From Candidatus Enterousia sp. (GTDB taxonomy: Bacteria > Pseudomonadota > Alphaproteobacteria > Rs-D84), in the NCBI GenBank assembly GCA_045614145.1, contig JAZLCH010000011.1, forward strand, positions 4,198 to 68,197: a DNA stretch of 64,000 nucleotides, read 5' to 3'. Position numbers and translations under genes: made by a program. The notes under the pieces were generated by a model, which was not told the DNA's origin, made no database searches, and saw only the letters and a program-made list of their open reading frames with translations. This document shows, piece after piece, positions 1-64,000 of this stretch; positions within the stretch are counted from its first letter, which is position 1, and the number at the start of each line of letters is the position of its first letter.

Positions 1-77
1 ATATCGGTAAGAAAACAGTTGATTCTATGATTTTTTTATGATAATCTTACCGATGAGGAAGAAAAGGGGGAGAGTGT

Positions 78-299
78 ATGATGAAGATAAAAGACTCAAG
101 GGTTTTTGGTGAAGTTATACGCAAAGTACGTAAAAAACAGGGGCTGACCCAGGCGCAACTTGCAGGGATTGTAAACACTAGTCCACGACTGATTGGTGAG
201 TTAGAACGTGGCAAGCCTACAATTCAGCTGGAAAAAGCGTTAAAGGTTGCTTGGATGCTAGGGGTTAACATAGAAACACCGGAAATCGAAAATGACTAG
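78..299 (+). CDS. hipB: XRE-family HTH antitoxin (HipB-like)
   Basis: 73 aa HTH (QGLTQAQLAGIVNTSPRLIGELERG); 3' end overlaps start of HipA-like gene by 8 nt. Confidence 0.6.
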   Translation: MMKIKDSRVFGEVIRKVRKKQGLTQAQLAGIVNTSPRLIGELERGKPTIQLEKALKVAWMLGVNIETPEIEND

Positions 300-1548
300 A
301 ACTTTGAATGTTTTTTTATATAGCCAAAAAGTTGGCAAACTGTCCGAAGACGATGTAGGTTATTTGGAATTTAAATACGCAAATGATGCAAAATGGCCGA
401 TATCAGTTCGTATGCCGGTTAGAACAAGAAAGTATGATCGTCGTTACGCTGAACCATTCTTTGATAATCTGACACCAGAGGGTGATGCGCTGAAGCTGAT
501 AGCGGATAAATTCCATATATCAGATGATAATACTTTTTCTGTGCTGGACAAGATTGGTGGCGAATGTGCGGGGGCTATTTCACTGTATCCAGATGAGATG
601 CCAAATGTCGATGAAGATTTGGTGGAAATTACAGACGATAAACTGGTAAAAATAATTCAAGAATTGCCCCAAAACCCATTGCTGACGGGTATTGAGGGTG
701 CGCCTAGATTATCATTGGCCGGCGCGCAATCTAAATTCGCTGTGGTAAAGGGCGTAGATGACAAATACTATCGTTCCACGAACACTCACCCCACAACGCA
801 CATAATAAAAATCGTAAATCAGCGTTTTCCAGAATTACTGAATAATGAATTATTCTGTATGAAGTTGGCGGCAAAAACATTGTTAGGCATGGGAACGGTT
901 CCTGTGGCACTGCGTGCAACGGGTGAACATAAATATCTGGAAATTGAACGCTATGACAGACGTGTTGTAGCAGATGGGCGGGTCGAAAGGGTTCATCAGG
1001 AAGATTTTTGTCAGATTTTGGGGTATTTGGAACGTAGCAAGTATCAAAAGGATCGTGGGCCAGGAATCCGTGATGTCTATAATGCAATCCTGGAATATTC
1101 GTCTGCACCGGCAACTGATGCATACAGATTTGTTGAATTGGTAATGTTTAACTATCTGATTGGTAATACGGATGCACATGCCAAGAATTTTTCAATATTG
1201 CACGAAGATTATGGAAAGAACATATTTTTGGCGCCGGCCTATGATTTGATTTCGGTAGAGGTGTATCCAGAAACAACAGTTGATCATGAAACTGCAATGG
1301 TTATAAACGGCAAGGCTAAATATGATGCTATGACCAAGAAAGACTGGTTGGCATTATATGAACAGCTGGAGCTGAATCCGGCACGCGTTTTGCAGACACT
1401 TCGGGACAGATTAAGCGGGGTGCTGGGGGCGGCCAAAACATTGCGTGATGAATTGAATGCAGATGTGCTGACTAAATCGGATATCTATGATAAGATTGTA
1501 GATATCATAGAAAAGCGTTATTCGGCCATCATCGCTGATAATAAATAA
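292..1548 (+). CDS. hipA: HipA-family Ser/Thr kinase toxin
   Basis: 418 aa; HipA C-terminal signature LIGNTDAHAKNFSIL and GAQSKFAV; translationally coupled to upstream HTH gene. Confidence 0.8.
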   Translation: MTRTLNVFLYSQKVGKLSEDDVGYLEFKYANDAKWPISVRMPVRTRKYDRRYAEPFFDNLTPEGDALKLIADKFHISDDNTFSVLDKIGGECAGAISLYPDEMPNVDEDLVEITDDKLVKIIQELPQNPLLTGIEGAPRLSLAGAQSKFAVVKGVDDKYYRSTNTHPTTHIIKIVNQRFPELLNNELFCMKLAAKTLLGMGTVPVALRATGEHKYLEIERYDRRVVADGRVERVHQEDFCQILGYLERSKYQKDRGPGIRDVYNAILEYSSAPATDAYRFVELVMFNYLIGNTDAHAKNFSILHEDYGKNIFLAPAYDLISVEVYPETTVDHETAMVINGKAKYDAMTKKDWLALYEQLELNPARVLQTLRDRLSGVLGAAKTLRDELNADVLTKSDIYDKIVDIIEKRYSAIIADNK

Positions 1549-1571
1549 TGGACGTGTTTTGTTGATTAAAT

Positions 1572-1602
1572 AGAGGTGTCGGAAGTGATGCCTCTTTTTT
1601 TA
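1572..1602 (+). terminator. weak intrinsic terminator after hipA
   Basis: stem agagg/cctct with 14-nt loop followed by T7 run. Confidence 0.3.
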
Positions 1603-1876
1603 GGCTTGTGATAAATCGGCAATAGTTGATTTGGTGTCGTATCTATATTCAAGAACCTCAGCATTTTTGCAATATGTTCAAAATATGTAGATTTTTTTAT
1701 GGGTTGTGAAATGGTAAGTTATTCATCGGACTGCGGACAGGTTGCGGATCCTGTGTAGCTGCTGTGTAGCCAAGGGGTTAAATAGTGGTGTTTTTAGGTG
1801 GATTGTAGTGTGCCTAAATCCAAAGGTGCCAACAAAGAAAAACGCCGCAAAATCAACGGTTTTGCGACGGAGTTCG

Positions 1877-1923
1877 TGGCTCGAGCAACTGGACTCGAAC
1901 CAACGACATACGGATTAACAGTC
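1877..1923 (-). other. degenerate tRNA-Thr 3' half (T-arm plus part of anticodon arm); candidate distal att repeat of the island
   Basis: ggactcgaaccaacgacatacggatta closely matches ggacttgaaccaacgacctactgatta of the intact tRNA-Thr at 24541-24617, same orientation; acceptor-stem part diverged. Confidence 0.45.
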
Positions 1924-2370
1924 AAAAAGCGGCAGTTGTTGCAAAAACGCTGTGAGCCAATGTGAGTAAGGGATTGCGAGGTTTTGCAAAAATCGCTTTT
2001 GGGGTGCTTGGTGTAAGATTATGTATTTTTATAAAAAATATTTTGAAGCTCAAAATGCAAGCGGTTAAAAGTTGTAAAAAAACATTTTTTTCAAAAATTA
2101 AAAATTTATAAAAAAGCCAGAAATCTGCATATTATAAGGTCTCGCTGTACCCCTACCATAGAAATCAGTGTAGATTTCTATAAAATGCTTGTAAAAGGGC
2201 ATGAAAACATTACCATAAACCGTATGAAATAAGGCAGAAAAAATGACAGAACAATTGGAAAAAAGACCGGTAGTTTTTATCAAGAAAGGATGGTTCGTAT
2301 TTTGGTGCTTGGCATGTCCACCCATCGCCTTTTTGTATGTCCTTTTTGCAGATAGTGCGGAGGTGTAGTT

Positions 2371-2880
2371 ATGCAGGGGCAACAAGATATAGAATACACA
2401 AATATTATGTCATTAACAGATGCTGGGGTGGGCTTTTTGACAACTTGTGCTATTTTGCAACAAGAAATATCGCAAAAGAAAGATATGTTAAGAGAATTTA
2501 GATTACGAGGCGTTGAAAATACATGCATTTTACAAGCGGTTGAAATGTTCTTAAAAGTTTTCTTGCTCAAGGAATGTAAAAGATTAGACAAACTGCAAAC
2601 ACACAAGGTATATGATTTGTTTAAAAAGCTAAAGCCAGAAACCCAGCAAGAATTTGTTGGGTTGGTACATGGTGATGGTCGCCAGCATCTGGCTTCTTTA
2701 GAGCCTGTATTACAAGATAATAATGAGAAAATGATACGGCTGAGATATAACGATCTAAATAAAAGCGCAAGCCTAACGTTTTCTAATGGTGACGTGTTGC
2801 TGCATTTTGCCCAGATTATGTGTAATAAATTAGGCGAAAAAATAACGGTCGGTGGTCAAGAGTGGTCTTGGCGCAATTAA
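2371..2880 (+). CDS. hypothetical protein
   Basis: 169-aa ORF, no recognised motifs. Confidence 0.35.
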   Translation: MQGQQDIEYTNIMSLTDAGVGFLTTCAILQQEISQKKDMLREFRLRGVENTCILQAVEMFLKVFLLKECKRLDKLQTHKVYDLFKKLKPETQQEFVGLVHGDGRQHLASLEPVLQDNNEKMIRLRYNDLNKSASLTFSNGDVLLHFAQIMCNKLGEKITVGGQEWSWRN

Positions 2881-2945
2881 CATATTGTTCTACTTGACTT
2901 TATGACTTGTCTCGTTGTGTCTCTTTATAAAGGAAATATATAGAT

Positions 2946-3470
2946 ATGAAAAGGAATTTGTATAAACAAAATTTTGACCGTTTGGTCCAGAATTTGAGAA
3001 AATACTGCCTTGATTGTAATGCGCTTTACGGAAGTCAGAAGTATCCGAAATGTACATATTTTTCAAAAAAGTACAATTCTTACATTTCTGAACGAACAGT
3101 CTATGCAGGACGAATATCTGGCTTAGATTATAATAAAAAACAAATGGATTACTTTCGTAACGAAATTTCAGAGGAAGAATTTAAGAATTTTCATGATAAA
3201 TTTATTGAACAAAATCCATGGTTTCCTGAAATACGTCTTGATGGTAAATTTAGAGTATTCGTTTATTTAGAAAATAATAATTTTTGTTTGGATATAGAAG
3301 AAAATAAAGTAAGAACAAAATTAGTGGAAATACCGGTCCCAGAAAAAATTATTGGGGATCATAATGGTGATACAGCTTGGCGATTTGAACAGTGTATAAA
3401 TCGTCAAATAGATAAATATTTAAGGCAAAAACATACGAATATAGATATAATAAGAGCCTTGCCAGAATAG
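2946..3470 (+). CDS. hypothetical protein, Cys-containing N-terminus
   Basis: 174-aa ORF; CLDCN...C pattern near N-terminus. Confidence 0.35.
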   Translation: MKRNLYKQNFDRLVQNLRKYCLDCNALYGSQKYPKCTYFSKKYNSYISERTVYAGRISGLDYNKKQMDYFRNEISEEEFKNFHDKFIEQNPWFPEIRLDGKFRVFVYLENNNFCLDIEENKVRTKLVEIPVPEKIIGDHNGDTAWRFEQCINRQIDKYLRQKHTNIDIIRALPE

Positions 3471-3798
3471 AGAAAATGAACAAAAGCGTAAAACCAAGCA
3501 TCTGTCTCATTAGTGTTTAACAGTACACAGATAATAATCTCAGTTTTATTATCTGGTGTTTCCAAATCCCAAGCATCCCAATCAAAATAATTATTTTATG
3601 CAAATAATGCGATTTGAACTAATTTCTATTGGTATGTGTTGGGGTATTAACAGTTGTCATGCTAATATATCAGGCTAGGATGCACCACCAACAAAATGCT
3701 GGACCTGTTGGGGTAGGATGATGTTTTTTTATTGTTTGTTGTTGTTTTTTTGTAAGACTCTGATAACATTCTATTTAAGAAAATTAACGGAGGTTTAG

Positions 3799-5862
3799 AT
3801 GTACACACCAGCACCAATGAGAACATCAGTCTTAGACTTTATTCAGAAAAGCATGGGATGCCAGTTTGTTATTCCTGTATATCAGCGTAATTATACATGG
3901 AAGGCAAAGGAAGAAGTTGAAGTATTTTTAGATGACACAGAACGCCTTTTGTATAAAGAAAGTTCAGCGCATTTTTTTGGTATTGTAATATACCTAGGCC
4001 TGCCACGAGCATTTAATCATCATGAGTATCAAGTTGTGGATGGGCAACAGCGCTTAACAACGGTCTTTTTGACATTGTATGCACTAAAGCATATTGCTCA
4101 GCAAGATATCTATGATTCTACATTCCCCGATAAATTAGATGATATGTATTTGATAAATAAATACATAGAAGATGCTTCTATGAAATTAAAATTGAAGCCG
4201 CTGGTATCAGACGACAATGTATATGTAAAAATTGTTGAAGGAAATCTAAAAAACATAAGTCCAGAAGAACAAAATACAAATGTGTATAAAAATTATGTTG
4301 CGATTAAGAATAGAATAGGTAAATGGTTGTCAGATGATTATAGCCTAGAAGCTATTTTAGATGCGTTACAGAAATTATACATAGTTACAATTCCATTGTT
4401 AAATACAGATGATCCACAGCAAATATTTGAAAGTATCAATTCAAAGGGGGCTCCTTTAACTGCTGCGGATCTTATACGTAATTATTTGTTGATGGGCGAG
4501 GAAGATGTTGAACAAGAACGTTTGTATGAAAAATATTGGAAACCGTTAGAAGCAAAGGTTGAAGATTCTAAAGAACTGGAAGAGTTTTTCAGATTATTTT
4601 TAGCAAATCAAACATTCGATTTGCCAAAAAAGAAAGAAGTGTATAGTGCGTTTAAATTATGGTGCGATGATGAGGAAACAAGCAAACAGGAGATTTTTGA
4701 AAAGATAAATCAATATATGGGATATTTTTGGGCACTGTATCGGGAAGAAGATGCAATAAAAAATCTGCCAGCATTACGTTTCTTTAGACGTAATCCGTCT
4801 GTCTTGCCCGCACCATTCTTAATGGAGATGTATAAACTATGCGATGAACAGAAAATATCGCCAAGAACATTGGATGTAATTATTGATCTTGTAGATATTT
4901 ATTTGACCAGACGTGCACTTGCCGCAAGAGACACAAGTGAAATTACAAGATTTTTCCCAAGTTTCTTAAGGCATGTTATTTTGGCAACGGGCGACAAATA
5001 TGAAAATATCGTAGATAATGTAAAGTATTTCTTAATAAATGAAACAAGATTTACGGCAATGAAAATGCCAACAGATCAGGATTTAAGAGACTTTTTATCA
5101 CATAACGATGCTTATATTTTAAAATGTACCCGTTCTGTTCTGGATAAGCTTGAATTGGTTGATAATTCTGCCCAGGTTGATTTATCAAATTTAAGTGTAG
5201 AGCATTTGTTGCCACAGACTGCGACGGATTATTGGAAGAAATATGTTCCAGAGGATGAGTATGATCAGTATGTCGGTTTGATTGGCAATTTAACCTTGGC
5301 AACCAGTCTTAATAATAGCCAAATGGGCAATGACGAATGGGACAAAAAGAAACAAATACTAGAACAAACAAGACATATTAAATTAAATGAAGAACTGTTG
5401 TCTTATAATGAATGGACAAAAGCAGACATAGAAAACCGAACTCAACAAATGATTGATAGGATTATAAAACATTATCCATATCAAGAGTCTTCTTTGTCTG
5501 AGAATCCTTTGCCGCCAGAAGTTCAGCAACAATATGCTCAGGCACAAAGGGATGCACGTAAAGCTAGAAAGTTGTCACGGGTATCTCGCAGTCGATTTAA
5601 TTTTGACATGTTAGATATTCCTAATGGGGCAACTTTGGTTTTTATAAAGGATGAGTCTGAAACTTGTACAGTAATATCTGAAAATACCGTTTCATACAAG
5701 GGGGCAGAGTATCGTTTAAGTCCATTAGCAAAAGAGTTGCTGCATAAGCGTGGCATCAATTGGAATACCGTACAGGGGCCAGCTATGTTTAAATATAATG
5801 GCGAAGTTTTGTCAGAAAGGCGAGACAGAATAGAGAGAGATGAATTAGCTTGGTGGGAATGA
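3799..5862 (+). CDS. DUF262 (ParB-like, DGQQR motif) / DUF1524 (His-Me finger) protein, GmrSD-like type IV restriction family, with extra C-terminal domain
   Basis: VVDGQQRLTT motif near N-terminus; SVEHLLPQT His-Me finger motif; about 130 aa extra C-terminal region. Confidence 0.75.
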   Translation: MYTPAPMRTSVLDFIQKSMGCQFVIPVYQRNYTWKAKEEVEVFLDDTERLLYKESSAHFFGIVIYLGLPRAFNHHEYQVVDGQQRLTTVFLTLYALKHIAQQDIYDSTFPDKLDDMYLINKYIEDASMKLKLKPLVSDDNVYVKIVEGNLKNISPEEQNTNVYKNYVAIKNRIGKWLSDDYSLEAILDALQKLYIVTIPLLNTDDPQQIFESINSKGAPLTAADLIRNYLLMGEEDVEQERLYEKYWKPLEAKVEDSKELEEFFRLFLANQTFDLPKKKEVYSAFKLWCDDEETSKQEIFEKINQYMGYFWALYREEDAIKNLPALRFFRRNPSVLPAPFLMEMYKLCDEQKISPRTLDVIIDLVDIYLTRRALAARDTSEITRFFPSFLRHVILATGDKYENIVDNVKYFLINETRFTAMKMPTDQDLRDFLSHNDAYILKCTRSVLDKLELVDNSAQVDLSNLSVEHLLPQTATDYWKKYVPEDEYDQYVGLIGNLTLATSLNNSQMGNDEWDKKKQILEQTRHIKLNEELLSYNEWTKADIENRTQQMIDRIIKHYPYQESSLSENPLPPEVQQQYAQAQRDARKARKLSRVSRSRFNFDMLDIPNGATLVFIKDESETCTVISENTVSYKGAEYRLSPLAKELLHKRGINWNTVQGPAMFKYNGEVLSERRDRIERDELAWWE

Positions 5863-6045
5863 TGTTTTATATAAAACGGCCAAATAAGGCCGTTTTTTAT
5901 AAAGCTAATAATCAGGAGGCAAAAGTCTATTGTGTTTTCCTGTATATATCCGGATAAACTGTTCTAAAAGTCGCAATTTCCGCCTTAATAGAAATTTTAT
6001 GTAAAACTGCAGAAAATTTCTATTATGATAGAAATTTGTTCCTTT

Positions 6046-6084
6046 TCGTGTAAAATCGTGTAAAATCGTGTAAAAACACGGCAA
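6046..6084. repeat. 3 tandem copies of tcgtgtaaaa ending in palindrome cgtgtaaaaacacg
   Basis: direct reading; lies 40 bp upstream of NUDIX gene start. Confidence 0.5.
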
Positions 6085-6123
6085 TGGCCGCACAACGTTT
6101 TATACCAAGGTCTAAGGAAACAA

Positions 6124-6513
6124 ATGAAAGTAACTGCTGCGATTTTTAGAGATGGTGATAAAGTTCTGCTGATGCGACGGGCGGTTGACCAGCCATTGGC
6201 GGGCGAATGGGAATACCCCGGTGGTAAGTTTGAAGACGGCGAAGACGGCCCAACCTGCCTGCATAGGGAATTGGCTGAAGAACTCGGCATTGATGCGCAA
6301 ATCGGCGACCTGATTACAATCGCAAAACATACAACAGATTCAGGCAAGGTCATCGAACTGCACACATACGAAATCAAATCCTACACCGGCGAAATCCAAT
6401 TGCACGTCCACGATGATATGCACTGGGTGCGGATTCCGGACCTGTTATCCCACCCACAATTACCGGCAGATTTGATTGTGTCGAACGAACTTATGCAACT
6501 TAGTCTTGAATAA
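6124..6513 (+). CDS. NUDIX hydrolase (MutT-like)
   Basis: Nudix box GGKFEDGEDGPTCLHRELAEELGI. Confidence 0.8.
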   Translation: MKVTAAIFRDGDKVLLMRRAVDQPLAGEWEYPGGKFEDGEDGPTCLHRELAEELGIDAQIGDLITIAKHTTDSGKVIELHTYEIKSYTGEIQLHVHDDMHWVRIPDLLSHPQLPADLIVSNELMQLSLE

Positions 6514-7663
6514 TTTCTTTTATTTTTACCATCGTATTCACAAACGATTTGCGATTTGTGGTCATAATGTTGGTGTTCAATTTATAGAATTTTCTCATTT
6601 CGACATATGGGGTTTGGCCTGAAGTTAAGAATGGTTTCATGGATTCCAAGAAATATGACAGTTTGGCAGATTTGTTCGTACCTTTTAGTCGTTTGCTGAT
6701 TGCGGATGGGACAAACCATATGTTGTCGTCTGAAATTTCAAATAACGAAATAACTTTTGGAATGCCAACGCCAACATGCTTTGTTGCTGTCGTAACTGAC
6801 ATACCTATATTACGCAGGTCGTTAAAGAAATCGTAGACAGATGCTTCGGGTATATTAGAGTTTTTGGCAACAAATTTATTTACAAACTCTTCTTCGGAAA
6901 TGTAATCGGTTGTACGTTTGGCACTTGGTTCGGTATCAGCACCAGGGGCTGAGCAAACTATATTGTCATTTTTGATAGTAATAACAGCTCGTTCAATATG
7001 CTTGGTGTTCATGGTAAGCTGTGGAATAACCAAGAATTTGTCACCTAGTGCATATGTTTTTATTTCGCACAGCGCCAATTTATACTTCATGTCTATGGGG
7101 CTGTTTACAAATGCGGCTATGTTTTCAACTGTTGGGCGGATAGTGTCGCCAACAATCAGCATCAAAAATTCTGCATGACGAATGTGGCGATGTACGGCAT
7201 CTATGAAGGTTTCTTTGTCTGGCAAATCTTTGAATTTCTTTTTCATGTCTGTGTATAAATCAGATTTGCCATATAAGTCATTTAATGTTGAATAATCCCA
7301 ACCAGATGCACGGATATTGGCTGCATAGTCTAATATTTGTCCCAAAACCTCACGACAAGACTCAGGATTGCGATGCAGTTTTGTTTCTACTAACACCAAT
7401 CGACCCGATTTGCTGATAAATATTATATCAACATGTCCAGTTCCTTTTTTGCTGGTTTTCGTGGACGCTTCGCTACACACGTACATTAAATCCGCATAAT
7501 TTGAGTCAATGTCAGATACAGGTAGTATATCAGGACAGGTTGGCAAAAATTTTTGTAACCATTTTTCTGATTCAATTCGTTTAATTTCTGGGCTGGTTGT
7601 CTTACCATGCTTATCTACAAAGACTGGTGATTTTACAGCACGTTCTGACATGACTCTCTCCAT
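6500..7663 (-). CDS. PD-(D/E)xK nuclease-like hypothetical protein
   Basis: GHVDIIFISKSGRLVLVETKL (D...E.K) followed by QILDY (RecB/Cas4-like QxxxY); remaining 250 aa unassigned. Confidence 0.45.
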   Translation of the reverse strand: MERVMSERAVKSPVFVDKHGKTTSPEIKRIESEKWLQKFLPTCPDILPVSDIDSNYADLMYVCSEASTKTSKKGTGHVDIIFISKSGRLVLVETKLHRNPESCREVLGQILDYAANIRASGWDYSTLNDLYGKSDLYTDMKKKFKDLPDKETFIDAVHRHIRHAEFLMLIVGDTIRPTVENIAAFVNSPIDMKYKLALCEIKTYALGDKFLVIPQLTMNTKHIERAVITIKNDNIVCSAPGADTEPSAKRTTDYISEEEFVNKFVAKNSNIPEASVYDFFNDLRNIGMSVTTATKHVGVGIPKVISLFEISDDNIWFVPSAISKRLKGTNKSAKLSYFLESMKPFLTSGQTPYVEMRKFYKLNTNIMTTNRKSFVNTMVKIKEIIQD

Positions 7664-7846
7664 AGTTTTTATTACTTGTATTGTACATTAAAATGGGCAT
7701 GTTTTCAAGATGTCGCTTAATTCATTTTGTATAGAATGTGTCAACAGAAGATGCATTAATACATAGAAAAGTTATTGATTTTACATGTTTTCGCACTATT
7801 TATATAGTGTGAGCATGGTGCTTGCACGGAACCAAAAGGATGTGAA

Positions 7847-8044
7847 ATGAAGAAGGTAATAAGTTGTTTAGTTGTGATGTTGTCGCTGTGTGTATTTAAT
7901 GTACCTGCTCAGGCCAGTTATTATGGTGGCTCAGGGTATGTGCATGTGAACGGTTATACAAAAAGCAATGGCACATATGTGCAGTCGCATTACAGAACAC
8001 GCCCAGACGGTATCAAATCTAATAATTTGAGCTATCGTTTTTAA
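7847..8044 (+). CDS. small secreted protein
   Basis: 65 aa with signal peptide (CLVVMLSLCVFNVPAQA); strong terminator downstream. Confidence 0.4.
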   Translation: MKKVISCLVVMLSLCVFNVPAQASYYGGSGYVHVNGYTKSNGTYVQSHYRTRPDGIKSNNLSYRF

Positions 8045-8052
8045 TAAGAATT

Positions 8053-8078
8053 CCCGCCCCATGTGGGCGGGTTTCTTT
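8053..8078 (+). terminator. intrinsic terminator
   Basis: cccgccc-catgt-gggcggg hairpin plus T-run. Confidence 0.6.
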
Positions 8079-8132
8079 ATCCATACAATCCTTTTTGACA
8101 TCTGTTGAATTCGGTTTATACTGATTCCCGGA

Positions 8133-9395
8133 ATGGCGGAAAGGTTTTATCTTTGCATTGATTTAAAGAGTTTCTTTGCCTCGGTCGAAGCGGTTGACCG
8201 TGGGCTGGACCCATTTACAACAAACCTGGTCGTGGCGGACCCGTCACGGGGGCGGGGTTCGGTCTGTCTGGCGATAACACCGGCGATGAAGGCCCTGGGG
8301 ATTCGCAACCGTTGCCGGGTCTTTGAAATCCCGCGCGGGGTCGAATACATCACCGCAATGCCCCGCATGAAAAAGTATATGGAGGTATCCGCCCAGATTT
8401 ACGGGATTTATCTGCGCTATATTTCGCCCGAAGATATCCATGTCTATTCCATTGACGAATGCTTTATCGATATCACGCCTTACTTGAAAATGTATAAGCG
8501 GTCGCCCAAAGAAATGGCGATAATGCTGATGGATGCGGTACGGGCCGAGACGGGCATATGCGCCACCGCCGGCATTGGTACGAACCTGTTCTTGGCCAAG
8601 GTTGCGCTGGATATCACGGCCAAGAAAGTCCCCGACCATATCGGATGCCTGGATGTAGAATCGTTCCGGGAACACCTGTGGCACCATCGCCCGATAACAG
8701 ATATCTGGAACATCGGGGCGGGCATTGCACGGCGACTGGAAAAATACGGTGTTTATGACCTGTATGGGGTGACACAGATGCCGGCCGAAACACTATATCG
8801 TGAGTTTGGCACAAATGCAGAATACCTGATTGACCATGCGAACGGCATCGAGCCATGCACGATTGCCGATATTCACAATTATCAAGCGAAATCACATTCC
8901 CTGTCCAACGGCCAGATTCTGTTCGAAGACTATAACTTTGAAGATGCTATGATTGTGATGCAGGAAATGGTGGATAACCTGGTCTTGGAATTGGTGGAAA
9001 AGAACTTGGTGGCGGATGAGATATCGCTGACTGTGGGGTATTCACGTGATGTTCGTCGCCCAACCGGGGGCAGTCGTAAATTGCCAGCGCACACATCGTC
9101 TTACAAGACATTGGTGGCGGACTTTGTGCGACTGTATCAGGAAACGACCGATAAACGCACGCCGATACATAAATTGACGGTGGGGTTGGGGAACCTGGTT
9201 GATGCGGATACGGTGCATCTGCAACTGGATTTATTTGCGGATACAATGGCGGATGAACGTGAAAGCAAATTGCAACACGCATTGCTGGATATCAAGGGGA
9301 AATATGGCAAGAACGCTGTCCTGCGTGGCATAAATTATCACGAGAAGTCCACCGGTCGCAAACGTAATACTTTGATTGGGGGACACAATGGCTGA
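8133..9395 (+). CDS. Y-family DNA polymerase (UmuC/UvrX-like)
   Basis: CIDLKSFFASVEAV and SIDECFIDIT catalytic motifs. Confidence 0.8.
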   Translation: MAERFYLCIDLKSFFASVEAVDRGLDPFTTNLVVADPSRGRGSVCLAITPAMKALGIRNRCRVFEIPRGVEYITAMPRMKKYMEVSAQIYGIYLRYISPEDIHVYSIDECFIDITPYLKMYKRSPKEMAIMLMDAVRAETGICATAGIGTNLFLAKVALDITAKKVPDHIGCLDVESFREHLWHHRPITDIWNIGAGIARRLEKYGVYDLYGVTQMPAETLYREFGTNAEYLIDHANGIEPCTIADIHNYQAKSHSLSNGQILFEDYNFEDAMIVMQEMVDNLVLELVEKNLVADEISLTVGYSRDVRRPTGGSRKLPAHTSSYKTLVADFVRLYQETTDKRTPIHKLTVGLGNLVDADTVHLQLDLFADTMADERESKLQHALLDIKGKYGKNAVLRGINYHEKSTGRKRNTLIGGHNG

Positions 9396-9717
9396 TAATA
9401 CCGCACGTGCAAAACAGTTTATGCCGTTCGCAGCCCTGCGTGGGTACTATGCGATGGTGCTGGCTAAAAATCGGGTGGTTGAGCCCAGGCGGGAGTTGAT
9501 TGGTGACGCCGCAGAACGGCTGTCCCGGAAACTTGCGCTGGTAAAAAAAGGCATGATGATAACGGTGCGATTTTACCGGACCGATGCCTATGACACTATA
9601 ACGGGCCTGGTCACCCGCATAGACCCCGAATACCGATACATCACCATAGTCAAAACCAAAATCCCATTTGACGACATCTCTGACATGTCTTTGACAGAAA
9701 CGGCAGAGATTAGATAA
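9376..9717 (+). CDS. YolD-like accessory protein (UmuD functional analog); likely real start ATG at 9388
   Basis: about 110 aa, overlaps polymerase stop (ATGGCTGA); size and position typical of YolD partners of UvrX-type polymerases. Confidence 0.45.
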   Translation: MGDTMADNTARAKQFMPFAALRGYYAMVLAKNRVVEPRRELIGDAAERLSRKLALVKKGMMITVRFYRTDAYDTITGLVTRIDPEYRYITIVKTKIPFDDISDMSLTETAEIR

Positions 9718-9782
9718 AAAGTAACGTGTTTGTTGGTTATAGTGTTGCGGATTGATTAATGTCTGTTAATAACCAAAAGTAT

Positions 9783-10760
9783 TTAATAATCATAAGGAAT
9801 ACCGCCTAACTCTATCAATTTTAAATTGCCTTCGTATGGTATATTACGTACATATACCTTACATATTTTTTTCTTTATCGCTTGTTCTGCACCAGACCAT
9901 GTGCCGCTTCGGCTTCCAAACCCCGATTTAACAACAAAAGTGTGCTCTGACATTGCGTAAATATACTTGTTGCGGTTCATAAAATGTATTGTTGCATCCA
10001 TTTTAGTTAATGTACGCAAAGGATTGATCTCTGAAATCAACAACATCAATTTATTTTGTATGGCATCAATAATAGTTGGATTTTTTAATGAAATGCGCAT
10101 GTTTTTTGAGAACTCTATAACAGGAAGTTTTTCGGATAATGCGGTTTTTTCTGAAATGCTATCAATTCCTTCAGCGCCACCAGAAACTACCCCAAGATTT
10201 TTCATTAGTTTCTGTTGTTTTATCAGATTTATTGTCCACTCTGTATCAGCAGAATCAACTTCTCTTGCACCAACGAAACCAGCGTATTTTAGTTTCGAAA
10301 GAGTTATGTCACCACAGTAATAAAATAATGGGGGTTCTCGCAAGGAGTTTGGCATGTTTTTTAACCCAGATTTTAACTGATTAGGGTATTCAGAATCAAA
10401 GATTGTGCATATTTTGATGCCATTTTTTTCAAGTTTTTCTATTTCAAATGAAATAGAAGAGGCTCGTTTGAATAAGGTAACTATTTTTTCTGCCAATTCT
10501 TTTGTTATTCTTAACTTGTTGACCATAAACTCTTGGTCTAATTCGTTTATATGGTCGAATTTTATTTTTTGATTTTCAGAAAAAGCGAACAAATCCATTG
10601 TTTTTGGAGTGTTGTATTCATCAATGGCCTTTAACAAATCATAAAATTCTTTATGTGATAACGGTGATATAGAAGATGCGTTAGAACTACTTTCTAAACA
10701 CAAAACTATTGTATTATGTACAGCTTTTGACATTTTAATTTCCTTCACTTGTGTCTGCAA
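9783..10760 (-). CDS. DprA/Smf-like (SLOG superfamily) protein
   Basis: GVVSGGAEGIDSISEKTAL, LISEINP, FMNRNKYIYAMSEHTFVVKSGFGSRSGTWSGAEQA match DprA Rossmann core; start overlaps upstream RecQ-PRTase gene by 26 nt. Confidence 0.75.
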   Translation of the reverse strand: MQTQVKEIKMSKAVHNTIVLCLESSSNASSISPLSHKEFYDLLKAIDEYNTPKTMDLFAFSENQKIKFDHINELDQEFMVNKLRITKELAEKIVTLFKRASSISFEIEKLEKNGIKICTIFDSEYPNQLKSGLKNMPNSLREPPLFYYCGDITLSKLKYAGFVGAREVDSADTEWTINLIKQQKLMKNLGVVSGGAEGIDSISEKTALSEKLPVIEFSKNMRISLKNPTIIDAIQNKLMLLISEINPLRTLTKMDATIHFMNRNKYIYAMSEHTFVVKSGFGSRSGTWSGAEQAIKKKICKVYVRNIPYEGNLKLIELGGIPYDY

Positions 10761-12768
10761 GACAAAATGGTGTTACACTATTTGCCCCATGTCTCATTAA
10801 TAAATCTCCACACACAGTAATAGTCCATCTTGAATCGACCATATCGTCTATCAGCAATATGTTATTGCCATCAATCGATGTTTCTTCTGGTATAGAAAAC
10901 GACTCTCTTGCATTTCTGCATTGAAATGCAGAGTTTTCCATATTTTTTTGCTGGGGTGCGTCGGTTTTCTGGACTAGCTCCACAAATTGAACACCAAGCA
11001 TTTTAGACAGTTTCTTAGTAAAAGTTTTAACTTTGTCACTTCTTAAAGAAGGAACGCAAGTTATCAAATCGATATTTCTGTCTTTTATGAGATCGGCTAA
11101 AACTTCTACTGATTTTATAATCAACTCCTCTCTAAAATCATTATTTCTATATTTGTCTTCTTGAACCATGGTTCCATAACCACTATCCCCATATTTGCAT
11201 AAACATATACCTGGTGTTAGTAGATGTTCAATTTTTTTTGAATCTGGCCATAGTTTTCTTGGTTCTATAATCAGAAATTGGTTTTTTAAGAAAATTTGTG
11301 CCTTTTCGAGAGATGCTTTTGTATAGGTCACAGGTATCAGTGGCTTCCCAAGACAATTAGAGCATTTGCCACAATCTCTCGAAGTTATATTGTTCAAACA
11401 ATCTACAGTATATCTTAGCAGGCATTTGTCAGTCTTTGTTATGTCATACATTTGCTGCATTTCTTGCCTTCGCATATTGGTAATGGCATTGTATTTATTG
11501 CGATCGTATTCAAATATTTTTGTGGGAACACGATAAAACCTAGAACCGTCTTTTCGTAAATAGCCATCAAATTCTAGAAAATCCAACGCATTTTGAATAA
11601 TTTTGCCCCGATAATTAAGTAGGTGCGATATTTCTGCTTTACTCTTGCCATCTATATTCATCAAGACATTTTCGCAGACGTCCTCTCTTGGGAAGGCATT
11701 GTCTATAAAATGATTAAGTATTCTAGTGTCGTCATCTGATGACATAAGAATAGCATATGCCGATGGAATGCTGCGTCCTGCACGACCAATTTGTTGATAA
11801 TAAGACACTATATTTTGTGGCCTCTGAAAATTAATAACAAAACCAATGTCCGGTTTATCATATCCCATACCTAATTTTATGGTTGCGATTATTGCTTTTA
11901 TTTCATTGTGTTTGAATTTATTTATTGCCTCACTATTTTCTTTTTCTCTTGACTCGGCAGAATAATAACTTGCCGTTGCAATACCGTTATTAGATAAAAA
12001 AGTATGCAAGTTTTCACAATCTCTACGGGTCAAACAATAAATTATACCAGTTCCAGGCAAATCATTCAAATGATCTAACAGCCATGCGTATTTTTCGCCT
12101 TTTGCAGACAAATCAACCAGTGATAAATGCAATGATTCTCGCATAAGATCACCACGAGATACAAATAAGTCCGAGCCCAAATGTTCCTTTAAATCTTCTA
12201 TTACCCGATCATTTGCGGTTGCAGTAGTACATAATACAGAAGTGGTATCTGGGAAGATTGCTATGATTTTGTACAAACGACTGTATTCGCGTCTGAAATC
12301 ATGTCCCCAATCGGATAAACAATGTGCTTCATCAATCACAAATAAATCGATAGCTAAATCTGTAATGATTTCTTGTAATTCACCGCCAAATAGGGTTTCG
12401 GGTGTCGTAAAAAATATATCTATACAACCATTTTTTAGATCGTCTAATATTTTTGCTCGCTCGGCCGTATCTTTTATTGTTGAATTTAGAACCGAACACT
12501 TTAAATTAAATTTTTTAGCGGCTTCAATCTGGTTGTTCATTAGTTCTAATAGGGGGCTAACAACAAATGTCATTCCCTTGCCATCCTGGCGTAATAATTT
12601 GGCGGATATAAAATAAATTAGACTCTTTCCCCAACCTGTTTTTTGTACAACTAAAGTACGCTTGTGTTGCAAAGTAGATTCTATGGCTTCAAATTGTCCT
12701 TCTCTAAATGTTGCCTGAGAGCCATAGGCATGCTTCAATAATTGTAAACTTTTTGTTTTTAGATCCAT
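10735..12768 (-). CDS. RecQ-family helicase fused to C-terminal phosphoribosyltransferase (ComFC-like) domain
   Basis: KTGWGKS Walker A; VIDEAHCLSDWGHDFR (RecQ motif II); Cys cluster; C-terminal ILLIDDMVD...PRTase-like motif. Confidence 0.8.
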   Translation of the reverse strand: MDLKTKSLQLLKHAYGSQATFREGQFEAIESTLQHKRTLVVQKTGWGKSLIYFISAKLLRQDGKGMTFVVSPLLELMNNQIEAAKKFNLKCSVLNSTIKDTAERAKILDDLKNGCIDIFFTTPETLFGGELQEIITDLAIDLFVIDEAHCLSDWGHDFRREYSRLYKIIAIFPDTTSVLCTTATANDRVIEDLKEHLGSDLFVSRGDLMRESLHLSLVDLSAKGEKYAWLLDHLNDLPGTGIIYCLTRRDCENLHTFLSNNGIATASYYSAESREKENSEAINKFKHNEIKAIIATIKLGMGYDKPDIGFVINFQRPQNIVSYYQQIGRAGRSIPSAYAILMSSDDDTRILNHFIDNAFPREDVCENVLMNIDGKSKAEISHLLNYRGKIIQNALDFLEFDGYLRKDGSRFYRVPTKIFEYDRNKYNAITNMRRQEMQQMYDITKTDKCLLRYTVDCLNNITSRDCGKCSNCLGKPLIPVTYTKASLEKAQIFLKNQFLIIEPRKLWPDSKKIEHLLTPGICLCKYGDSGYGTMVQEDKYRNNDFREELIIKSVEVLADLIKDRNIDLITCVPSLRSDKVKTFTKKLSKMLGVQFVELVQKTDAPQQKNMENSAFQCRNARESFSIPEETSIDGNNILLIDDMVDSRWTITVCGDLLMRHGANSVTPFCLADTSEGN

Positions 12769-12942
12769 GATGTAAAATCATACTATCCGTTACCGTATTA
12801 AATCAACTATATTTTTGAACTCAATGAGTTTATAAATATTGTAAAATATGAAAGCGAATCCAGCCCCGAAATCACAGATGGGGAATGAAAAACAGTGATA
12901 TATTCAACATATCGCTAACTTTTACCCAAAATATAGCGATAT

Positions 12943-15459
12943 TTATCCGGATATCAATTTTGATAGGGCTTGAATAAGTTTCGCTTTTTCTTGGCTGCCA
13001 TCGGTTCTAAAGCGAATAAGCGGGATGTTATAGGTGGCAAAAATACTGTCTTTCATTCTATCGCGTTCATATTGTTTTGTGTTTTCGTGGTGGTATTTGG
13101 TGCCGTCAACCTCTATCCCTAATACAGGCTTTTTAGTAACGCGATCAAATATCAGAAAATCGCAATGTGTCATGATATTGTTTGCATAACTGTATTCTTC
13201 GTTGGTTAGTTTTGATAAATCGTTGAAAATTGATTTTAATGGCACGTGCAACGCAACATCGAAGATATTAAATTGTTCTGTTTTTAATACTTCTGTAATT
13301 AAATCGTACATAGCGTTTTCGCTGTCAAATTCTGAAACACTGGACTTTATCATTTGTCTGCGTTTTTCCGCATAGCACTTGTATAAACAATCAAACACTG
13401 AACTTATATCACTTTGTACGACGGTCAGGTTATTATAGTTAATATAGTCAATCAGGGCGCCAATATTAGTGTCTTTTTCTTCTTCGTTGCCATTGGTTAC
13501 AACGATTAGTTGGTCTATGGCACGTGATATGGCCACGTTTAGTCGATTGGACTGATCCGCAAATTCTGAAATTTGATTATCAACCATAGATAGAATGATT
13601 ATGTTTTTCTCGCGTCCCTGGAATTTATCAACCGTATCGGCCTGAACCTTTGTATCCTTGAATATGTTTTGCAGGGCAGTAACCTGATTCCTGTATGGTG
13701 TCACAATGCCCAGACTGTCATCGTTTACATTTAATTTTTGTTGCGGAATAATCTCGTCAACAATAACGTCAATTTGTCTGTGGTTGGTATGGTTTCGGGC
13801 GTGATTGCCGATTTTAGTTTTATATACAACCAAGGGCGTACGGTCGGTATTTGGCCTGGACAGGGATATAAGCTGGCCACCATAGAAGCGTTGGTTACAA
13901 AATTCAATAATCTTTGGGTGACATCTATAGTGTTCCCGTAATATAACAGATGGTATGTCTTTGAACAGTTTTATAACGGTCGACAGCAAGCTGTGATTTT
14001 TATACCTGTAAACCTCTGGAATTTCAAATTTATCAAAAATCGCATCGGTTGTTTTTGCGTTTTCTGTATCCACAACGTTGGGCAGTTGTTTTAAGTCGCC
14101 GACAATTACTGCGTTCTGTGCGCACCCCAATGCCAGTGCACCAGTAACTAAATCAACCTGGGATGCCTCGTCAATTATCACATAGTCAAAAATCCCATCA
14201 AATAGGCAATTTGAAAGGGAATATGTCGTACTAAGAATTACGGGGTATGATTTCAGAAAATCTTTATCGGCCGGATTTGTGGCCCGTTCCAACTTTTTGT
14301 ATTTTTTTGCCAGATTATCTTTGACCAACTGCATAGACCAGTCAGTATATTGTTTGATTTTTTCTGAAAAATTAAATTTTGTAAGTTTCTTTTCTGATTG
14401 CTTGATGTCCTGGGACAGGGTTGCTATGCGCTTTGTATACCAAGCTTGTTGACAGGTTTTTATCACCGTTTCAACATCGCTGTGAAAGAATTGTTTATCT
14501 TTTATCTTGTATTTATAACGAAATATTATACGTTTAATCAGGTTTGGTCGACGATTGCGCTGGGCAAAAATCTCGTATGCCAGCCAAAGCCGCATCGCCT
14601 TGTCATCACTCAGGTGACTGATATTGGATTCATTTATATTTGGGTTTTGTACATGAAAGTGCTGGTATTCGGTGTTCAGCGCATCAAATTCTTGTTTGTT
14701 TTTCGCCGTTCTGTTTTGTTCGGCCAGCATGGTCAGCAGTTTTTCATGCAGTGTTTTGATTTTCTTTATGGTGGATTTTGCCCATTTGTTGCTTCTGTGC
14801 CAATCAGACATATCTGGTAATTTGTGATCTGTTTGGTTAAATGCGGCAATGTTTGCACTGCTGCCCAGAAAAGCCGCCATAAATCCCAAATCGTATTTTT
14901 GCAGTTTTTCCAGCACATTGGCGGTCGCAGAATTGTTTGCAGAAACCACGGCAACCGTTTTCCCCGCCATTACAATATTTGCTATGATATTCAGTATAGT
15001 TTGCGTTTTTCCGGTCCCCGGCGGCCCTTCAATAATAGACAGCTGGTTGGTCAGTGCATTATCAACGGCCTGCTGTTGGCTAATATTAAATCCAAAGGGG
15101 TACAACGGCGTATCTGATATCTTGCTGTTATTGTCCCTGTATTCGCCAGATAAAAAGTCATATAAAACGGTTTCTTTGGATTTTTCGTTAATACGATTAA
15201 GGTTTTTAAGCAAAATATTCTGACCATAATCATTGTTCAAACCTACGGAATCCGCAATCGAACGCAAGTATGCAAATACTTTTTTTGCTCTTTGCTCATC
15301 CTGTTTTATTGGTTCTAATCTAATACTACTTCTGCTGTAAGAGTATGACCGACCGTTTTTAAACATGACATTTATTTTATTGCCATCGGGTTCTATCAGC
15401 AGAATATCCTTGGTCAGATCTTCGCCTTTAATAAAAATCTTATGTGTTTCTGTATCCAT
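12943..15459 (-). CDS. SF1 (Upf1/Dna2-like) helicase with C-terminal DUF559 endonuclease-like domain
   Basis: IEGPPGTGKTQT Walker A; VIIDEASQ motif II; C-terminal LGIEVDGTKYHH...IPLIRFR DUF559 motif. Confidence 0.8.
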   Translation of the reverse strand: MDTETHKIFIKGEDLTKDILLIEPDGNKINVMFKNGRSYSYSRSSIRLEPIKQDEQRAKKVFAYLRSIADSVGLNNDYGQNILLKNLNRINEKSKETVLYDFLSGEYRDNNSKISDTPLYPFGFNISQQQAVDNALTNQLSIIEGPPGTGKTQTILNIIANIVMAGKTVAVVSANNSATANVLEKLQKYDLGFMAAFLGSSANIAAFNQTDHKLPDMSDWHRSNKWAKSTIKKIKTLHEKLLTMLAEQNRTAKNKQEFDALNTEYQHFHVQNPNINESNISHLSDDKAMRLWLAYEIFAQRNRRPNLIKRIIFRYKYKIKDKQFFHSDVETVIKTCQQAWYTKRIATLSQDIKQSEKKLTKFNFSEKIKQYTDWSMQLVKDNLAKKYKKLERATNPADKDFLKSYPVILSTTYSLSNCLFDGIFDYVIIDEASQVDLVTGALALGCAQNAVIVGDLKQLPNVVDTENAKTTDAIFDKFEIPEVYRYKNHSLLSTVIKLFKDIPSVILREHYRCHPKIIEFCNQRFYGGQLISLSRPNTDRTPLVVYKTKIGNHARNHTNHRQIDVIVDEIIPQQKLNVNDDSLGIVTPYRNQVTALQNIFKDTKVQADTVDKFQGREKNIIILSMVDNQISEFADQSNRLNVAISRAIDQLIVVTNGNEEEKDTNIGALIDYINYNNLTVVQSDISSVFDCLYKCYAEKRRQMIKSSVSEFDSENAMYDLITEVLKTEQFNIFDVALHVPLKSIFNDLSKLTNEEYSYANNIMTHCDFLIFDRVTKKPVLGIEVDGTKYHHENTKQYERDRMKDSIFATYNIPLIRFRTDGSQEKAKLIQALSKLISG

Positions 15460-15507
15460 GTTATATAGGAAAATATATCAAAACATACATGGGATTATCA
15501 ATATATT

Positions 15508-16296
15508 TTAGGGATGTTGATTCTCCAACTCCATTACAATCTCCAACAAATCGTCTGGGATATAGCTTTTGGCCTGGTCGATTAGTTCGGGTGGAGTGCC
15601 GTAATAGGCTTCGGCTACAGAGCCTGTGATTGCGGCAATTGTATCACTGTCGCCACCGATAGAGATTGCGTTGCGGATTGCATCTTCAAAATCCGTTGAT
15701 TCAAAGAAACATTGCAGGGCGGGCGGTACCGTTCCCTGGCACGATGAATCCCAATCATAGTATTCCTGTAAATCCGCCAAGCAGTCGCATGTCGGGTAAT
15801 AGTTGCTGCGGATGTATTCGGCTATGTCGTCTTTGCTGTGGCCAGTGCGTGCCATGAATATAGCAACGGCAACCGCTTCGGCACCCTTGATGCCTTCGAT
15901 ATGGTCGTGGGTTGGGGATGTGACCATGTATGACAGGCGTTTGACTTCTGCGATATTTTCGCCAAACCACCCAGCCGCAGATACTCGCATTGCCGCCCCG
16001 TTGCCCCAGCTGTTATACGGGCCCATAGTCGGGTCGTTCAGCCATTCCCAAAACATACCGCCATAGCCTTTGTTCGGATATGCCTTGCCAACAACACGCA
16101 TGGTGTCGGCTGTAATTTGGCTCAGGTCGCCACCTTGCTCACGCCATTGTTTGATTGCGCTGGCCACCGCTATGGACATACATGAATCATCCGTGATATA
16201 GCAACGGTCGGTCATAAAAGGGAAGTTCTTGGACCGGATATTTGCAAATTCATAAACAGACCCGGCAATGTCACCAATAATCGCACCAAACAGCAT
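15508..16296 (-). CDS. ADP-ribosylglycohydrolase (DraG/ARH family)
   Basis: MLFGAIIGDIAGSVYEF N-terminus and overall ARH-like sequence. Confidence 0.75.
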   Translation of the reverse strand: MLFGAIIGDIAGSVYEFANIRSKNFPFMTDRCYITDDSCMSIAVASAIKQWREQGGDLSQITADTMRVVGKAYPNKGYGGMFWEWLNDPTMGPYNSWGNGAAMRVSAAGWFGENIAEVKRLSYMVTSPTHDHIEGIKGAEAVAVAIFMARTGHSKDDIAEYIRSNYYPTCDCLADLQEYYDWDSSCQGTVPPALQCFFESTDFEDAIRNAISIGGDSDTIAAITGSVAEAYYGTPPELIDQAKSYIPDDLLEIVMELENQHP

Positions 16297-16367
16297 AGTT
16301 TTCTCCTTTCATATCACTTTAGGACATGTGGCCCAAATGTCAACCATAACACTTCAAAGAAACTGGT

Positions 16368-18620
16368 TTAGGCCACTAATATATCTTCTCTGATAATATC
16401 ATTCCAATCACGAGAGACGGCTTCTTGATTTTTAAATCTAAAAATGCTTTTGCTCAAGATTTCTTCACGAAATACTTGATTCTCGTACAACATATTAAAG
16501 TCTGATACACTCATAAAACAGATTTTTTCAAATAAATCGGTTTCCTTGGTGTTTATAATGTCATAAAGATTCTCTTCTTGGGCATTGGTGATATAGATAA
16601 ATATTGTAAGACTGGCAATTAAAATATCTATTTTAGAACGCCGTATTTCAAACATCGGTGGTGGGGCCGGCGTGTCCGTTTTTGGTTGTTTTGGGTTAGA
16701 TGTTGTTTTAGAGGTAGGCTTTTTTTCTTCCTTTTTAGGCTGTTTTGCTTCGTTTTTATATAACGGAATCTTATCAATGATAGCCAATAGCTTTTCAGAC
16801 ATTTTTAAAGAGATTTGCACGCTAAAGTTGTTTGAACGTTGAAAGTCGCGTTTGAGTTTTTCTGGGTCTAAATCCAGGGTAATATATCGCATCAGATCAT
16901 CGTATGTAACAGATTTCATATCCCCATCTAGGTATAAATATGTAGCGATAAGGTTTTCTTCTAAATTTTCTTTTGGAGATTTTTTTCGGTCCCCATTCTT
17001 TTCCGAGAAGCTTTTCATATTTTCAAAATAACGTTTTGGATTAAAATCAAAGACATAGCATTCGGATTTGCCAGCGTACGGACTCTGACAGCGGAATATA
17101 CTTTGAAAGAAGTCTTGGGCAGAGTGTTTGTCTTGCAACATTACAACAGAGTTTAGCTCTTTAATTGTAACACCTGTATTTAGCATGCCGCATGACAGGC
17201 AAATGATTTTATCGGTTTTTTTCTGTAGTTCTTTAAATTTCTCTAAAGACTTTACACTGCTTCCCACACCAGCACCTGTGGCATTAATTATTTCATAGTC
17301 CTTAAAGAATGTGTGATTCTTAAGAAAGGTTTCCATTGCGCAAACACTGGCTACATCTGGAAGAAACCACAAGGATTTTTTATTCTTTGATTTCATGTCA
17401 CCATAATAGGGCAATTTGACATTTGGACGTTTGGTTTTGGTTGTGCCGTCTGTTTTTCCCAGGTCAAAGGTTTCGCCACACATAAAGTCAATTATGTTTT
17501 TGACCCAGTCTTCTTGGGCAAATTGTTTTGTGTCTGAGTTTACATTAAATATTTTGTTTATATTGAATTCTTTTTCGCCAAATTCGTTAATTAAATCGCA
17601 TACGCCGTCAAAGGTATAAATTTTCATATCTGGCAGGTCACGATATGGATTTTCTTCTGCTGGCCCGGTCCAGCCATATTTGGCCTTTTGTTCGTCTCGA
17701 TATGTCCAGTTAAATATTTGCCAAGGCTTGTATTCTGAATCTTCCAGGATTTTAAATGGCGTTCCCGACAGTTCAAGCAAGCGCTTGTACTTTAATTTTT
17801 CTAATATTTTTTTCGTATTTGTAGCACGGGTTCCGTAGTGAGCTTCGTCAATTATCAATAAATCCCAATCGATATTGGCGATGTTCTTTATTTTATCTGT
17901 AAAGCCGGCAATATCACCTGGCTTAATATCGCTGGCTGCTGCTTCGTCATCTTCTGCGGCCAATTGTTTATTCGCCAATAACAATGGGATAGAAATAAAG
18001 ACGATATTTTTGTTGTTGGGGTCAAAAGAGGTCAGGTTATCTTTATTTATAAAGTTTATGCCACGAAAATCATGATGGCTCAGCAAATCTGTCTTCCATC
18101 CATCTTCCACAGCCACTTTCCATGTCAAAATTAATGCGTTTTTATATGCGGCCCGTTTAAACAGCTGGTATGCTGTAAAGGTCTTTCCAAAACGCATTTT
18201 GCAATTCCACAGAAATTTGTCGCTTTGTTTAAACTCATCCAAGGTGGCTTTGATGCAATCGTCTTGCTCTTTTCGTGGCGGAAAGTTTTCGGTGCGTTTT
18301 AAATCATATACTGTATTGGTTTCTAGTGCGACAATTATGGCTTTTATTATATTAACACCATTTTCTTGTCCAAAATCAAATGTTTCACGACCGTTTACAT
18401 CTGCAGGTCGTTTATATCCTAATTTTTCTAATTCGTTATGGATTAATGTATCAAGATTTTTGGTTTTATGTGGGATGTTAAAATTATGCTTCACAAACAA
18501 TGTTTCTGTGGCTTGCTTGCGATATGTATGCTTTATATATTCATCAACATTGCCTGCCGTTTCCCCAATAGATATGTAATTATTTTTAGAATCTTTTGTT
18601 TTTATTACATAAATATTCAT
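16368..18620 (-). CDS. N-terminal T5orf172 (GIY-YIG-like) domain fused to SF2 ResIII-type helicase
   Basis: NIYVIK...YISIGET...LIHNELEKLGYKR...GRETFDF T5orf172 pattern; RFGKT Walker A; LLIIDEAHYG motif II. Confidence 0.7.
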   Translation of the reverse strand: MNIYVIKTKDSKNNYISIGETAGNVDEYIKHTYRKQATETLFVKHNFNIPHKTKNLDTLIHNELEKLGYKRPADVNGRETFDFGQENGVNIIKAIIVALETNTVYDLKRTENFPPRKEQDDCIKATLDEFKQSDKFLWNCKMRFGKTFTAYQLFKRAAYKNALILTWKVAVEDGWKTDLLSHHDFRGINFINKDNLTSFDPNNKNIVFISIPLLLANKQLAAEDDEAAASDIKPGDIAGFTDKIKNIANIDWDLLIIDEAHYGTRATNTKKILEKLKYKRLLELSGTPFKILEDSEYKPWQIFNWTYRDEQKAKYGWTGPAEENPYRDLPDMKIYTFDGVCDLINEFGEKEFNINKIFNVNSDTKQFAQEDWVKNIIDFMCGETFDLGKTDGTTKTKRPNVKLPYYGDMKSKNKKSLWFLPDVASVCAMETFLKNHTFFKDYEIINATGAGVGSSVKSLEKFKELQKKTDKIICLSCGMLNTGVTIKELNSVVMLQDKHSAQDFFQSIFRCQSPYAGKSECYVFDFNPKRYFENMKSFSEKNGDRKKSPKENLEENLIATYLYLDGDMKSVTYDDLMRYITLDLDPEKLKRDFQRSNNFSVQISLKMSEKLLAIIDKIPLYKNEAKQPKKEEKKPTSKTTSNPKQPKTDTPAPPPMFEIRRSKIDILIASLTIFIYITNAQEENLYDIINTKETDLFEKICFMSVSDFNMLYENQVFREEILSKSIFRFKNQEAVSRDWNDIIREDILVA

Positions 18621-18630
18621 ATCTCAATCC

Positions 18631-19146
18631 TTATAATTCTAGCTCTGTCTGTACTGGTTCTGCATTTAACATCTGTTTTAGTGTTTCAAATTGTCCAGTT
18701 TTCCAATCTTTAAATTTCAAATCGTCACCATTGCAGTCCAACATGGTCAATGTGTTGCCACAAATAATGTTGGTTTCCAAGATTTCGACTATGTTTTTAA
18801 TGTTTCGCCAACAAACACATTCTTTTTTTTGAATTTCGGCAAGTACAATACCCAACATTCGACATCTGCATTCTTCGACATTGTCTGGCATAATATCCAC
18901 ACCGTATATTGATTGCAGGGCACGAACACAGTCATTAATGTCTTTACAAAGCCTTAATTTTCGGCTTAGGATCTCAATAATAAAGTTTCCGTTTCCACAT
19001 GCGGGTTCAAGAAATGTTGCATCAATGTTCTTCCATATTTCTTTGGGAATCAGATTACACATATTGCGCACAATCTTGCGTGGGGTAAAAACTTCCCCCA
19101 GGTCCCGAACACGTGTACAAGATTTAATCAAGGAACACTTACTCAT
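18631..19146 (-). CDS. truncated N6-adenine methyltransferase paralog (motifs X and I only, no NPPY)
   Basis: GEVFTPRKIVRNMCNLIP and canonical EPACGNGNFI; start overlaps upstream MTase stop (ATGA). Confidence 0.5.
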   Translation of the reverse strand: MSKCSLIKSCTRVRDLGEVFTPRKIVRNMCNLIPKEIWKNIDATFLEPACGNGNFIIEILSRKLRLCKDINDCVRALQSIYGVDIMPDNVEECRCRMLGIVLAEIQKKECVCWRNIKNIVEILETNIICGNTLTMLDCNGDDLKFKDWKTGQFETLKQMLNAEPVQTELEL

Positions 19147-20731
19147 CGTCTGTATCTATGTTATCTGAAAGCACAGTATCTTTATTCATTGGTTTTACCA
19201 TAGATTCAATAAAGGCAATTTCATTTTCAGAAAGGTTATATTTTTTATACAATTTCTCATCTGTCCATTCTTCATTGAAGTTTTGCATTGGTATCAGATG
19301 AAAGACAGATTTTGTTGCGTTCATAGTGCCTTTGCCAAAATACAACAAGACCTTAAAAAAATTGGTTTGCATGTAAGATAGGCAATTGTCTCGATTTTGT
19401 TTTGTTGGAAAGCCGCCTATTAATAAAAAGGTTGCTGTGCAAATTTCATTTGGCCCTGCTAAAATCACTTCTGGATAATTTATAGCATTTGTAGAATATG
19501 CTTTGCTGAAAAATATCTTGTATTTATCTACGTTTTCTTCGTTACAAGTCACAACATTCTTGTTCACGTATCCTTGAACTCTTCTCGCTCCACCTTTTAC
19601 TCCGGTCACACCATGAATCTTTACACTATTTTCAAAAGGTTTATCGGATAGATTTGCTCCTGTTAATCTAGTTGGCTCATTAAAAAGCCATGTCTCTATA
19701 CCAAATGGCTTGATGGACGATACTAACTCTGAAAATTTGTGGGCATCGTTAAGTTTGTCTAGCATAGATAATATTCGACCATCTCTTATAACAAATTTAA
19801 AATAGTCGTTTTTAAGAAACTGTGAAAAATGTGTTTGTACGCCAGTATTTGATGTGTAGTGGTATTGTGCCTTTCCATTATAATCTTTGTCCCATAGAAA
19901 GTAGCATACTCCACCATCAATGTGTACTCCAGAAAAACACATGGTCTCATCTTCAAAATCATGCATTTCTTTGATTCTGCTATCAACAATCATTTTTTGT
20001 CTAAAAAGTTCTAAACCTCGTCCACCCATCATCCATCGCGAAGGTATAATAAAGCTCAGATATTTTGGAGCCAAGCTAATCGCTTGTTCAATAAACTTGT
20101 TGTATATAGGCGCAGCTCCATCAGCTGAACCCCCTCTACCATCAGTTAATTGATATGGAGGGTTTCCTATGATTACATCAAATTTCATATTTTCTACCCC
20201 CTTTTTTGCAAAAAAATCAGCCACGGCTTGCGTGTCTTTTATGAAATGGAAACATTGTTTTTCTATCTGTGCGCCCGATTTATCCGTGACATATTCTCCC
20301 AAAGATTCATCAAAGAATATATTGTCAATGTCAGCAAATGCAGGATTACAGGTATAGAGCGTACGCTTTGTTACACGATAGCCACGATAGGATACGGCAA
20401 TACCAAAAATACGTTCTTTCAGTATTTGGTGTAATATACCTTCCTGTCGCATTGTAAAGTCATATACAGCATTCTTGTCATCTGGTAATTGTTTGAATTT
20501 TGCTCGCAGTATTCTTACGACCGCTTCTCGTAAAAATATTCCGTCTTTACATGCCGGACATAATATTTTGGCATTATCATCCAGCCATACGGATTCCGGA
20601 ATCAAGTCCAGCATGGAATTAACAACCTTCAGTGGGGTTGGCGTTTCTGTATTAACCATACACTGCAGCTGTTCTAATATGTCAACACGTTTTGTCATTG
20701 TTGGGCCCTTGGCATCGTGGCCCCATTTCAT
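19139..20731 (-). CDS. gamma-class N6-adenine DNA methyltransferase, Eco57I-like, with TRD
   Basis: TPTPLKVVNSMLDLIP; degenerate motif I CPACKDGIFL; catalytic IIGNPPYQ. Confidence 0.75.
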   Translation of the reverse strand: MKWGHDAKGPTMTKRVDILEQLQCMVNTETPTPLKVVNSMLDLIPESVWLDDNAKILCPACKDGIFLREAVVRILRAKFKQLPDDKNAVYDFTMRQEGILHQILKERIFGIAVSYRGYRVTKRTLYTCNPAFADIDNIFFDESLGEYVTDKSGAQIEKQCFHFIKDTQAVADFFAKKGVENMKFDVIIGNPPYQLTDGRGGSADGAAPIYNKFIEQAISLAPKYLSFIIPSRWMMGGRGLELFRQKMIVDSRIKEMHDFEDETMCFSGVHIDGGVCYFLWDKDYNGKAQYHYTSNTGVQTHFSQFLKNDYFKFVIRDGRILSMLDKLNDAHKFSELVSSIKPFGIETWLFNEPTRLTGANLSDKPFENSVKIHGVTGVKGGARRVQGYVNKNVVTCNEENVDKYKIFFSKAYSTNAINYPEVILAGPNEICTATFLLIGGFPTKQNRDNCLSYMQTNFFKVLLYFGKGTMNATKSVFHLIPMQNFNEEWTDEKLYKKYNLSENEIAFIESMVKPMNKDTVLSDNIDTDDE

Positions 20732-20860
20732 AAAGAAAATACGGACATTATTTTTTTGTGTTCTTCATCAATAATTAAACTAAAATCATAATAAATTTAT
20801 TGCTAAAAACGGGCTTTTATGTTATGAATAAAAACATTAAGATAAATGGTCCGTTTTACA

Positions 20861-21472
20861 TTATTTATCAATCATTATATTGTTATCTGATATATATTTA
20901 TTAAGGGTTGGAATGCTCACTTTTAGCATTCTTGCCAATTTAACCTTGGTGGTTCTATTAAGCATTTCTTGTTTTATACGCTCGTCTGATCCATCTAGCT
21001 TGTGTTTACTATTGCGGGCCCCTGGTGTTCGTCCCAAACGTTTCCCTTGTGCCCGTCTGTGCGCCAGGGCTTCTTTAGTACGCTGGGAAATCATATCTCT
21101 CTCGATTTCTGCGGCCATACCAAAGGCAAAGGCCAGAACCTTAGATTGAAGGCTCTCGTCTAATGAGTAGCCGTCCTTTACTGAATAAACACGTACATTT
21201 TTATCCAGCAGGCGTTTCAGAATATCAAACAGCATAAACAACCTGCGACCAAATCGTGATAGTTCAGACACTATAATTACATCCCCTGGTTGAATTTGCT
21301 TTAATAATTTACCTAGTTTTCGTTTCTTGGGCTCGACAGTTCCCGATATGCCGTCGTCTATGATGTATTTATCGATAGCCAGGCCCAGTGCGCGGGCTTT
21401 GGCTTCGACGCCCATGCGCTGGTTAGCAGTGTCCTGGTCGTCTGTGCTGACACGTAAGTATGCGTATATCAT
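20861..21472 (-). CDS. serine recombinase (resolvase/invertase family)
   Basis: MIYAYLRVSTDDQD catalytic Ser motif; C-terminal HTH. Confidence 0.85.
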   Translation of the reverse strand: MIYAYLRVSTDDQDTANQRMGVEAKARALGLAIDKYIIDDGISGTVEPKKRKLGKLLKQIQPGDVIIVSELSRFGRRLFMLFDILKRLLDKNVRVYSVKDGYSLDESLQSKVLAFAFGMAAEIERDMISQRTKEALAHRRAQGKRLGRTPGARNSKHKLDGSDERIKQEMLNRTTKVKLARMLKVSIPTLNKYISDNNIMIDK

Positions 21473-21487
21473 TGTTTCTCCTTTGAT

Positions 21488-22519
21488 TCACTCAACCTTT
21501 ATCCCGGCGATTAGTTCGCGTTGGCGGGATGGGGAGATGTTGCCGTAATTGCATCGGGTGGTGCCGATACTGCTGTGGCCAAAGTCTTGTTGCAGGGCGA
21601 CTATGCGGTCGTCGTGCGTTATGTTTTCAATGTGTCTGGCACGGGTGCGGCGGACACTGTGAATGCTTAGTGGGGCTAGTCCATTTGCCACACATGCGCC
21701 GTTAAATATCTGATTGGCGGTGCATACGGATATTGGCTGGGCCTTTACAATGCGTTCAAAGATGTTCTGTTGGAACGGATTGGTTGCAATCTTGGGAAAA
21801 AGCGGGCCTGATTTATCAAAACCATATTCATTGACCAGCATGTCCCGCCAATCCAGTACAAATTGCCGCAGGTCTGGGATGTTAAGCAAGGTTGCCTGGC
21901 GTACACGACAGAACTTTACATTCTTGATTTTTCGTGGGTTTATGTCCAGAAAGTATACACCAACCAACGGCTCCTGCATAATCGTATCAATTCGAAAGTT
22001 ACACAGTTCGCTTACACGTGGGCTGGTCAGTATTACCAGCGCAACCAGTGCCCGATTTCGCAGGTCTGTCACTGTTTGCGCTGGCATAGTACGAACGGCA
22101 TGCAACAGTTGTGAATATTCGTGATGCGGTTTATATCCGGATGCGTTGGCCCGATTAATCTCGTTCCGGGTCAGGGTCAGATAGTCGGCATCGTTTCGGC
22201 GAATGCGTCGGCCAAATGGCTCGTCCGCCAGCCAGCGAATGAACTTTTGCGTTTCGGATGTTATCCGGTGCATATAGCTGGGGGATACAGACTGTTGCCG
22301 CAGATTGGCCAAGAATACCTTGGCCATGTCTGGGGTATAGCGATCCAGGTCTTGAAAGTCCGTTAAAACCTCGAACGCACGCAGATATTTGCGCAGGGCC
22401 AGCAGGGTCTTGTTATCGGCCAGCTTGGTCCGGCGGACGTGTTCCAGGTATTTTTTAACGATACGCTCGTTACCGGGATTGTATTTGCGATGGTTAGATT
22501 CGTTCAGAATTGATTGCAT
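21488..22519 (-). CDS. tyrosine recombinase / phage-type integrase
   Basis: C-terminal HSVRRT...GHSSIGTT...Y catalytic pattern. Confidence 0.8.
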   Translation of the reverse strand: MQSILNESNHRKYNPGNERIVKKYLEHVRRTKLADNKTLLALRKYLRAFEVLTDFQDLDRYTPDMAKVFLANLRQQSVSPSYMHRITSETQKFIRWLADEPFGRRIRRNDADYLTLTRNEINRANASGYKPHHEYSQLLHAVRTMPAQTVTDLRNRALVALVILTSPRVSELCNFRIDTIMQEPLVGVYFLDINPRKIKNVKFCRVRQATLLNIPDLRQFVLDWRDMLVNEYGFDKSGPLFPKIATNPFQQNIFERIVKAQPISVCTANQIFNGACVANGLAPLSIHSVRRTRARHIENITHDDRIVALQQDFGHSSIGTTRCNYGNISPSRQRELIAGIKVE

Positions 22520-22766
22520 CGTATACCTCCTTGGCTGTCAGATGTACTGTTTCCATCTCAACTGGTGTCATGGTTTGTGTTTTGGCCACATTCTGATACA
22601 TGCCGGCAATGTATCGGGCCGTGCTGTCGACATCACTGCAATATTCCTTTAACCCCAGCAGGGTCAGATAGTCATTACCAAATACATAGTTAATCTGGAA
22701 CAGGGACGGATGTGGCCCCTTGCTATATTCAATTTTCGTTATCATTTGTATCTCCTTTTTCTTCAA
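22494..22766 (-). CDS. hypothetical protein
   Basis: 90-aa ORF between integrase and HTH gene. Confidence 0.3.
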   Translation of the reverse strand: MKKKEIQMITKIEYSKGPHPSLFQINYVFGNDYLTLLGLKEYCSDVDSTARYIAGMYQNVAKTQTMTPVEMETVHLTAKEVYDAINSERI

Positions 22767-23259
22767 ATTTCATAAATTCCTGGTTGCAGGATGTTGCACC
22801 ATTGTCCCCGTCATCGACTCTGCAGTTTAGGCTTGAATCCAGGGAATGGGGTATACACGGTGATTCAGTTAAGCGGAATTCGCGTTTCAGTCGTGAAATA
22901 TCCGCAATTTTGTAGACTTTGTGCATCTTGCAACCGCAAACCGGGCATATGCCACACATGTTGGGCAGGGTCGGGTGTTCGCGTGAAAACCATATAACCT
23001 TGCCCTTGGGGATGCGGGCCTGGCGACAGTGCAGACAATAGAACTGGTGGAATTCGATTGGGCAACGGTTTTTGTCGTTTTCATTTAACAGAAAATCTAT
23101 CAAATTCGTCCCACGAATAAGTGTTGGTCGTTTGTCGTCAATTGTGGTCAAGCCGTTTGCAATCATCTGGCGCACGGTACGTTCAGAACGATTAATCATC
23201 TGGCATACTTCGGGTATCGAATATGTACCCATATAGGAAATATTTTGTGTACTATACAT
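22729..23259 (-). CDS. HTH DNA-binding protein with C-terminal Cys4 zinc-ribbon
   Basis: IPEVCQMINRSERTVRQMIANG HTH; CLHC...CGICPVC. Confidence 0.45.
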   Translation of the reverse strand: MYSTQNISYMGTYSIPEVCQMINRSERTVRQMIANGLTTIDDKRPTLIRGTNLIDFLLNENDKNRCPIEFHQFYCLHCRQARIPKGKVIWFSREHPTLPNMCGICPVCGCKMHKVYKIADISRLKREFRLTESPCIPHSLDSSLNCRVDDGDNGATSCNQEFMKFEEKGDTNDNEN

Positions 23260-23470
23260 TTTCGCCCCCTTCGTCTAACTTGTTAATCAGCTGGCGTTCA
23301 ATCCACGTATCCAGATCGGATTTGCGGTACCGAATACGGTTCCCCCAGCGAATAAACGGTAAAGTGTTTTTGCCACAATGGCGCCAACTGTTTAACGTCC
23401 CGACAGTCGTCCCCAGATATTGGGCCGCCTGACGTTGGTTAAGCAACTTAAATGAATTTTCTTCATTCAT
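23252..23470 (-). CDS. AlpA/Xis-family excisionase-like transcriptional regulator
   Basis: QAAQYLGTTVGTLNSWRHCG...RIRYRKSDLDTWI. Confidence 0.7.
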   Translation of the reverse strand: MNEENSFKLLNQRQAAQYLGTTVGTLNSWRHCGKNTLPFIRWGNRIRYRKSDLDTWIERQLINKLDEGGENV

Positions 23471-23549
23471 AACAATACTCCTTTTTTGTTGTTTTTTGTT
23501 ATGCTTGAAGACTAAGAGGGATTTATCGAAATTTACAGAAATGAGAATT

Positions 23550-24431
23550 CTAGCTAGCTAAAAATTTGCGTTTTGGCGCAGAAATCAGCACTCCTTCAAG
23601 GGTTTTGGAAGTTAGGGGTGATTTCTTGCGTTTGTGCCGTTTGCAGTACTCTTCACGGACTATTTTTATCGTTTCAGAGATATTTTGTGGCAGGGTATCT
23701 TTCTGCTGAATACCCATATCATAGATGATTTTTTCATATCTTTCACGAATAGCATTTTTTGCATCGGCGGTTTTGTCGGCACCTTTTTTATATTTCTGAC
23801 GGTTGCTGAATGCGTTTAATCGATAATTAAGTGACTTGGCACGGGTTAGTGAATTAAAAAACATAGCCACATTATAGGCGACGTTGTTACTTGTATTTTC
23901 CAGATTTTTAAGTATAGATTCAAACAGTAATAACAGGTCTTTGAACAGGATACCCGCAATACATTTATTGGCAAATCCAGGTTCTTGCTTCTTTTCGGTC
24001 ATAATATCCTGGGGGTGTACCTTTGCGAATTCTTTGTCTCCATTTTGTGCCAGCTTCAGCATTTTTCTTTCAATTTTAAGCCAGTTTGATTTCATCTTGC
24101 TGCCTGTAAAGATTTGAACCGTGTCATTTTTATTGTCAATAAAGCAATAATTGGCAGATAGCGAGAATAATTTTTCTATCCTGTTAATTACATCGGGCAT
24201 ATCGTCATTGGCGATAACAGATACATAGGTTGGGATAATTTCTGCAATATGCAGTATTTGTAAAATATGGTCGGCATAGGTCCCGCGAAAATAAAGGGAG
24301 ACCAGGGCCAAATTTTGGTCGTCTTCGACCGGTGTTTCCAGTGGTAACAAATAAGGTAAAAATTTAACTAAATCTTGCATGGTGATGGATCCTTTTGAAA
24401 AAAATAGTAATAAATATTTATCGATATTCAA
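23550..24431 (-). CDS. hypothetical protein (island-borne)
   Basis: 293-aa ORF adjacent to tRNA-Thr. Confidence 0.4.
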   Translation of the reverse strand: MNIDKYLLLFFSKGSITMQDLVKFLPYLLPLETPVEDDQNLALVSLYFRGTYADHILQILHIAEIIPTYVSVIANDDMPDVINRIEKLFSLSANYCFIDNKNDTVQIFTGSKMKSNWLKIERKMLKLAQNGDKEFAKVHPQDIMTEKKQEPGFANKCIAGILFKDLLLLFESILKNLENTSNNVAYNVAMFFNSLTRAKSLNYRLNAFSNRQKYKKGADKTADAKNAIRERYEKIIYDMGIQQKDTLPQNISETIKIVREEYCKRHKRKKSPLTSKTLEGVLISAPKRKFLAS

Positions 24432-24540
24432 GGAATATTCGCCATGTCGGCCGGTAGCAAACGAGTAGCAAAAAATTTTTTGTCAATTTTTGTAGATTGT
24501 GCAAAGTAATAAAAAATCCCCTTGAATCAAGGGGTTATTC

Positions 24541-24617
24541 TGGTGCCGGTTGTCGGACTTGAACCAACGACCTACTGATTACAAATCAGCCGCTCTACCA
24601 GCTGAGCTAAACCGGCA
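24541..24617 (-). tRNA. tRNA-Thr (anticodon TGT)
   Basis: cloverleaf: acceptor GCCGGTT/AACCGGC, anticodon loop TTTGTAA, T-loop TTCAAGT, CCA end. Confidence 0.9.
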
Positions 24618-24719
24618 ATGCCACTCAATTATACATATCTGCGCGCGCAACGCAAGTAAAAAAATCATAAAAGCGCGCAAAAATAAAAAAAAGTCCAATT
24701 GGGTGGCGTGGTTATTTTT

Positions 24720-25136
24720 CTATCTTTGTTTTTGTTTTACATATTCTTCTGCGCGTTTGCGTTGGGTTATGTTGTCAAACACACCCACAAACTCTGCTGG
24801 ATTTTGTGGTTTTTGATACCGCACAACAATTTCATCACCATCGTGCGGAAATATCACATCTGGCTGCAACGATATGTGTCCCTGGACAACAGTGCCTTGG
24901 CGATTTACACCCCAGAAATGCGCAGGCGAACCATAGGAGCCATGCTCAACATTTAGTACTTTTACTGTATCCTGTGTGTAAGATGGGTCTGAGTAATCTG
25001 GACTAAGAGCGTCTTTGATTTTGTTGTCAATATCCTTGCACCCCGCCAGCGTCAACAGCGCAAACCCCATAATCGGTAATTTATGCAGATATCGTTTCAT
25101 TTTGGTTTCCTTTATCGTGTCTTGTAATGATCGCAC
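24720..25136 (-). CDS. lipoprotein
   Basis: signal peptide with lipobox LTLAGC. Confidence 0.5.
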   Translation of the reverse strand: MRSLQDTIKETKMKRYLHKLPIMGFALLTLAGCKDIDNKIKDALSPDYSDPSYTQDTVKVLNVEHGSYGSPAHFWGVNRQGTVVQGHISLQPDVIFPHDGDEIVVRYQKPQNPAEFVGVFDNITQRKRAEEYVKQKQR

Positions 25137-25462
25137 AGTTTGGCAATTTCGTATGCTTTTTCTAAAATCTTTTGTTTGTACTCTCTTACTTTATATGTGT
25201 GAGGCAGGTGTAAAAACTCTGATTCAAAAACGCATTGTTGTGGTTCGCCGTATTTATCAAAAAAACTGATTATTTTCTTGCCGTCAATAGTAGGCCAGAC
25301 AAATCTTTTAACCGGCAGAGTTGTTGCTAATCTTCTTGCACTTGTTGTTTTGGCTTTTGCCTCTTGTTCTGTTTCTTCGTAATATCCTAACTTGCACCGC
25401 TTTTCGCACCCATCACAAATGCTGATATTCGTTTTGTTTTCCTGTGTAAATGACATTTTCAT
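25112..25462 (-). CDS. hypothetical protein
   Basis: 116-aa ORF, CDGCEKRC motif. Confidence 0.3.
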   Translation of the reverse strand: MKMSFTQENKTNISICDGCEKRCKLGYYEETEQEAKAKTTSARRLATTLPVKRFVWPTIDGKKIISFFDKYGEPQQCVFESEFLHLPHTYKVREYKQKILEKAYEIAKLCDHYKTR

Positions 25463-25551
25463 TACCTTTTATACTTTAATTCTGTTATGAACTTAGCACA
25501 AATTGACAGATTTTCAAGTTTTACGACAAAATCCCTTGCCTTTGATTTTAT

Positions 25552-26820
25552 TTGGGGCAGAATAGGGGTATGAGCAAATTAAAACTACCAGAATTATTGG
25601 CGCCGGCGGGTACGCTGGACGCTTTTAAAACCGCCATTTTATATGGTGCAGATGCTATCTATGCAGGCTTGCCTGGCTTTTCAATGCGGGCGCGCGCGAA
25701 AATCACCACCGACGAAGTACGTCAGGGGATTGAATTGGCGCACGCTGCCGGGAAAAAGGTGTATTTGGCATTCAATCTGTTCGCGCATGATTTTGAGTAT
25801 GCACACATGCCACGTGTTGCAGATACAATACGCTATTTGCAACCTGATGCGCTGATTGTGTCGGATCCGGGAATTGTTATGTGGGTGCGTGAAAACTTTC
25901 CCGATATGCCAATCCATATTTCAACCCAGGCAAACATCTGTTCGGCAAAAACGGTTAAGTTTTGGCAGAATGCGGGCGCCAAACTGTGCGTCTTGGCGCG
26001 CGAAGTATCGCACAATGAATTTAAAAATATCCGCGCTGAATGTCCTGATATAGGTTTGGAAATATTTGTGCATGGTGCGATGTGTATGTCTTATTCGGGG
26101 CGGTGTTTGCTGTCTAACTTTATAACGGGCCGGCCTGCAAATCGTGGGGCGTGTGCGCAGTTGTGTCGCTGGAAATACGATGTGATTTTGCGTGAACGCG
26201 AATCCGGTGTTGAAATGCCAATCGAAGAAGACACGCGCGGCGCATACATCATGAATTCCAAGGACTTATGTCTGATGCCTCGTCTGGGCGAGGTTGTGTC
26301 GGCTGCGCCAGATTCGCTGAAGATAGAAGGTCGCAATCGGTCTGAATACTATGTCGGCAGTGTGGTTCATGCGTACCGTTGTGCGTTGGATTCTTATGCG
26401 CGCGACCCTGAAAATTTTGACCCCGCGCCATTTATGGCAGAATTGAACCGTATGGAAACGCGTGGTTATACAACGGCGTTCTTTGATGGCCCGGTGGGGG
26501 CAGATGCGCATAACTATGAAACGACGCGCAGTACATCGAACTATCATGCGGCGGGTGTAATTACCGCAGTGTCAGATGAAAATATCACGTTTGAATTACG
26601 CAATGAAACGCGGGCAGGGGACGAAATAACGTTTATCTTGCCGGGAACGATGGATTCTGTGTCTGTTAAATTGACTGAATTAATCAACGCCAAGAATGGC
26701 CAGGCAGTGGAAAAATTGGCGGCTGGCATGGGGAATTCCGTGTTAATTCCGCGCAGTTGGTTGCCGGATGCGCACATGGATAAATTTGTTCCCTGTGTTT
26801 TGGCTTATAAAAAGAAATAA
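25552..26820 (+). CDS. peptidase U32 family protein
   Basis: LPELLAPAGTLDAFKTAILYGADAIYAG N-terminal U32 signature. Confidence 0.8.
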   Translation: MGQNRGMSKLKLPELLAPAGTLDAFKTAILYGADAIYAGLPGFSMRARAKITTDEVRQGIELAHAAGKKVYLAFNLFAHDFEYAHMPRVADTIRYLQPDALIVSDPGIVMWVRENFPDMPIHISTQANICSAKTVKFWQNAGAKLCVLAREVSHNEFKNIRAECPDIGLEIFVHGAMCMSYSGRCLLSNFITGRPANRGACAQLCRWKYDVILRERESGVEMPIEEDTRGAYIMNSKDLCLMPRLGEVVSAAPDSLKIEGRNRSEYYVGSVVHAYRCALDSYARDPENFDPAPFMAELNRMETRGYTTAFFDGPVGADAHNYETTRSTSNYHAAGVITAVSDENITFELRNETRAGDEITFILPGTMDSVSVKLTELINAKNGQAVEKLAAGMGNSVLIPRSWLPDAHMDKFVPCVLAYKKK

Positions 26821-26902
26821 TTCTGGCATTGTAATTTGCACAATTGCTTGCACCAATTCCATGGAAATGGTATAATATGCCAAAAGGAATAATGGGAAAG
26901 GC

Positions 26903-28015
26903 ATGAAAAAAATCAATATTTTTGCCGTGTTGACGGGGTTGTTATTTGCGCTACCTAATGTGGCTGTTGCGGCATATTCGGCGTATCCTTCGTATCAGGG
27001 TGGGCAGATGATGTCAACAAACGGCTCTGTCATGTATCAGGGGGCGGGCGGTGTTGTGCCCACGGGGGTTCAGGCGTATAATATGCCGTATAATCGTGCA
27101 GTTGCGGCCCAACCTAACCGTGTGACAGGTGCGCTGCCACGTGTTGGGTCATCTCAGACGACTGCTGGTCGTTCTTATTATCAGCCTGCTGATTATGATC
27201 GTTTGGCGGACAGTGGTCTGTATGTTGGTCTGGGGGTTGCGTACACTGCATCTGTTATGGGGTCTATGAATGCAGATTATCGGGGCGAAGAAGATTCCTA
27301 TACTGTGCCGGGGGCATTTTTTGGTGCGGATTTTGATTCGGACAGCGTGATTCCGCTGCAGGTGTCGGTTGGTGCGGCGATAAACAATGATATTCGTATT
27401 GATTTTTCATATCTAAGATATTCTGGTATTTCGTATCCGAATTCGATAATTGTGCCTGCTGACGCAGATTTTAATCAGACTGATTCTCCTGCCCAGGTTG
27501 ATGGTGGTGCGATTACTGCGAATACGACAATGTTAAATGTGTATTACAATATTGATTCTTATACTGGTTATCTGGCGGGCGGCGCGTTGCGTCCGTATGT
27601 TGGGGCGGGTGTTGGTATTTCGTTGAATTCAATTGCAGACTATGTTGTGTATGATAATACATTCTATTCTGTGATGGATCCTGCCTATGCGGCGGCGGGC
27701 CAGTTGACGGGTATTTCTGACATCACGGCATATCACAATGGCGGCACAACAGAATCTTTTGCCTTTATGCTAGAGGGGGGAGTAACCACAGAAATGGAAG
27801 GTGGTATAAAGCTAGATTTTTTTGTTCGCTATGCAAATCTGGGGCGTGTAAAGACATCGGGCAGTATTGTTTTATCGCAGATTGAATGGTTGGGGGACGG
27901 TGCTGCCGGCGAATACGAAGCGCCATACGACAGTGTATTCCACTATACCAATTGGTACGAAAGCGGTCGCCTGAGTATGGTTGATGTCGGTGCCAGATTA
28001 AGATTGCAGTTCTAG
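26903..28015 (+). CDS. outer-membrane beta-barrel protein
   Basis: signal peptide; Gly/aromatic-rich; C-terminal ...RLRLQF. Confidence 0.5.
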   Translation: MKKINIFAVLTGLLFALPNVAVAAYSAYPSYQGGQMMSTNGSVMYQGAGGVVPTGVQAYNMPYNRAVAAQPNRVTGALPRVGSSQTTAGRSYYQPADYDRLADSGLYVGLGVAYTASVMGSMNADYRGEEDSYTVPGAFFGADFDSDSVIPLQVSVGAAINNDIRIDFSYLRYSGISYPNSIIVPADADFNQTDSPAQVDGGAITANTTMLNVYYNIDSYTGYLAGGALRPYVGAGVGISLNSIADYVVYDNTFYSVMDPAYAAAGQLTGISDITAYHNGGTTESFAFMLEGGVTTEMEGGIKLDFFVRYANLGRVKTSGSIVLSQIEWLGDGAAGEYEAPYDSVFHYTNWYESGRLSMVDVGARLRLQF

Positions 28016-28075
28016 TGATGTTGCATGTGCCGGGCATTGTCCCGGTCGTGCGTTTAAAAAAAGCAGGGCGAGAGA

Positions 28076-29788
28076 ATGAAACACAAAACATCAGTATTTT
28101 ATTATTCGTTATTGTCCGCATTGTTGTGTGCATCAAATACGAATGCGGCAGGTATTCGTGTTGGAAATTTAACACGCAGCAATGCCCAGGGGTATCAACA
28201 GGTAAACGAAATGCGTTATAATTCGCCTGCAAACACTGCTGTGGCCCAACAGGAAATGCCCCCGGTTGCGTCGCCTGAATTACCAATACATGTTGCAAAC
28301 CCAGAAATTGCCGCCCAGGTACGATCGTCGCATTCTGATGCGCCGGTCAATGTTGCGCAATTAGAACGGTGTTCTATGATTTATCCAAACGGAAAATTTG
28401 AATGGGCGGGTCCGACATTGGGGCGTGGTGCCGGTGGGGCCTCGACATGTACGGCGGTGATTGAAATGCGCGCATACCAGGCCGGTTCTAACGGCAAAGA
28501 TTTGGTTGTTGCGCGTGCAAATTTGCCGGCAGGTGAATCTGTTCGTTGTAATATCTCAGAATTTCCAGAAGCGACATGGTTGTCTGATGCAGCTAAAATT
28601 GAATTTCCTGCAGACCGCGAACCGACGGTTGAAGACGTTGTTGCAGTTATGAATCAAGAACAAAAACAAGATGCAGGTCTAAAAATTGTTGCGGCTGCGC
28701 TGATTGGTGGTGTTGGTGGCAACATGATTGGGGATAATGCGCCGGGAAAAACAGGGCTGATTGGTGGCGGCCAGGATAAATTAAAGACCACAGCAATTGG
28801 CGCGCTGGGTGGTGCGGCATTAATGGTTGGTCATACCCAGGCGGGCAAGGTTGCCGGCGATACAATTTTATCAGCTGGCGTAAATGCGGCGGCTGGCGCG
28901 GTTGTTGGTAACATGGTTGCAACGAATGATGCGGTTCTGCGTATCGAAGATTGTATTGTTGATGGCCGCCAAACAACATGTTTATGGGGAATCGCCACCC
29001 AGGGGCGTCCCTTTACCGGCCAGGGCAGCGATGGCACTGGCACAACGGGGGCCACAACCAAAGTTGCCTTTTATAACATTCGCACCGAAGACACATATGT
29101 TTGCGATATCAACAGTGCGGGTGAATATGTAAATTGTGCACCGCGTGAATTGATATCGATTTCCCTGGGATGCGAAGGTGATAAAAGTCTGGATGATTTA
29201 CAGAAAATGAACTTTAATGGTTTTTGTACAGATGCGCGCTATGAAATGATATCTGGTGACGATGGTCGTCAAATGCGTGCGGCCACTGATGCGTCCGTTA
29301 CAGAAACAACGTTTATCAAAATACAATCAGCCAAGGTCGCAGATAAAAAAGAACCGGCCATGATTGCAGATGTATCTGACCGTGCTTTTGGATACAAGCG
29401 TTCGCAATGGACGGACGTAAAAAAGACGTTAAATGCTGATCGGATTTATTTGCGTAATAACAGCAACGAAGGCTATCGTCTGGATAATGTTAAATATAAT
29501 CTGGATGACTTTTATCCGATTTACCAGAATGCTGAAGATGGTGCCTTGATAGATTTCGGAAATCGGGCGCGATTAAAATCAACATTGACTGGTGCGGGTG
29601 TTGGCGGCGCGCTGGGCGCGTTCAGTGGTTATCAGGGGGCCAAACAAGATGTCCAGGAACGTTGGGCAACGGCAGTTCGTGAATATAAAGATTCCCTGGC
29701 CAAGGTGTATTGTGCCACGGGAACGCGTTACTTATCCCAGTATAATGATGTTGTTGTCATCCCGTCTATGACGGTGGCAGAGGAGTAA
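28076..29788 (+). CDS. secreted hypothetical protein with Gly-zipper region
   Basis: signal peptide; no recognised catalytic motifs. Confidence 0.45.
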   Translation: MKHKTSVFYYSLLSALLCASNTNAAGIRVGNLTRSNAQGYQQVNEMRYNSPANTAVAQQEMPPVASPELPIHVANPEIAAQVRSSHSDAPVNVAQLERCSMIYPNGKFEWAGPTLGRGAGGASTCTAVIEMRAYQAGSNGKDLVVARANLPAGESVRCNISEFPEATWLSDAAKIEFPADREPTVEDVVAVMNQEQKQDAGLKIVAAALIGGVGGNMIGDNAPGKTGLIGGGQDKLKTTAIGALGGAALMVGHTQAGKVAGDTILSAGVNAAAGAVVGNMVATNDAVLRIEDCIVDGRQTTCLWGIATQGRPFTGQGSDGTGTTGATTKVAFYNIRTEDTYVCDINSAGEYVNCAPRELISISLGCEGDKSLDDLQKMNFNGFCTDARYEMISGDDGRQMRAATDASVTETTFIKIQSAKVADKKEPAMIADVSDRAFGYKRSQWTDVKKTLNADRIYLRNNSNEGYRLDNVKYNLDDFYPIYQNAEDGALIDFGNRARLKSTLTGAGVGGALGAFSGYQGAKQDVQERWATAVREYKDSLAKVYCATGTRYLSQYNDVVVIPSMTVAEE

Positions 29789-29789
29789 A

Positions 29790-29815
29790 AAAACGCCCGT
29801 CCGGGCGTTTTTTTA
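29790..29815. terminator. bidirectional intrinsic terminator
   Basis: aaaaaacgcccgtccgggcgttttttt. Confidence 0.6.
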
Positions 29816-30094
29816 TCGTGTCTTTTGCGCGGTGTTTAATGTTTTATATGGGGTCTTGGCGTTTTCAGATTGTACTGCAACGCAAAAATCAATCAGATCG
29901 CCCACTGTTGTAAAGTTTGGAACAAGGCGCAAATCAATTTTTGGTAATTTGTATTCTTTTTCAATGTTCATAAATATTTCAACCTGGTCTAGCGAATCCA
30001 GATTCAAATCATCTTTTAATTTTGATTTGTCTGATATCTGCTTTATCCCGGTCATCTGTTCGATTATTCTATAAATAGACATTTTCATATTCAT
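29813..30094 (-). CDS. acyl carrier protein-like
   Basis: DLNLDSLDQVEIFM phosphopantetheine attachment motif. Confidence 0.6.
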   Translation of the reverse strand: MNMKMSIYRIIEQMTGIKQISDKSKLKDDLNLDSLDQVEIFMNIEKEYKLPKIDLRLVPNFTTVGDLIDFCVAVQSENAKTPYKTLNTAQKTR

Positions 30095-30157
30095 GATGTA
30101 TCCTTTTTATTGTTATACTGGAATGCAATATATCACAAAGTATAAAATCGTCAATAA

Positions 30158-30180
30158 AAAACCGCCGTTGGCGGTTAAGA
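30158..30180 (-). terminator. intrinsic terminator for ferredoxin gene
   Basis: aaccgccaacggcgg hairpin followed by T-run on minus strand. Confidence 0.5.
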
Positions 30181-30187
30181 TAAGAGA

Positions 30188-30367
30188 TCTTGCGCTTTTA
30201 TGCGTCTGGGGCGATTGCGCCAACCGGACAGATTGATGCGCATGTGCCGCACGAAATGCACTTTGCCGGGTCAATCACGCATTTGCCATCGGGGCCAACA
30301 GATATTGCGCATACTGGGCACATTCCCATACATGTATGACATCCGATGCATTTATTTGGGTCGATTT
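30188..30367 (-). CDS. 2x[4Fe-4S] ferredoxin (59 aa, missed by ORF track)
   Basis: manual translation MTYKIDPNKCIGCHTCMGMCPVCAIS...CISCGTCASICPVGAI: two CxxCxxCxxxCP motifs. Confidence 0.7.
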
Positions 30368-30395
30368 TATAAGTCATTTTTTTACTCCTTGTACC

Positions 30396-31109
30396 TTATT
30401 CACGATTAAACAAACTTAACAGATATTGGAACATTGCGATAAATGATATGTATAAATGCAACGCGCCCAAGACTGCCAACTGATTCTTTTGATTTCCGTC
30501 GCCCAGAACGGCATAGGCGCGTTTCAGGTTCTGCATATCATACGCGGTAAACAGTGCGAACACCAGCACCCCGATAAAGCATACAATTGTGCCAAACACG
30601 CCGCCCATCATTGCCGGCCATATAAAAGACAACAATCCGACCAAGATTAAACCAACCATCCCCATGGTCAGGAAAATCCCCATAAAGGACAAGTCTTTGA
30701 TTGTTTTATATCCAAACACCGCCATGCATGCGAACATTAACGCCGCGACAATAAACGCCATTAAGATAGAGCCTGGATTTACCGACAACGCAACTGCAAT
30801 CAATGGTGTCATTGTTACGCCAATCAATACCGCATACAGCATCAGCAGCAATGCCGCCGTCGCAGGTTTCATGCTGAACACGCGCACCTGGGCCCATATT
30901 GACAGTGCCAGACCGCCAAACAGCAATATATAATACAGCCCCGACATACCACCAGTATTCAAATTAAATAAATATTGCAGTCCACCGCCCCAAATGGTCA
31001 TATATGCCGCCGCCGCTGTCACGCCAACCGCGCCAAACATCAATCCAAATATACGTTTTAAATAAGATTCGATGCCTGTTGGCTTTGTGAATGATTTTAT
31101 ACCTGTCAT
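30396..31109 (-). CDS. Bax inhibitor-1/YccA family membrane protein
   Basis: 7-TM hydrophobic profile; family-like C-terminal region. Confidence 0.7.
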   Translation of the reverse strand: MTGIKSFTKPTGIESYLKRIFGLMFGAVGVTAAAAYMTIWGGGLQYLFNLNTGGMSGLYYILLFGGLALSIWAQVRVFSMKPATAALLLMLYAVLIGVTMTPLIAVALSVNPGSILMAFIVAALMFACMAVFGYKTIKDLSFMGIFLTMGMVGLILVGLLSFIWPAMMGGVFGTIVCFIGVLVFALFTAYDMQNLKRAYAVLGDGNQKNQLAVLGALHLYISFIAMFQYLLSLFNRE

Positions 31110-31186
31110 TAATCTTTCTCCTTGTTACTTTGATAAAAATATAATACAATGGCATATGTATTTCAAGATTAAAAAAGGATATTAAT

Positions 31187-31417
31187 ATGCCAACAAAACA
31201 CAGTTATGAACGTAAACAACGTGCAGCCATGATTCCTGAGCGTCTGGATGTAACTCATAAACCTAAGAAAAAAGACAATATGGCGGCTGTTCGCAGTGAA
31301 TTAGAACATGCCGAAGCTCGTTTGCAAGAAATGATTGCCAAAAAAGATGAAAAGGGAATCAAAAAAATGCGTGAAATTGTTACAAATCTGCAGGGAACAA
31401 TCGCACGTTCAAAATAA
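31187..31417 (+). CDS. hypothetical small protein
   Basis: 76-aa basic ORF. Confidence 0.3.
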   Translation: MPTKHSYERKQRAAMIPERLDVTHKPKKKDNMAAVRSELEHAEARLQEMIAKKDEKGIKKMREIVTNLQGTIARSK

Positions 31418-31512
31418 TAAAACAGCATGATGTAGCCGCGTATACACCCACCCTGATATAGATTTGTGCTGGGCGTTTACGCGGCGTATTAAATTAACGG
31501 GGCAATACGAAA

Positions 31513-32310
31513 ATGGCGCTGGTTATAGAACCGATTTCGCCGATTGCGTTCAGTATGTTTGGACTGGATGTTCGCTGGTATGCACTGGCATACGTTTCAG
31601 GGTTTGTATTGGGGTATTACCTGTTCAAGCGTTTGATGTCTGCCCCCAGCAGCATGGTTAAATTAACCAAGAAGCAATTGGATGACCTGTTAACCTGGGT
31701 TGTTTTTGGTGTTATTCTGGGCGGTCGTCTGGGGTATGTGCTGTTCTATGATCTGGGGTACTTTCTGTTGCACCCGCTGGAAATATTTGCTGTCTGGCAC
31801 GGGGGGATGAGCTTTCATGGCGGTCTGATTGGTGTAATCATATCCACATTTTTATTTGCCAGAACCCATCGATTAAATCCCTGGTCTGTACTGGACATAA
31901 TGTCGGTTTGCGCGCCAATTGGTCTGTTTTTTGGGCGCGTTGCGAACTTTATAAATCGCGAAGTCATGGGGCGCCCCAGTGACGTACCCTGGGCGGTTGT
32001 TTTCAATGGTGACACGCCAATTCCGCGCCACCCCAGCCCATTGTACGAAGCCACCACCGAAGGCATATTATTATTTGCTATAATGTATTGTCTGTACAGA
32101 TATACAAATTTGCGAAAATATCCAGGCGCGTTGGGCGGTATAATGGGTATGGGATACGCGATATTCCGTATGTTCTGTGAATTATTCCGTGCGCCAGATG
32201 CCCAGATTGGATTTTTAACGTCATGGCATCTGACGATGGGGCAGTTGTTGTCGGGCATAATGTTTTTTGCAGGATTATTAATTTTTGTATTTGCAATTCG
32301 CAAAAAATAA
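31513..32310 (+). CDS. lgt: prolipoprotein diacylglyceryl transferase
   Basis: GGMSFHGGLIGV Lgt signature. Confidence 0.85.
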   Translation: MALVIEPISPIAFSMFGLDVRWYALAYVSGFVLGYYLFKRLMSAPSSMVKLTKKQLDDLLTWVVFGVILGGRLGYVLFYDLGYFLLHPLEIFAVWHGGMSFHGGLIGVIISTFLFARTHRLNPWSVLDIMSVCAPIGLFFGRVANFINREVMGRPSDVPWAVVFNGDTPIPRHPSPLYEATTEGILLFAIMYCLYRYTNLRKYPGALGGIMGMGYAIFRMFCELFRAPDAQIGFLTSWHLTMGQLLSGIMFFAGLLIFVFAIRKK

Positions 32311-32344
32311 TGTACAATACACGCCGTTGAGTTTTTAGCTTTAC

Positions 32345-32369
32345 AAACAGTTTCGGATGGTTGGCAGAG
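32345..32369 (+). repeat. upstream direct repeat of tRNA-Ser 5' flank plus first 15 nt of tRNA (second copy 32472-32496)
   Basis: 25/25 identity aaacagtttcggatggttggcagag. Confidence 0.7.
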
Positions 32370-32481
32370 TGTGTTGAGGCGTGCGAGTCTTGACTACGAG
32401 CGCCAGCGAAGTGGAGTGCGAGCGGACAAAGTCCCGTGAAGCACCAAAACCGTAGGTTGAAAGACCGACGGAAACAGTTTC

Positions 32482-32571
32482 GGATGGTTGGCAGAGCGGT
32501 CGAATGCGGCGGTCTTGAAAACCGTTGTGGGGGCAACTCCACCGGGGGTTCGAATCCCTCACCATCCGCCA
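32482..32571 (+). tRNA. tRNA-Ser (anticodon TGA)
   Basis: 90 nt, long variable arm, anticodon loop CTTGAAA, CCA end. Confidence 0.9.
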
Positions 32572-32578
32572 GTAATAA

Positions 32579-32607
32579 AAAAATCACCCCAACGGGGTGT
32601 TTTTTTA
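32579..32607 (+). terminator. intrinsic terminator after tRNA-Ser
   Basis: caccccaacggggtg hairpin plus T7. Confidence 0.7.
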
Positions 32608-32739
32608 TTGCTACCAGTATGGCATCGGGTTCAATTCAACAACGTCAGTTGTTCTGGGTTCGACAATGAGTAGATTTGATAAGCTCTGCGCAATCAAATC
32701 GTTAGGAATGCCCCGCAGGCATGAAATGCCGAGGGAATA

Positions 32740-32783
32740 CTCACCATCCGCCAGTAATAAAAAATCACCCCAACGGGGTGTTT
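32740..32783 (+). repeat. direct repeat of tRNA-Ser 3' end plus terminator hairpin (first copy 32558-32603)
   Basis: about 44/45 identity ctcaccatccgccagtaataaaaaatcaccccaacggggtgttt. Confidence 0.7.
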
Positions 32784-32786
32784 AAT

Positions 32787-33488
32787 TTATTCACGCCATA
32801 TAACGGATTTAAACATGCTGTTTATTTTGGCTTTTAATTCCATGTCTGTAAAAAACTGATTTCGCATCGCGTCTGTGGTTTTGTGGGTATCCGTTTCAAA
32901 ATGCGGTATATATTTTTGTATTGCGACATTTTGCACACCGCGCACTGACAAAATATCCATAATTTCCATCAGATTATCTTTGTCGATAAACAGTGGGTCG
33001 CATGTTATGCGAACCTCAAAGTCCTTGTTATGGGTGATTAAAATATCCAAACTGCGTATCATGTTGTTGTACGCAATATCCTGGCCGGTCAGGTCTGGGT
33101 ATTTTTCGCGCGTTGCTTTGAAATCCAACCCGACCCAGTCAATTATATCAATCGCCTGTTCCAAAGTGTTCGGATAAAATCCATTTGTGTGCAGTCCAAT
33201 TTTAAATCCCAGATTGCGCACACGTTGCATATACTCGATTGTGGCACCTCCTTGCATTAACGCTTCGCCACCTGAAAATACAATTGCCTCTAACCGGCCT
33301 GTGCGTGATTGAATCCAATCCATAACGCGTTCTGGGTCATATTCACCGTCGCCCGGGCATAATAAATGGGGGTTAGAACAATACGCACACTTCAACGGAC
33401 AGCCCACCAGAAACAAAACCGCGGCCAGTTTCCCTGGGTAATCAATTGTAGTGAATGATACTAACCCCCCAATCTGAATATCGCGCAT
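32787..33488 (-). CDS. nrdG: anaerobic ribonucleotide reductase activating protein (radical SAM)
   Basis: GCPLKCAYCSNP CxxxCxxC; adjacent to nrdD. Confidence 0.8.
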   Translation of the reverse strand: MRDIQIGGLVSFTTIDYPGKLAAVLFLVGCPLKCAYCSNPHLLCPGDGEYDPERVMDWIQSRTGRLEAIVFSGGEALMQGGATIEYMQRVRNLGFKIGLHTNGFYPNTLEQAIDIIDWVGLDFKATREKYPDLTGQDIAYNNMIRSLDILITHNKDFEVRITCDPLFIDKDNLMEIMDILSVRGVQNVAIQKYIPHFETDTHKTTDAMRNQFFTDMELKAKINSMFKSVIWRE

Positions 33489-33493
33489 AATGA

Positions 33494-33676
33494 TTACGCC
33501 GCACGTTTTAACAAATCATAATGACGCTGACCTGCGCTTAAGCTGTTTTCTTCTGTAAAGGTTTTACGTTCACAGAATTCAGAATACTTACCAATATTAA
33601 AATTTCTTACTGGGCGAATAAATCCCATAGAACGTGAAAAAATTTCGCATGGTGTTCTGGTTGCTGTATTGGTCAT
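33494..33676 (-). CDS. small protein resembling the glycyl-radical C-terminal tail of NrdD
   Basis: SRSMGFIRPVRNFNIGKYSEFCER resembles class III RNR glycyl radical region (R..G[YF]...P...N.GK..E..R); own RBS gggaggag. Confidence 0.5.
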   Translation of the reverse strand: MTNTATRTPCEIFSRSMGFIRPVRNFNIGKYSEFCERKTFTEENSLSAGQRHYDLLKRAA

Positions 33677-33715
33677 AATTTTCTCCTCCCTTTTTTTATG
33701 ATTTGTTTTATGACA

Positions 33716-35758
33716 TTAATTGTTTTGTTCTATTTTGTCCTGGTTTGCAGCGTTTTCTGCATCGCACTTTGGACAGAATTCATGTTTTCCCGGCAGATAA
33801 CCGTGCTTTGGGCAGATTGAAAATGTTGGTGCCAGTGTCATATATGGCACCTTGTAGTTTTCAAAAATCGTGCGCACAATTTTCTGAGCGGCGTCCCCAC
33901 TGGAAACAGGTTCACCCATATACAGATGCAACATTGTGCCGCCTGTATATTTGCGCTGTAATTCTTCTTGGTGTTCCAGTGCGACAAACGGATCGTCTGT
34001 AAAGTTCACTGGCAACTGGGTTGAATTTGTATAGTATGGCGCGTCTTTGGTTCCTGCTGTGATAATATCTGGGAAATTCTTAACATCCGTTTTTGCAAAG
34101 CGGTATGAACATCCCTCGGCCGGTGTTGCCTCCAGATTATACAGGTTGCCCGTCTGTTCTTGGAATGTTGCCAGATTTTCACGGATAAAGTCCATGACAT
34201 CCAGTACCAGCTTTTTCCCCATTGGTGTTGCAATATTTTCGCGGTCACCTGTAAAGTTGCGAACCATTTCATTTGCGCCATTTACACCGATTGTTGAAAA
34301 GTGATGATTCCAATCTCCCAGATAGCGTTTTGTAAATGGATACAACCCGCGTTCCATATTCTTGGAAATAATATCACGCTTGATTTCCAGTGCATCACGA
34401 CCCAAATCCAACAGGCGTTTCAGTTCTGTAAATAATCCTTCACGGTTTCCACGATGTATATAACCCAAACGTGCCAGGTTGATTGTGATAACGCCAATTG
34501 AACCTGTCTTTTCTGCAGAACCAAACAGTCCACCACCGCGCTTTAACAATTCGCGCACATCCAAACGCAGTCGACAGCACATTGAACGAACATCCGTCGG
34601 GTTCAAGTCAGAATTCAAGAAGTTCTGGAAATTTGGAATCCCATACTTTGCCGCCAAATCAAACAAAGGTCCCACATTTGGGTGTTCCCATGGGAAATCC
34701 GGTGTAATATTGTATGTTGGAATTGGGAAAGTAAATGGACGACCCAGCGCATCACCTTCGGTCATAACCTCCAGAAACGCTTTATTAATCATATCCATTT
34801 CTGCCTGCAGTTCTCCGTATGTAAAGTCTGTCTGTTTGCGACCTATAAACGGACGCTGTGACCTTAAATCTTCTGGGCATGTCCAGTCGAATGTAAAGTT
34901 AATAAATGGCGTCTGTGTTCCCCAACGGCATGGTACCGCGCAGTTAAAGATAAGTGTCTGCATTGCATTTTTCACATCTGCATATGACAAATTATCGATG
35001 CGAACATATGGGGCCAGATATGTGTCCACAGATGAAAACGCCTGTGCGCCTGCAAATTCATTCTGCAATGTACCCAAGAAGTTTACCATATGTGAAATCG
35101 CTGTTGCCATGTGGCGTGCCGGTTCGCACTGCAAATACCCATCAACCCCGTTAAAACCTTCGTATAACAATTCACGCAGTGACCATCCCGCACAATATCC
35201 CGTCAACCAGCCCAAATCATGAACATGAATTGCGGCGGTCTTATGTGCCTCAGCAACCGCCCGCGGATACAGGTTCAACCAATATTCCGCGGTTACGCGT
35301 TCGCTGGTACGCAATATCAGCCCACCGATGGAATAGCCGACATTTGCATTTTCTTTGATGCGCCAGTTTGACCCACCGACATACCCTTCGATAATATCAA
35401 CCGCATCAACCATAGATTCGCGGATTTCCGTGCGTTTTTGGCGATATATGATATAGGCTTCGGCTGTTTTATATGCGCGCGCATCCATCAATGTCTGAAT
35501 AACAACATCCTGTATTGCTTCAACAGTTGGTGTTTTTTCTGCAAACTTTTCATCCAGTCGCTTTAACACATCTTGTGTTATCTTAACAACTTCTACATCT
35601 GAAATTTCCGTAGTAACTGCGACCGCCTTTTTAATTGCTTCATATATTTTTTTTGAATCAAATGGTACGGTTTCACCGCTGCGCTTTTGAACTGCCACCA
35701 GGCGCGTTGTCAGCGTTGGTGTAATTTGAATTTGTACTTCATTTTGTGTTTCTGACAT
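33716..35758 (-). CDS. nrdD: anaerobic ribonucleoside-triphosphate reductase body (ATP-cone plus catalytic barrel plus Zn ribbon), lacking glycyl radical tail
   Basis: N-terminal ATP-cone (VQKRSGETVPFDSKKIYEAIKKA); C-terminal CPKHG...CPKCD; start chosen at MSETQ with GGAG RBS. Confidence 0.8.
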   Translation of the reverse strand: MSETQNEVQIQITPTLTTRLVAVQKRSGETVPFDSKKIYEAIKKAVAVTTEISDVEVVKITQDVLKRLDEKFAEKTPTVEAIQDVVIQTLMDARAYKTAEAYIIYRQKRTEIRESMVDAVDIIEGYVGGSNWRIKENANVGYSIGGLILRTSERVTAEYWLNLYPRAVAEAHKTAAIHVHDLGWLTGYCAGWSLRELLYEGFNGVDGYLQCEPARHMATAISHMVNFLGTLQNEFAGAQAFSSVDTYLAPYVRIDNLSYADVKNAMQTLIFNCAVPCRWGTQTPFINFTFDWTCPEDLRSQRPFIGRKQTDFTYGELQAEMDMINKAFLEVMTEGDALGRPFTFPIPTYNITPDFPWEHPNVGPLFDLAAKYGIPNFQNFLNSDLNPTDVRSMCCRLRLDVRELLKRGGGLFGSAEKTGSIGVITINLARLGYIHRGNREGLFTELKRLLDLGRDALEIKRDIISKNMERGLYPFTKRYLGDWNHHFSTIGVNGANEMVRNFTGDRENIATPMGKKLVLDVMDFIRENLATFQEQTGNLYNLEATPAEGCSYRFAKTDVKNFPDIITAGTKDAPYYTNSTQLPVNFTDDPFVALEHQEELQRKYTGGTMLHLYMGEPVSSGDAAQKIVRTIFENYKVPYMTLAPTFSICPKHGYLPGKHEFCPKCDAENAANQDKIEQNN

Positions 35759-35782
35759 CTTTCTAACTCCAATCTTGTAAAA

Positions 35783-35832
35783 ACACAACATATAGTGGTT
35801 GTCTGTTTGTTTCGATAACAATATATAGTGAA
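35783..35832. promoter_or_regulatory. two putative NrdR boxes upstream of nrdD
   Basis: acacaacatatagtgg and aacaatatatagtgaa, 33 bp apart, 25-75 bp upstream of nrdD start. Confidence 0.4.
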
Positions 35833-36175
35833 TCGCTTTTGTAAGCAATCTATAAAAAAGAAAAAAAAATTATTTTTCGCTTTACTTTTAAAAAGGCTAG
35901 TATTCCGCATGCCTCAGACCAAAACAGAATCGGAAAATATGTACGAACGTTTCTTTTGTGTATGAAAAAAAGTTTTTTTATGTGGGAAATGATTCGTTTT
36001 TTGTGTTTTTTTACAAAATATTGATTAAAAAATGCGAATCAGTGTCTATATATTGTATTTTTAGGAATCGAACTGATTGTTATTTATAGGTTGTAATTCC
36101 TGTCAAAAATGACTATATTCAATATATCGCAGCTGTGGTGGTTGCGTCTATGTTTAACGAAATTAAGGCATAATT

Positions 36176-37765
36176 ATGATTAAAAACATATATGAAATGC
36201 TGCAAGATGTATGTTCGCGGAACAAAGACGGTATTTTCTTTGTGCGCCAGAACGAAACCTATGCAGACTTGTTGAAAAAGGTGAAACAGCGTGCCGTATT
36301 ATTGGCGCAGCGTTTTGGTATTAAAAAGGGCGACACTGTTGCGATTTTGTCTGGCAATACACCCGACTTTTTGCGTACATACTTTGCCATCACGTCCCAG
36401 GGGGCGCGTGCATTAATGCTGGATACGGGGTTAAATACCACCGAACACATCAATATGATGAAACGCACTGATTGTAAATTAGTCATGGCCCAGCAATCTA
36501 TGTTCATTGACGATGCGCCATGTCCAATGTTTGACATCGAGAATATTGATGACACTGATGAAAATGAATTTACAATGGCGCAAACCGAACGCAGTGATAT
36601 TGCACAATTGTCGTTTACATCTGGTTCGACTGGAAACCCCAAGGTGGTCGGCCTGACCCATGAAAACCTGATTGCCTTGTCAGACGGGGCCCAGTTTTAT
36701 AAAGATGTAATTTTACCAGGCTATACCTTCTATGGTTTTTTGCCGCTGTATCATATATATGGTGTGGTAATTAATATTATTGTACCAGTCGCATTACAGG
36801 GTAAATTATTATTACAGCCTGTATTAAAACCCCAAGAATTTATCAAAGATTTTAAGCAATACAAGCCCGAAGTAATCCCCGCTGTTCCCCGTATTTGGGA
36901 GGTTTTCTATAAAAAGATTGTGGACAGTGCGCGCGACAAACATGTCTGGACATTAATGCGTATAATTGTTTCTATGCGCAAGGTGTTACGCGCAATCGGC
37001 CTGGGCGGGTTGGTTGACAAAGTAACCAAACCTGTACACGACGCGTTCGGTGGTAATACCAAGGTTTTGGTGTCTGCGGGTGCAACATTAAAGCCATCAA
37101 TTCGCAAGTTCTATGAAAGTATGGGCTTTGTTGTTGGTGATTGTTATGGTCTGACTGAAACGACAGGGCCTGCGAACTTTAACTTTGCATTTCGCAAACC
37201 TGATGGTTCCATGTATTATGCGGGGCCGTTGCCGGGCAATGAAATCCAGATTCACAATCCTGATAAAAATGGAATTGGTGAAATTTGGGTTCGCGGAAAC
37301 ATGGTTATGCCGGGATATTTGGAAAACGATGCCGCCAACGCTGAAGCGTTCGAACAGGGGTGGTTTAAAACGGGTGACATTGGCTGCCTGGATAAATATG
37401 GGCGTCTGACGGTCAAGGGGCGCCAGAAACAGGTTATTGTTCTGGACAGTGGAAAAAATGTATATCCCGATGAACTGGAAGACCTGTACATGCAAAACGA
37501 TGAAATCTTGAATGCAGCGGTATTTGAATATGTAATCAAAGACAAAATCGTACCATTCGCTGTTTTCCAGGTAAAACCAGGCACAACTGTTGAACGCGTT
37601 GCATTACTGTTAAAGAAATCCAATTTGGCAATCGCGCAATATAAATGGGTTAAACATTTTGCGATTACCGAAGAAGAACTGCCATCAACATCTGCGAAAA
37701 AGGTTAAGCACTTTGCTGTTCGCGATATGTTGGATGGTGGCGCTTTTACACGTGCTGAAAACTAA
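36176..37765 (+). CDS. AMP-dependent acyl-CoA synthetase/ligase
   Basis: SFTSGSTGNPKVVGLTHENL AMP-binding motif. Confidence 0.8.
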   Translation: MIKNIYEMLQDVCSRNKDGIFFVRQNETYADLLKKVKQRAVLLAQRFGIKKGDTVAILSGNTPDFLRTYFAITSQGARALMLDTGLNTTEHINMMKRTDCKLVMAQQSMFIDDAPCPMFDIENIDDTDENEFTMAQTERSDIAQLSFTSGSTGNPKVVGLTHENLIALSDGAQFYKDVILPGYTFYGFLPLYHIYGVVINIIVPVALQGKLLLQPVLKPQEFIKDFKQYKPEVIPAVPRIWEVFYKKIVDSARDKHVWTLMRIIVSMRKVLRAIGLGGLVDKVTKPVHDAFGGNTKVLVSAGATLKPSIRKFYESMGFVVGDCYGLTETTGPANFNFAFRKPDGSMYYAGPLPGNEIQIHNPDKNGIGEIWVRGNMVMPGYLENDAANAEAFEQGWFKTGDIGCLDKYGRLTVKGRQKQVIVLDSGKNVYPDELEDLYMQNDEILNAAVFEYVIKDKIVPFAVFQVKPGTTVERVALLLKKSNLAIAQYKWVKHFAITEEELPSTSAKKVKHFAVRDMLDGGAFTRAEN

Positions 37766-37884
37766 GCGAATTTCGCACACCGGAACCAGGGCAGGGGGAA
37801 ACTGCCCTGTATTTTTTTACATCGGCATTGACAAATTGTAAACTTGTACTATAATATAATGTGAAATAAAAATAGAGGGGACAA

Positions 37885-38457
37885 ATGTCAAACCAGAAAA
37901 AGACGCCAATTACAGTGTTTCATATTTTAAAATCAATTATGGATGCCAAGGCGAAATCATCAGCAGAACAGGTTGATGCGGGTCGTCGTGCTGCGGCAGA
38001 ATTGCCCATAATGAAAGAGCATGTCATGGCCCTGCGTCAGGTTATTTCGAACTGTCGTACCTTTGACCCAATCGAACATCGCGAGGCAGAAGAAGACCTG
38101 GAAGATAAAGAATTGCAACTGGTTGGTGTTCAAAACAGAATTATACGTGGTCAACACGCCGAACAGGATTTAAAAATCATTCAACAATTTAATTCAAATT
38201 ACAATTCCGCGTGCAAGATTCATAAGAACGGGCCACGCATTCGTGAACTGCAAGAATTGATTGATGAATTGTGTGAACGTCAGTATTGTTTAGATGATAA
38301 AGTTGCAGCATGTGAAGTAAACATGGATTCCGCATCGCGTCTGCCAGAATTTGTGGAACAGGCCCATGCTGATTCTGCAAAATATCGCGAAGAATATAAC
38401 GAGCTGGAAAAACGCATGTCGAAAATCAAAGAACAAATAAATCAATTGACAAAATAA
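37885..38457 (+). CDS. hypothetical coiled-coil protein
   Basis: 190-aa ORF. Confidence 0.4.
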   Translation: MSNQKKTPITVFHILKSIMDAKAKSSAEQVDAGRRAAAELPIMKEHVMALRQVISNCRTFDPIEHREAEEDLEDKELQLVGVQNRIIRGQHAEQDLKIIQQFNSNYNSACKIHKNGPRIRELQELIDELCERQYCLDDKVAACEVNMDSASRLPEFVEQAHADSAKYREEYNELEKRMSKIKEQINQLTK

Positions 38458-38460
38458 AAG

Positions 38461-38484
38461 AACGCCCAACCGGGCGTTTTATTT
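38461..38484. terminator. intrinsic terminator
   Basis: aacgcccaaccgggcgtttt. Confidence 0.5.
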
Positions 38485-39723
38485 ACAAACCACAACATAT
38501 GGTGGGCGCGATTTTTCTGTGTCAATCCCATTTGGACCACAATCCATACAGTTAAATTTTCTGTTTTGTGAATGATGTGAATCCAACGGAACAGACATAT
38601 CTTTTATTGCATCCACCCGTGTAATGTATTTTTCATTCGGAAAACCAAAATAGAATGCACGCGAATTGCCGCTGCATTCGGTTGCGTCACCGGGATAGCA
38701 TCGTTTATCATTCACCTTGCTGGCATCAGGGATGCACCATGAATGGCATGTATCAATATCTGTCACCATAATTTCGCAATCTGTGCATGATGTTTGTGGA
38801 ACGCGCAATGTTGCCCCCAGCGCACCACCATAAACTGCATCACCAATCAAGTGGCCGCATTTTTTTACCGTATCGTCTTCATTTGGGGCGGCAACACATT
38901 CCCATTCCAATGTATTATAGTTCAGTCGTGCAATCATTTTATCTGGACAGCTTTTCTCTGGGAATGGATTAATACATTCCCAAACTTCATCGACAATAAC
39001 CGCAGATTGATTATCTGCACACAGTGGTTTTCTGGATTCGTCTGGCACACATTCGTATAAATCAGAATCCCACACCATATCCCCGCCACAGTCTGTCTTG
39101 GTATTGTACGTTATACATTGCCAGCGACCAAATTTATAAACCTTGGCTGTACCGACTGGGCATACAATATCAGGGGTTGTTGCAATCTCGTATTGTGTTC
39201 CAGTATCTGGCATTTCATACTGGGTCAGGTATACCACCTGTCCGTCTTCTAATTTCATATCATCGATAATTGCTGCGGGGACTGCGCGTCTTAAAACTGT
39301 GCCGCCTGACATAATCATTTTTTCATTAAACAATCCAAATGTGCCAGAATCAGCATAGTATTGTTCTAGTATTTCCATCATGCTGTTGTGTATAGACGAA
39401 TCCAATACGCCTGTTGCTGTGACGATATAGCTGAATGCGGGCTTTTTATTATTAACAATTGCACAATCTGTAATTTTAAATCTTTTGTCCAGGCATATAA
39501 ATTTACTGACGATGGCGTTTTGTTCGACGCATATATCATTAAATTCAGTATCATTAATCTGGGCGTTGTGAACCGCGGTTACGCACTGTGCGACAGAACG
39601 TAAATCAGATTGCATAACTGCATGCTGTGTTTCATGTTGTTTTATGCGTGTACTGGGGCTGTCAATCATATAGAATCCGGCCATAAACAGTGCGACCAAA
39701 ATCATTATAAAAATATTCATCAT
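38479..39723 (-). CDS. secreted/membrane-anchored Cys-rich hypothetical protein
   Basis: N-terminal TM/signal; many Cys. Confidence 0.45.
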   Translation of the reverse strand: MMNIFIMILVALFMAGFYMIDSPSTRIKQHETQHAVMQSDLRSVAQCVTAVHNAQINDTEFNDICVEQNAIVSKFICLDKRFKITDCAIVNNKKPAFSYIVTATGVLDSSIHNSMMEILEQYYADSGTFGLFNEKMIMSGGTVLRRAVPAAIIDDMKLEDGQVVYLTQYEMPDTGTQYEIATTPDIVCPVGTAKVYKFGRWQCITYNTKTDCGGDMVWDSDLYECVPDESRKPLCADNQSAVIVDEVWECINPFPEKSCPDKMIARLNYNTLEWECVAAPNEDDTVKKCGHLIGDAVYGGALGATLRVPQTSCTDCEIMVTDIDTCHSWCIPDASKVNDKRCYPGDATECSGNSRAFYFGFPNEKYITRVDAIKDMSVPLDSHHSQNRKFNCMDCGPNGIDTEKSRPPYVVVCK

Positions 39724-39793
39724 TCCCCCTTGCGATTTATAAAAAGTCTAGGTAATATACAAATAAAAAGCAACAGGAAAAACGGGTTATTAT

Positions 39794-40279
39794 ATGAAAA
39801 AGTTTTTAGTAATCATATCATTGCTGTTAGCATCTGCCTGTGGATTCAAGCCGATGTTTTCTGGCGCGGACACAGACATTTATGTATCGCCAATTTCTGG
39901 AATCAATGGGATTGATTTACGCAATGCATTGTGGGCCCGATTTGGTGGCCAGCATGAACCTGGGGCGACATACACATTGAACGTAAAATTGGATGCGCCT
40001 GTAACCCAGTACAAGGCGCTGGAAAGAACGGGTGACGCCACCTGGCAGGAAATATCCCTGACGGCATCTTATACCTTGTCGCACAATGACGTGCAGATTG
40101 CATCTGGCACAGAACGTGCGGCAGAATCGTATACATTTGTTCGCTATCTGGTTGCATCAAATGCGTCATACAATAATGCGGTTCAAAATGCGATACGTGT
40201 TTTGGCTGAAAAAATCAGCGCTCGTGCAATCGCAGAAACCTATAAACATTCACACGAAAATTCGGGTTCAGAAAAGTAA
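39794..40279 (+). CDS. lptE: LPS-assembly lipoprotein LptE-like
   Basis: lipobox LLASACGFKP; immediately upstream of holA (conserved lptE-holA order). Confidence 0.5.
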   Translation: MKKFLVIISLLLASACGFKPMFSGADTDIYVSPISGINGIDLRNALWARFGGQHEPGATYTLNVKLDAPVTQYKALERTGDATWQEISLTASYTLSHNDVQIASGTERAAESYTFVRYLVASNASYNNAVQNAIRVLAEKISARAIAETYKHSHENSGSEK

Positions 40280-41268
40280 TGAAGTGGCGTGATTCTGATT
40301 TTAAAGCAGGCGTTGAAAAAATTCGTGCTGTGTTAATTTACGGTCCAGATTCTGGCCAGATTGATGAATATTGTGAATCTGCGGTAAAGAAACTGGGTAT
40401 TGACAAGGATAATCTGCTGATGGTTGATTCAGATAACCTGCGCGAAAAGCAAGACCTAATTTATGCCGAGGCATGTACCCCATCAATGTTTGGCGGGCAA
40501 AAGATGGTAATAATATCTAATGCGGGTGATTCTGATTCGAAATTTATTGCCGATTTGGTATCACATGGCGGATTGTGTGCAACGGTGATTGTTTCTGGGG
40601 GGGACCTGCGTGCGGGTGGTGGTCTGCGCACCCTGTTCGAAGGCGCCGAAGACATGGCTGCATTGCCATGCTATATGGATGATGTCAAAACATTAACAAC
40701 GTTAATCAGGAATGAATTGTCTGCTGCATCTGGGATTCAGCAAATAACCCCAGATGCAATGGCGTACATGACCACGCATTTGGGCAGTGATCGTGGTATA
40801 ACCCGTGGTTTCCTGCGCAAGATTGCGCTGTATGTTGACGACAAACGTGTGGTTGAACTGGCTGATGTTGAAAAATGCCTGCCTGATACGGGTGCCGCAG
40901 ATATTGATGATTTTTTGTATTCATTGACGGCGGGACTTATTCAACAAACAATGATGGCGTTGGACAGATTGCTGTACGACAACAAGGATCCAAATATGTT
41001 GGTACGCATGCTGGACGGTCATTTCAAGAAGCTGCAAAACGCCGTTGTTAACGGTCAATTACCCCGCCTGTTTTGGAAGGTAGAAGAGAAATTTAAAATC
41101 GCTATAAAGATATGGCCTGAATCTGAAATAACAGCTGTCCTTATGCGTCTGAATGAATTAGAGCGTCAATTACGCACGACCGGCATGCCAGGCGAGGTTT
41201 TATTGCGTGACTTTGCATTAAAGTTGGCTGTACGTTCGGCAAAACTGGCTACAAAACGAAGGAAATAA
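40279..41268 (+). CDS. holA: DNA polymerase III delta subunit
   Basis: size, N-terminal AVLIYGPDSG pattern, synteny with lptE. Confidence 0.6.
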   Translation: MKWRDSDFKAGVEKIRAVLIYGPDSGQIDEYCESAVKKLGIDKDNLLMVDSDNLREKQDLIYAEACTPSMFGGQKMVIISNAGDSDSKFIADLVSHGGLCATVIVSGGDLRAGGGLRTLFEGAEDMAALPCYMDDVKTLTTLIRNELSAASGIQQITPDAMAYMTTHLGSDRGITRGFLRKIALYVDDKRVVELADVEKCLPDTGAADIDDFLYSLTAGLIQQTMMALDRLLYDNKDPNMLVRMLDGHFKKLQNAVVNGQLPRLFWKVEEKFKIAIKIWPESEITAVLMRLNELERQLRTTGMPGEVLLRDFALKLAVRSAKLATKRRK

Positions 41269-41271
41269 AAA

Positions 41272-42033
41272 ATGTTATCATCTGTATACGCCCCAAAGGA
41301 TTTTAAGCGTCTGCGTGCTGCGGGCGATGTTGTTGCGCGTTGTTTTGATTTTATATCACCGCACATTCGCGCAGGCATTTCCACAGGGGAAATAGACAGG
41401 ATGGTTGCTGCGTTTCTAAAAGAAAACGGTGCGCGTTCATCTGATTTAGGGTACCAGGGATATCCCAAGCATATTTGTACATCTGTAAACGACGTTATTG
41501 TTCACGGCATCCCCAGTGACGATGTTATTCTGAAAGATGGTGATATTGTTAATGTTGATTTGACCGCAGAATACAAAGGTTTCCATGGTGATGCATCACG
41601 AATGTTTACAATTGGCCGTGTCAGCCCCCAGGCGCAGAAATTGGTTAACGTGTGTCAGGATGCATTGAATGCGGCGATTTCGATTTGTGCGCCTGGTGTG
41701 CCGTTATCTGAAATCGGTAAAACCATAGAATCAGTTGTAACCCCGCACGGTTTTTCAATCTCGCGCGATTTTGTTGGCCATGGTATTGGCAAGGTTATGC
41801 ATGATGACCCACAAATTTATCATTTTTATGACAAACGTTGGGATCGGGTAAAAATGGTACCTGGCCTGGTATTTACGATAGAACCAATGATAAACACAGG
41901 TTCGCCTGAATGCAAAATTGATGCAGATGGTTGGACAGCGCGCACGATTGATGGTGGTCTATCTGCCCAATGGGAACACACAATCGGCATTACCGAAGAT
42001 GGCGCGATAATATTTACTGAAAAAATGGTCTAG
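41272..42033 (+). CDS. map: methionine aminopeptidase type I
   Basis: CTSVNDVIVHGIPS, VNVD, FVGHGIG motifs. Confidence 0.85.
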   Translation: MLSSVYAPKDFKRLRAAGDVVARCFDFISPHIRAGISTGEIDRMVAAFLKENGARSSDLGYQGYPKHICTSVNDVIVHGIPSDDVILKDGDIVNVDLTAEYKGFHGDASRMFTIGRVSPQAQKLVNVCQDALNAAISICAPGVPLSEIGKTIESVVTPHGFSISRDFVGHGIGKVMHDDPQIYHFYDKRWDRVKMVPGLVFTIEPMINTGSPECKIDADGWTARTIDGGLSAQWEHTIGITEDGAIIFTEKMV

Positions 42034-42042
42034 GAAATATCC

Positions 42043-42744
42043 ATGCCAAAAGCCAACGAACTTTTTCACAGTGGTCACCGTGAACGGTTAAAACAAAAAT
42101 TACTGGACGGTAAATTGGCTGGATATGAAAAATTGGAACTGCTGTTAACCTATGCGATTCCGCGACGTGACGTTCGTCCGCTGGCGCGCAGCTTGATTCA
42201 GCATTTTGGTGGCATTTATTTTGTTTTATGTGCGCCATACGAAGAATTAGTTCGTGTTCCTGGCGTTGGACCGGGTGTTGCAACTATAATAAAATTATTT
42301 AATGAATTATCACTGGTGTCATACAAAGAACGTGCCGAAACAGGTGATTATTTATACGACGATAAATTTGTTCGCGATTATTGTCGCGAATTGGTTTCTG
42401 GTCACCCGAACGAAGAATTTCATATCTTGTATCTGGACGGGAACAGGCGTCTGATAAAACATGAAATGCATAATCGCGGAACCTTTAATCAGGCCGACGT
42501 CTACCCGCGCGAGGTTGCGCGCCGTGCATTAAGCCTGAATGCAGTCAGCATTATATTAGTGCATAATCATCCTGTCTCAGACAACAGTTTTTCATCTGAC
42601 GACATCAATACAACATCATTGGTCGAAGAATGTTTGAACATGTTTGGTATTGCACTGGTTGATCATTATGTTGTTGCGTCAAATGGTGTTGTTCATTCTA
42701 TGCGTGCATCGCCATTTTTTAACAAATCATCATTTTTCAAATAA
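42043..42744 (+). CDS. RadC-family JAMM/MPN protein
   Basis: HNHPVS motif, HhH N-terminal region. Confidence 0.8.
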   Translation: MPKANELFHSGHRERLKQKLLDGKLAGYEKLELLLTYAIPRRDVRPLARSLIQHFGGIYFVLCAPYEELVRVPGVGPGVATIIKLFNELSLVSYKERAETGDYLYDDKFVRDYCRELVSGHPNEEFHILYLDGNRRLIKHEMHNRGTFNQADVYPREVARRALSLNAVSIILVHNHPVSDNSFSSDDINTTSLVEECLNMFGIALVDHYVVASNGVVHSMRASPFFNKSSFFK

Positions 42745-43344
42745 TTCTGCAACGTCACAAACCGTACCCATTTCTTCTGGTGTGCCTGCAACCATCTTAT
42801 TATCTTTCAGTGTGTAAACAGTACGTGTTGCCATGCTGGGGGCGTCCCAAGAATCGCGCCACGGGCGAGAAATTTTTACAACCTGAAATTTTGGTTTAAA
42901 ATGAAATTGTAATTGTTGCAATGCGCATTCTGCGCCAACTGTTGTGCGGAATCCGTTTGGGGTTATATTTTTATATCGACCATTTTGATTAATTTCGATT
43001 TTATATTCGTCCCAGAAGTGTGCGGTACCACTTTCGTGTCTTTCTTTTGTTATTCTATCTGGGATATCGTCATCATTTAAATCTATATCAAAAACTTCTG
43101 TTTTTACCACGCCTGCACCTGTTTCATCAGGTTCATCTGTTTTAATGGAATTTGCCATCCTCAGGCCATCTGTAAAGACGTATGTATTTTTCTGTGGCAT
43201 ATTAAATTCCCCAGATACTTTTGCCATATGTGCTGTATTGTGTGGTGATTGACGTATCCACAATATATACCCCAGGCCACACAATGCTGCAATCAAAACA
43301 GTCAGTGTCAAATTCAGTGCAATTCCACCGTGTTCAGATTTCAT
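42730..43344 (-). CDS. hypothetical membrane-anchored protein
   Basis: N-terminal TM helix. Confidence 0.4.
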   Translation of the reverse strand: MKSEHGGIALNLTLTVLIAALCGLGYILWIRQSPHNTAHMAKVSGEFNMPQKNTYVFTDGLRMANSIKTDEPDETGAGVVKTEVFDIDLNDDDIPDRITKERHESGTAHFWDEYKIEINQNGRYKNITPNGFRTTVGAECALQQLQFHFKPKFQVVKISRPWRDSWDAPSMATRTVYTLKDNKMVAGTPEEMGTVCDVAELFEK

Positions 43345-43347
43345 GTT

Positions 43348-44370
43348 TTATATCCTTTGTGTTGTTCCTTCGCGCCAGCCTTCGATTTGTCGTATTGCCT
43401 TGGCGACCTGCGTCAATTCGGCTGCAGACAGGTCCGCCATTCTTTTGTTTATAGATAATCCGGTCAGTCTTTCTATATTTCTGTGATATGCTGCCGTATC
43501 ATTTTCGGATGGCGGTGCATACCGGCTGATTGCGCCGGCCACGGTCAGTTTATTATAACTGTCTGTGCGCAACAGCGCCTCGATTGCGTACATACCTGTT
43601 GCTTCGTCTGGAAAGACGGCAAAGTTGCCTGCCTGGCCAATTGCGCCAACCCTTTGCGAGAATTTAGAATATCTTATATTGCCTGGGTTAGAATTGCGCC
43701 ATGCGCGTGTTCCGCCGCTGCGTTTTACGCGACTGCCGTCAGGCATAATGTATATAACATCTTTTCCTGATTCCGTCGCCGATATTGCCAGGCTGGCCAC
43801 ATTAACTGTGGCAGTTGCTGGTTTTGATTCTGCATTTGGTGTTGTTGTGACCGTTTGTGCAACATCGACGGATACGATTTCTGTTGTTAACTGTGGAACA
43901 GGTTGTTCGTTTTTTATTATTGCGCCAGAATCTTGTATTACCAGGTTTTCATACAATTTATTTGGGTCGTGTTTTGCCAGCACAGAATATCGGCGTTCCA
44001 GCAACTCTTGAATCTGGTCATACGATACCGCAATTGTGCGACATGCGCGCGCGAATAAATCTTCCCCATAAACCAGATTTAAAACAGGCTTAACCAGTGC
44101 CAATCCTCCAAATATTAAAATCAGGTTGCGCATATTAACTAATATGTTGTCATACTTGGCCCCGCGTATCATTGATATCGCCCACCCAAATATTAACAGC
44201 CCTGTAAAAAAAACAATTGCAATCCATGCATATTCGATAAATGTTTCAAATGCGCGCAATATGCACGCCGGATCTTCCATATAGATAAATTCCGAATCCG
44301 CACGCAGGTTGTGGAATCCGGAATTTTTCAATAATCTAAAAGCGTCTGCCAGAAACTGACTTGTCTCCAT
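43348..44370 (-). CDS. membrane protein with conserved C-terminal domain (GTRAWRNSNPGN..RY...FAVF...RYAPP.END)
   Basis: shares about 130-aa C-terminal domain with ORF 45974-46585. Confidence 0.45.
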   Translation of the reverse strand: METSQFLADAFRLLKNSGFHNLRADSEFIYMEDPACILRAFETFIEYAWIAIVFFTGLLIFGWAISMIRGAKYDNILVNMRNLILIFGGLALVKPVLNLVYGEDLFARACRTIAVSYDQIQELLERRYSVLAKHDPNKLYENLVIQDSGAIIKNEQPVPQLTTEIVSVDVAQTVTTTPNAESKPATATVNVASLAISATESGKDVIYIMPDGSRVKRSGGTRAWRNSNPGNIRYSKFSQRVGAIGQAGNFAVFPDEATGMYAIEALLRTDSYNKLTVAGAISRYAPPSENDTAAYHRNIERLTGLSINKRMADLSAAELTQVAKAIRQIEGWREGTTQRI

Positions 44371-44372
44371 CG

Positions 44373-45377
44373 CTATGCGCCTTGCTTTTTTGCTCCTGTA
44401 AAGAACCCAGGCATTGTAAAGTCATCGTCATTTGCGGCGATTCCTGCCCAACCAAACAGGTCGCCCATTAAACCGCCATCATCACGTTTTGCCTTTTTAA
44501 ACGGCAGAATATTTTTCAGTTTTCCAATTTTACCCTGGGGTTCTGTCTTGGCAGATGTTGTAACAATATTTTCTTCATTTTCTGCAAATTCAGACGCCAG
44601 TTGTGCCAATGTTGCATCGGTATCGTTTGTATCCATATCAAATGTTTCTGGTGTGTCGTCATCCAAGAAATTTTGAGTGCTGTGTTCTATATCCTCGCGC
44701 AGGGGGGTCATGATTTCCAACAACTGTTCCAGTGTTTTTTCTTCGTGTGCAACCGGTGCTTCATCAACCATATCGCCAATTGATATTTTTTCTACATTCT
44801 GAATTACCTGTGCCGCATCATCAACAGTATTTACATTAATGTCGTCATCCTGTCCAGAATTTGCTGTGACAGATTCTTCTGTCGCTGTAGCCTGTTCTGT
44901 TGCAATAATTTCTTCGTGTGTTTCTGTATTTGTAAAATCAGCTGTTGCATCAGATTCTGGTTCTGTATTTTGATTGACCGCCAATACTGACAAAATTGGG
45001 ATGAATTTTTCTTCTGTATCTTGATTGATTGTATCTGTGGTATCAGCAATATCATTAATTTCTGGCGCATTATCCGTTGTTTCTGTGACAAATTCTTCAC
45101 AAACTGTTGGTTCTTCGACTGTCTGCGGATGAATTTGCGGTGTTTCAATAACCTGAACAGCAATTTCTTCATCTTCTATTGTCTCACAGACCGCCTTGGC
45201 CTGCGGCGTGTCGATTGTTTCGCTTGATTCCAGTACGTTATCGCTGTCAACTGGCACCCCGAACAGAACAGTGTCATTATCCAACCCCAGCGCGCTGCGC
45301 ACTTCATCAAAAGCAGCACGAATCTCAGACATTTCAAACACTTCGTTCCCAGAAATATAGATTATTTTAGTTTTCAT
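44373..45377 (-). CDS. highly acidic low-complexity protein
   Basis: 334 aa rich in D/E/T; structured N- and C-termini. Confidence 0.45.
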   Translation of the reverse strand: MKTKIIYISGNEVFEMSEIRAAFDEVRSALGLDNDTVLFGVPVDSDNVLESSETIDTPQAKAVCETIEDEEIAVQVIETPQIHPQTVEEPTVCEEFVTETTDNAPEINDIADTTDTINQDTEEKFIPILSVLAVNQNTEPESDATADFTNTETHEEIIATEQATATEESVTANSGQDDDINVNTVDDAAQVIQNVEKISIGDMVDEAPVAHEEKTLEQLLEIMTPLREDIEHSTQNFLDDDTPETFDMDTNDTDATLAQLASEFAENEENIVTTSAKTEPQGKIGKLKNILPFKKAKRDDGGLMGDLFGWAGIAANDDDFTMPGFFTGAKKQGA

Positions 45378-45460
45378 TTAAATCATCCCCCACAATACGT
45401 GACCCCATTATATCACATTTTAGGGTTGAACGCATGTAAAAAATATCTTAAACTACAAAC

Positions 45461-45673
45461 ATGGCAGATTTAAAACAACAAATATTCCAAGAATTGTCTC
45501 ATCTGGAAGAGGCGGCGGCCCGACTGCGTGGCACAGCAATCCACGCAGGCAAGCAGACGGATTTAGAGGTGGCAATATTGACCGAACAGGTACGTTCCCT
45601 GCGCGATAAAAACGCGCGTGCCACAGATATGATTGACAGGTCTATAAGTATACTAAAGAAGTTAAAGAAATGA
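45461..45673 (+). CDS. small hypothetical coiled-coil protein
   Basis: 70 aa, overlaps next ORF (ATGA). Confidence 0.3.
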   Translation: MADLKQQIFQELSHLEEAAARLRGTAIHAGKQTDLEVAILTEQVRSLRDKNARATDMIDRSISILKKLKK

Positions 45674-45945
45674 GTGTTGTTTCCATACCAATCGTAAATA
45701 AAAATTACCCCATGGGGTGCGAAGACGGGCAAGAGGCGCGTCTGATTGAACTTGGGCGAATGGTAGACAGTCGTGCCCGTCAAATATTGGATAAAATCGG
45801 CCCATTGCCAGAAAGTGCGCTGTTGGCAACATTATGTATTGTCTTGGCAGATGAAATCCAAGGGCGTCCTGCGCCCGTCGCGACCGAGGCTGATTTGCGC
45901 GAGATTTTAGCGCGTATTCGTGAAATAAAGCACAAGATTTCCTAA
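45670..45945 (+). CDS. small hypothetical protein
   Basis: 91 aa, followed by terminator. Confidence 0.3.
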   Translation: MSVVSIPIVNKNYPMGCEDGQEARLIELGRMVDSRARQILDKIGPLPESALLATLCIVLADEIQGRPAPVATEADLREILARIREIKHKIS

Positions 45946-45947
45946 TA

Positions 45948-45972
45948 AAAACCGCCGTTTGGTGGTTTTTTT
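45948..45972. terminator. bidirectional intrinsic terminator
   Basis: aaaaaccgccgtttggtggttttttt. Confidence 0.55.
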
Positions 45973-45973
45973 A

Positions 45974-46585
45974 TTAGATTGTTTTTTGTTTCGTTGTGTT
46001 TGGTGCAAATGATTTTATTTCCGTGCCCGCTTTCCAGCCTTCTAATACACAAATTGCATCCATAACTTTCTTTATTTGCTCGTGATTCAGGCTGTCGATT
46101 TTTGTTTCAATATCCAGGCATGTCATTTTTTGTAACTGCTTTTTGTAACTTTGGGTATCGTTTTCATGTGGCGGCGCATATCTCATTATTGCGTCGGCGA
46201 TGCTTAAATTTTTATATGTGTCTGATTTCAATAATCCGTGCAATGCTTGCATACCTGTTTCTTTGTCTGGAAACACCGCAAATCCACCTGCGTGACCGAT
46301 TGCGCCATCCTTGCGTGTTTTTTCTGTGTACCTCAGGTTCCCAGGGTTAGAATTGCGCCATGCGCGTGTACCGCCCTTACGTGTTATCTGAGTGCTGTCA
46401 TCAAATATGTATATCACATCGTATCCAGATTCACGGGTATATTCGACGATAGGTGTTTTTTGTTCTTCTGTACGTGGCTGATTATTGGCGGGTATAAAAT
46501 CATATGTGTTTTTTTCTGCGGTCTTGCCGGGTATTGCTGCCATGATACAAAAAATATACGGCATTGAAATTTTAAACCTCATCAT
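45974..46585 (-). CDS. secreted protein, paralog sharing the GTRAWRNSNPGN..RY C-terminal domain
   Basis: signal peptide; conserved domain as in 43348-44370. Confidence 0.45.
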   Translation of the reverse strand: MMRFKISMPYIFCIMAAIPGKTAEKNTYDFIPANNQPRTEEQKTPIVEYTRESGYDVIYIFDDSTQITRKGGTRAWRNSNPGNLRYTEKTRKDGAIGHAGGFAVFPDKETGMQALHGLLKSDTYKNLSIADAIMRYAPPHENDTQSYKKQLQKMTCLDIETKIDSLNHEQIKKVMDAICVLEGWKAGTEIKSFAPNTTKQKTI

Positions 46586-46857
46586 TTTATCCTTTTTTCA
46601 ATCAAAACACGCACAAAACATTGGCGTCTTTGCGTCTGTCGTTTGTTATTATGTTTTTTTGATTGGTTCATCGTGCAGTAAAATCCGCGATGTACATTCA
46701 GACAGTTTGATGAATCAAATGCCCCGACTTGCCATTGTTTTTCTCTCGGCAGCCCGCCCCAATTTACAGGGGAACCAAAGTCGTGCAAATAATATATTAA
46801 AAATTATTGCGTATCAAGTTTTTTTTATATAGAAAATCCCCACCTAGGGGGACTTTC

Positions 46858-49089
46858 TTATTTGGTAAATTTTCCACTGCGTGGGAATCCAACTGGAACC
46901 GTTCGGCCTTGGGATGCGCGTTTCCCGCGCCATGGTGTCCAATTATCCATTTTTGTTGTCCCACGACCTGTTGTCCAGCCGAAGCCATCCGCTTCGTCAA
47001 AGAACATGATGTCCAGAACATATGTGCGTTCTGCATTATATTTTTGCAGTATAACACCCTTGCCGCGTGACATTTGTGGAACTTCATCTGTTTGGAATAT
47101 CAGCAGTTTATCGTTCGACCCCGACATTGCAATCATGTTTCCTGAAACGGGTACGCACATGTGTGCCGGATTCTTTGCATCAACATTCATAACTTGTTTC
47201 CCGTTCTTAGTTTGTGCAATACATGCATCTCCTGGGATAATAAAACCGTTTCCGTGACGCGATACAACCAAATATTTTGCATTAACATCCAACACAAATG
47301 CGCAAACGATTTCTTCGTCTGCACCAATATCTGCCATCATTCGCACAGATTCGCCAAATCCACGTGCCGACGGCAATTCGTTCGCGGACAATGTGAACAT
47401 TTTGCCCATTGTTGCGAACAAATTGATTTTATCAGTGGACTGTGCATGGAATGCTGTTTGCAGTTCGTCGCCTTCTTTGAATTTTAAATCCAGTGCATTC
47501 AGGTCCATATGCCCCTTGGCGGCACGAATCCAGCCCATTTTTGACAGTATGATTGTCATTGGTTCTTTTTCGATGAATTCATCGGCGTTCACAACGATTT
47601 CTTCGGTCTGTTCTGCCCAGGTTGTACGACGTTTCCCCAGTTTTGTTTTTTTGTCATATGTCTTTTTGATATCATTGAACCATGCTTTTAATTGTTCGTT
47701 TTGTGCATCATCGCTGGCCAACAGTGCCTGCAGTTGTTCTTGCTCGGCCCGCAGTTCTGCATCTTCACGTTTAATTTCCATTTCTTCCAGTTTTCGTAAC
47801 GAACGCAGGCGGGTGTTCAAGATAGCTTCTACCTGAACTTCGGTTAAATTAAATTCTGCCATCAGTACGCCCTTGGCGTCGTCTTCGTTGCGGATAATTT
47901 CAATAACACGATCCAGATTTAAATATACAACCAATAAACCGCCCAGTATTTCCAGCCTTCGTGTAATATTGGTCAAACGCCACTGGGTGCGGCGACACAA
48001 AACGCTTTTCTGATGTGCGACAAATTCACGCAACACATCGCCAATTGGCATAACGCGTGGTGCACCCTTGGAATCGATAACGTTAAAGTTCATGTTGAAA
48101 CGCGATTCCAAATCCGTCAATGCGAACAAATGCGCCATCATTTTGTCTGCAGGGATATTGCGTGATTTTGGTGTGATGACAATACGAACGTCTGTTGTAG
48201 ATTCATCGACAATGTCATCAACCAACGGTAATTTTTTGCTGTCAATCAATGTTGCAATTTGTTCGACCAGTTTTGATTTAACGATTCCGTATGGAATTTC
48301 AGAAACCACGACCTGCCATGCGCCGCGTTCTAATTCTTCGATTTCCCATCGCGCACGAACACGAAATGCGCCGCGTCCTGTATCATAGTTTTTAACGATT
48401 ACATCAAAACTGTCAATCAGCACACCGCCCGTTGGAAAGTCGGGGCCAACCATTTTTTTCATAATTTGCGCGGTTGTTGCGTCTGGCCTGTCTACAATCA
48501 GGTTCAGTGCATCACAAACCTCGGCTACATTGTGTGTTGGAATGTTTGTTGCCATACCGACGGCGATACCCATTCCGCCATTCGCCAACAGGTTTGGAAA
48601 TGCGCCTGGCATAACCATTGGTTCAACTGTTGTGCCGTCAAAGTTCGGCATCATGTCCACACTGTTTTCGTCTAAGCCTTCCATAATCAGCATGGCGGCT
48701 TCGGTCATCTTGGATTCTGTGTAACGATATGCAGCCTGGGGGTCACCGTCGATATTGCCGAAATTTCCTTGGCCGTCAATCAGTGGGTAACGCACAGAAA
48801 AATCCTGGGCCAGACGTACCATTGCATCGTAAACAGAACTGTCACCGTGTGGATGATAATGGCCCAATACATCACCGACCACCGTTGCGCACTTGCGAAA
48901 TGCGGCGTTTGGTGCCAATTTCTGGCGTAACATAGAATACAGGATTCTGCGGTGTACCGGTTTCAGTCCATCGCGAACGTCGGGCAGGGCGCGCGAAACA
49001 ATCGTGCTGACTGCATAAGATAGATAGCGTTCTGACAGTGCGTCAGACAACTGTTGTGAATCAATATTTTCGATAACTTCCTTACTCAT
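46858..49089 (-). CDS. parC: type IIA topoisomerase subunit A, probably topoisomerase IV ParC
   Basis: N-terminal [20 protein letters not shown]; 743 aa (short for GyrA). Confidence 0.75.
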
Positions 49090-49161
49090 GATGATAAAAA
49101 TTTAGAACATTTCGAAAAAAATAACAACACAAAAATTCCCCAAAATTATAGGGTGGTTGAT

Positions 49162-49989
49162 TTAGTCTTCGACCGCCAATATAAATATTCCGCGTTTATC
49201 TGCCTGGGCAATGACCGCAGGTTTATTCACAACAAAGCATGTTTTTGTGTTTACGACAATTCCACGCAGGTGCGCATCTGCCACCGCGTTCACCGTATCG
49301 ATCCCGATTGCTGGGATGTCTATTCTTAAATCCTGGCCTGGTTTTGTCATTTTGGCAAATACGCCACTGGATTTTTTCTTGGTCGTGCGCATACTAACGA
49401 CACGTTCCAGCATTTTTGCAGTTCCTTCGGCGGCCTCGACTGCGATAACCTGTTTATCTACGACGACAGATGCACCGATATCTGCTGCGCCTATAGTATG
49501 CGAAACCTCAATTGCGCGTTCGATATTTTTTTTGTCTGCTGCGCTTGGTTTTGCGCGTGTTTGCACACCTGCCACTTCGAATGTCAATTCGGGTGCCAAA
49601 TCCTGGGCTGCGACAATTTCGAAGCCTTGCTTTTCTAAAACGTTATTCAATGCAACTGCCATAGAATCATACCCCCGTTGATGTTTCATGATTTTCATCA
49701 GTGTTATAAAGGTCCACAAATCTGGTCGCAAATCGGTCAGGTTTGGATGCCCCAGTGAACCAACGAACACTAATTTTTTTATTCCGCGACGTTTAAATTC
49801 GCGTATTGCGCGCCCAGCGCCCCCCAGTCGTACAGTAATATCTGGGTTTAAATCAGGGTTTACAAAATTTTTCAGTCCAACAATAAACACGTCCCACCCC
49901 GCGCGTCGCAACGCGTCACGCGTAAAGAACGGCAAATCCAGTGCGCCGGCAATCAGTGCAATTTTATTATCTGTGTTTTTATTCCGCAT
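49162..49989 (-). CDS. lpxI: UDP-2,3-diacylglucosamine hydrolase LpxI (DUF1009) family
   Basis: KIALIAGALDLP N-terminus and overall similarity; start trimmed to internal Met. Confidence 0.55.
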   Translation of the reverse strand: MRNKNTDNKIALIAGALDLPFFTRDALRRAGWDVFIVGLKNFVNPDLNPDITVRLGGAGRAIREFKRRGIKKLVFVGSLGHPNLTDLRPDLWTFITLMKIMKHQRGYDSMAVALNNVLEKQGFEIVAAQDLAPELTFEVAGVQTRAKPSAADKKNIERAIEVSHTIGAADIGASVVVDKQVIAVEAAEGTAKMLERVVSMRTTKKKSSGVFAKMTKPGQDLRIDIPAIGIDTVNAVADAHLRGIVVNTKTCFVVNKPAVIAQADKRGIFILAVED

Positions 49990-50081
49990 ATTTATATGGT
50001 ACGCATAAATCAGACTGGAATCAAGTTGCAATTTATGATAAAATTTTTAACAATGAAAATATAATCATGGGTTAAACGAAA

Positions 50082-50852
50082 ATGAAGAAAATATCATATC
50101 TTGGTATAATTCTGGCGGCGTTTGGAGTTACAAATGCAAATGCCAGTTATGACGATGCAAAATTCATGCGCGAGATTGGACAGGGACTGGATTTAATCAG
50201 CGCAGAAACCACAGTTACAGAAATAGAACAGGTTGCGCCTGGGGAACTGGGGGGCGAAGTATATGAATTGGCTGGCCGTGTGTCTGACCCGGATACCCAA
50301 ATGTTTATTCCTGCATCTATGTATATGCGTATTGGTGGTGGGTTGAATCTGGGGTTTGCGACTGATGACGCAAAATTTGGTGGCCTTGAATATGAATCGT
50401 CGGGCAGTTACATGACCCAAATTGGTTTGGGATGGAATCTGTCGTCGTACGTTCGTGTGGAACTGGATTATCAAAATTCAGTATTCAAGTTTTCTGATCT
50501 AGAAAATCGTGCTGCGACCTATAACACATTTGGTGGAATGTTGTACTTTGATTTTGCGCGTCGATATATTTTGACGGGTGATGTTACATATCGCCGTACC
50601 TTTGTTCCATATATGGGTATTGGTGCCGGCTTTGGTTTATATGAATTTCAGGGTGCTGGCGGTGCGAACGGCTTTGTTATTGCGGCGCCACGTGCAGTTT
50701 TGGGGATGAATATTATGCTGACTGACTTGTTTGGTATTGACGTTTCGTATCAATATCAGATGATGATTGGTGATGGTTTTGGTTGGGATGTGCGTGCAGG
50801 TGGTGTTGATAATATCAGCAACATTATGGCATCAATTCGCATGAATTTTTAA
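50082..50852 (+). CDS. outer-membrane beta-barrel protein
   Basis: signal peptide; alternating amphipathic strands; C-terminal IRMNF. Confidence 0.55.
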   Translation: MKKISYLGIILAAFGVTNANASYDDAKFMREIGQGLDLISAETTVTEIEQVAPGELGGEVYELAGRVSDPDTQMFIPASMYMRIGGGLNLGFATDDAKFGGLEYESSGSYMTQIGLGWNLSSYVRVELDYQNSVFKFSDLENRAATYNTFGGMLYFDFARRYILTGDVTYRRTFVPYMGIGAGFGLYEFQGAGGANGFVIAAPRAVLGMNIMLTDLFGIDVSYQYQMMIGDGFGWDVRAGGVDNISNIMASIRMNF

Positions 50853-50867
50853 ATCTGGGGGAATGTT

Positions 50868-51503
50868 ATGAAGTCTAAAATTATACTGCCAATACTTTGT
50901 TTGTTGCCATCGGTTGCGGGTGCGGCGATACCATATCGCGTTGAACAGTTGCGGATGCCGGATGCCACTGTCGAAGACTTTTCTGACATAAATCGTTTTT
51001 ATATTGGTGGCGCCTATAACTTTTCAATGTGGCAGAATTATACTGACGAACATGATATCAGCGTAAACGGCAAAAATTCGTCCAGTTATGAATTTTCTGC
51101 TGGTTATCGTATCTATGACACTTTCCGTATCGAGGCTAACTATATCCGCACTGATGCAAAATGGAATGATTTGGCCTTCAGTGGTGACACTATTTTTCTG
51201 AATATGATTTGGGATGCGCGTATTGATTCTATGTACCGTCTGTTTCGCAGTCAAATGTTAATCCCATATGTCGGATTTGGGGCTGGGGTCTCATGGAACA
51301 GTGCAAAAGACGGCGCGCATCTGGATAACAAGATTGCGCCTGTTGCTGCGGCCTTGGCGGGTATTAGTGTTGAATTTAATTCAATCTTTGCGCTGGATTT
51401 TGGTTACAGATATTTTTACATGTTTAATCCAGGCACAGCAAGCATATCGGACATGAATCCATCTGCCCATCAATTCCGTATCGGTGCGCGTATCAGTTTC
51501 TAA
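50868..51503 (+). CDS. outer-membrane beta-barrel protein
   Basis: signal peptide; C-terminal RISF. Confidence 0.5.
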   Translation: MKSKIILPILCLLPSVAGAAIPYRVEQLRMPDATVEDFSDINRFYIGGAYNFSMWQNYTDEHDISVNGKNSSSYEFSAGYRIYDTFRIEANYIRTDAKWNDLAFSGDTIFLNMIWDARIDSMYRLFRSQMLIPYVGFGAGVSWNSAKDGAHLDNKIAPVAAALAGISVEFNSIFALDFGYRYFYMFNPGTASISDMNPSAHQFRIGARISF

Positions 51504-52432
51504 TGGCGAATACTTGTCCTTTTTTTGGAATATGCGGTGGCTGTAAATATGATTTTACTGCCCCTGATTATCAGGCAAAAAAGTTAACACATCTGCGCAA
51601 TATTCCAACCACAGGTGACCCAATATGGGTGCCAAACGGTGTTCGTCGTCGTGCTGATTTTGCATTTGCGCCGGGCGCATTTGGTTTTTTTGAGCGTGAA
51701 TCAAAAAATATAGTTCCTGTGCGTAATTGTCCAAATTTGGTACCTGGGATAAATGATATTTTACCATCTGTTTCTGCGTTGCCATGGTGCGGCTCAGGGG
51801 CGTGCCTGATAACTGCGTGCGATAATGGGATTGATATTGCAATTACATCGAACGTCCCATACTTTACACCTGAATTTCGCGATGCTGCAATGTGTATTCC
51901 TGCCATCAGAATCACATGGAACGACCGTATGATAAAGCAGACCGTCCAACCAGTTATTAGCTTTTCTGGCCGCACAGTGGAATATCCATCTGGTGCGTTT
52001 TTGCAACCCAGCATTTCTGGCGCAGACGCATTACGCGATTTGGTTGTATCGCGCGCCCACGGGGCGGGGCGTATTGCTGATTTATTTTGTGGTCTGGGCA
52101 ATTTTACATTTTCGCTAAATGCTGATGGGTTTGATATCGTTGGTACGGGAATGAAGCGTGATTTGTTTAAGCGTCCATTGACGGTCGGTATGCTGAATAA
52201 CTATGACTGTGTTGTAATGGACCCGCCGCGTGCTGGCGCCATGGCCCAGTGTCAAGAATTGGTGCGCAGTAATGTTTCGCGCATAATCTATGTATCGTGT
52301 AATCCGCAAACTTTTATGCGTGACATGGAAATATTAACGCGTGGTGGATATAAAAACACCGAACTAATCCCCGTTGACCAGTTTTCGGGGGCTGCCCATT
52401 GGGAATTGTTCGGTGTTTTTGAACGGGTATAA
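51503..52432 (+). CDS. class I SAM-dependent RNA (uracil-5)-methyltransferase family
   Basis: N-terminal CPFFGICGGC Fe-S cluster motif; DPPRAG. Confidence 0.55.
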   Translation: MANTCPFFGICGGCKYDFTAPDYQAKKLTHLRNIPTTGDPIWVPNGVRRRADFAFAPGAFGFFERESKNIVPVRNCPNLVPGINDILPSVSALPWCGSGACLITACDNGIDIAITSNVPYFTPEFRDAAMCIPAIRITWNDRMIKQTVQPVISFSGRTVEYPSGAFLQPSISGADALRDLVVSRAHGAGRIADLFCGLGNFTFSLNADGFDIVGTGMKRDLFKRPLTVGMLNNYDCVVMDPPRAGAMAQCQELVRSNVSRIIYVSCNPQTFMRDMEILTRGGYKNTELIPVDQFSGAAHWELFGVFERV

Positions 52433-52433
52433 A

Positions 52434-54494
52434 TTAATTACCGTTTTTTATATCTTTTATCTTCATTTGAATTATCTGAGGCATGCCTTTGTCAGAATAA
52501 TATCTTCTGATGTACTTTCGCGCACAGTCAAAACATGCCTTTCTGTAAATCGGCGCAGACATTCTTAATGTTACCGAGAATAATCCAGTAAACATAACAT
52601 CCCAGAACCAATACTTTTCGCGATACCAAATACCGTGTTTTTTGCAATATTTTATATACCGTATTGCTGCCTGCAGTGGGTCCAGGTTTGCTGCTTTTTT
52701 ATCATTCAGTCTTGATGTCATGGATTCCTTTTTATTTCGCTTGATATACAGTGCTTCTGATGTCAATGCAATTCGTTTAACCCATGCACAGTATGCGGTA
52801 TAAAAGAAATCATCTTCATTATTAACCCCGACTGGGAATTCCAGGCCTTTTTCACAAATGATTTGTCGCTTGAAAACCTTGGCGAACGTGTGCACATTGC
52901 ATGACATTTGTATTTGTTTGTTCATATCAAATGCGCCATTTGCAGTGACTTTTAAATATATTTCGTCTGGTTGTTTTTCGTCACCTTCTTCATATTTTAT
53001 ATCGGTGCTGCATGCGATGATATCTGCGTTGCTCTGCTGCAGTGCATTGAACAGTTTTTCACACGCATCTTCCTTTAAAGTATCGTTTGCATCACAGAAC
53101 ATTATGTATGGTGCGCCCGCATGCTTTACCCCGATATTTTTAGAATATGCCACACCCGACTTTTTATTATTCTTAATAATCTTGATGCGTTTATCTTTCT
53201 GTGCAATCTGTTCGACAATTTTACGCGAGCTGTCTATTCCACAGTCGTCGACGCATACTATTTCGATATCCTGTAACGTTTGCTGCGTTAACGCCGACAA
53301 ACATTCACCGATATATCGTTGGTTGTTATAGAACGGCACAATTATCGAGATTTTTGGCATCCCATCGACCAGTTTTACAGAAAAATCATCTTTTTTTACT
53401 GGTTTGTTACCTTTGTATTTGGTGTAAATTGGCAATGCACCAAACAGCTTTAATTTTGTGTATGCCTGGGTTTCTGTTATATTCAGTATACCTGCACCGC
53501 AGGATTTTTCAGATATAATTTGTTTTGCATAAATATTATAAGAATCTGGATTGTTTTTTTTCATTATGTCCAAGAAGGTTTTATGTGGAATATATTTATC
53601 AAACAGTCTGTTTGCTAATGTTCCAAACACATCGCATAATGAAATATTTGTGTCTTTTTTGTTTTTGCTAATTCTCAAGACCTTCAGCATCGTGTCTTCC
53701 ATAGGCTTTTTGTCTTCAAAACCTGCCTTGGCAATATTTTTCGCCAGCACATCCAACACGAACCAGACAATAAAGTCATAATCTTCCTTGGGCATATTTG
53801 CTGCAGTGTTTGCATAATCCATCATGTGGTTGACGATTGTGATTACAGAATCGACTTTATCCTTGCTCACGGTTGTATTAGCCGAACCCTGACGTATTAC
53901 GTAATAGTAAGACGTCGCATATGGGCAAATTGCCAAATCGTTACACAAATATGCCGCCTTAATCAGGAATGTGATATCTTCGCCCAATGTGACACCTTCC
54001 ATAAAGCGTAAATTATGTTTGTTCAAGAAATCTGTTTTATAGATTGCCGATGTAAAGTCATAACAAAAACGAATTTTTCTGCGTTTTGCATGATCGTTGG
54101 TTGGCGGGATAAAGCGATGTCCGTTTTCTATAACGGTCAGCAGGCCTTTTGCTAATTCTGCCCCAGTTTTAACGGCGTGGTTATAGATTTTCTGATAGAA
54201 ATCGATATCTACATAGTCGTCCGCATCGACAAATCCGATATATTCGCCTGTTGCGTTATCGATACCTGTATTACGTGCCACAGCCACACCCATATTTTTT
54301 TCTTGCTGGATAATGTGTATGCGTGGATCAGATTCTGCGCGCGATTTCAGTATTTCAGGCGTGCTATCGGTTGACTTGTCATCAACACAAATAATTTCAA
54401 TATCCTCCAATAATTGTTTTTGCAAGCTGTCCAGACAGCGTTCGATATATTTTTCCATGTTATAGCATGGTACAACAACAGATACCTTTGGCAT
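52434..54494 (-). CDS. two-domain family 2 glycosyltransferase
   Basis: two GT2 N-terminal signatures (VSVVVPCYNMEKYI; ISIIVPFYNNQRYI). Confidence 0.7.
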   Translation of the reverse strand: MPKVSVVVPCYNMEKYIERCLDSLQKQLLEDIEIICVDDKSTDSTPEILKSRAESDPRIHIIQQEKNMGVAVARNTGIDNATGEYIGFVDADDYVDIDFYQKIYNHAVKTGAELAKGLLTVIENGHRFIPPTNDHAKRRKIRFCYDFTSAIYKTDFLNKHNLRFMEGVTLGEDITFLIKAAYLCNDLAICPYATSYYYVIRQGSANTTVSKDKVDSVITIVNHMMDYANTAANMPKEDYDFIVWFVLDVLAKNIAKAGFEDKKPMEDTMLKVLRISKNKKDTNISLCDVFGTLANRLFDKYIPHKTFLDIMKKNNPDSYNIYAKQIISEKSCGAGILNITETQAYTKLKLFGALPIYTKYKGNKPVKKDDFSVKLVDGMPKISIIVPFYNNQRYIGECLSALTQQTLQDIEIVCVDDCGIDSSRKIVEQIAQKDKRIKIIKNNKKSGVAYSKNIGVKHAGAPYIMFCDANDTLKEDACEKLFNALQQSNADIIACSTDIKYEEGDEKQPDEIYLKVTANGAFDMNKQIQMSCNVHTFAKVFKRQIICEKGLEFPVGVNNEDDFFYTAYCAWVKRIALTSEALYIKRNKKESMTSRLNDKKAANLDPLQAAIRYIKYCKKHGIWYREKYWFWDVMFTGLFSVTLRMSAPIYRKACFDCARKYIRRYYSDKGMPQIIQMKIKDIKNGN

Positions 54495-54564
54495 GACCTT
54501 TCCCTATATGTTTATTATTAACAACAGGTATCCTAGGAAAAAGATATTTATTTTGCAATAAAAA

Positions 54565-54587
54565 AACCGCCAAACGGCGGTTTTTTT
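54565..54587. terminator. bidirectional intrinsic terminator
   Basis: accgccaaacggcggttttttt. Confidence 0.6.
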
Positions 54588-54588
54588 A

Positions 54589-54855
54589 TTATTTTGCTTC
54601 GTCTTCTGGAACGACGGAAACCGTTCTGCGGTCGCCGTTGCCCTTTTTGAACTTAACGATGCCAGCAATCTTTGCAAAGATTGTATGATCTTTACCCATG
54701 CCAACATTCAGTCCAGGGTGTACAGACGTTCCACGCTGACGAATAATGATATTACCTGGGATTACGCGTGAACCGCCAGATTTTTTAACGCCTAATCTGC
54801 GCCCTGCAGAATCGCGTCCGTTCGTTGACGCCGAACCAGCTTTCTTATGTGCCAT
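54589..54855 (-). CDS. rpmA: 50S ribosomal protein L27
   Basis: [25 protein letters not shown]... Confidence 0.9.
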
Positions 54856-54867
54856 AGTTCTGACTCC

Positions 54868-55167
54868 TTACGCTTTGATTTCTTTGATTTTCAAAACAGT
54901 GATGAACTGACGATGACCGGCTGTGCGGCGATAATTCTGACGGCGTTTTTTCTTGAACACCAGAATTTTGTCAGCGCGTTTCTGTTCAACAACTTCTGCG
55001 ACAATTTTCGCACCTTCTACGAAAGGGGTACCAACTTTGTCGCCGACCATTAACACCTGGTCGAATTCAACTATACCTTCGGCATTCAGTTTTTCAACCT
55101 TGATAATATCGCCTTGTGCAACGCGATATTGTTTGCCACCGGTTTGAAAGATTGCAAAATCGCTCAT
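54868..55167 (-). CDS. rplU: 50S ribosomal protein L21
   Basis: [24 protein letters not shown]. Confidence 0.9.
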
Positions 55168-55331
55168 TTTCTTTCTCTTGTTTTGTTAATTGTTTAATAT
55201 TTTTACGCCATTTGGCGAAAAGTTTATGCAAATTTTATGTTTTTTTATATAAAAGTCAAGCATTTTGTAGAAAAAATTATGCAAAAGGCATTTTTTTTTA
55301 CGCCAAAAGATACTTTTATGCAAAAAAAATG

Positions 55332-55352
55332 CCCCGACCGGGGAATTTTTTT
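55332..55352. terminator. intrinsic terminator downstream of rpmG
   Basis: ccccgaccgggg hairpin flanked by A/T runs. Confidence 0.5.
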
Positions 55353-55380
55353 ATAAACCGAAAAAAAATCAAAGACATTA

Positions 55381-55560
55381 TTAGTGAGAAACCTTCGCTT
55401 CTGTCATGACAACATGCTTGCGCAGTTTTTTGTCATACTTGCGGAATTTCATTTTGCCCTGAGTATTTTCAGACTTAGTATTTTTTGTTGTGATATAGAA
55501 GACGCCAGTTTCGTTATTTCTCAACTGTACAACTTCTTTACTGCCTTTTTTAGATGCCAT
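55381..55560 (-). CDS. rpmG: 50S ribosomal protein L33 (59 aa, missed by ORF track)
   Basis: manual translation MASKKGSKEVVQLRNNETGVFYITTKNTKSENTQGKMKFRKYDKKLRKHVVMTEAKVSH. Confidence 0.75.
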   Translation of the reverse strand: MASKKGSKEVVQLRNNETGVFYITTKNTKSENTQGKMKFRKYDKKLRKHVVMTEAKVSH

Positions 55561-55673
55561 TTTATTCGCCTTTTATTTATTATGCGCCGATTGTATGTTA
55601 AATTTTACTGGAAATCAAGTTTTTTTTATCATAAAATAGAAAAAGTGTTTTTTTTGAATTAGAAAAAAGAAAT

Positions 55674-55758
<85 letters not shown>

Positions 55759-55793
55759 AAACTCTCCCTTATTTGCGAGTTAATATTCTTATT

Positions 55794-55948
55794 CGTCATA
55801 CCCACGCAGATGGGTGTCTATAGCGTCATCAATATCTTTGTCATTCCTGCGACGGCGGGAACAGGGGCTATTAGCTGTCACACCGTGGCGCTTTCTCGTC
55901 ATCCCTGCGCAGGCGGGGAACCATTGCCCCGCAGGGACCGCACCCCCC
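55794..55948. repeat. three degenerate about 24-bp REP-like direct repeats (gtcatNccNNcgNNNgNggg) each with internal dyad, plus trailing palindrome
   Basis: cgtcatacccacgcagatgggtg / tgtcattcctgcgacggcgggaac / cgtcatccctgcgcaggcggggaac / ccccgcagggaccgc. Confidence 0.5.
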
Positions 55949-56067
55949 AGATCATACAACCTTTGTCACCGCACAACAAATACATGGCAATCCAGTAAAT
56001 CATACCCTTTACAAAACACATTGTGTTTTGTATGATGAACTTTCATTTATCTTTTCAATCTGGCTAT

Positions 56068-56096
56068 AAAAAATCCCGCCAATTTGGCGGGATTTT
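56068..56096 (-). terminator. intrinsic terminator for gap
   Basis: aaaatcccgccaaattggcgggatttttt on minus strand. Confidence 0.6.
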
Positions 56097-56098
56097 AA

Positions 56099-57100
56099 TT
56101 ATTTGATTAATTTGCCCATTGCGACGGCTGTATCAGACATGCGGTTTGAAAATCCCCATTCATTATCATACCATGCGGTTACATGTGCCAATTTATCGCC
56201 CAAGACCTTGGTTTGCCCCGCATCAAAGATTGAACTGTGCGCATCGTGCGTAAAGTCAATCGAAACCAATGGCAAATCGTTATACCCAAATGTTTCAGAT
56301 TGGGCGTCTTTCATCGCATTGTTAATCTCATCAACTGTTGCGTCTTGGTTCAGGTTAACAACCAATTCTACGACCGAAACATCTGGTGTTGGTACGCGAA
56401 TTGCCATTCCGTCTAATTTACCCGCCAATTCCGGCAGCACCAGTCCAATTGCCTTGGCCGCACCCGTACTGGTTGGAATCATGGACAGGTTTGCTGCGCG
56501 TGCACGACGAAAATCTTTGTGATTTTTATCCAGCAATTGTTGGTCGCCTGTGTATGCATGAACAGTTGTCATCCAACCTGATGCGATTCCGAACCTATCA
56601 TTTAATACCTTGACCACCGGTGCCAGACAGTTTGTTGTGCATGAAGCATTTGAAACAATCAAATCATCCGCCGTCAAAGTATCCTGATTTACACCAAATA
56701 CAATTGTTTTATCTGCACCCGCCGACGGTGCCGATACCAGCACGCGTTTTGCCCCTGCGTCCAGATGAACGCGTGCCTTGTCTGCGGCGGTAAAGATACC
56801 AGTACATTCCATAACAACATCGATATCTAATTCTTTCCATGGCAGATTTGCCGGGTCGCGTTCAGAAATGCACTTGATTTTCTGGTTACCAACGATGATA
56901 TATCCGTCCTTTAATTCAACATTCATCGGCAGATTCCCGTGGACCGAGTCATATTTCAGCAAATACGCATTTTGTTCGGCCGGCGCCAAATCATTTACTG
57001 CAACAAATTCAATGTCGTCACGCTTTGATTCCAGTGCCGCACGCAAAACCAAGCGTCCAATGCGTCCGAAACCATTAATTGCCACTCTTATTTTTTTCAT
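56099..57100 (-). CDS. gap: glyceraldehyde-3-phosphate dehydrogenase
   Basis: MKKIRVAINGFGRIGR; catalytic SNASCTTNC; start set at internal Met with AAGGA RBS. Confidence 0.85.
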   Translation of the reverse strand: MKKIRVAINGFGRIGRLVLRAALESKRDDIEFVAVNDLAPAEQNAYLLKYDSVHGNLPMNVELKDGYIIVGNQKIKCISERDPANLPWKELDIDVVMECTGIFTAADKARVHLDAGAKRVLVSAPSAGADKTIVFGVNQDTLTADDLIVSNASCTTNCLAPVVKVLNDRFGIASGWMTTVHAYTGDQQLLDKNHKDFRRARAANLSMIPTSTGAAKAIGLVLPELAGKLDGMAIRVPTPDVSVVELVVNLNQDATVDEINNAMKDAQSETFGYNDLPLVSIDFTHDAHSSIFDAGQTKVLGDKLAHVTAWYDNEWGFSNRMSDTAVAMGKLIK

Positions 57101-57212
57101 AAATATTTCCTTTCGTTTAAATTTTATTGGACAGGACCATATTAGCACCAGAATTTTTATTTTTTCAATATTTTATTTACATTTGGGATAACTTGACTAT
57201 AATCAACGACAA

Positions 57213-58100
57213 ATGAAGCACAGTGCATATATCATTGCGGGGCCAACTGCATCAGGCAAATCAGATTTTGCCCATCGTTTGGCGCGCAAAATTAGCGGCA
57301 CAATCATAAATTGCGACAGTGTTCAGATATATCGCGGAATTGAAAACATCGCGGCCAGTCCTTTTGCCGCCCGCGAAATTACCGATAATATTGATGGTGT
57401 GCCATACCGTCTGTTTTCCTTGTTGCCGCTGACCGAACAGATATCTGTTGCAGACTATTTGAATCTGGCGCGCACAGAATATGAATTTGCCATCAGGGCA
57501 GGGCGCACGCCAATATTTGTCGGTGGAACCGGTTATTATATAAATGCATTGATTAATGGGATTTCCCCAATGCCCGATGTGTCTGACGCATCCCGCCATC
57601 GTGCGCGTGAATTGGTGGGGGGCGACCCAGATGCCGCGCGCAGATTATTACCGCCTGATTTCACCGCCACCGACCCCCAGCGCGTTGCCCGTGCATTGGA
57701 AGTGTTTTTTGAAACCGGTCGCCACATAACAGAATTTCAAAACATGCCCCGCACTGGTGCGGTTGCGCCAGATGCATGCCGTGTATTGATAAGCCCTGAT
57801 TCTGCGCTGTTGCGTGAACGGATTGCGTTGCGAATACCTGAAATGTTGTCTGGCGGCGCACAGGCCGAGGCGCAATTGGTCATTAATTCCGGCTGGGATG
57901 AAAACCGCGCGATTGGCGCATCCCAATTATGCAGGTTTATTCGCGGTGAAATTTCGGAATCAGAGTGCATACAAAATTGGATAACCAAAACAAACCAGTA
58001 TGCCAAGCGTCAGCGAACATGGTTCCGCACCCAGTATAATCCTGATATAATAATAAACTGCGCCGGTGGTACCGACGCAGATATCGATGCTATTATTTAA
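57213..58100 (+). CDS. miaA: tRNA dimethylallyltransferase
   Basis: IAGPTASGKS P-loop and family-wide similarity. Confidence 0.8.
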   Translation: MKHSAYIIAGPTASGKSDFAHRLARKISGTIINCDSVQIYRGIENIAASPFAAREITDNIDGVPYRLFSLLPLTEQISVADYLNLARTEYEFAIRAGRTPIFVGGTGYYINALINGISPMPDVSDASRHRARELVGGDPDAARRLLPPDFTATDPQRVARALEVFFETGRHITEFQNMPRTGAVAPDACRVLISPDSALLRERIALRIPEMLSGGAQAEAQLVINSGWDENRAIGASQLCRFIRGEISESECIQNWITKTNQYAKRQRTWFRTQYNPDIIINCAGGTDADIDAII

Positions 58101-58109
58101 AAACAGCCA

Positions 58110-58655
58110 TTATTTTTTACGGTACAGCGAAACTGCCACAACACCACAAATCACTTCTTTATTTTTTTCATATTTATGTGCTGCGTGCGCAATATGTTCC
58201 TGATTTAGTGTGTCAGTACGTTTTGCTTTGCTGGATACTGCAAATCGTTTTCTGGCCTGACGCGCCAACAAACCTGTGATATACGGATTTTTATCCCACA
58301 GTATCTGGATTAACTGTTTATATTCTTGATGGCGTGACATATCTGGATTTTTACGTGCAGTATATCCTGACAGGAAATCTGCAATTAATTCTATCAATGA
58401 ATACAAAAAGTTCGGATCTGTCGCGCGTGCATCTGGCAAATTCAGCATTCGGATATAGAACTTTGTTGCGCGTATAATATCTTCTTCAATTTTTGGTGAA
58501 TAATCAAATGAGGTGCGCCAAGAATTGCGCAGTTCTTGATATGTCTGGTACGAACCGCCGTGTGTTTCAATGACGTATTCTGAAATATTGCGTGTGTATT
58601 GTGCAAATTGTTCCAATACAGCAGGGCTTTTCTTTTTTTTGTTTACAGTTGACAT
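58110..58655 (-). CDS. hypothetical protein
   Basis: 181-aa ORF. Confidence 0.35.
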   Translation of the reverse strand: MSTVNKKKKSPAVLEQFAQYTRNISEYVIETHGGSYQTYQELRNSWRTSFDYSPKIEEDIIRATKFYIRMLNLPDARATDPNFLYSLIELIADFLSGYTARKNPDMSRHQEYKQLIQILWDKNPYITGLLARQARKRFAVSSKAKRTDTLNQEHIAHAAHKYEKNKEVICGVVAVSLYRKK

Positions 58656-58705
58656 TCTATCCTCTTTATCAAATCTGTATAAGTGTAGCCCAAAAAATTA
58701 GTTTG

Positions 58706-59452
58706 TCAAGACTTATGTTGTAGTTTATTATATTCGCGACGAATAACTTCGCCAATTCCAGAATTACGAACTTTTTTTGAATAATGCACACAATTTTCGA
58801 ATTCTGTTTCTAATTTGCCCCAACCTGAATATTCCCAGTCAATAATCCCGACAATTTTCATTGTTTTTTTATCGACGATTATATTGTTGCAAATATCATT
58901 GTGGTTCCATCCGTCGCCTTCATCTGTTTTCAGGTCTGCGATTTCCACAGGGTCACTGTTATGCATTGCGTTTATAAATCCAGCCAATTGTTTACCCCAA
59001 ATATCGCGATATTTTATTATTGTTTTTTCGCGCATACGGTTCAAATTTTTACCTGGTATAAAATTATATCTATAGAACGTATAGCCACCCGCATTCAGTA
59101 TATTTATTTTCAGTATATTCAGTGGCACAATTTTCGCGAATGCGTCGGTAATACGTTTTTCGCGCATAATTTTTTCTGTTGGGATTTCGCGGTCATAGTG
59201 TTTGCGAATTTTGCATACATATTTATTGTCGACGATAAATCCGATGTTCCATCCGCCCTTTATGACCTGAACGCGCTTAAATTCTGCGTGGGGCAGGGCG
59301 CAGCGCAACGCATTATATTTCTTGCGATAATCGTACAAATCTTCCCGTCTGATTTTTTCACGCAGTTTCTTATTTGGTATAAAACCAGCCAAGAAATCAC
59401 ATATTTCAAAATATAAACGCCACATAATTGCATCGCCTTTTTTTACCATCAT
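58706..59452 (-). CDS. phosphotransferase enzyme family (APH/choline-kinase-like) protein
   Basis: WNHNDICNNIIVD...IIDWEYSGWG. Confidence 0.5.
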   Translation of the reverse strand: MMVKKGDAIMWRLYFEICDFLAGFIPNKKLREKIRREDLYDYRKKYNALRCALPHAEFKRVQVIKGGWNIGFIVDNKYVCKIRKHYDREIPTEKIMREKRITDAFAKIVPLNILKINILNAGGYTFYRYNFIPGKNLNRMREKTIIKYRDIWGKQLAGFINAMHNSDPVEIADLKTDEGDGWNHNDICNNIIVDKKTMKIVGIIDWEYSGWGKLETEFENCVHYSKKVRNSGIGEVIRREYNKLQHKS

Positions 59453-59495
59453 AAATGGTATTGAATTTTATAAAAAAAACAAGTATTTTATACAC

Positions 59496-61688
59496 ATGTT
59501 TAATTCCGGTACAGTTGTCAAAGTATTAATATCAAACATTCCAAACAGTGGCTATGATTATCGCCTGACTGCATCTGCGGACATTGGCACATTTGTATCT
59601 GTGAATGTTATGAATCGCCCGTGTATTGGGGTTATATGGGGCATTGGCGACAGCAATTTGCCAGAACACAAGATAAAAAACATATCTGTTGTACATAATG
59701 CTCGGCTAAATATTACTGACCTGCAATGGATAAAAAGGATGTCCGACTGGACATTAATCCCACCGGGTATGGTTTTGCGATTAATTGTAAATATTCCTGA
59801 TGCTTTTTCTGCGCCGCGTATGGAACAAATGTATGCATTTAATTTTGACACCACCGCTCGCATGACGGACAATCGCATTGCGGTAATGGATGCGTTCGCG
59901 TCAAATGATAACGAACCGATGACGGCATCAGACATTCAAAACATTGCGCGCGTATCATCTGCGGTTGTTCGCACGATGATAAAGAACGGCACATTAATTG
60001 CCCGCGATGCCCGTGAAAAAAACGCAGACAGTTTTTCGTATACCTATTCAGATTCTGGCGATGTCATATTAAATGACGAACAGTTGGCTGCCGCCAACAA
60101 AATTGGCGCTGCAATTGCCGATGGTGGCTTCTCTGTGCATTTGCTGGATGGTATTACTGGCAGTGGCAAGACCCAGGTGTATTTTGATTCTGCCTGGCGC
60201 GCATACAAGGGTGGCAAATCTGTATTATTGATGATGCCTGAAATCGCCCTGACGGCCCAGTTTATGACGCGCTTTACCAAACGCTTTGGTGCGCCACCTG
60301 TAATCTGGCACAGTAATCTGACCGCCGCCCGCCGTCGTGAAATTTGGCGCGGTGTATTGAATGGAAAAATCCGAATGGTTGTCGGCACGCGCAGTGCATT
60401 ATTCTTGCCATGGATGAACCTGGGACTGATTGTAATTGACGAAGAACACGACACATCATATAAACAAGAAGATATGGGCAATTATCACGCCCGCGACATG
60501 GCGATTTTGCGTGCGAAAATCGCCGGATTTCCGGTGGTGTTGGCATCTGCCACCCCTGCGGCGGAAACATTGGAAAATGTGAACGCAGGCAAATATACGC
60601 GCCTGCGCCTTACCTCGCGCTTTGGCGGGGCCCAGTTGCCTGAAATCCAGACGATTGATTTGCGTGAAAATCGTCCTGACGCATACATGGCAGATGGCAC
60701 TGAACAGACTGGATTTCTGTCTGCACCCCTGTGTGATGCGATTTCTGAAACGCTAAATTCCGGCCGTCAAACAATGCTGTTTATCAATCGTCGTGGTTTT
60801 GCCCCGATTGTTCAGTGTAAAAAGTGCGGTTGGACGTCCACATGCCCAGATTGCAGTGTCGGCATGACATATCATAAACGCCTGGGCAAATTATTATGCC
60901 ACATGTGCGGACGGACCGCGCCATTGGCGAAACATTGTCCCGATTGTGGCACAGATGTATCTATGCGCGGTGTTGGCCTGGAAAAGATTCAGCAAGAGGT
61001 TAACGTTCGTTTCCCCACCGCCCGCACGGCCTTGGTTTCCAGTGATATAATCACATCGCGCCAGTCTTTGGAACGCCTGGTCAATAAAATGGAATCTGGC
61101 GAAATAGACATCGTTATCGGCACCCAGATATTGGCCAAGGGGCATCATTTTCCAAACCTGACCTTGGTCGGTGTGGTTGATGCCGATATGGGATTATTTG
61201 GCACTGATTTTCGCGCCGCTGAACACACCTTTCAACAATTGTTCCAGGTTGCCGGTCGCGCCGGTCGTGGTGAATTTCCCGGTCGCGTTTTAATGCAGAC
61301 ATATCAGCCTGAACACCCCGTTCTGGCTGCAATCTGCGCATGTGACCGTGATACATTTATGTCGACCGACATGGCGGGTCGCCGCATGGCGCAAATGCCT
61401 CCGTACGGGCAGCTGATTGCAATTATTGTCGAAGGGGAAAAAGAATCCACCCTGCAAAGATATTGCGCAGACCTGGCGGCGACGGCGCCAATTTTAAACG
61501 GTGCAAAAATCATGGGGCCTATCGCGGCCCAGGTTTATCAGATACGCAATTGGTATCGCATGCGTTTTTTGGTTGCGGGCGGTGCGACCGCCAATTTGCA
61601 ACCGATTGTGTCGCATTGGCTGGGCAAAACCAAGACACCCGCCAACATCCGTATTAAAATAGATGTCAATCCGATAAACTTTATGTGA
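59496..61688 (+). CDS. priA: primosomal protein N' (replication restart helicase)
   Basis: GITGSGKT Walker A; VIDEEHD; Cys-rich Zn-binding insert CKKCGW...CPDC...CHMCG...CPDCG. Confidence 0.85.
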   Translation: MFNSGTVVKVLISNIPNSGYDYRLTASADIGTFVSVNVMNRPCIGVIWGIGDSNLPEHKIKNISVVHNARLNITDLQWIKRMSDWTLIPPGMVLRLIVNIPDAFSAPRMEQMYAFNFDTTARMTDNRIAVMDAFASNDNEPMTASDIQNIARVSSAVVRTMIKNGTLIARDAREKNADSFSYTYSDSGDVILNDEQLAAANKIGAAIADGGFSVHLLDGITGSGKTQVYFDSAWRAYKGGKSVLLMMPEIALTAQFMTRFTKRFGAPPVIWHSNLTAARRREIWRGVLNGKIRMVVGTRSALFLPWMNLGLIVIDEEHDTSYKQEDMGNYHARDMAILRAKIAGFPVVLASATPAAETLENVNAGKYTRLRLTSRFGGAQLPEIQTIDLRENRPDAYMADGTEQTGFLSAPLCDAISETLNSGRQTMLFINRRGFAPIVQCKKCGWTSTCPDCSVGMTYHKRLGKLLCHMCGRTAPLAKHCPDCGTDVSMRGVGLEKIQQEVNVRFPTARTALVSSDIITSRQSLERLVNKMESGEIDIVIGTQILAKGHHFPNLTLVGVVDADMGLFGTDFRAAEHTFQQLFQVAGRAGRGEFPGRVLMQTYQPEHPVLAAICACDRDTFMSTDMAGRRMAQMPPYGQLIAIIVEGEKESTLQRYCADLAATAPILNGAKIMGPIAAQVYQIRNWYRMRFLVAGGATANLQPIVSHWLGKTKTPANIRIKIDVNPINFM

Positions 61689-61811
61689 CAAGAAATCATT
61701 CCGCGCCCCCTGGTTAATAAAAAACTTGACTTTTTTGTCAATTTATTGTATAATACGCGACATCTAACACGGCACAATTCTGTGCCACGCATCCCCACAA
61801 AAGGAAAAAAT

Positions 61812-63080
61812 ATGCATATTAATGAATTAAAGGCAAAGTCGCCCCAGCAGCTGCTGAAAATGGCAGAAGACATGGGAATTGAAAATCCATCACAGTTAAA
61901 TGTTCAGCAATTACGTTTTGCTGTTATGCGCGTATTTGCCGCGGACAAGCAGGTAACGCTAATTGGTGACGGTGTTCTGGAACGCATGCAGGATGGTTTT
62001 GGATTTCTGCGTGCGCCTGAATCGAATTATTTGGCGGGTCCTGATGATTTATATGTATCGCCAAACCTGATAAAAAAATACGGTTTGAAAACAGGTGATT
62101 ATATCGAAGGGCAAATTCAGGCCCCTGCCGCCGAGACCGAGCGTTATTTTGCACTGGAAACGATTGAGCGTGTAAACGGTGATAATCCGGAAAAGTTGAA
62201 ACATCGCGTATCGTTTGATGATATGACCCCATTGTATCCAGATGAACAGTTGAAAATGGAAGTGCCTGATGACAAGGACAAAGGTCGTAATTTGTCAGCG
62301 CGTGTAATTGATTTGATTTCTCCGACGGGCAAAGGCCAGCGATCATTGATTGTTGCGCCACCGCGTACTGGTAAAACCGTTATGTTGCAGAACATTGCGC
62401 ATTCGATTGCGACGAATTATCCTGATGTAAAACTGATTGTGTTACTGATTGACGAACGTCCCGAAGAAGTAACTGATATGCAACGCAGTGTCAAGGGCGA
62501 AGTTATATCGTCAACATTTGACGAACCTGCGGCGCGTCACATTCAGGTTGCCGAAATGGTTATTGAAAAGGCCAAGCGTCTGGTCGAAGCGGGCCAAGAT
62601 GTTGTTATCCTGTTGGATTCTATTACGCGTCTGGGTCGTGCGTATAACACCTGTGTTCCATCCAGTGGCAAGGTTTTAACTGGTGGTGTTGATGCCTATG
62701 CGCTGCAGCGGCCCAAGCGTTTCTTTGGTGCCGCCCGTAATATCGAAGGTGGCGGTTCACTGACGATTATTGCGACCGCATTGGTTGACACAGGGTCCAA
62801 GATGGACGAAGTTATCTTTGAAGAATTCAAAGGTACCGGCAACAGTGAAATTATTCTGGACAGAAAATTATCAGACAAGCGTGTATATCCTGCGATTGAT
62901 ATTACCAAATCTGGCACGCGCAAAGAAGACCTGTTGGTTGGCAAGGATATCTTAAGCAAAATGTATGTCCTGCGCCGTATTATCAACCCAATGGGTACAT
63001 TAGAGGCAATGGAATTCCTGTTGGATAAGTTGCGTTTAACGAAAACGAATTCTGATTTTTTCAGTTCGATGAATCAGTAA
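61812..63080 (+). CDS. rho: transcription termination factor Rho
   Basis: [23 protein letters not shown]; RTGKT P-loop; start at internal ATG with strong RBS. Confidence 0.9.
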
Positions 63081-63085
63081 TAAAA

Positions 63086-63110
63086 AAGCCGCCACTTGGC
63101 GGTTTTTTTT
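63086..63110 (+). terminator. intrinsic terminator after rho
   Basis: aagccgccacttggcggtttttttt. Confidence 0.65.
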
Positions 63111-63312
63111 GATGTATGGATTCATTACTCCGTCGGAACAGCTTTGTCATCCCGCCGCACTCTCGTCGCGGTACAACGCGGGCAGAACACTACGTGAAGA
63201 AATAACAATAAATGCAAATTCTTGTCAAATAAAAAGTGTTAATAAAAATTATAATTTTTCGCTTGTGTATACCTGTGTTTTTTTTTACCATAAGAGCAAA
63301 AGAGGAAAAGAA

Positions 63313-64000
63313 AGTGGGAAAATTAACGGGATTTTTGCGTCTTTGCACAGTTTTGCTGTTTTGTTTATTTACCAATAATCTGATGGCATCATTCACTTGC
63401 AGCACTTCGGGCTATTACATTTCGTGCAAGGATGGGTATTACCTATCCGACTGTGGAGAGACCTATGACGGCCGTACAATAACCAGTTTTTCCACTGGAA
63501 ATTCATGTAAAGCATGCCCCCAGTACGCCGACTGCAGCGGCGATAATGCCAAGTGTCCTACGTCTACAGTAATTGATATCACGTTCAATCTTGGCGCCAA
63601 TGGCAAGGGGACGACACCTGCTGCGATAGTATGCTACAAGGGAAAGACTTGTAGTTGGAGTCATGTTAATGAATTAACAACATTTTATCGTCCGGGTTAC
63701 AAATTAATCGGCTGGTCCACCAGCAGTACTGCCACTACTGCAACATACGTAGATTCTGGCACATTCTCTGCAAGCACCACCCTGTATCCTGTATGGTCTG
63801 CTTGTGCGGCGGGGACATATCATCCGGGCAGCACTGGTACCGCCGCCAATACCTGTACAAGCTGTCCCAGCAGCACCTATCCGAACAGTGCCGCGGGCGC
63901 GACCGCACAAACCCAGTGTTATGCCAATGTGACGCTGAACAAGAACGGATTTAGCGGTACGATTACGGCGAATACTGGCACGGGGTGCAAGGTTGCGTCG
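63313..64000 (+). CDS. partial secreted Cys-rich protein with a Listeria-Bacteroides-type (GYxxxGW) repeat; continues beyond window
   Basis: GTG start, signal peptide (LRLCTVLLFCLFT), RPGYKLIGWST motif, no stop in window. Confidence 0.4.

Follow-up and report, generated by a model that had tools for sequence, protein, structure and literature searches.

Defence genes in integrase-bearing elements are often gathered in hotspots, such as those of P2 and P4 and hotspot 5 of the SXT ICE, where a conserved backbone contains a fixed slot for anti-phage cassettes. The asn-tRNA islands of Enterobacteriaceae, including the Yersinia high-pathogenicity island and ICEKp, have repeats of ~17 nt at the tRNA 3′ end and carry siderophore genes. 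In tDNA islands as described for Islander, the integrase splits a tRNA gene which the island then restores, so that a displaced 3′ tDNA fragment marks the far end; crossovers map to the anticodon loop or to the T/acceptor junction, and tandem arrays occur (Hudson, Lau and Williams, 2015, PMC4383910, citing Williams, 2002).

Here we describe an interval of ~22.7 kb (1877-24617) within a 64 kb stretch of DNA (the window) from an uncultured gut alphaproteobacterium of the Candidatus Enterousia lineage. It consists of accessory DNA derived from mobile elements and adjoins a tRNA-Thr gene with an integration module. A first-pass annotation of this DNA had suggested testing for a shift in composition; the interval is shifted towards AT (38.8% GC against 43.5% in the right flank, and patchy, with segments from 34 to 50%), and a comparison of loci found it missing or different in content in relatives. 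That annotation had also proposed a single island bounded at 1877. The interval was not found as one unit in relatives, and its sub-blocks are carried independently: the integrase element in L006 and L107, the ARH-SF1 gene pair in L097, the stretch from ARH to UmuC in L099 and u169/u174 in L112 (L numbers denote comparison loci, which are mostly metagenome contigs or metagenome-assembled genomes and may contain assembly errors). Exact-protein look-ups returned no identical protein for the U32 peptidase, a 370-aa flank protein, the integrase or GmrSD, and no genome of the same species or strain. Rather than one island, the interval is in our view probably a mosaic, in which shuffled defence cargo accompanies two or more unrelated integrative systems linked to tRNA genes.

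Both Islander crossover types are represented, the anticodon loop by a 47-nt tRNA-Asn fragment in the window and the T/acceptor junction by tRNA-Thr repeats of 16 nt or more in relatives, and tandem arrays are found here too. Unlike Islander islands, the two ends of the interval are, judged from their sequences, non-cognate, a tRNA-Thr gene against a tRNA-Asn fragment; the tRNA-Asn part has neither integrase nor intact tRNA-Asn, and the tRNA-Thr part has an integrase and no displaced fragment. Points in common with the asn-tRNA islands of Enterobacteriaceae are a tRNA-Asn target, P4-type integrases and repeated use of the site, whereas the repeat here is ~45-47 nt long and starts from the anticodon loop, and the cargo consists of defence genes. 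The likeness to the P2/P4 and SXT hotspots lies in a slot, bounded by the stop codon of the integrase and the leader of ARH, in which cassettes differ among strains. In contrast to those hotspots, the interval yielded no genes of phage, satellite or conjugation type, its host is a gut alphaproteobacterium not yet in culture, and the backbone proteins (u293, u90 and a 176-aa HTH protein) have no family assigned to them.

The tRNA-Asn fragment and its neighbours

The 47 nt at 1877-1923 (minus strand), running from the anticodon loop to CCA, are a displaced 3′ end of tRNA-Asn(GTT), an attachment-site scar. They had been taken for a degenerate copy of tRNA-Thr in the same orientation, matching it at about 80% over ~45 nt. 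The fragment is indeed tRNA-derived and shares the orientation of tRNA-Thr, but in ungapped comparison over 47 nt it agrees with the tRNA-Asn(GTT) genes of four related loci (L088, L090, L093 and L095) at 44 positions (94%), and with the tRNA-Thr of the window at just 32 (68%). The better agreement in the T-arm (24/27) is merely generic tRNA similarity, since tRNA-Asn and tRNA-Thr genes themselves share 35 of the 47 positions. The low similarity to tRNA-Thr thus reflects a different tRNA identity, and not the age of a repeat as originally suggested; the fallback then offered, that the fragment came from another host, was close to the truth in that it comes from elsewhere.

The anticodon loop (CTGTTAA) and CCA end of the fragment are preserved, as is a terminator of its own at 1843-1869. 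A 47-mer from tRNA-Asn of the lineage matches 1877-1923 with three mismatches and gave no match in 100 shuffles; in viral contigs, the sole match to the tRNA-Asn pattern was one phage tRNA cluster. ARAGORN called no tRNA at 1877-1923, and in the window as a whole it called only tRNA-Thr, tRNA-Ser and tRNA-Leu genes and no intact tRNA-Asn. An Rfam E-value scan of 1-30000 also missed the fragment, whose identity was set by comparison with real tRNA-Asn genes. Orphan tRNA-Asn fragments whose inner edge differs by no more than a few bases from that in the window are present in L003, L092, L096, L110 (three copies), L112 and L120, and the sequences on both sides of them vary independently (L003, L092, L096, L110 and L120). 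P4-type integrases flank the scars in L092 and L110.

On its inner side the fragment is followed by the distal end of a tRNA-Asn island (1924-3615, plus strand) with two genes, u169 (2371-2880) and u174 (2946-3470), neither of which has a family match in Pfam, NCBIfam or PHROGs. The window is 88.9% identical over 2154-3615 to L112, a 3.9 kb island that runs from an orphan Asn fragment through u169/u174 and a MunI restriction-modification cargo to an intact tRNA-Asn. L117 and L118 have the same layout with DpnII cargo instead (5.3 kb in L117), L096 also has this end sequence beside an Asn fragment, and the u169 proteins of the L112 and L117 islands are 93-94% identical to that of the window. 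The u169/u174 pair is the conserved far end of a family of tRNA-Asn islands, which in the examples compared here have no integrase.

On its outer side lies a segment (1662-1876, minus strand), containing the intrinsic terminator at 1843-1869, that trails the tRNA-Asn 3′ end in other genomes; it is 93.2% identical to L120 17996-18217, where it comes after an 8-nt tRNA-Asn 3′ remnant. Further left, a HipBA toxin-antitoxin module (HipB 78-299 and HipA 292-1548, plus strand; Pfam HTH_3 and HipA_C/Couple_hipA) and the last 33 codons of a P4-type integrase (1569-1667, minus strand) belong to a block, window 1-1667, that is 98.9% identical at the nucleotide level to L001/L002, where it sits in a different island beside an intact P4-type integrase. 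The remnant is 88% identical to residues 386-418 of the L001 integrase (tblastn), and homology to L001 ends at 1667. As a candidate for the fragment's own integrase the remnant was rejected, since it is oriented relative to the fragment in the opposite sense to the P4-type integrases that lie at such fragments in L092 and L110.

In L120 one island of 8.4 kb has the terminator segment (window 1662-1883) at one end and the u169 end at the other, and the juxtaposition of the two in the window therefore equals the circular junction of that island. In that order, the u169 end, the 47-nt core and the terminator segment could thus constitute an attP, still intact, from one u169-family element that reached this locus otherwise than through its own attachment site. 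Two islands of one family in tandem would meet in just such a junction, L110 gives a direct view of Asn fragments in tandem arrays, and the terminator segment is cut after ~210 nt by the block of HipBA and integrase remnant; we regard an attP as unlikely.

The integrase element at tRNA-Thr

The intact tRNA-Thr(TGT) gene (24541-24616, minus strand; ARAGORN, Rfam tRNA 72.8 bits), with a terminator at 24518-24534 (minus strand; terminator scan), precedes the gene for the U32 peptidase in about 30 related genomes. In distant relatives its conserved left neighbours are a CvpA-like gene and others. These neighbours were considered as a left boundary and rejected, as they are absent from the window and are located elsewhere in L006.

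Immediately 3′ of tRNA-Thr is an integrase element of ~8.2 kb (16347-24506), composed of a conserved 3 kb integration module (21470-24506) and a cargo slot downstream of the integrase (16347-21469), all on the minus strand. The integrase, excisionase-like HTH genes and resolvase reported on this side of the tRNA are all present, one HTH match being weak. The module encodes a 343-aa tyrosine integrase (21488-22519; Pfam), whose catalytic residues R168, K202, H287, R290, H315 and Y325 do not vary among 15 homologues, a 90-aa ORF, u90 (22494-22766), a 176-aa HTH protein (22729-23259; weak HTH_17 match, below the Pfam cutoff), a 72-aa protein of the excisionase family (23252-23470; HTH_17) and the 293-aa u293 (23550-24431), followed towards the tRNA by paired repeats, GTAGCA-N5-GTAGCA with 11-bp spacing (24454-24470). 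Neither u293 nor u90 has a family match in Pfam, NCBIfam or PHROGs, and u293 also has none in PADLOC. The slot holds a T5orf172-ResIII protein (16368-18620) and methyltransferase pieces (18631-19146 and 19139-20731), all from Pfam, PADLOC and NCBIfam, and a 203-aa Mpi-like serine invertase/recombinase (20861-21472; Pfam, NCBIfam). The latter scores 241 bits against the NCBIfam model for Mpi-family master DNA invertases, whose cutoff is 272, and no long inverted repeats were found near it.

The element is found at the same tRNA-Thr/U32 site in other genomes. Over window 21470-24670 the identity is 95.4% with L107 and 94.7% with L006, and over 16846-19291 it is 98.3% with L006, which has the same cargo; the core U32 region beside the element is just 77.6-79.5% identical in these loci. 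The same two junctions, at 16346 and 21470, enclose another restriction-modification cargo in L107. L007 and L097 have no slot cargo and only a 50-nt integrase remnant. In L034 an integrase of 30% identity occupies the same position.

Direct repeats of tRNA-Thr that start at CCGAC are present in L005, L007, L011 and L097, and in true tRNA-Thr islands of relatives the repeat measures 16-80 nt and starts at the T-stem. The integrase-less L005, one of these, has its tRNA-proximal arm and its GTAGCA repeats in common with the window. The relatives suggest that elements of this tRNA-Thr family recombine at the T-stem/acceptor junction and leave a direct repeat of 16-80 nt. In the 64 kb window, searches with a 25-mer and a 16-mer, allowing up to three mismatches, found no second tRNA-Thr 3′ end. 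Generic repeat searches (16300-24620 and 1-16400) gave only short, chance-level matches around the element, and no core shared between its two junctions was found by comparison with L009, a near-empty site that may itself be a deletion derivative. With no tRNA-Thr repeat at its far end, the copy in the window is probably unable to excise and so probably immobile. The supposition that the element is immobilised survives on this ground, and not on that of fragment divergence, which is no sign of age.

The geometry of the interval fits one 22.7 kb tRNA-Thr island whose old, mutated direct repeat is 1877-1923: an integrase adjoins an intact tRNA gene, and at a distance of 22.6 kb there is a tRNA-like fragment in the same orientation. 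Against this stand the better match of the fragment to tRNA-Asn, its GTT anticodon loop included, the occurrence of this fragment together with its neighbour genes at the boundary of tRNA-Asn islands in L112 and L117, the tRNA-Thr repeats of relatives, which start at the T-stem and are not of the 47-nt kind, and the far junction of the integrase element, which is at 16346 in three independent genomes. A single island is thus highly improbable.

Defence cargo between the two ends

Between the u169 end and the integrase element lies a series of defence-related genes. A block with 35.9% GC (3799-7663) encodes a GmrSD type IV restriction enzyme (3799-5862, plus strand; Pfam, PADLOC), a NUDIX hydrolase (6124-6513, plus strand; Pfam) and u387, a 387-aa protein (6500-7663, minus strand) whose sole family match is a weak one to PDC-S11 in PADLOC. 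It is followed by a UmuC-like Y-family polymerase (8133-9395, plus strand; Pfam IMS/IMS_C) and a YolD-like protein (9376-9717, plus strand; Pfam YolD). Next come the DprA-like PsyrA (9783-10760, minus strand; PADLOC, 4.3e-56) and PsyrT, a DEAD helicase with phosphoribosyltransferase (10735-12768, minus strand; PADLOC, 2.9e-220). As in the known PsyrTA (RqlHI) system, the two components are adjacent, co-oriented and strongly matched in PADLOC, and Pfam domains agree with the assignment; PsyrTA is only one item of cargo and leaves most of the region unexplained.

The remaining pair consists of an SF1 helicase with DUF2726 (12943-15459, minus strand; Pfam) and an ADP-ribosylglycohydrolase, ARH (15508-16296, minus strand, leader to 16346; Pfam). 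It forms a conserved two-gene block, 96.8% identical in L097/L098, where it lies beside tRNA-Thr, and 93.7% identical in L099-L106, where it is in another context with YolD-UmuC; ARH alone is 94.6% identical in L107. Conceivably this pair is a two-gene defence system not described before. L099-L105 have a segment 93.7% identical to window 8056-9677 directly beside their SF1 helicase gene, and in L099-L106 no PsyrTA lies between YolD and that gene.

Blocks of the ARH-SF1-YolD-UmuC type recur at 93-97% identity in many contigs and contexts, related contigs often stop within them (L007, L009 and L097), and the 3.6-12.9 kb part of the window is spanned by no independent contig. The interval might accordingly be an assembly chimera, in which a tRNA-Asn-linked and a tRNA-Thr-linked island were misjoined through a defence module common to two loci or strains. 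Yet every local junction that could be checked recurs independently: that from HipBA to the fragment in L003, from the fragment to u169 in L112, L117 and L120, and from ARH to the integrase element in L107. Moreover, L120 is likewise an Asn-scarred island in which no intact tRNA-Asn was called in the 20.5 kb fetched. We judge a chimera to be quite unlikely.

Assembly of the composite region

The favoured reading of the interval as a mosaic suggests the following history. A tyrosine integrase would have recombined the attachment site of an island with the anticodon loop of tRNA-Asn, giving the tRNA gene a new 3′ half and displacing the old 47 nt to the far end of the island. The tRNA-Asn-type end and the tRNA-Thr-type end would have been joined secondarily, the likely route being recombination among defence modules common to islands at both loci. 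The joining point is bracketed to 3615-12875 (about 3.6-12.9 kb), and the event itself is not seen in the loci compared.

A more far-reaching proposal is that, in these gut alphaproteobacteria, small islands form families at the tRNA-Asn and tRNA-Thr loci and that many of these islands lack an integrase; a few integrases would move them in trans, and they would swap defence cassettes at fixed junctions, the window being a hybrid that arose by recombination between the two loci. We put this forward tentatively and consider it possible, if rather doubtful; if true, it would mean a chromosomal rearrangement driven by defence-island homology.

The mechanism is not new, and several mobile defence islands probably make up this patchwork, which is of an ordinary kind. 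Its main value is as a correction, in that a tRNA-like fragment in direct orientation together with a tRNA gene is insufficient to delimit an island, because the tRNA identity of the fragment itself needs to be checked. This is of use for island-calling tools and for cataloguing defence cargo. The region also illustrates how defence islands build up in Candidatus Enterousia, through several tRNA-targeting integrative systems with cassettes swapped at fixed junctions, and with islands 94-98% identical between genomes whose core genes are just ~78-80% identical. One example of such a fixed junction is the slot that runs from the stop codon of the integrase to the ARH leader, and the cassettes exchanged at these junctions include restriction-modification systems, PsyrTA, GmrSD and a Mokosh-like helicase.

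Origin of the tRNA fragment at the left end

The 47-nt fragment at 1877-1923 reads GACTGTTAATCCGTATGTCGTTGGTTCGAGTCCAGTTGCTCGAGCCA on the minus strand and runs from a GTT anticodon loop through the variable region and T-arm to the acceptor 3′ strand and CCA, with an intrinsic terminator following the CCA end (1843-1869). A metagenome scan using the central 25-mer of the fragment as query recovered intact tRNA-Asn(GTT) genes with a fragment-type 3′ half in four comparison loci (L088, L090, L093 and L095; L handles denote mostly metagenome contigs or MAGs). In one of these, L088, there are ORFs related to the window's small-ORF family (25.1-25.5 kb), and the locus is therefore tied to the window's lineage. 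The fragment agrees with these tRNA-Asn genes at 44 of 47 positions, as opposed to 32 of 47 for the window's tRNA-Thr; tRNA-Asn and tRNA-Thr themselves agree at 35 of the same 47. Within the window, the lineage tRNA-Asn 47-mer matches at the fragment site only, and 100 shuffles gave no match. The fragment is tRNA-Asn-derived. Its first-pass annotation as a diverged tRNA-Thr direct repeat is contradicted by these counts, and the T-arm resemblance to tRNA-Thr noted there (24/27) is generic tRNA similarity.

Related arrangements are present in other loci. L112 (NCBI assembly GCA_948741625.1) has the textbook order in the window's orientation: terminator, orphan tRNA-Asn fragment of ~45 nt, u169, u174, a MunI restriction-modification system and, 3.9 kb from the orphan fragment, an intact tRNA-Asn. 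The proteins u169 and u174 are encoded in the window at 2371-2880 and 2946-3470; u169 is 93% identical between the two loci, and window 2154-3615 is 88.9% identical to the L112 island. L117 and L118 share this layout, with DpnII cargo and a length of 5.3 kb. Orphan tRNA-Asn fragments whose inner edge lies at most a few bases from the window's were also found in L003, L096, L092 and L120, and in L110, where three are arranged in tandem (L092 and L120 have one each). The L003 fragment has HipBA on one side, as in the window, and a different inner side; at L096 the outer side differs and the inner side is related to window 2240-2362. Flanks that vary independently around one constant edge within the anticodon loop are the hallmark of site-specific recombination at that sublocation, a described crossover position for tDNA islands (PMC4383910). 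The fragment is thus the 3′ end that a tRNA-Asn island displaced (its attR side), and 1924-3615 is the distal end of the island. For the order of u169 end, core and terminator segment, two readings fit the data alike: the junction of two tandem islands, or the intact attP of a captured element.

Window 1662-1883 also occurs in L120, where it follows a tRNA-Asn 3′ remnant at the near end of a u169-family island. At ~1667 the terminator segment gives way to the 3′-terminal 33 codons of a P4-type integrase gene (88% identity with the integrase of L001) and then to HipBA (HipB, 78-299; HipA, 292-1548). The HipBA block is found at 98.9% identity in another island in L001 and L002, where the P4-type integrase is intact. 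The window thus already begins within mobile DNA, and the accessory region reaches its true outer limit only beyond the left edge. The tRNA-Asn 3′ end in L120 is reduced to 8 nt (CCGAGCCA; 18211-18218), preceding the terminator segment and beside a McrBC system; it may mark a second, 3′-terminal crossover site or a plain deletion.

The integrase element at tRNA-Thr

ARAGORN detected three tRNA genes in the whole window: tRNA-Thr(TGT) (24541-24616, minus strand; Rfam 72.8 bits), tRNA-Ser and tRNA-Leu. The genes listed at first pass on the 3′ side of tRNA-Thr (an integrase, two excisionase-like HTH genes and a resolvase) are all there, on the minus strand. The two excisionase-like products are a 72-aa HTH_17/excisionase-family protein (23252-23470) and one of 176 aa (22729-23259) that matches HTH_17 weakly; the integrase is a 343-aa tyrosine recombinase (21488-22519) and the resolvase a 203-aa serine recombinase (20861-21472). 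The same strand also encodes a 293-aa unknown protein (23550-24431) and, listed between the 176-aa protein and the tyrosine recombinase, a 90-aa ORF. The tyrosine integrase retains its catalytic set (R168, K202, H287, R290, H315 and Y325); the top NCBIfam match of the serine recombinase is the Mpi invertase family (241 bits versus a cutoff of 272).

The host group, Candidatus Enterousia, consists of uncultured gut Alphaproteobacteria, and the U32 peptidase beside tRNA-Thr in the window is 95% identical in protein sequence to that of MAG locus L005 and 91% to that of L006. In ~30 related genomes tRNA-Thr lies upstream of U32, and many of them carry insertions differing in size and content on its 3′ side. 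L006 matches window 16846-19291 at 98.3% and 19887-23443 at 94.7% identity (core U32 region, 77.6%). L107 matches 21470-24670 at 95.4%, and the ADP-ribosylglycohydrolase (ARH) gene with its leader (15520-16346) at 94.6% (core, 79.5%); between this integration module (21470-24506) and ARH lies methyltransferase cargo different from the window's. L097 and L098 match ARH and the SF1 helicase (12875-16344) at 96.8% (core, 79.2%), and in L007 and L097 the ARH leader (to window 16344) is fused directly to 50 nt left over from the 3′ end of the integrase gene. The different cargo of L107 and the direct join in L007 and L097 place the far junction of the element at ~16346, with 16347-21469 as an exchangeable cargo slot.

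The slot, which is fixed between the stop codon of the integrase gene and the leader of ARH (window 16347-21469; L107 11050-14955; L007 651-660), contains a split type IIG-like restriction-modification system together with an invertase both in the window and in L006. L107 has an 834-aa methyltransferase plus a 414-aa protein there, and the slot is empty in L007 and L097. The methyltransferase at 18631-20731 is split into 171-aa and 530-aa ORFs overlapping by 8 nt, and that of L006 likewise. Because window 19291-19887 does not align to L006 and the protein is just 63% identical, target-recognition swapping beside the Mpi-like invertase is suggested; a search for long inverted repeats nearby found none. 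Past ARH in L107 (15784-21032), MotA/ExbB-like, OmpA-like and SNF2-helicase genes form a Zorya-like set, and the hotspot there holds yet another defence system.

Every member has, about 45 nt beyond the tRNA terminator, a pair of direct repeats spaced by 11 bp (window 24454-24470; L110 7925-7945). Their sequence varies with integrase subfamily, being TGCTAC (GTAGCA on the other strand) in tRNA-Thr-linked members and TGCGAT in the 70%-identical homologues that follow a tRNA-Asn core (L110 and L111). These repeats are plausible candidate arm sites for binding of integrase or excisionase. Small islands without integrase in L005, L007, L011 and L097 have true tRNA-Thr direct repeats of 20-80 nt, beginning at CCGAC in the T-stem 3′ strand, and L005 has the tRNA-proximal arm in common with the window. 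A search of the window for such a repeat (a second tRNA-Thr 3′ end) found none; this copy of the element has thus lost the attachment site at its far end and can probably no longer move.

Cargo and assembly of the interval

Between 3.8 and 16.3 kb lie a GmrSD type IV restriction enzyme, a NUDIX hydrolase, a weakly PDC-S11-like protein, UmuC/YolD, PsyrTA (PADLOC, 2.9e-220 and 4.3e-56), an SF1 helicase with DUF2726 (partial, Mokosh-like matches) and ARH. In L099-L106 an ARH-SF1-YolD-UmuC block occurs at 93.7% identity in a different context and without PsyrTA. YolD and the SF1 helicase, which flank PsyrTA in the window (9783-12768), are directly adjacent there, and PsyrTA is therefore a discrete 3.2 kb block. 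ARH and SF1/DUF2726 (12943-16346), 48 nt apart, stay together as a fixed pair in at least 10 contigs and in several contexts, at 93-97% identity. PADLOC has no match for ARH, and the two genes may therefore constitute a defence system not described before.

Composition across the interval (1877-24617) is patchy, with GC of 35.9% in 1924-8055, 50.3% in UmuC/YolD, 34.2% in PsyrTA, 41.2% in SF1/ARH, 36.8% in the restriction-modification slot and 44.0% in the integration module, against 43.5% in the window's right flank. Its ends, an intact tRNA-Thr and an orphan tRNA-Asn fragment, are not cognate. Material of tRNA-Thr context extends left to at least 12875 (L097) and material of tRNA-Asn context right to 3615 (L112), so the join lies between 3615 and 12875. 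That an assembly chimera joined the two island ends there is unlikely. More likely, defence modules common to islands at the tRNA-Asn and tRNA-Thr loci recombined, or a pre-assembled mosaic was imported. The proposal of one tRNA-Thr island holds for the accessory and mobile nature of the DNA and fails for its unity, given the non-cognate ends and the separate occurrence of sub-blocks in relatives. As a tRNA-linked mosaic of defence islands, the interval is ordinary but instructive.

Other variable sites

Between tRNA-Thr and U32 there is a second variable gap (24720-25462), which is filled by a multi-copy family of small ORFs (~105-140 aa) with no family match; further members lie in L088 (362-1337, beside tRNA-Asn), L006 (9027-9893) and L007 (3483-4104). 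Finally, ~230 nt at and just past the tRNA-Ser 3′ end are duplicated in L005, with ~2 kb of extra DNA (L005 16178-19690 versus window 32482-32790). The window appears to have the empty site here, and tRNA-Ser may accordingly be a further island target in this lineage.

Follow-up and report, generated by a model that had tools for sequence, protein, structure and literature searches.

Three adjacent genes in the 64,000-nucleotide stretch of DNA analysed here (the window) probably encode one ATP-dependent restriction-modification (R-M) machine, a reading to which we assign a probability of roughly 60%. The modules of a Type ISP enzyme would be distributed over three polypeptides, with a GIY-YIG/T5orf172 nuclease replacing the Mrr-type one, and the module's most likely mode of action is that of the ATP-driven Type ISP restriction enzymes. 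This reading is based on the domain content, the intact ATPase and NPPY motifs, a three-gene synteny found at nearly every related locus, gene fusions, the structural resemblance of the helicase model to LlaBIII and the swapping of a recognition half between strains; inserted genes shared with Type I operons and a defence-island setting also speak for it.

A compact operon of three intact genes

The three ORFs are co-directional on the minus strand, intact, and have exactly the limits given in an earlier sequence-only reading of this DNA (Table 1). That reading had both gene junctions overlapping, which holds for the first, where the methyltransferase (MTase) and small genes share 8 nt (ATGAGTAA, ATGA included), and not for the second, where a 10-nt spacer, rather than a 12-nt overlap, lies between the TAA of the small gene (18633-18631) and the helicase ATG (18620), upstream of which no in-frame start exists. 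Even with the junctions corrected, the genes are closely packed, and the tight operon stands. The domain calls were all recovered by Pfam, which identified the 530-aa protein as Eco57I (3.4e-30), the 171-aa protein as N6_Mtase over no more than its N-terminal part (positions 23-98 of the 311-position profile; 8.8e-6), and T5orf172 (aa 3-93; 5.8e-5, with a score of 24 bits where the cut-off is 20) and ResIII (aa 113-289; 1.5e-14) in the 750-aa protein, where Helicase_C was also matched.

Table 1 Features of the three-gene operon, in window coordinates.
Feature	Position	Strand	Evidence
MTase gene, whole (530 aa)	19139..20731	-	
MTase gene, N-terminal part (aa 1-195)	20147..20731	-	Pfam Eco57I; motif conservation; strain-variant identity
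MTase gene, C-terminal part (aa 196-530)	19139..20146	-	PADLOC MTase_II PDLC03375; strain variation
Small subunit (171 aa), SAM-binding half of a gamma-class MTase	18631..19146	-	Pfam and PADLOC N-terminal MTase matches; alignments; AF2 model; synteny
10-nt spacer GGATTGAGAT, small-gene stop codon to helicase start codon	18621..18630	-	Read from sequence
Nuclease-helicase (R) subunit, whole (750 aa)	16368..18620	-	
R subunit, T5orf172 (GIY-YIG clan) nuclease domain (aa 1-100)	18321..18620	-	Pfam; 108-sequence alignment; AF2
R subunit, SF2 helicase/translocase core (aa 113-525)	17046..18284	-	Pfam ResIII and Helicase_C; alignment; Foldseek
R subunit, helical C-terminal domain (aa 526-750)	16368..17045	-	Conserved alignment columns; AF2 model

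The R subunit joins a GIY-YIG domain to a predicted Type ISP-like translocase

The ATPase motifs I, II, III and VI of the R subunit (Walker A KMRFGKT, aa 141-147; DEAH, aa 258-261; SGTP, aa 285-288; QSIFRCQ, aa 506-512) are intact in the window copy and invariant across the family. When the AF2 model of this subunit (pLDDT 80.6) was compared with the PDB by Foldseek, the best match was the Type ISP enzyme LlaBIII (4xqk; 772 columns, E 2.5e-13), with SauUSI next. The resemblance to LlaBIII is structural only: no similarity of the window proteins to LlaGI or LlaBIII was detectable at the sequence level, nor did the helicase match any solved R-M enzyme in sequence, and searches with it gave no system-specific match in PADLOC and no match whatever in NCBIfam. 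Its C-terminal domain is helical in the AF2 model, with conserved columns at Y676, L696, F697 and F708, and in single-chain relatives the MTase comes directly after it; we therefore infer that this domain serves to couple the R subunit to the MTase or to dock it there.

Pfam placed the T5orf172/GIY-YIG domain at the N terminus of the helicase, in the role that a PD-(D/E)xK nuclease would otherwise fill, as the sequence-only reading had proposed, and no nuclease was matched in the C-terminal domain. The domain has a beta-beta-alpha-beta-alpha topology in the AF2 model, and nuclease activity has been proven for T5orf172 domains in other settings (ICP1 Gp88/Odn; PMC8263062). In an alignment of the N-terminal domain from 108 sequences, Y4, G19 and E79 were invariant, and the GIY-YIG core Y, G, R and E is invariant or nearly so across the family. 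The window copy retains Y4, G19, T21, D57, H61 and E79, whereas residue 28, where the catalytic Arg is expected and 104 of 108 relatives have Arg, is Tyr, with further changes at E31 (to H) and W80 (to T). Checked by alignment, the window copy thus retains most of the GIY-YIG core residues, the predicted catalytic Arg being the exception.

These three substitutions favour the view that the module is a relic, with the nuclease of the window copy dead, the helicase gene a passenger, and the MTase, alone or with the small subunit, serving as an orphan or epigenetic methylase; the same conclusion was drawn for DnmA/YeeB/YeeC of Bacillus subtilis (PMC9973331). However, all three ORFs are full-length and the ATPase motifs are intact. 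Moreover, the variant N-terminal domain, with the pattern DxYIKH[TS]YRK, is conserved in a relative that is only 43% identical overall (P0016), and is therefore under selection rather than decaying. The exchange of recognition halves between otherwise identical strains, described below, makes most sense if discrimination still matters. We consider a relic unlikely.

The Arg-to-Tyr change could also fit a non-catalytic or nicking role, and hence a methylation-marked defence that dispenses with translocation-coupled cleavage, with a BREX- or DISARM-like replication block, a nicking or an abortive mechanism, and the GIY-YIG domain serving in another capacity. Consistent with this alternative, the MTase profile gave weak sequence matches in the PDB to BREX BrxX/PglX and to nothing else, and BrxX is among the fold matches of the small subunit. 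On the other hand, no homologs of PglZ, BrxC/BrxL or DrmA/DrmB/DrmC were found among the neighbouring genes scanned, the GIY-YIG core is nearly invariant family-wide, and the closest structural match is a Type ISP enzyme that cleaves; we judge this alternative quite improbable.

The large MTase carries an exchangeable recognition half

In the 530-aa MTase, motif X (TETPTP) is followed by motif I (ILCPACKDGIF, aa 56-66), which is non-canonical, and then by motif IV (GNPPYQ, aa 189-194, with NPPY at aa 190-193), beyond which lies a variable C-terminal region. This order identifies it as a gamma-class enzyme, as the sequence-only reading had recognised, and not as the beta-class Mod of Type III systems, in which motif IV precedes the target-recognition domain (TRD) and motif I follows it. 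A Type III (Mod and Res) system, the main comparison of that reading, draws on the Pfam name ResIII for the helicase N-lobe and on the co-transcription of an SF2 helicase with an MTase that has its own TRD, and is very improbable given the gamma motif order, a nuclease that is N-terminal GIY-YIG and not C-terminal PD-(D/E)xK, the presence of a third conserved subunit and the lack of EcoP15I among the top 50 structural matches of the helicase model. The proposed resemblance to Type III/ISP thus survives on the Type ISP side, where LlaBIII is the top Foldseek match and single-chain relatives exist.

NPPY is intact in the window MTase and invariant across the family. Its own N-terminal domain has Lys in place of the first Gly of motif I, the motif I acidic residue is lost in the window clade (LDP to LCP), and Ala occupies the usual motif II acid position family-wide; because of the lost motif I acid and the motif II Ala, SAM binding by this protein is not assured. 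The C-terminal part comprises the remainder of the catalytic domain, a variable target-recognition region and a conserved C-terminal helix (WTDEKLYKKYNLSENEIAFIESM), and aa 179-515 match the PADLOC model MTase_II PDLC03375 (8.9e-41). Eco57I was the only Pfam match, with MmeI_* domains absent.

Comparison with three strain variants (L091, L175 and L179) located the variability within the operon. The helicase is 99% and the small subunit 92-100% identical among them, and the MTases are 94-100% identical up to NPPY; past NPPY, identity scored in 40-column blocks falls to 13-61% per block, rising to 68-84% in the final block. Clusters at 90% identity likewise held 2 members for the MTase versus 53 and 23 for its operon partners. 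This is the pattern expected of diversifying recognition specificity, and the C-terminal half of the MTase, to judge from these alignments, acts as a swappable cassette; in a phage contig (L160), this unit is a gene of its own, starting MKFDIIIGNPPYQ. We also considered phase-variable R-M of the shufflon type, in which inverted repeats would flank alternative gene segments close to the invertase, and rejected it, as no inverted repeats above chance were found within 9-26 kb, and the small gene shares the strand of the MTase and is a complete, conserved protein.

The small subunit is a conserved third component

The sequence-only reading described the 171-aa protein as a truncated MTase paralog. 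The paralogy is borne out by 44% identity to the MTase N terminus over 48 aa (E 2e-10), whereas the truncation is not, the protein being full length against its own large family. It carries motifs X (GEVFTP), I (LEPACGNGNF), II (YGVDI) and III (NIICGNTL) and a short tail (LKFKDW), and lacks NPPY and a TRD. Its AF2 model (pLDDT 85) matches only the N-terminal part of the MTase fold in CamA, BrxX, DrdV, LlaBIII and HsdM, and its best PDB sequence match is the Type I subunit HsdM (3ufb). Weak matches to MmeI_Mtase were seen only in small subunits of relatives.

We surveyed synteny in 80 helicase-bearing genome loci together with further contig and plasmid loci, 63 of which had sufficient upstream DNA. 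In 62 of the 63, the genes ran small, MTase, helicase on one strand; in the window's own clade the order is MTase, small, helicase. Since it accompanies the MTase and the T5orf172-helicase in all 62 of these loci, the small gene is not decayed debris, and its motifs mark it as a conserved third subunit, a predicted SAM-binding half (X, I, II, III). The association of the helicase with an MTase, on which the sequence-only reading turned, holds for nearly all helicase homologs. The family is very widespread in bacteria, with 468 clusters at 50% identity (E <= 1e-30), and three-gene loci span Bacteroidota, Bacillota, Actinomycetota, Pseudomonadota, Spirochaetota, Fibrobacterota, Chloroflexota and others.

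Furthermore, the modules occur fused. T5orf172, ResIII and Eco57I form single chains in L088 (1417 aa), P0337 and P0296, and MTase and helicase share a single reading frame in L011, L016 (Collinsella tanakaei) and L070, so that helicase/MTase fusions are known in both orders. At some loci, DUF1016/YhcG, RhuM, Bro-N, HigBA-like or SLFN_AlbA_2 genes are inserted between MTase and helicase.

The neighbours of the operon in the window are PsyrTA, an MkoA-like helicase with DUF2726, GmrSD, HipA, an integrase and tRNA-Thr, and the operon sits in a defence island. Recombinases adjoin the module, and T5orf172 domains, common in phage homing endonucleases, are described in one source as frequent in homing endonuclease genes (PMC10448857). 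Even so, a selfish or homing element, or a helicase that serves repair and has no part in defence, is hardly credible in view of the obligatory link with an MTase whose recognition half is hypervariable, the fusions with that MTase and the chromosomal spread over phyla in defence islands.

Relation to described systems

With Type ISP enzymes (LlaGI, LlaBIII), the window system shares the module set of nuclease, SF2 dsDNA translocase, gamma-class N6-adenine MTase and C-terminal TRD, and its single-chain relatives also have the Type ISP domain order. Type ISP enzymes are driven along DNA by ATP, cleave when they collide between head-to-head sites and methylate one strand. The Type ISP nuclease is an N-terminal Mrr-type PD-(D/E)xK domain, whereas that of the window is N-terminal GIY-YIG/T5orf172; Type ISP enzymes are single polypeptides, whereas the window modules occupy three separate ORFs; and the window system has an additional conserved half-MTase subunit. 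The GIY-YIG nuclease and the split subunits set the system apart from Type ISP. Related predictions exist in the Yee clusters and the REBASE "Type IIG" models.

The nearest analogue is DnmA(YeeA)/YeeB/YeeC of B. subtilis, for which no restriction was observed (PMC9973331). MmeI-like YeeA/YeeB (helicase)/YeeC (GIY-YIG) clusters were predicted in 2009 to be R-M systems whose subunits are separate (PMC2731913). The clusters are found in defence islands, and one Vibrio homolog reportedly affects phage sensitivity (as cited in PMC9973331). Both systems place an adenine MTase with a TRD, an SF2 helicase and a T5orf172 nuclease in one conserved operon. Compared by description, YeeA is large and MmeI-like, without a nuclease domain, whereas the window MTase is Eco57I only by Pfam; T5orf172 lies at the C terminus of YeeC, separate from the helicase YeeB (PMC9973331), whereas in the window it is fused to the helicase N terminus; and no small half-MTase subunit is described for Yee. 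Relatives of Type ISP that carry GIY-YIG had also been noted by 2012 (PMC3553950).

In PADLOC, the window MTase and helicase match positions 859-1359 and 342-593, respectively, of PDLC03626 (REBASE 'Type IIG REase-MTase'). A single-chain relative on an L. plantarum plasmid scores 401.7 bits on this model; the small partner encoded upstream of it reaches 237 bits with PDLC03390. The fused form (PDLC03626), the C-half (PDLC03375) and the N-half (PDLC03390) are therefore already catalogued as sequences. The Type IIG and MTase_II models are database labels on putative genes, and a helicase motor is absent from true Type IIG enzymes. The statement that the module fits no described R-M type accordingly needs qualifying by the 2009 and 2012 predictions and the fused form in PADLOC. 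The split three-gene form is not recognised as a system in PADLOC or NCBIfam; we found no experimental work in the literature on any member of the three-gene family.

As in Type I systems, the modification and ATP-dependent motor-nuclease subunits are separate, and DUF1016 and RhuM are among the genes reported inserted within Type I operons as well (PMC9881135). Type I systems differ in having a separate HsdS and another nuclease family, the window TRD being part of the Eco57I-like MTase, and no Methylase_S/HsdS match was found in the operon or among its neighbours.

A proposed working of the module

For the Type ISP-like machine, we infer complex formation, translocation, the mode of cleavage and the role of the small subunit as follows. 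The exchangeable C-terminal half of the MTase would read a short target, at which m6A would be made by the NPPY-bearing enzyme, with the small subunit acting alongside it to supply or regulate a canonical SAM-binding half-domain. On unmethylated foreign DNA, the site-bound MTase would recruit the T5orf172-helicase subunit, which would translocate on dsDNA using ATP and cut away from the site through its N-terminal nuclease; methylation would protect host DNA.

A tentative extension of this scheme is a composite MTase with two alternative SAM-binding halves. The small subunit would be the canonical N-half and the native partner of the NPPY/TRD C-half, and the N-terminal domain of the large MTase, read as a diverged duplicate because of its motif I Lys and motif II Ala, might have been re-purposed to communicate with the nuclease-motor. 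Such a pairing is found in the phage contig L160, where the MTase is split over two genes and its N-half has the same kind of tail as the small subunit. If this reading is correct, modification would be balanced against restriction by which N-half is used, or by its occupancy with SAM; tail-less phage N-halves could exploit this and might represent anti-restriction or SAM-targeting proteins of a new kind.

Copies of the small subunit (N-half) that lack the tail stand alone in phages, at 69 of 83 viral loci.

Gene organization of the triad

Three co-directional open reading frames (ORFs) were found on the minus strand with the same limits as in the sequence-only reading, encoding an Eco57I-like methyltransferase (MTase), a small subunit resembling half an MTase and a T5orf172-helicase, together referred to as the triad. 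That reading had placed overlaps at both junctions. The first is indeed an 8-nt overlap (ATGAGTAA), whereas the second, described as a 12-nt overlap, is a 10-nt spacer (GGATTGAGAT); ORF reading detected no upstream in-frame start for the helicase gene. The triad genes are tightly packed on one strand, and a scan for sigma-70 promoters and terminators yielded nothing above shuffled expectation and was thus uninformative. The small gene, initially taken for a truncated MTase paralog, encodes a complete, conserved protein rather than a leftover; over 48 aa it is 44% identical to the N-terminal region of the large MTase (E 2e-10).

Coordinates of the triad and of neighboring features in the window
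Feature	Position	Strand	Description
HipA-like kinase	292-1548	+	Island gene
GmrSD-type Type IV restriction enzyme	3799-5862	+	Island gene
Y-family polymerase (IMS/ImuB-like)	8133-9395	+	Island gene
PsyrTA-type pair, complete	9783-12768	-	PsyrT 2.9e-220 (RecQ-like helicase + phosphoribosyltransferase domain); DprA-like (DNA_processg_A) partner, 26-nt overlap
MkoA-like SF1 helicase fused to DUF2726	12943-15459	-	Downstream of the triad, followed by PsyrTA
ADP-ribosylglycohydrolase	15508-16296	-	71 nt downstream of the helicase gene
Helicase gene	16368-18620	-	750 aa; T5orf172 aa 3-93 (24 bits, cut-off 20), ResIII aa 113-289 (1.5e-14), weak Helicase_C
Small subunit gene	18631-19146	-	171 aa; Pfam N6_Mtase, first part only (profile positions 23-98 of 311), 8.8e-6
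MTase gene	19139-20731	-	530 aa; Pfam Eco57I 3.4e-30
Mpi-like serine recombinase + tyrosine recombinase	20861-22519	-	Directly upstream of the MTase gene; Mpi-like 241 bits, below the 272-bit cut-off
tRNA-Thr	24541-24616	-	About 2 kb beyond the recombinases

The triad is widespread and occurs in split and fused forms

Relatives of the helicase number more than 4,000 in a 90%-clustered collection and form 468 representatives at 50% identity (E <= 1e-30); most relatives are approximately 830 aa long with T5orf172/MUG113 and ResIII domains. Synteny was assessed in 80 genome loci fetched by helicase alignment, together with loci from contig look-up and plasmid records, all queried with the window MTase and small protein. 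A complete MTase gene and sufficient DNA upstream of it were available in 63 loci, of which 62 contained the small protein, the Eco57I-like MTase and the T5orf172-helicase in this order on one strand; the sole exception, L013, carried a different MTase-like gene upstream. In the clade of the window (L005 and L008, with helicases 53-55% identical), the order is MTase, small subunit and helicase, as in the window itself. This near-universal presence of the small subunit beside MTase and helicase shows that it is functional. The hosts comprise Bacteroidota, Bacillota, Actinomycetota, Pseudomonadota, Spirochaetota, Fibrobacterota, Verrucomicrobiota, Chloroflexota, Planctomycetota and one Heimdallarchaeota MAG; proteins nearly identical to those of the window occur in MAGs that bear the label Alphaproteobacteria bacterium, and in Aurantimicrobium the triad is inserted neatly between nusA and ylxR/infB.

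Fusions of helicase and MTase occur in both orders. Single chains of the form T5orf172-ResIII-Eco57I are encoded on an L. plantarum plasmid (L088, 1417 aa) and represented by the relatives P0337 and P0296, and the MTase is joined in frame to the T5orf172-helicase in L011, L016 (Collinsella tanakaei YIT 12063) and L070. About a quarter of the best 150 helicase representatives at 50% identity exceed 1,100 aa. Positions 342-593 of the PADLOC model PDLC03626 ('Type IIG REase-MTase', 1359 positions) aligned with the window helicase, and positions 859-1359 with the window MTase. The same model gave the L. plantarum single chain a score of 401.7 bits, and the 306-aa upstream neighbor of that chain reached 237 bits on the MTase_II model PDLC03390. 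REBASE-derived catalogues thus already list the fused form and its small partner, as putative genes. The helicase of the split, three-gene form had neither an NCBIfam match nor a system-specific PADLOC match, so this form is not recognized as a system; defence-annotation tools currently label the triad genes as orphan MTases and generic helicases, so that counts of such systems in gut and environmental genomes are too low. Since nature provides both the three-gene split and the one-chain fusion, these forms would constitute a ready-made series for studying how recognition, motor and nuclease are coupled.

The MTase combines a constant N-half with an exchangeable C-half

MTases of this family contain, in order, motifs X (NDEVFTPP), I (FLDPxxKSGVFLRE) and IV (IIGNPPYQ), a poorly conserved region and a conserved C-terminal helix. 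We compared four strain variants of one island, namely the window, L091, L175 and L179, whose MTases measure 530, 514, 544 and 501 aa, respectively. The helicases of these variants are 99% identical, their small subunits 92-100% and their MTases 94-100% up to NPPYQ; after this motif, identity is 13-61% per 40-column block, with 68-84% in the last block, where the conserved C-terminal helix ends. Furthermore, the C-half of L091 is similar to the one in L008, a locus that is otherwise distant, and C-halves therefore appear to move between lineages. Clustering at 90% identity placed the window MTase in a cluster of 2, the small subunit in one of 53 and the helicase in one of 23. In these protein comparisons, the constant N-half, the divergent C-half and the small MTase cluster are the signature of diversifying target specificity that is expected of a working restriction-modification (R-M) or defence system, and this division would offer a simple route to new specificities.

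Motif I of the large MTase has Lys in place of the first Gly; M.TaqI carries a comparable ACAHG motif. Alignment to BrxX revealed Ala in place of the usual acid in motif II. Within the clade of the window, LDP of motif I has become LCP at aa 58-59 (window 20555-20560), with loss of the acid, and after motif II the window MTase reads VSY in place of ITE at aa 113-115 (window 20387-20395), with ISY in L005 and L008. These changes affect positions near the SAM pocket that the rest of the family conserves, and the altered state is kept in L005 and L008, members with approximately 50% identity to one another.

The motor resembles Type ISP and carries a predicted GIY-YIG-like nuclease domain

The ATPase motifs Walker A (KMRFGKT), DEAH, SGTP and QxxFRxQ were intact and invariant in an alignment of 33 sequences. 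The AF2 model of the helicase (pLDDT 80.6) matched the Type ISP enzyme LlaBIII best among PDB structures (4xqk, E 2.5e-13, 772 aligned columns), followed by the ATP-dependent restriction enzyme SauUSI and then by SNF2 and XPB motors. PDB sequence searches with the helicase (as single sequence and profile), the MTase and a single-chain relative from Lactococcus gave no match; the likeness to LlaBIII is accordingly structural, established by fold comparison only.

The N-terminal nuclease domain has a beta-beta-alpha-beta-alpha topology in the AF2 model. Across an alignment of 108 such domains, Y4, G19, D57, L64 and E79 are invariant, and the Arg of helix 1 is kept in 104. The remaining four, from the window, its near-identical copy L091, P0002 (83% identical) and P0016 (43% identical), all have Tyr within a common DxYIKH(T/S)YRK variant. 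Proven nucleases with T5orf172 domains keep both Arg and Glu (ICP1 Gp88, PMC8263062), and the Tyr therefore suggests that the nuclease of the window may be altered or weakened; that proteins with 43% identity share this variant speaks against simple decay.

A probable split relative of ATP-dependent restriction enzymes

The interpretation of the triad as an R-M system is well supported: the module content, synteny, fusions, LlaBIII-like motor and swappable recognition half are all in place, and the catalytic motifs are intact except for the Arg. From these features we infer that the MTase, with the small subunit, would read and methylate a short target, and that at an unmethylated site it would recruit or activate the T5orf172-helicase, which would then translocate along dsDNA at the expense of ATP and cut at a distance. 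By analogy with the Type ISP and Type IIL relatives, the target is probably asymmetric and methylated on one strand, with cleavage requiring convergent enzymes. A Type III affiliation, which had been raised alongside Type ISP, was rejected on the motif order of the MTase and the position of the nuclease.

Type ISP enzymes provide the closest working model, but the window triad lacks their defining single chain and Mrr nuclease. The YeeA(DnmA)/YeeB/YeeC clusters, predicted to be R-M systems in 2009 (PMC2731913), combine the same three activities as the triad; unlike the triad, they have an MmeI-like MTase, a helicase separate from the T5orf172 protein and no small subunit. The B. subtilis DnmA/YeeB/YeeC copy shows no restriction, and a DnmA/YeeB homolog in Vibrio (crassostreae) affects phage sensitivity according to PMC9973331. 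Type ISP/IIL relatives with helicase subunits and GIY-YIG nucleases are mentioned, without analysis, by Sisakova et al. (PMC3553950). Our literature search, whose coverage left out most subscription journals and is thus no proof of absence, returned predictions and passing remarks and no experimental study of the architecture combining T5orf172/GIY-YIG, helicase and MTase. The triad is best classed with the Type ISP enzymes as a split relative that is armed with a GIY-YIG domain and has gained a half-MTase as an extra subunit, a form that is very common and uncharacterised. If confirmed, a large, phylogenetically broad class with a GIY-YIG nuclease would join the ATP-dependent restriction enzymes.

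The triad lies in a defence island

The region of the window surrounding the triad is a defence island. An ADP-ribosylglycohydrolase gene stands beside the triad in all strain variants of the island (L091, L175-L181) and not in more distant relatives. The slot downstream of the triad holds varying cargo, namely the MkoA-like helicase and PsyrTA in the window and a PIF1-like helicase in L175 (9372-10673), and is empty in L179. In seven loci (L025, L036, L037, L051, L072, L079 and L081), other genes are inserted between MTase and helicase, comprising DUF1016/YhcG (three loci), RhuM, Bro-N, a HigB/HigA-like pair and SLFN_AlbA_2/HATPase_c_4. Insertions reported for Type I operons likewise include DUF1016 and RhuM (PMC9881135). 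The same study found Eco57I-type genes enriched among inversion targets, and this, together with the adjacent Mpi-like invertase, led us to consider a programmed inversion or shufflon. We rejected it, as the inverted repeats were only of chance-level length (16-30 nt) and the small gene is complete and conserved. A search for att-like direct repeats near the tRNA-Thr gene found none.

The small subunit is a natural half-MTase with relatives in phages

The small subunit contains motif X (GEVFTP), a canonical motif I (LEPACGxGNF), motif II (YGVD/EI) and motif III (NIIxG[D/N]xL) and then ends in a short tail, whose conserved F-x-E-W motif reads LKFKDW in the window. Its AF2 model (pLDDT 85) matched CamA, BrxX, DrdV, LlaBIII, LlaGI and HsdM with weak E values of 0.1 to 0.5, and in each case the match was confined to the N-terminal portion of the MTase domain. 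Reading its G(N/D)xL as a degenerate NPPY was discarded: this is motif III, and the protein ends ahead of motif IV.

A 268-kb viral contig (L160, 6001-7763) encodes a two-gene split adenine MTase with no helicase nearby. The first gene specifies a 247-aa tailed N-half with motifs X, I, II and III, and the second, 20 nt on, a 332-aa C-half that starts with MKFDIIIGNPPYQ and ends with the C-terminal helix of the family. This arrangement indicates that the small family naturally represents the N-half of a split MTase and that the C-half is likewise a natural unit; the split point is no more than about 15 residues away from the boundary at which strains recombine. The large MTase of the three-gene system nevertheless retains an N-terminal domain of its own beside the separate small subunit, which may bind SAM in trans, regulate the enzyme or form a bridge to the motor.

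The half-MTase, together with its tail-less, phage-borne copies, could reveal a new point of control between restriction and modification and a new anti-restriction strategy. These stand-alone homologs, approximately 140-155 aa long and 42-57% identical in the core, occur in early regions of phages and prophages (L092, 7001-7417; L093 and L094, 7001-7444; the viral contigs L095-L174; phage records H26-H38). They keep all residues of the SAM-binding motifs but not the F-x-E-W tail found in the system-linked proteins, and they may be anti-restriction or SAM-targeting proteins. No MTase or helicase lies within 6 kb of the homolog in 69 of 83 viral loci, though a C-half may lie farther off in these genomes. 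Gut phages and Prevotella Lak megaphages carry such homologs, which are annotated as hypothetical.

Follow-up and report, generated by a model that had tools for sequence, protein, structure and literature searches.

The anaerobic ribonucleotide reductase (RNR) locus of the gut bacterium Candidatus Enterousia sp. raises a simple question. In the stretch of 64,000 nucleotides that we have analyzed (the window), the gene for the class III catalytic subunit NrdD stops shortly past its Zn-ribbon, and an ORF of 60 codons resembling the glycyl-radical loop follows it. This could be a broken gene, a gene whose two products are rejoined, or an enzyme that is made in two pieces. We consider it very probable, from the comparisons of sequence described below, that the locus codes for a functional class III (anaerobic) RNR built from two polypeptides, with the small protein as a required subunit.

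Layout of the locus and homology of its products

The large ORF (nrdD-large, its product alpha) ends in ...CPKHGYLPGKHEFCPKCDAENAANQDKIEQNN*, with the stop TAA at 33718-33716 (Table 1). The initial annotation had given NrdD 710 aa, which is the maximal ORF starting from a TTG at 35848; the end coordinate it states, 35758, corresponds to the ATG of a 680-aa protein. This ATG is the real start, because the homologues align from residue 1 and because two NrdR-like boxes fall inside the supposed 30-aa extension. After the spacer, with the ATG 6 nt downstream of the Shine-Dalgarno (SD), comes the small ORF, translated as MTNTATRTPCEIFSRSMGFIRPVRNFNIGKYSEFCERKTFTEENSLSAGQRHYDLLKRAA, which contains the class III glycyl-radical loop pattern SRSMG18F...NIGK...E..R. 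The nrdG gene begins 5 nt past its stop. In the window the large and small ORFs share the same frame, with a single TAA between them.

Table 1. Coordinates of the features of the split nrdD locus in the window
Feature	Positions	Strand	Evidence
nrdD-large (alpha), 680 aa: ATP-cone (residues 23-111), NRDD barrel, Zn-ribbon; without glycyl-radical loop	33716..35758	-	PF13597, PF03477, NF006126, PDB matches
Codons of Cys394-Cys395 (RSMCCRL), finger-loop cysteines, expected radical acceptors	34574..34579	-	Both invariant in 40 aligned NrdDs; role from PMC9669993
Zn-ribbon ligand codons C649-x2-H652 ... C662-x2-C665 (CPKHG...CPKC), C-terminal end of alpha	33764..33814	-	C649, C662 and C665 invariant in the NrdD alignment
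Intergenic spacer, 39 nt, with SD GGGAGGAG (33683-33690)	33677..33715	-	SD core within 20 nt of the small-ORF ATG in 81/81 loci
Small subunit, 60 aa: R15, G18 (codon 33623-33625), K30, E33, R37 and conserved C-terminal extension (F40 T41 N44 G49 R51 L55 A60)	33494..33676	-	Tails of NRDD/NrdD models, invariant columns, pN/pS
nrdG activase, 233 aa, radical SAM	32787..33488	-	TIGR02495 NrdG2
NrdR-box-like operators CACTATATGTTGT (35785-35797) and CACTATATATTGT (35818-35830), 33 bp apart, 5' of the nrdD ATG	35785..35830	-	Motif match and recurrence
Terminator-like hairpin CACCCCGTTGGGGTG, then T-run, directly 3' of nrdG; operon end	32766..32780	-	Sequence

Upstream of nrdD, the pair of boxes was read as NrdR type by comparison with acaCwAtATaTwGtgt, which we take to be the consensus. 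The window contains four such matches where 0.35 would be expected; two of them make up this pair and two are inside coding sequence. The pair with its 33-bp spacing recurs 5' of nrdD in 27 loci. No nrdR gene was detected by a regex search of the window. As part of the two-polypeptide reading, we regard nrdD-large, the small gene and nrdG as very likely a single NrdR-controlled operon with an RBS for each gene.

The large ORF covers positions 4-653 of the 684 of NCBIfam NF006126 (1016.6 bits, cut-off 548), and its residues 136-669 fall on positions 1-531 of the 562 of Pfam NRDD (PF13597; E=9.5e-167, 556.5 bits, cut-off 26.2). Matches were also obtained with TIGR02487 (458.1 bits, cut-off 326.35), with PF03477 (E=3e-21) and with the solved NrdD structures 8p23, 4coi and 1h78. 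Judging from these family models there is no glycyl-radical motif in the large ORF, as had been proposed, and the Pfam scan revealed no other cofactor domain in alpha. The product of nrdG scored 182.8 bits against TIGR02495 NrdG2 (cut-off 131.15).

The remainder of the large-ORF match is found in the small ORF, which corresponds to positions 649-683 of NF006126 and 531-562 of Pfam NRDD. The scores are modest (E=1.7e-4 to 2.2e-3) and below the whole-protein cut-offs because the match spans 35 residues only. Its homologues form 317 protein clusters of 57-92 aa with E-values down to 1e-32, and by this measure the homology is far beyond chance; an alignment of 58 homologues has 26 invariant columns. 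An artificial fusion of alpha, a linker and the small protein aligned well with the fused NrdDs, and its R709, G712, K724 and E727 were invariant among these. Alignment to full-length NrdDs had been suggested as a check, and the small-ORF residues R15, G18, K30 and E33 did fall on invariant columns of 39 fused NrdDs. The chain break lies in a hinge of 3-5 residues that leads from the CxxC to the (C/T)EVYSRVVGY strand. A related small peptide could be placed on residues 614-646 of the Thermotoga maritima NrdD with its glycine on G621, a match that is weak alone (E=1), and a phmmer search of the PDB with the 60-aa ORF gave no match at E<=10. The gap with its strong RBS and the glycyl-radical ORF behind it are all present as described in the initial annotation.

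Beyond the loop, the small protein has a conserved C-terminal extension, which probably makes up for the binding energy lost with the peptide bond. A protease tag was considered for the terminal ...KxAA and rejected, since the C-terminus differs in other lineages and LLLKKAA closes a fused homologue (P0144) too.

Conservation of the split in Enterousia and in other lineages

With both ORFs in one frame and one TAA between them, the window alone resembles a nonsense mutation, and a normal single nrdD might have been broken by a frameshift in sequencing or assembly or have become a pseudogene recently. We have compared the locus with those of 80 related Candidatus Enterousia genomes, giving 81 loci from independent MAGs of different studies and hosts. 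Large ORF, SD, ATG, small ORF and nrdG are kept in all 81, while the spacers range between 24 and 59 nt and all three relative frames of the two ORFs are represented (33/24/24). The nrdG gene is always 3' of the small ORF, with a gap of 2-23 nt in 76 loci; in the other five an upstream in-frame Met was taken as the nrdG start. Instead of the short hinge of the fused proteins, the window has about 35 codon-equivalents including the RBS. Purifying selection acts on the small ORF (pN/pS 0.18, median dN/dS 0.11), and its core of 53 codons is free of indels. Besides, in all 80 related genomes the top NrdD match is the truncated form. Enterousia genomes are small (below 1 Mb), fermentative in character and about 90% coding (PMC12306168), and at such size and density the persistence of a dead gene is unlikely. 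These data exclude the frameshift artefact that the initial annotation had offered as one possibility and favor the natural split it had offered as another, the three-gene operon being found in 80/80 of the relatives. The probability that we leave to a broken gene of any kind is close to nil.

The split extends further, reaching many uncultured bacteria as well as phages. Among the 150 NrdD cluster representatives that are nearest, about half have no glycine tail, and a glycine-loop ORF of 45-64 aa was found nearby in seven of the nine tail-less lineages inspected. The same architecture appears in bacterial loci with an alpha 59% identical (L098/L099), in a locus with the order nrdR, nrdD, 45-aa ORF, nrdG (L094), in L092, L088, L086 and L085, and in the phage-like L081/L084. 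In some lineages the small gene is elsewhere, after nrdG, 1-2 kb off or upstream. Two truncated NrdDs gave no glycine ORF, one at an assembly gap (L093) and the other in a short flank, where the downstream 59-aa ORF is a Zn-ribbon (L095). Among the representatives, the tail is absent in 36 of the 37 with 'CxxC-[DE]x[EKIN]' and present in all 38 with 'CxxC-G', so at the level of sequence the signature after the CxxC tracks the split. In a NJ tree of intein-stripped NrdD cores the split and fused forms interleave, although the tree is too crude for counting split origins. Inteins and LAGLIDADG elements are frequent invaders of the NrdD relatives.

A single fused NrdD could also be restored by programmed recoding (read-through or ribosomal frameshifting) or by protein ligation, and the common frame of the window, shared by 33 of the 81 loci, would agree with it. 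However, in the remaining 48 loci the frames differ, in either direction, and the spacer varies in length and sequence except for the SD. A split intein or trans-splicing is contradicted by the lack of any intein match in either ORF, there being only 14 polar residues after CPKCD and 7 before the conserved RTxCE. The displaced small genes of other lineages also speak against joining of any kind, which we hold to be very improbable.

Role of the small protein

In the two-polypeptide reductase, the 680-aa alpha would provide the ATP-cone, the Zn-ribbon and the catalytic barrel, which includes the finger-loop cysteines, and the 60-aa subunit would be the detached glycyl-radical loop. NrdG, with S-adenosylmethionine, would take a hydrogen from the small protein at Gly18. 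The activated loop would then dock non-covalently in the alpha barrel, at the position that the covalent tail occupies in the T4 and Thermotoga NrdD, and there Gly18 would raise a thiyl radical on Cys394/395. Oxygen damage cuts the chain at the radical glycine. With the split, oxygen would destroy only the 60-residue peptide, which could be renewed while the 680-aa subunit is kept, a kind of built-in spare-part design. This oxygen-repair advantage is speculation by analogy with GrcA.

The small protein could instead be a regulator or decoy, for example a substrate mimic of NrdG, with the radical of alpha coming from another source. That the peptide has no confident fold when predicted alone (pLDDT 59, an uninformative prediction) would suit such a role. 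Nevertheless, the R, G, K and E that are invariant in catalytic glycine loops are likewise invariant here, and alpha retains its finger-loop cysteines and lacks any other cofactor domain. No class III enzyme is known that works without a glycyl radical (PMC9531940). We judge a regulator or decoy improbable.

Peptides of this type also occur as orphan copies in Mu-like prophages and in 46 viral contigs, with no nrdD or nrdG nearby. In the annotated phage collection, a large subunit (P0131) retrieved 8 records only and a tblastn search with the phage small peptide gave no match; phiCTP1 and the Oceanotoga phage, the two cultured phages inspected, have an ordinary fused NrdD.

The orphans make a trans-acting role plausible for the family, and the 60-aa protein of Enterousia might accordingly be a spare proper, like GrcA, rescuing an oxygen-cleaved full-length NrdD encoded elsewhere, with the truncated large gene being something else. 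Against this, in the window and the 80 related genomes the peptide always lies between a glycine-less alpha and nrdG, and in these genomes of less than 1 Mb the best NrdD match is the truncated form. Such a spare has, for Enterousia, a low probability, similar to that of the decoy. The likeness to GrcA/YfiD drawn in the initial annotation holds for the mechanism, an autonomous module that would complement the barrel non-covalently, and fails for the role: with a large subunit that lacks the glycine loop, the peptide would be an obligate subunit and not a spare.

The prophage orphans, in turn, may be true spare parts. A wider proposal, which we put forward only tentatively, is that NrdD-type glycine-loop peptides could be general exchangeable radical cofactor proteins, serving as obligate subunits in the split systems and, as phage orphans, acting in trans to re-arm or boost the host reductase during infection or after oxygen damage. 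If so, the orphans would represent the first spare parts for any glycyl radical enzyme besides pyruvate formate-lyase. Splitting would, moreover, allow the activase to act on a pool of free peptide, setting radical generation apart from catalysis.

The probable two-piece reductase among known systems

We have found no description of a two-piece class III RNR in the searchable literature. Stand-alone relatives of the peptide amount to at least hundreds of clusters, and annotation pipelines call the small gene a 'hypothetical protein' or a fragment and may flag the large one as truncated. A peptide of 60 residues can be synthesised, isotope-labelled and mutated, which makes it a useful experimental system in which NrdG activation, loop docking, radical transfer and oxygen damage may be more accessible than in the single-chain enzyme.

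The closest systems are the single-chain class III RNRs (NrdD of T4, E. coli, Thermotoga maritima and Prevotella copri) with NrdG, which share with the Enterousia locus the ATP-cone, the barrel, the finger-loop cysteines, the Zn-ribbon, the sequence of the glycine loop, an adjacent NrdG and control of NrdR type. In every class III enzyme of which we have found a description, the C-terminal domain of alpha carries the radical glycine (PMC9531940, PMC9669993), whereas here alpha stops past the Zn-ribbon and a gene of its own codes for the loop.

Pyruvate formate-lyase (PFL) is served by GrcA/YfiD in E. coli and by Y06I in phage T4, which are likewise small stand-alone glycyl-radical-loop proteins, and like them the Enterousia peptide would presumably be activated by the activase of the parent enzyme and complement the barrel non-covalently. 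They differ in ancestry, GrcA being homologous to the PFL C-terminus (Gly_radical, PF01228) while a Pfam scan of the Enterousia peptide at E<=1 gave NRDD and a spurious Lipoprotein_10, with no Gly_radical (PF01228 / IPR011140). They differ also in function, since the PFL that GrcA assists carries a glycine itself and the alpha adjoining the Enterousia peptide is glycine-less in 81/81 loci. [quoted passage not shown] The two-piece NrdD would answer part of that question.

Small proteins on a GRE catalytic subunit are also found in BSS (beta/gamma), HPAD (gamma) and MASS (beta/gamma/delta), but these are Fe-S or rubredoxin-like and without radical glycine (PMC13450708). The split class II RNR NrdJa/NrdJb also has a C-terminal functional module on a second adjacent gene (PMC9669993). 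It belongs to a different class, and the detached part consists of Zn-finger and IscU-like domains for re-reduction and not of the radical site. In the class I NrdA of Aeromonas phage Aeh1, genes-in-pieces arise where a homing-endonuclease gene splits the coding sequence and the two ORFs reassemble. In the window the halves are separated by the 39-nt spacer alone, without an endonuclease gene, and the break detaches just the last ~40 residues homologous to the full-length NrdD.

The reductase genes and their products

The large ORF of the window codes for a class III (anaerobic) ribonucleotide reductase NrdD. It matched the Pfam models NRDD (PF13597, E=9.5e-167) and ATP-cone (E=3e-21), NCBIfam NF006126 with 1016.6 bits (cut-off 548) and the solved NrdD structures 8p23, 4coi and 1h78. 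Only positions 4-653 of 684 (NF006126) and 1-531 of 562 (Pfam) are covered, and exactly the missing ends (649-683 and 531-562, respectively) are supplied by the small ORF. The third ORF codes for the activase NrdG (TIGR02495, 182.8 bits, cut-off 131.15). We aligned an artificial concatenation of the large and small ORFs with 39 single-chain NrdDs. Invariant positions in the large part included the Zn-ribbon cysteines C649, C662 and C665 together with C394/C395 of the finger loop; from the small ORF, R15, G18, K30 and E33 aligned with glycine-loop columns that do not vary. The hinge between CxxC(G) and the (C/T)EVYSRVVGY strand has only 3-5 residues in the single-chain proteins; in its place, the large subunit of the window runs on as a polar tail of 14 residues to its stop codon, a spacer bearing a ribosome-binding site intervenes, and the small ORF opens with its own start codon and 7 N-terminal residues. 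Model coverage and alignment thus agree in every substantive point with the initial annotation, which described an NrdD ending at its Zn-ribbon and a separate 60-aa glycyl-radical ORF.

The three genes form a compact operon, co-oriented and tightly spaced, each with its own initiation. The length of 710 aa first given for NrdD results from counting the longest possible ORF, which begins at a TTG further upstream. The true start is the ATG at 35758 giving 680 aa, a position that the initial annotation already had as its end coordinate, since homologues align from residue 1 and both NrdR-box-like boxes fall within the putative extension. These boxes are tandem palindromes, and a pair with identical spacing lies upstream of nrdD in 27 related loci; a simple motif search detected no nrdR gene in the window. 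At the other end of the operon there is a 52-nt direct repeat (77% identity, copies 182 bp apart) made up of the final 14 nt of tRNA-Ser(tga) and the terminator hairpin CACCCCAACGGGGTG; its second copy overlaps the stop codon of nrdG. The repeat may have been left by an integration event at the tRNA gene or have arisen by local duplication.

Features of the window and of related loci on other contigs (L numbers)
Feature	Locus	Position	Strand	Details
NrdR-box-like box, 13 nt	window	35785-35797	minus	CACTATATGTTGT; upstream of ATG 35758
NrdR-box-like box, 13 nt	window	35818-35830	minus	CACTATATATTGT; boxes 33 bp apart
nrdD-large ORF	window	ATG 35758 to TAA 33718-33716	minus	680 aa
Spacer, nrdD-large to small ORF	window		minus	39 nt; GGGAGGAG 6 nt before ATG 33676
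Small ORF	window	33676-33494	minus	60 codons
nrdG	window	33488-32787	minus	begins 5 nt past small ORF
GC-rich hairpin and T-run	window	32780-32766	minus	
52-nt direct repeat	window	32558-32609, 32740-32791		
61-aa ORF	L081/L083			134-kb viral contig; nrdD, DUF7487, nrdG, ORF
56-aa ORF	L084			237-kb viral contig; nrdD with intein, nrdG, ORF
50-aa ORF	L085			metagenomic contig; 2.4 kb upstream
60-aa ORF	L086/L087			bacterial-looking context; 1.2 kb downstream
64-aa ORF	L088	5841-6035		phage-like; adjacent to nrdD (4001-5818)
49-aa ORF	L092			metagenomic contig; nrdD, nrdG, ORF
45-aa ORF	L094			bacterial; nrdR, nrdD, ORF, nrdG
59-aa ORF without glycine loop	L095	6863-7042		directly 3' of truncated nrdD
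Orphan glycine-loop peptides, 50-98 aa	L096, L097; also L100-L130 and others (IMG/VR)	6001-6162 (L096, L097)		Mu-like prophages, viral contigs

Conservation of the split in Enterousia

Scanning one genome per species gave 80 related loci (large-subunit identity 82-97%); their labels are Candidatus Enterousia or uncultured Alphaproteobacteria/Rickettsiales, and their sources ruminant, horse, chicken and human gut. The split recurs in every one of them, so that a large subunit ending after CPKCD, a spacer, the small ORF and nrdG follow each other identically in 81 of 81 loci. The spacer measures 24-59 nt (median 40), a Shine-Dalgarno core lies within 20 nt of the small-ORF ATG in all 81, and the gap to nrdG is 2-23 nt in 76 (in the other five the script took an upstream in-frame Met as the nrdG start). 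Relative to nrdD-large, the small ORF is in frame 0 in 33 loci, +1 in 24 and +2 in 24, which excludes a frameshift error common to the loci, one of the possibilities raised initially, as well as read-through and programmed frameshifting. The junction also leaves no space for a split intein. As to a decaying gene, no locus has an indel in the 53-codon core of the small ORF, for which pN/pS is 0.18 and the median dN/dS 0.11 (0.08 and 0.03 for the last 300 codons of the large subunit). Enterousia genomes fall below 1 Mb, code over about 90% of their length and belong to a strictly fermentative group (PMC12306168), which makes the persistence of a dead gene unlikely. Layout, frames, selection, genome compactness and the lack of room for an intein together indicate that the split is natural, a reading offered in the initial annotation, and functional. 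Judging from these sequence comparisons, the window very probably encodes a functional two-polypeptide reductase.

Distribution among other bacteria and viruses

The split is far more widespread than the window. Homologues of the small protein formed 317 clusters (57-92 aa), annotated as 'hypothetical protein' or not at all. The large subunit was searched exhaustively against 50%-identity representatives, and among the best 150 matches the glycine loop was present in 60 and absent in 90, some of the latter being fragments. Its absence tracks a sequence signature: 36 of 37 'CxxC-[DE]x[EKIN]' representatives lack the loop, all 38 of the 'CxxC-G' type have it, and a further 18 of the 'CP..H' type are without it. 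Of nine glycine-less lineages inspected for genomic context, seven had a 45-64 aa glycine-loop ORF nearby; none was found at L093 (assembly gap) or L095 (short flank only). L095 itself has a 'CP..H-type' truncated NrdD without the second CxxC, and the ORF directly 3' carries CKFC...CEKC; the break point may be a different one, inside the Zn-ribbon. Outside the nine lineages, a peptide match led to a bacterial operon (L098/L099) with the gene order of the window and a large subunit 59% identical. A profile of seven non-Enterousia peptides recovered 7,998 proteins at E<=1e-3 among 8,000 candidates scored, the best 120 all being of 49-90 aa. Split and fused NrdDs were interleaved in a crude NJ tree, and in the cultured phages phiCTP1 and Oceanotoga phage NrdD is of the ordinary fused kind.

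The closest NrdD representatives (P0121-P0270) are mostly 800-1,900 aa long and matched the query in 2-5 stretches. The long NrdDs inspected (L084, L085, L086, L094) had intein and LAGLIDADG matches, and this subfamily appears to be unusually heavily intein-invaded. Eight fused representatives (P0132, P0133, P0140, P0159, P0187, P0197, P0207, P0216) carry, C-terminal to the glycine loop, an additional thioredoxin/glutaredoxin-like module (…TCPNCK…), which suggests a built-in reductant domain.

A very abundant 53-aa relative of the peptide (P0380, listed in 840 index blocks) is named 'anaerobic ribonucleoside-triphosphate reductase [uncultured Bacteroides sp.]'. Its neighbours are Mu-like prophage genes (Mu-type transposase, TniB/AAA_22 ATPase, GemA, Mu gp27, portal and Mu F), with no nrdD or nrdG within 6 kb. 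We examined flanks of up to 10 kb on each side in 76 IMG/VR contigs encoding a relative of P0380. In 46 the small ORF stands alone, with neither NrdD-large nor NrdG in these flanks; 28 encode the usual fused NrdD, and in two an NrdD-like ORF lies close to the small one, L103 being a clear split. The orphan peptides are candidates for genuine trans-acting spare parts of the host class III reductase.

Proposed mechanism and known systems

The large subunit keeps everything except the glycine loop, and the peptide keeps the invariant residues of the loop; in a weak match, the glycine of a relative aligns with G621 of Thermotoga maritima NrdD. NrdG would install the radical on Gly18 of the peptide, whose loop would insert into the barrel of the large subunit, in the manner of the covalent tail of solved structures, and hand the radical on to Cys394/395. 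Structure prediction of the isolated peptide gave no confident fold (pLDDT 59), which fits a segment that would fold on binding, like the half of YfiD reported as disordered (PMC8683613). About 15 extra C-terminal residues in the Enterousia peptide are conserved as strongly as the loop (F40, T41, N44, G49, R51, L55, A60) and might compensate for the missing tether. In the phage-like pair L088, the large subunit ends in a heptad-like charged helix (…EYEKKLSDLQQKKEALLAEVES) and the peptide starts with another (…RIARVDEQISQVEQKLKD), both recognized by eye only, a hint of a coiled-coil, zipper-type tether. Glycyl radical enzymes are cleaved by oxygen at the glycine (PMC13450708), and therefore the split design would confine the damage to a cheap peptide, a hypothetical benefit. 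Such docking and repair advantages are less certain than the functional two-polypeptide reductase itself.

In phylogenetic surveys of 2022 the large subunit ends with the glycyl radical domain (PMC9669993, PMC9531940). The full-text literature, with most subscription journals outside coverage, yielded no account of a split class III reductase or of a reductase spare part. The two-gene arrangement is an apparently new form of a well-known enzyme, and the mechanism proposed for it is concrete and can be tested. The system belongs to the NrdD family, but only the two genes together provide the glycine that the family has on the same chain. The NrdA of phage Aeh1 is reportedly a subunit encoded in pieces, a precedent for a split subunit but not for a detached radical site. 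The split class II NrdJa/NrdJb is another precedent (PMC9669993). So are the small subunits of BSS, HPAD and MASS, which carry no radical (PMC13450708). The initial comparison with GrcA/YfiD fails for family membership, as the small ORF shows no homology to Gly_radical (PF01228), and no parent enzyme bearing its own glycine accompanies it in the 81 loci. It stands for the proposed mode of action, the likeness to GrcA/YfiD and to T4 Y06I, which serve pyruvate formate-lyase, being in how a small protein complements the enzyme.
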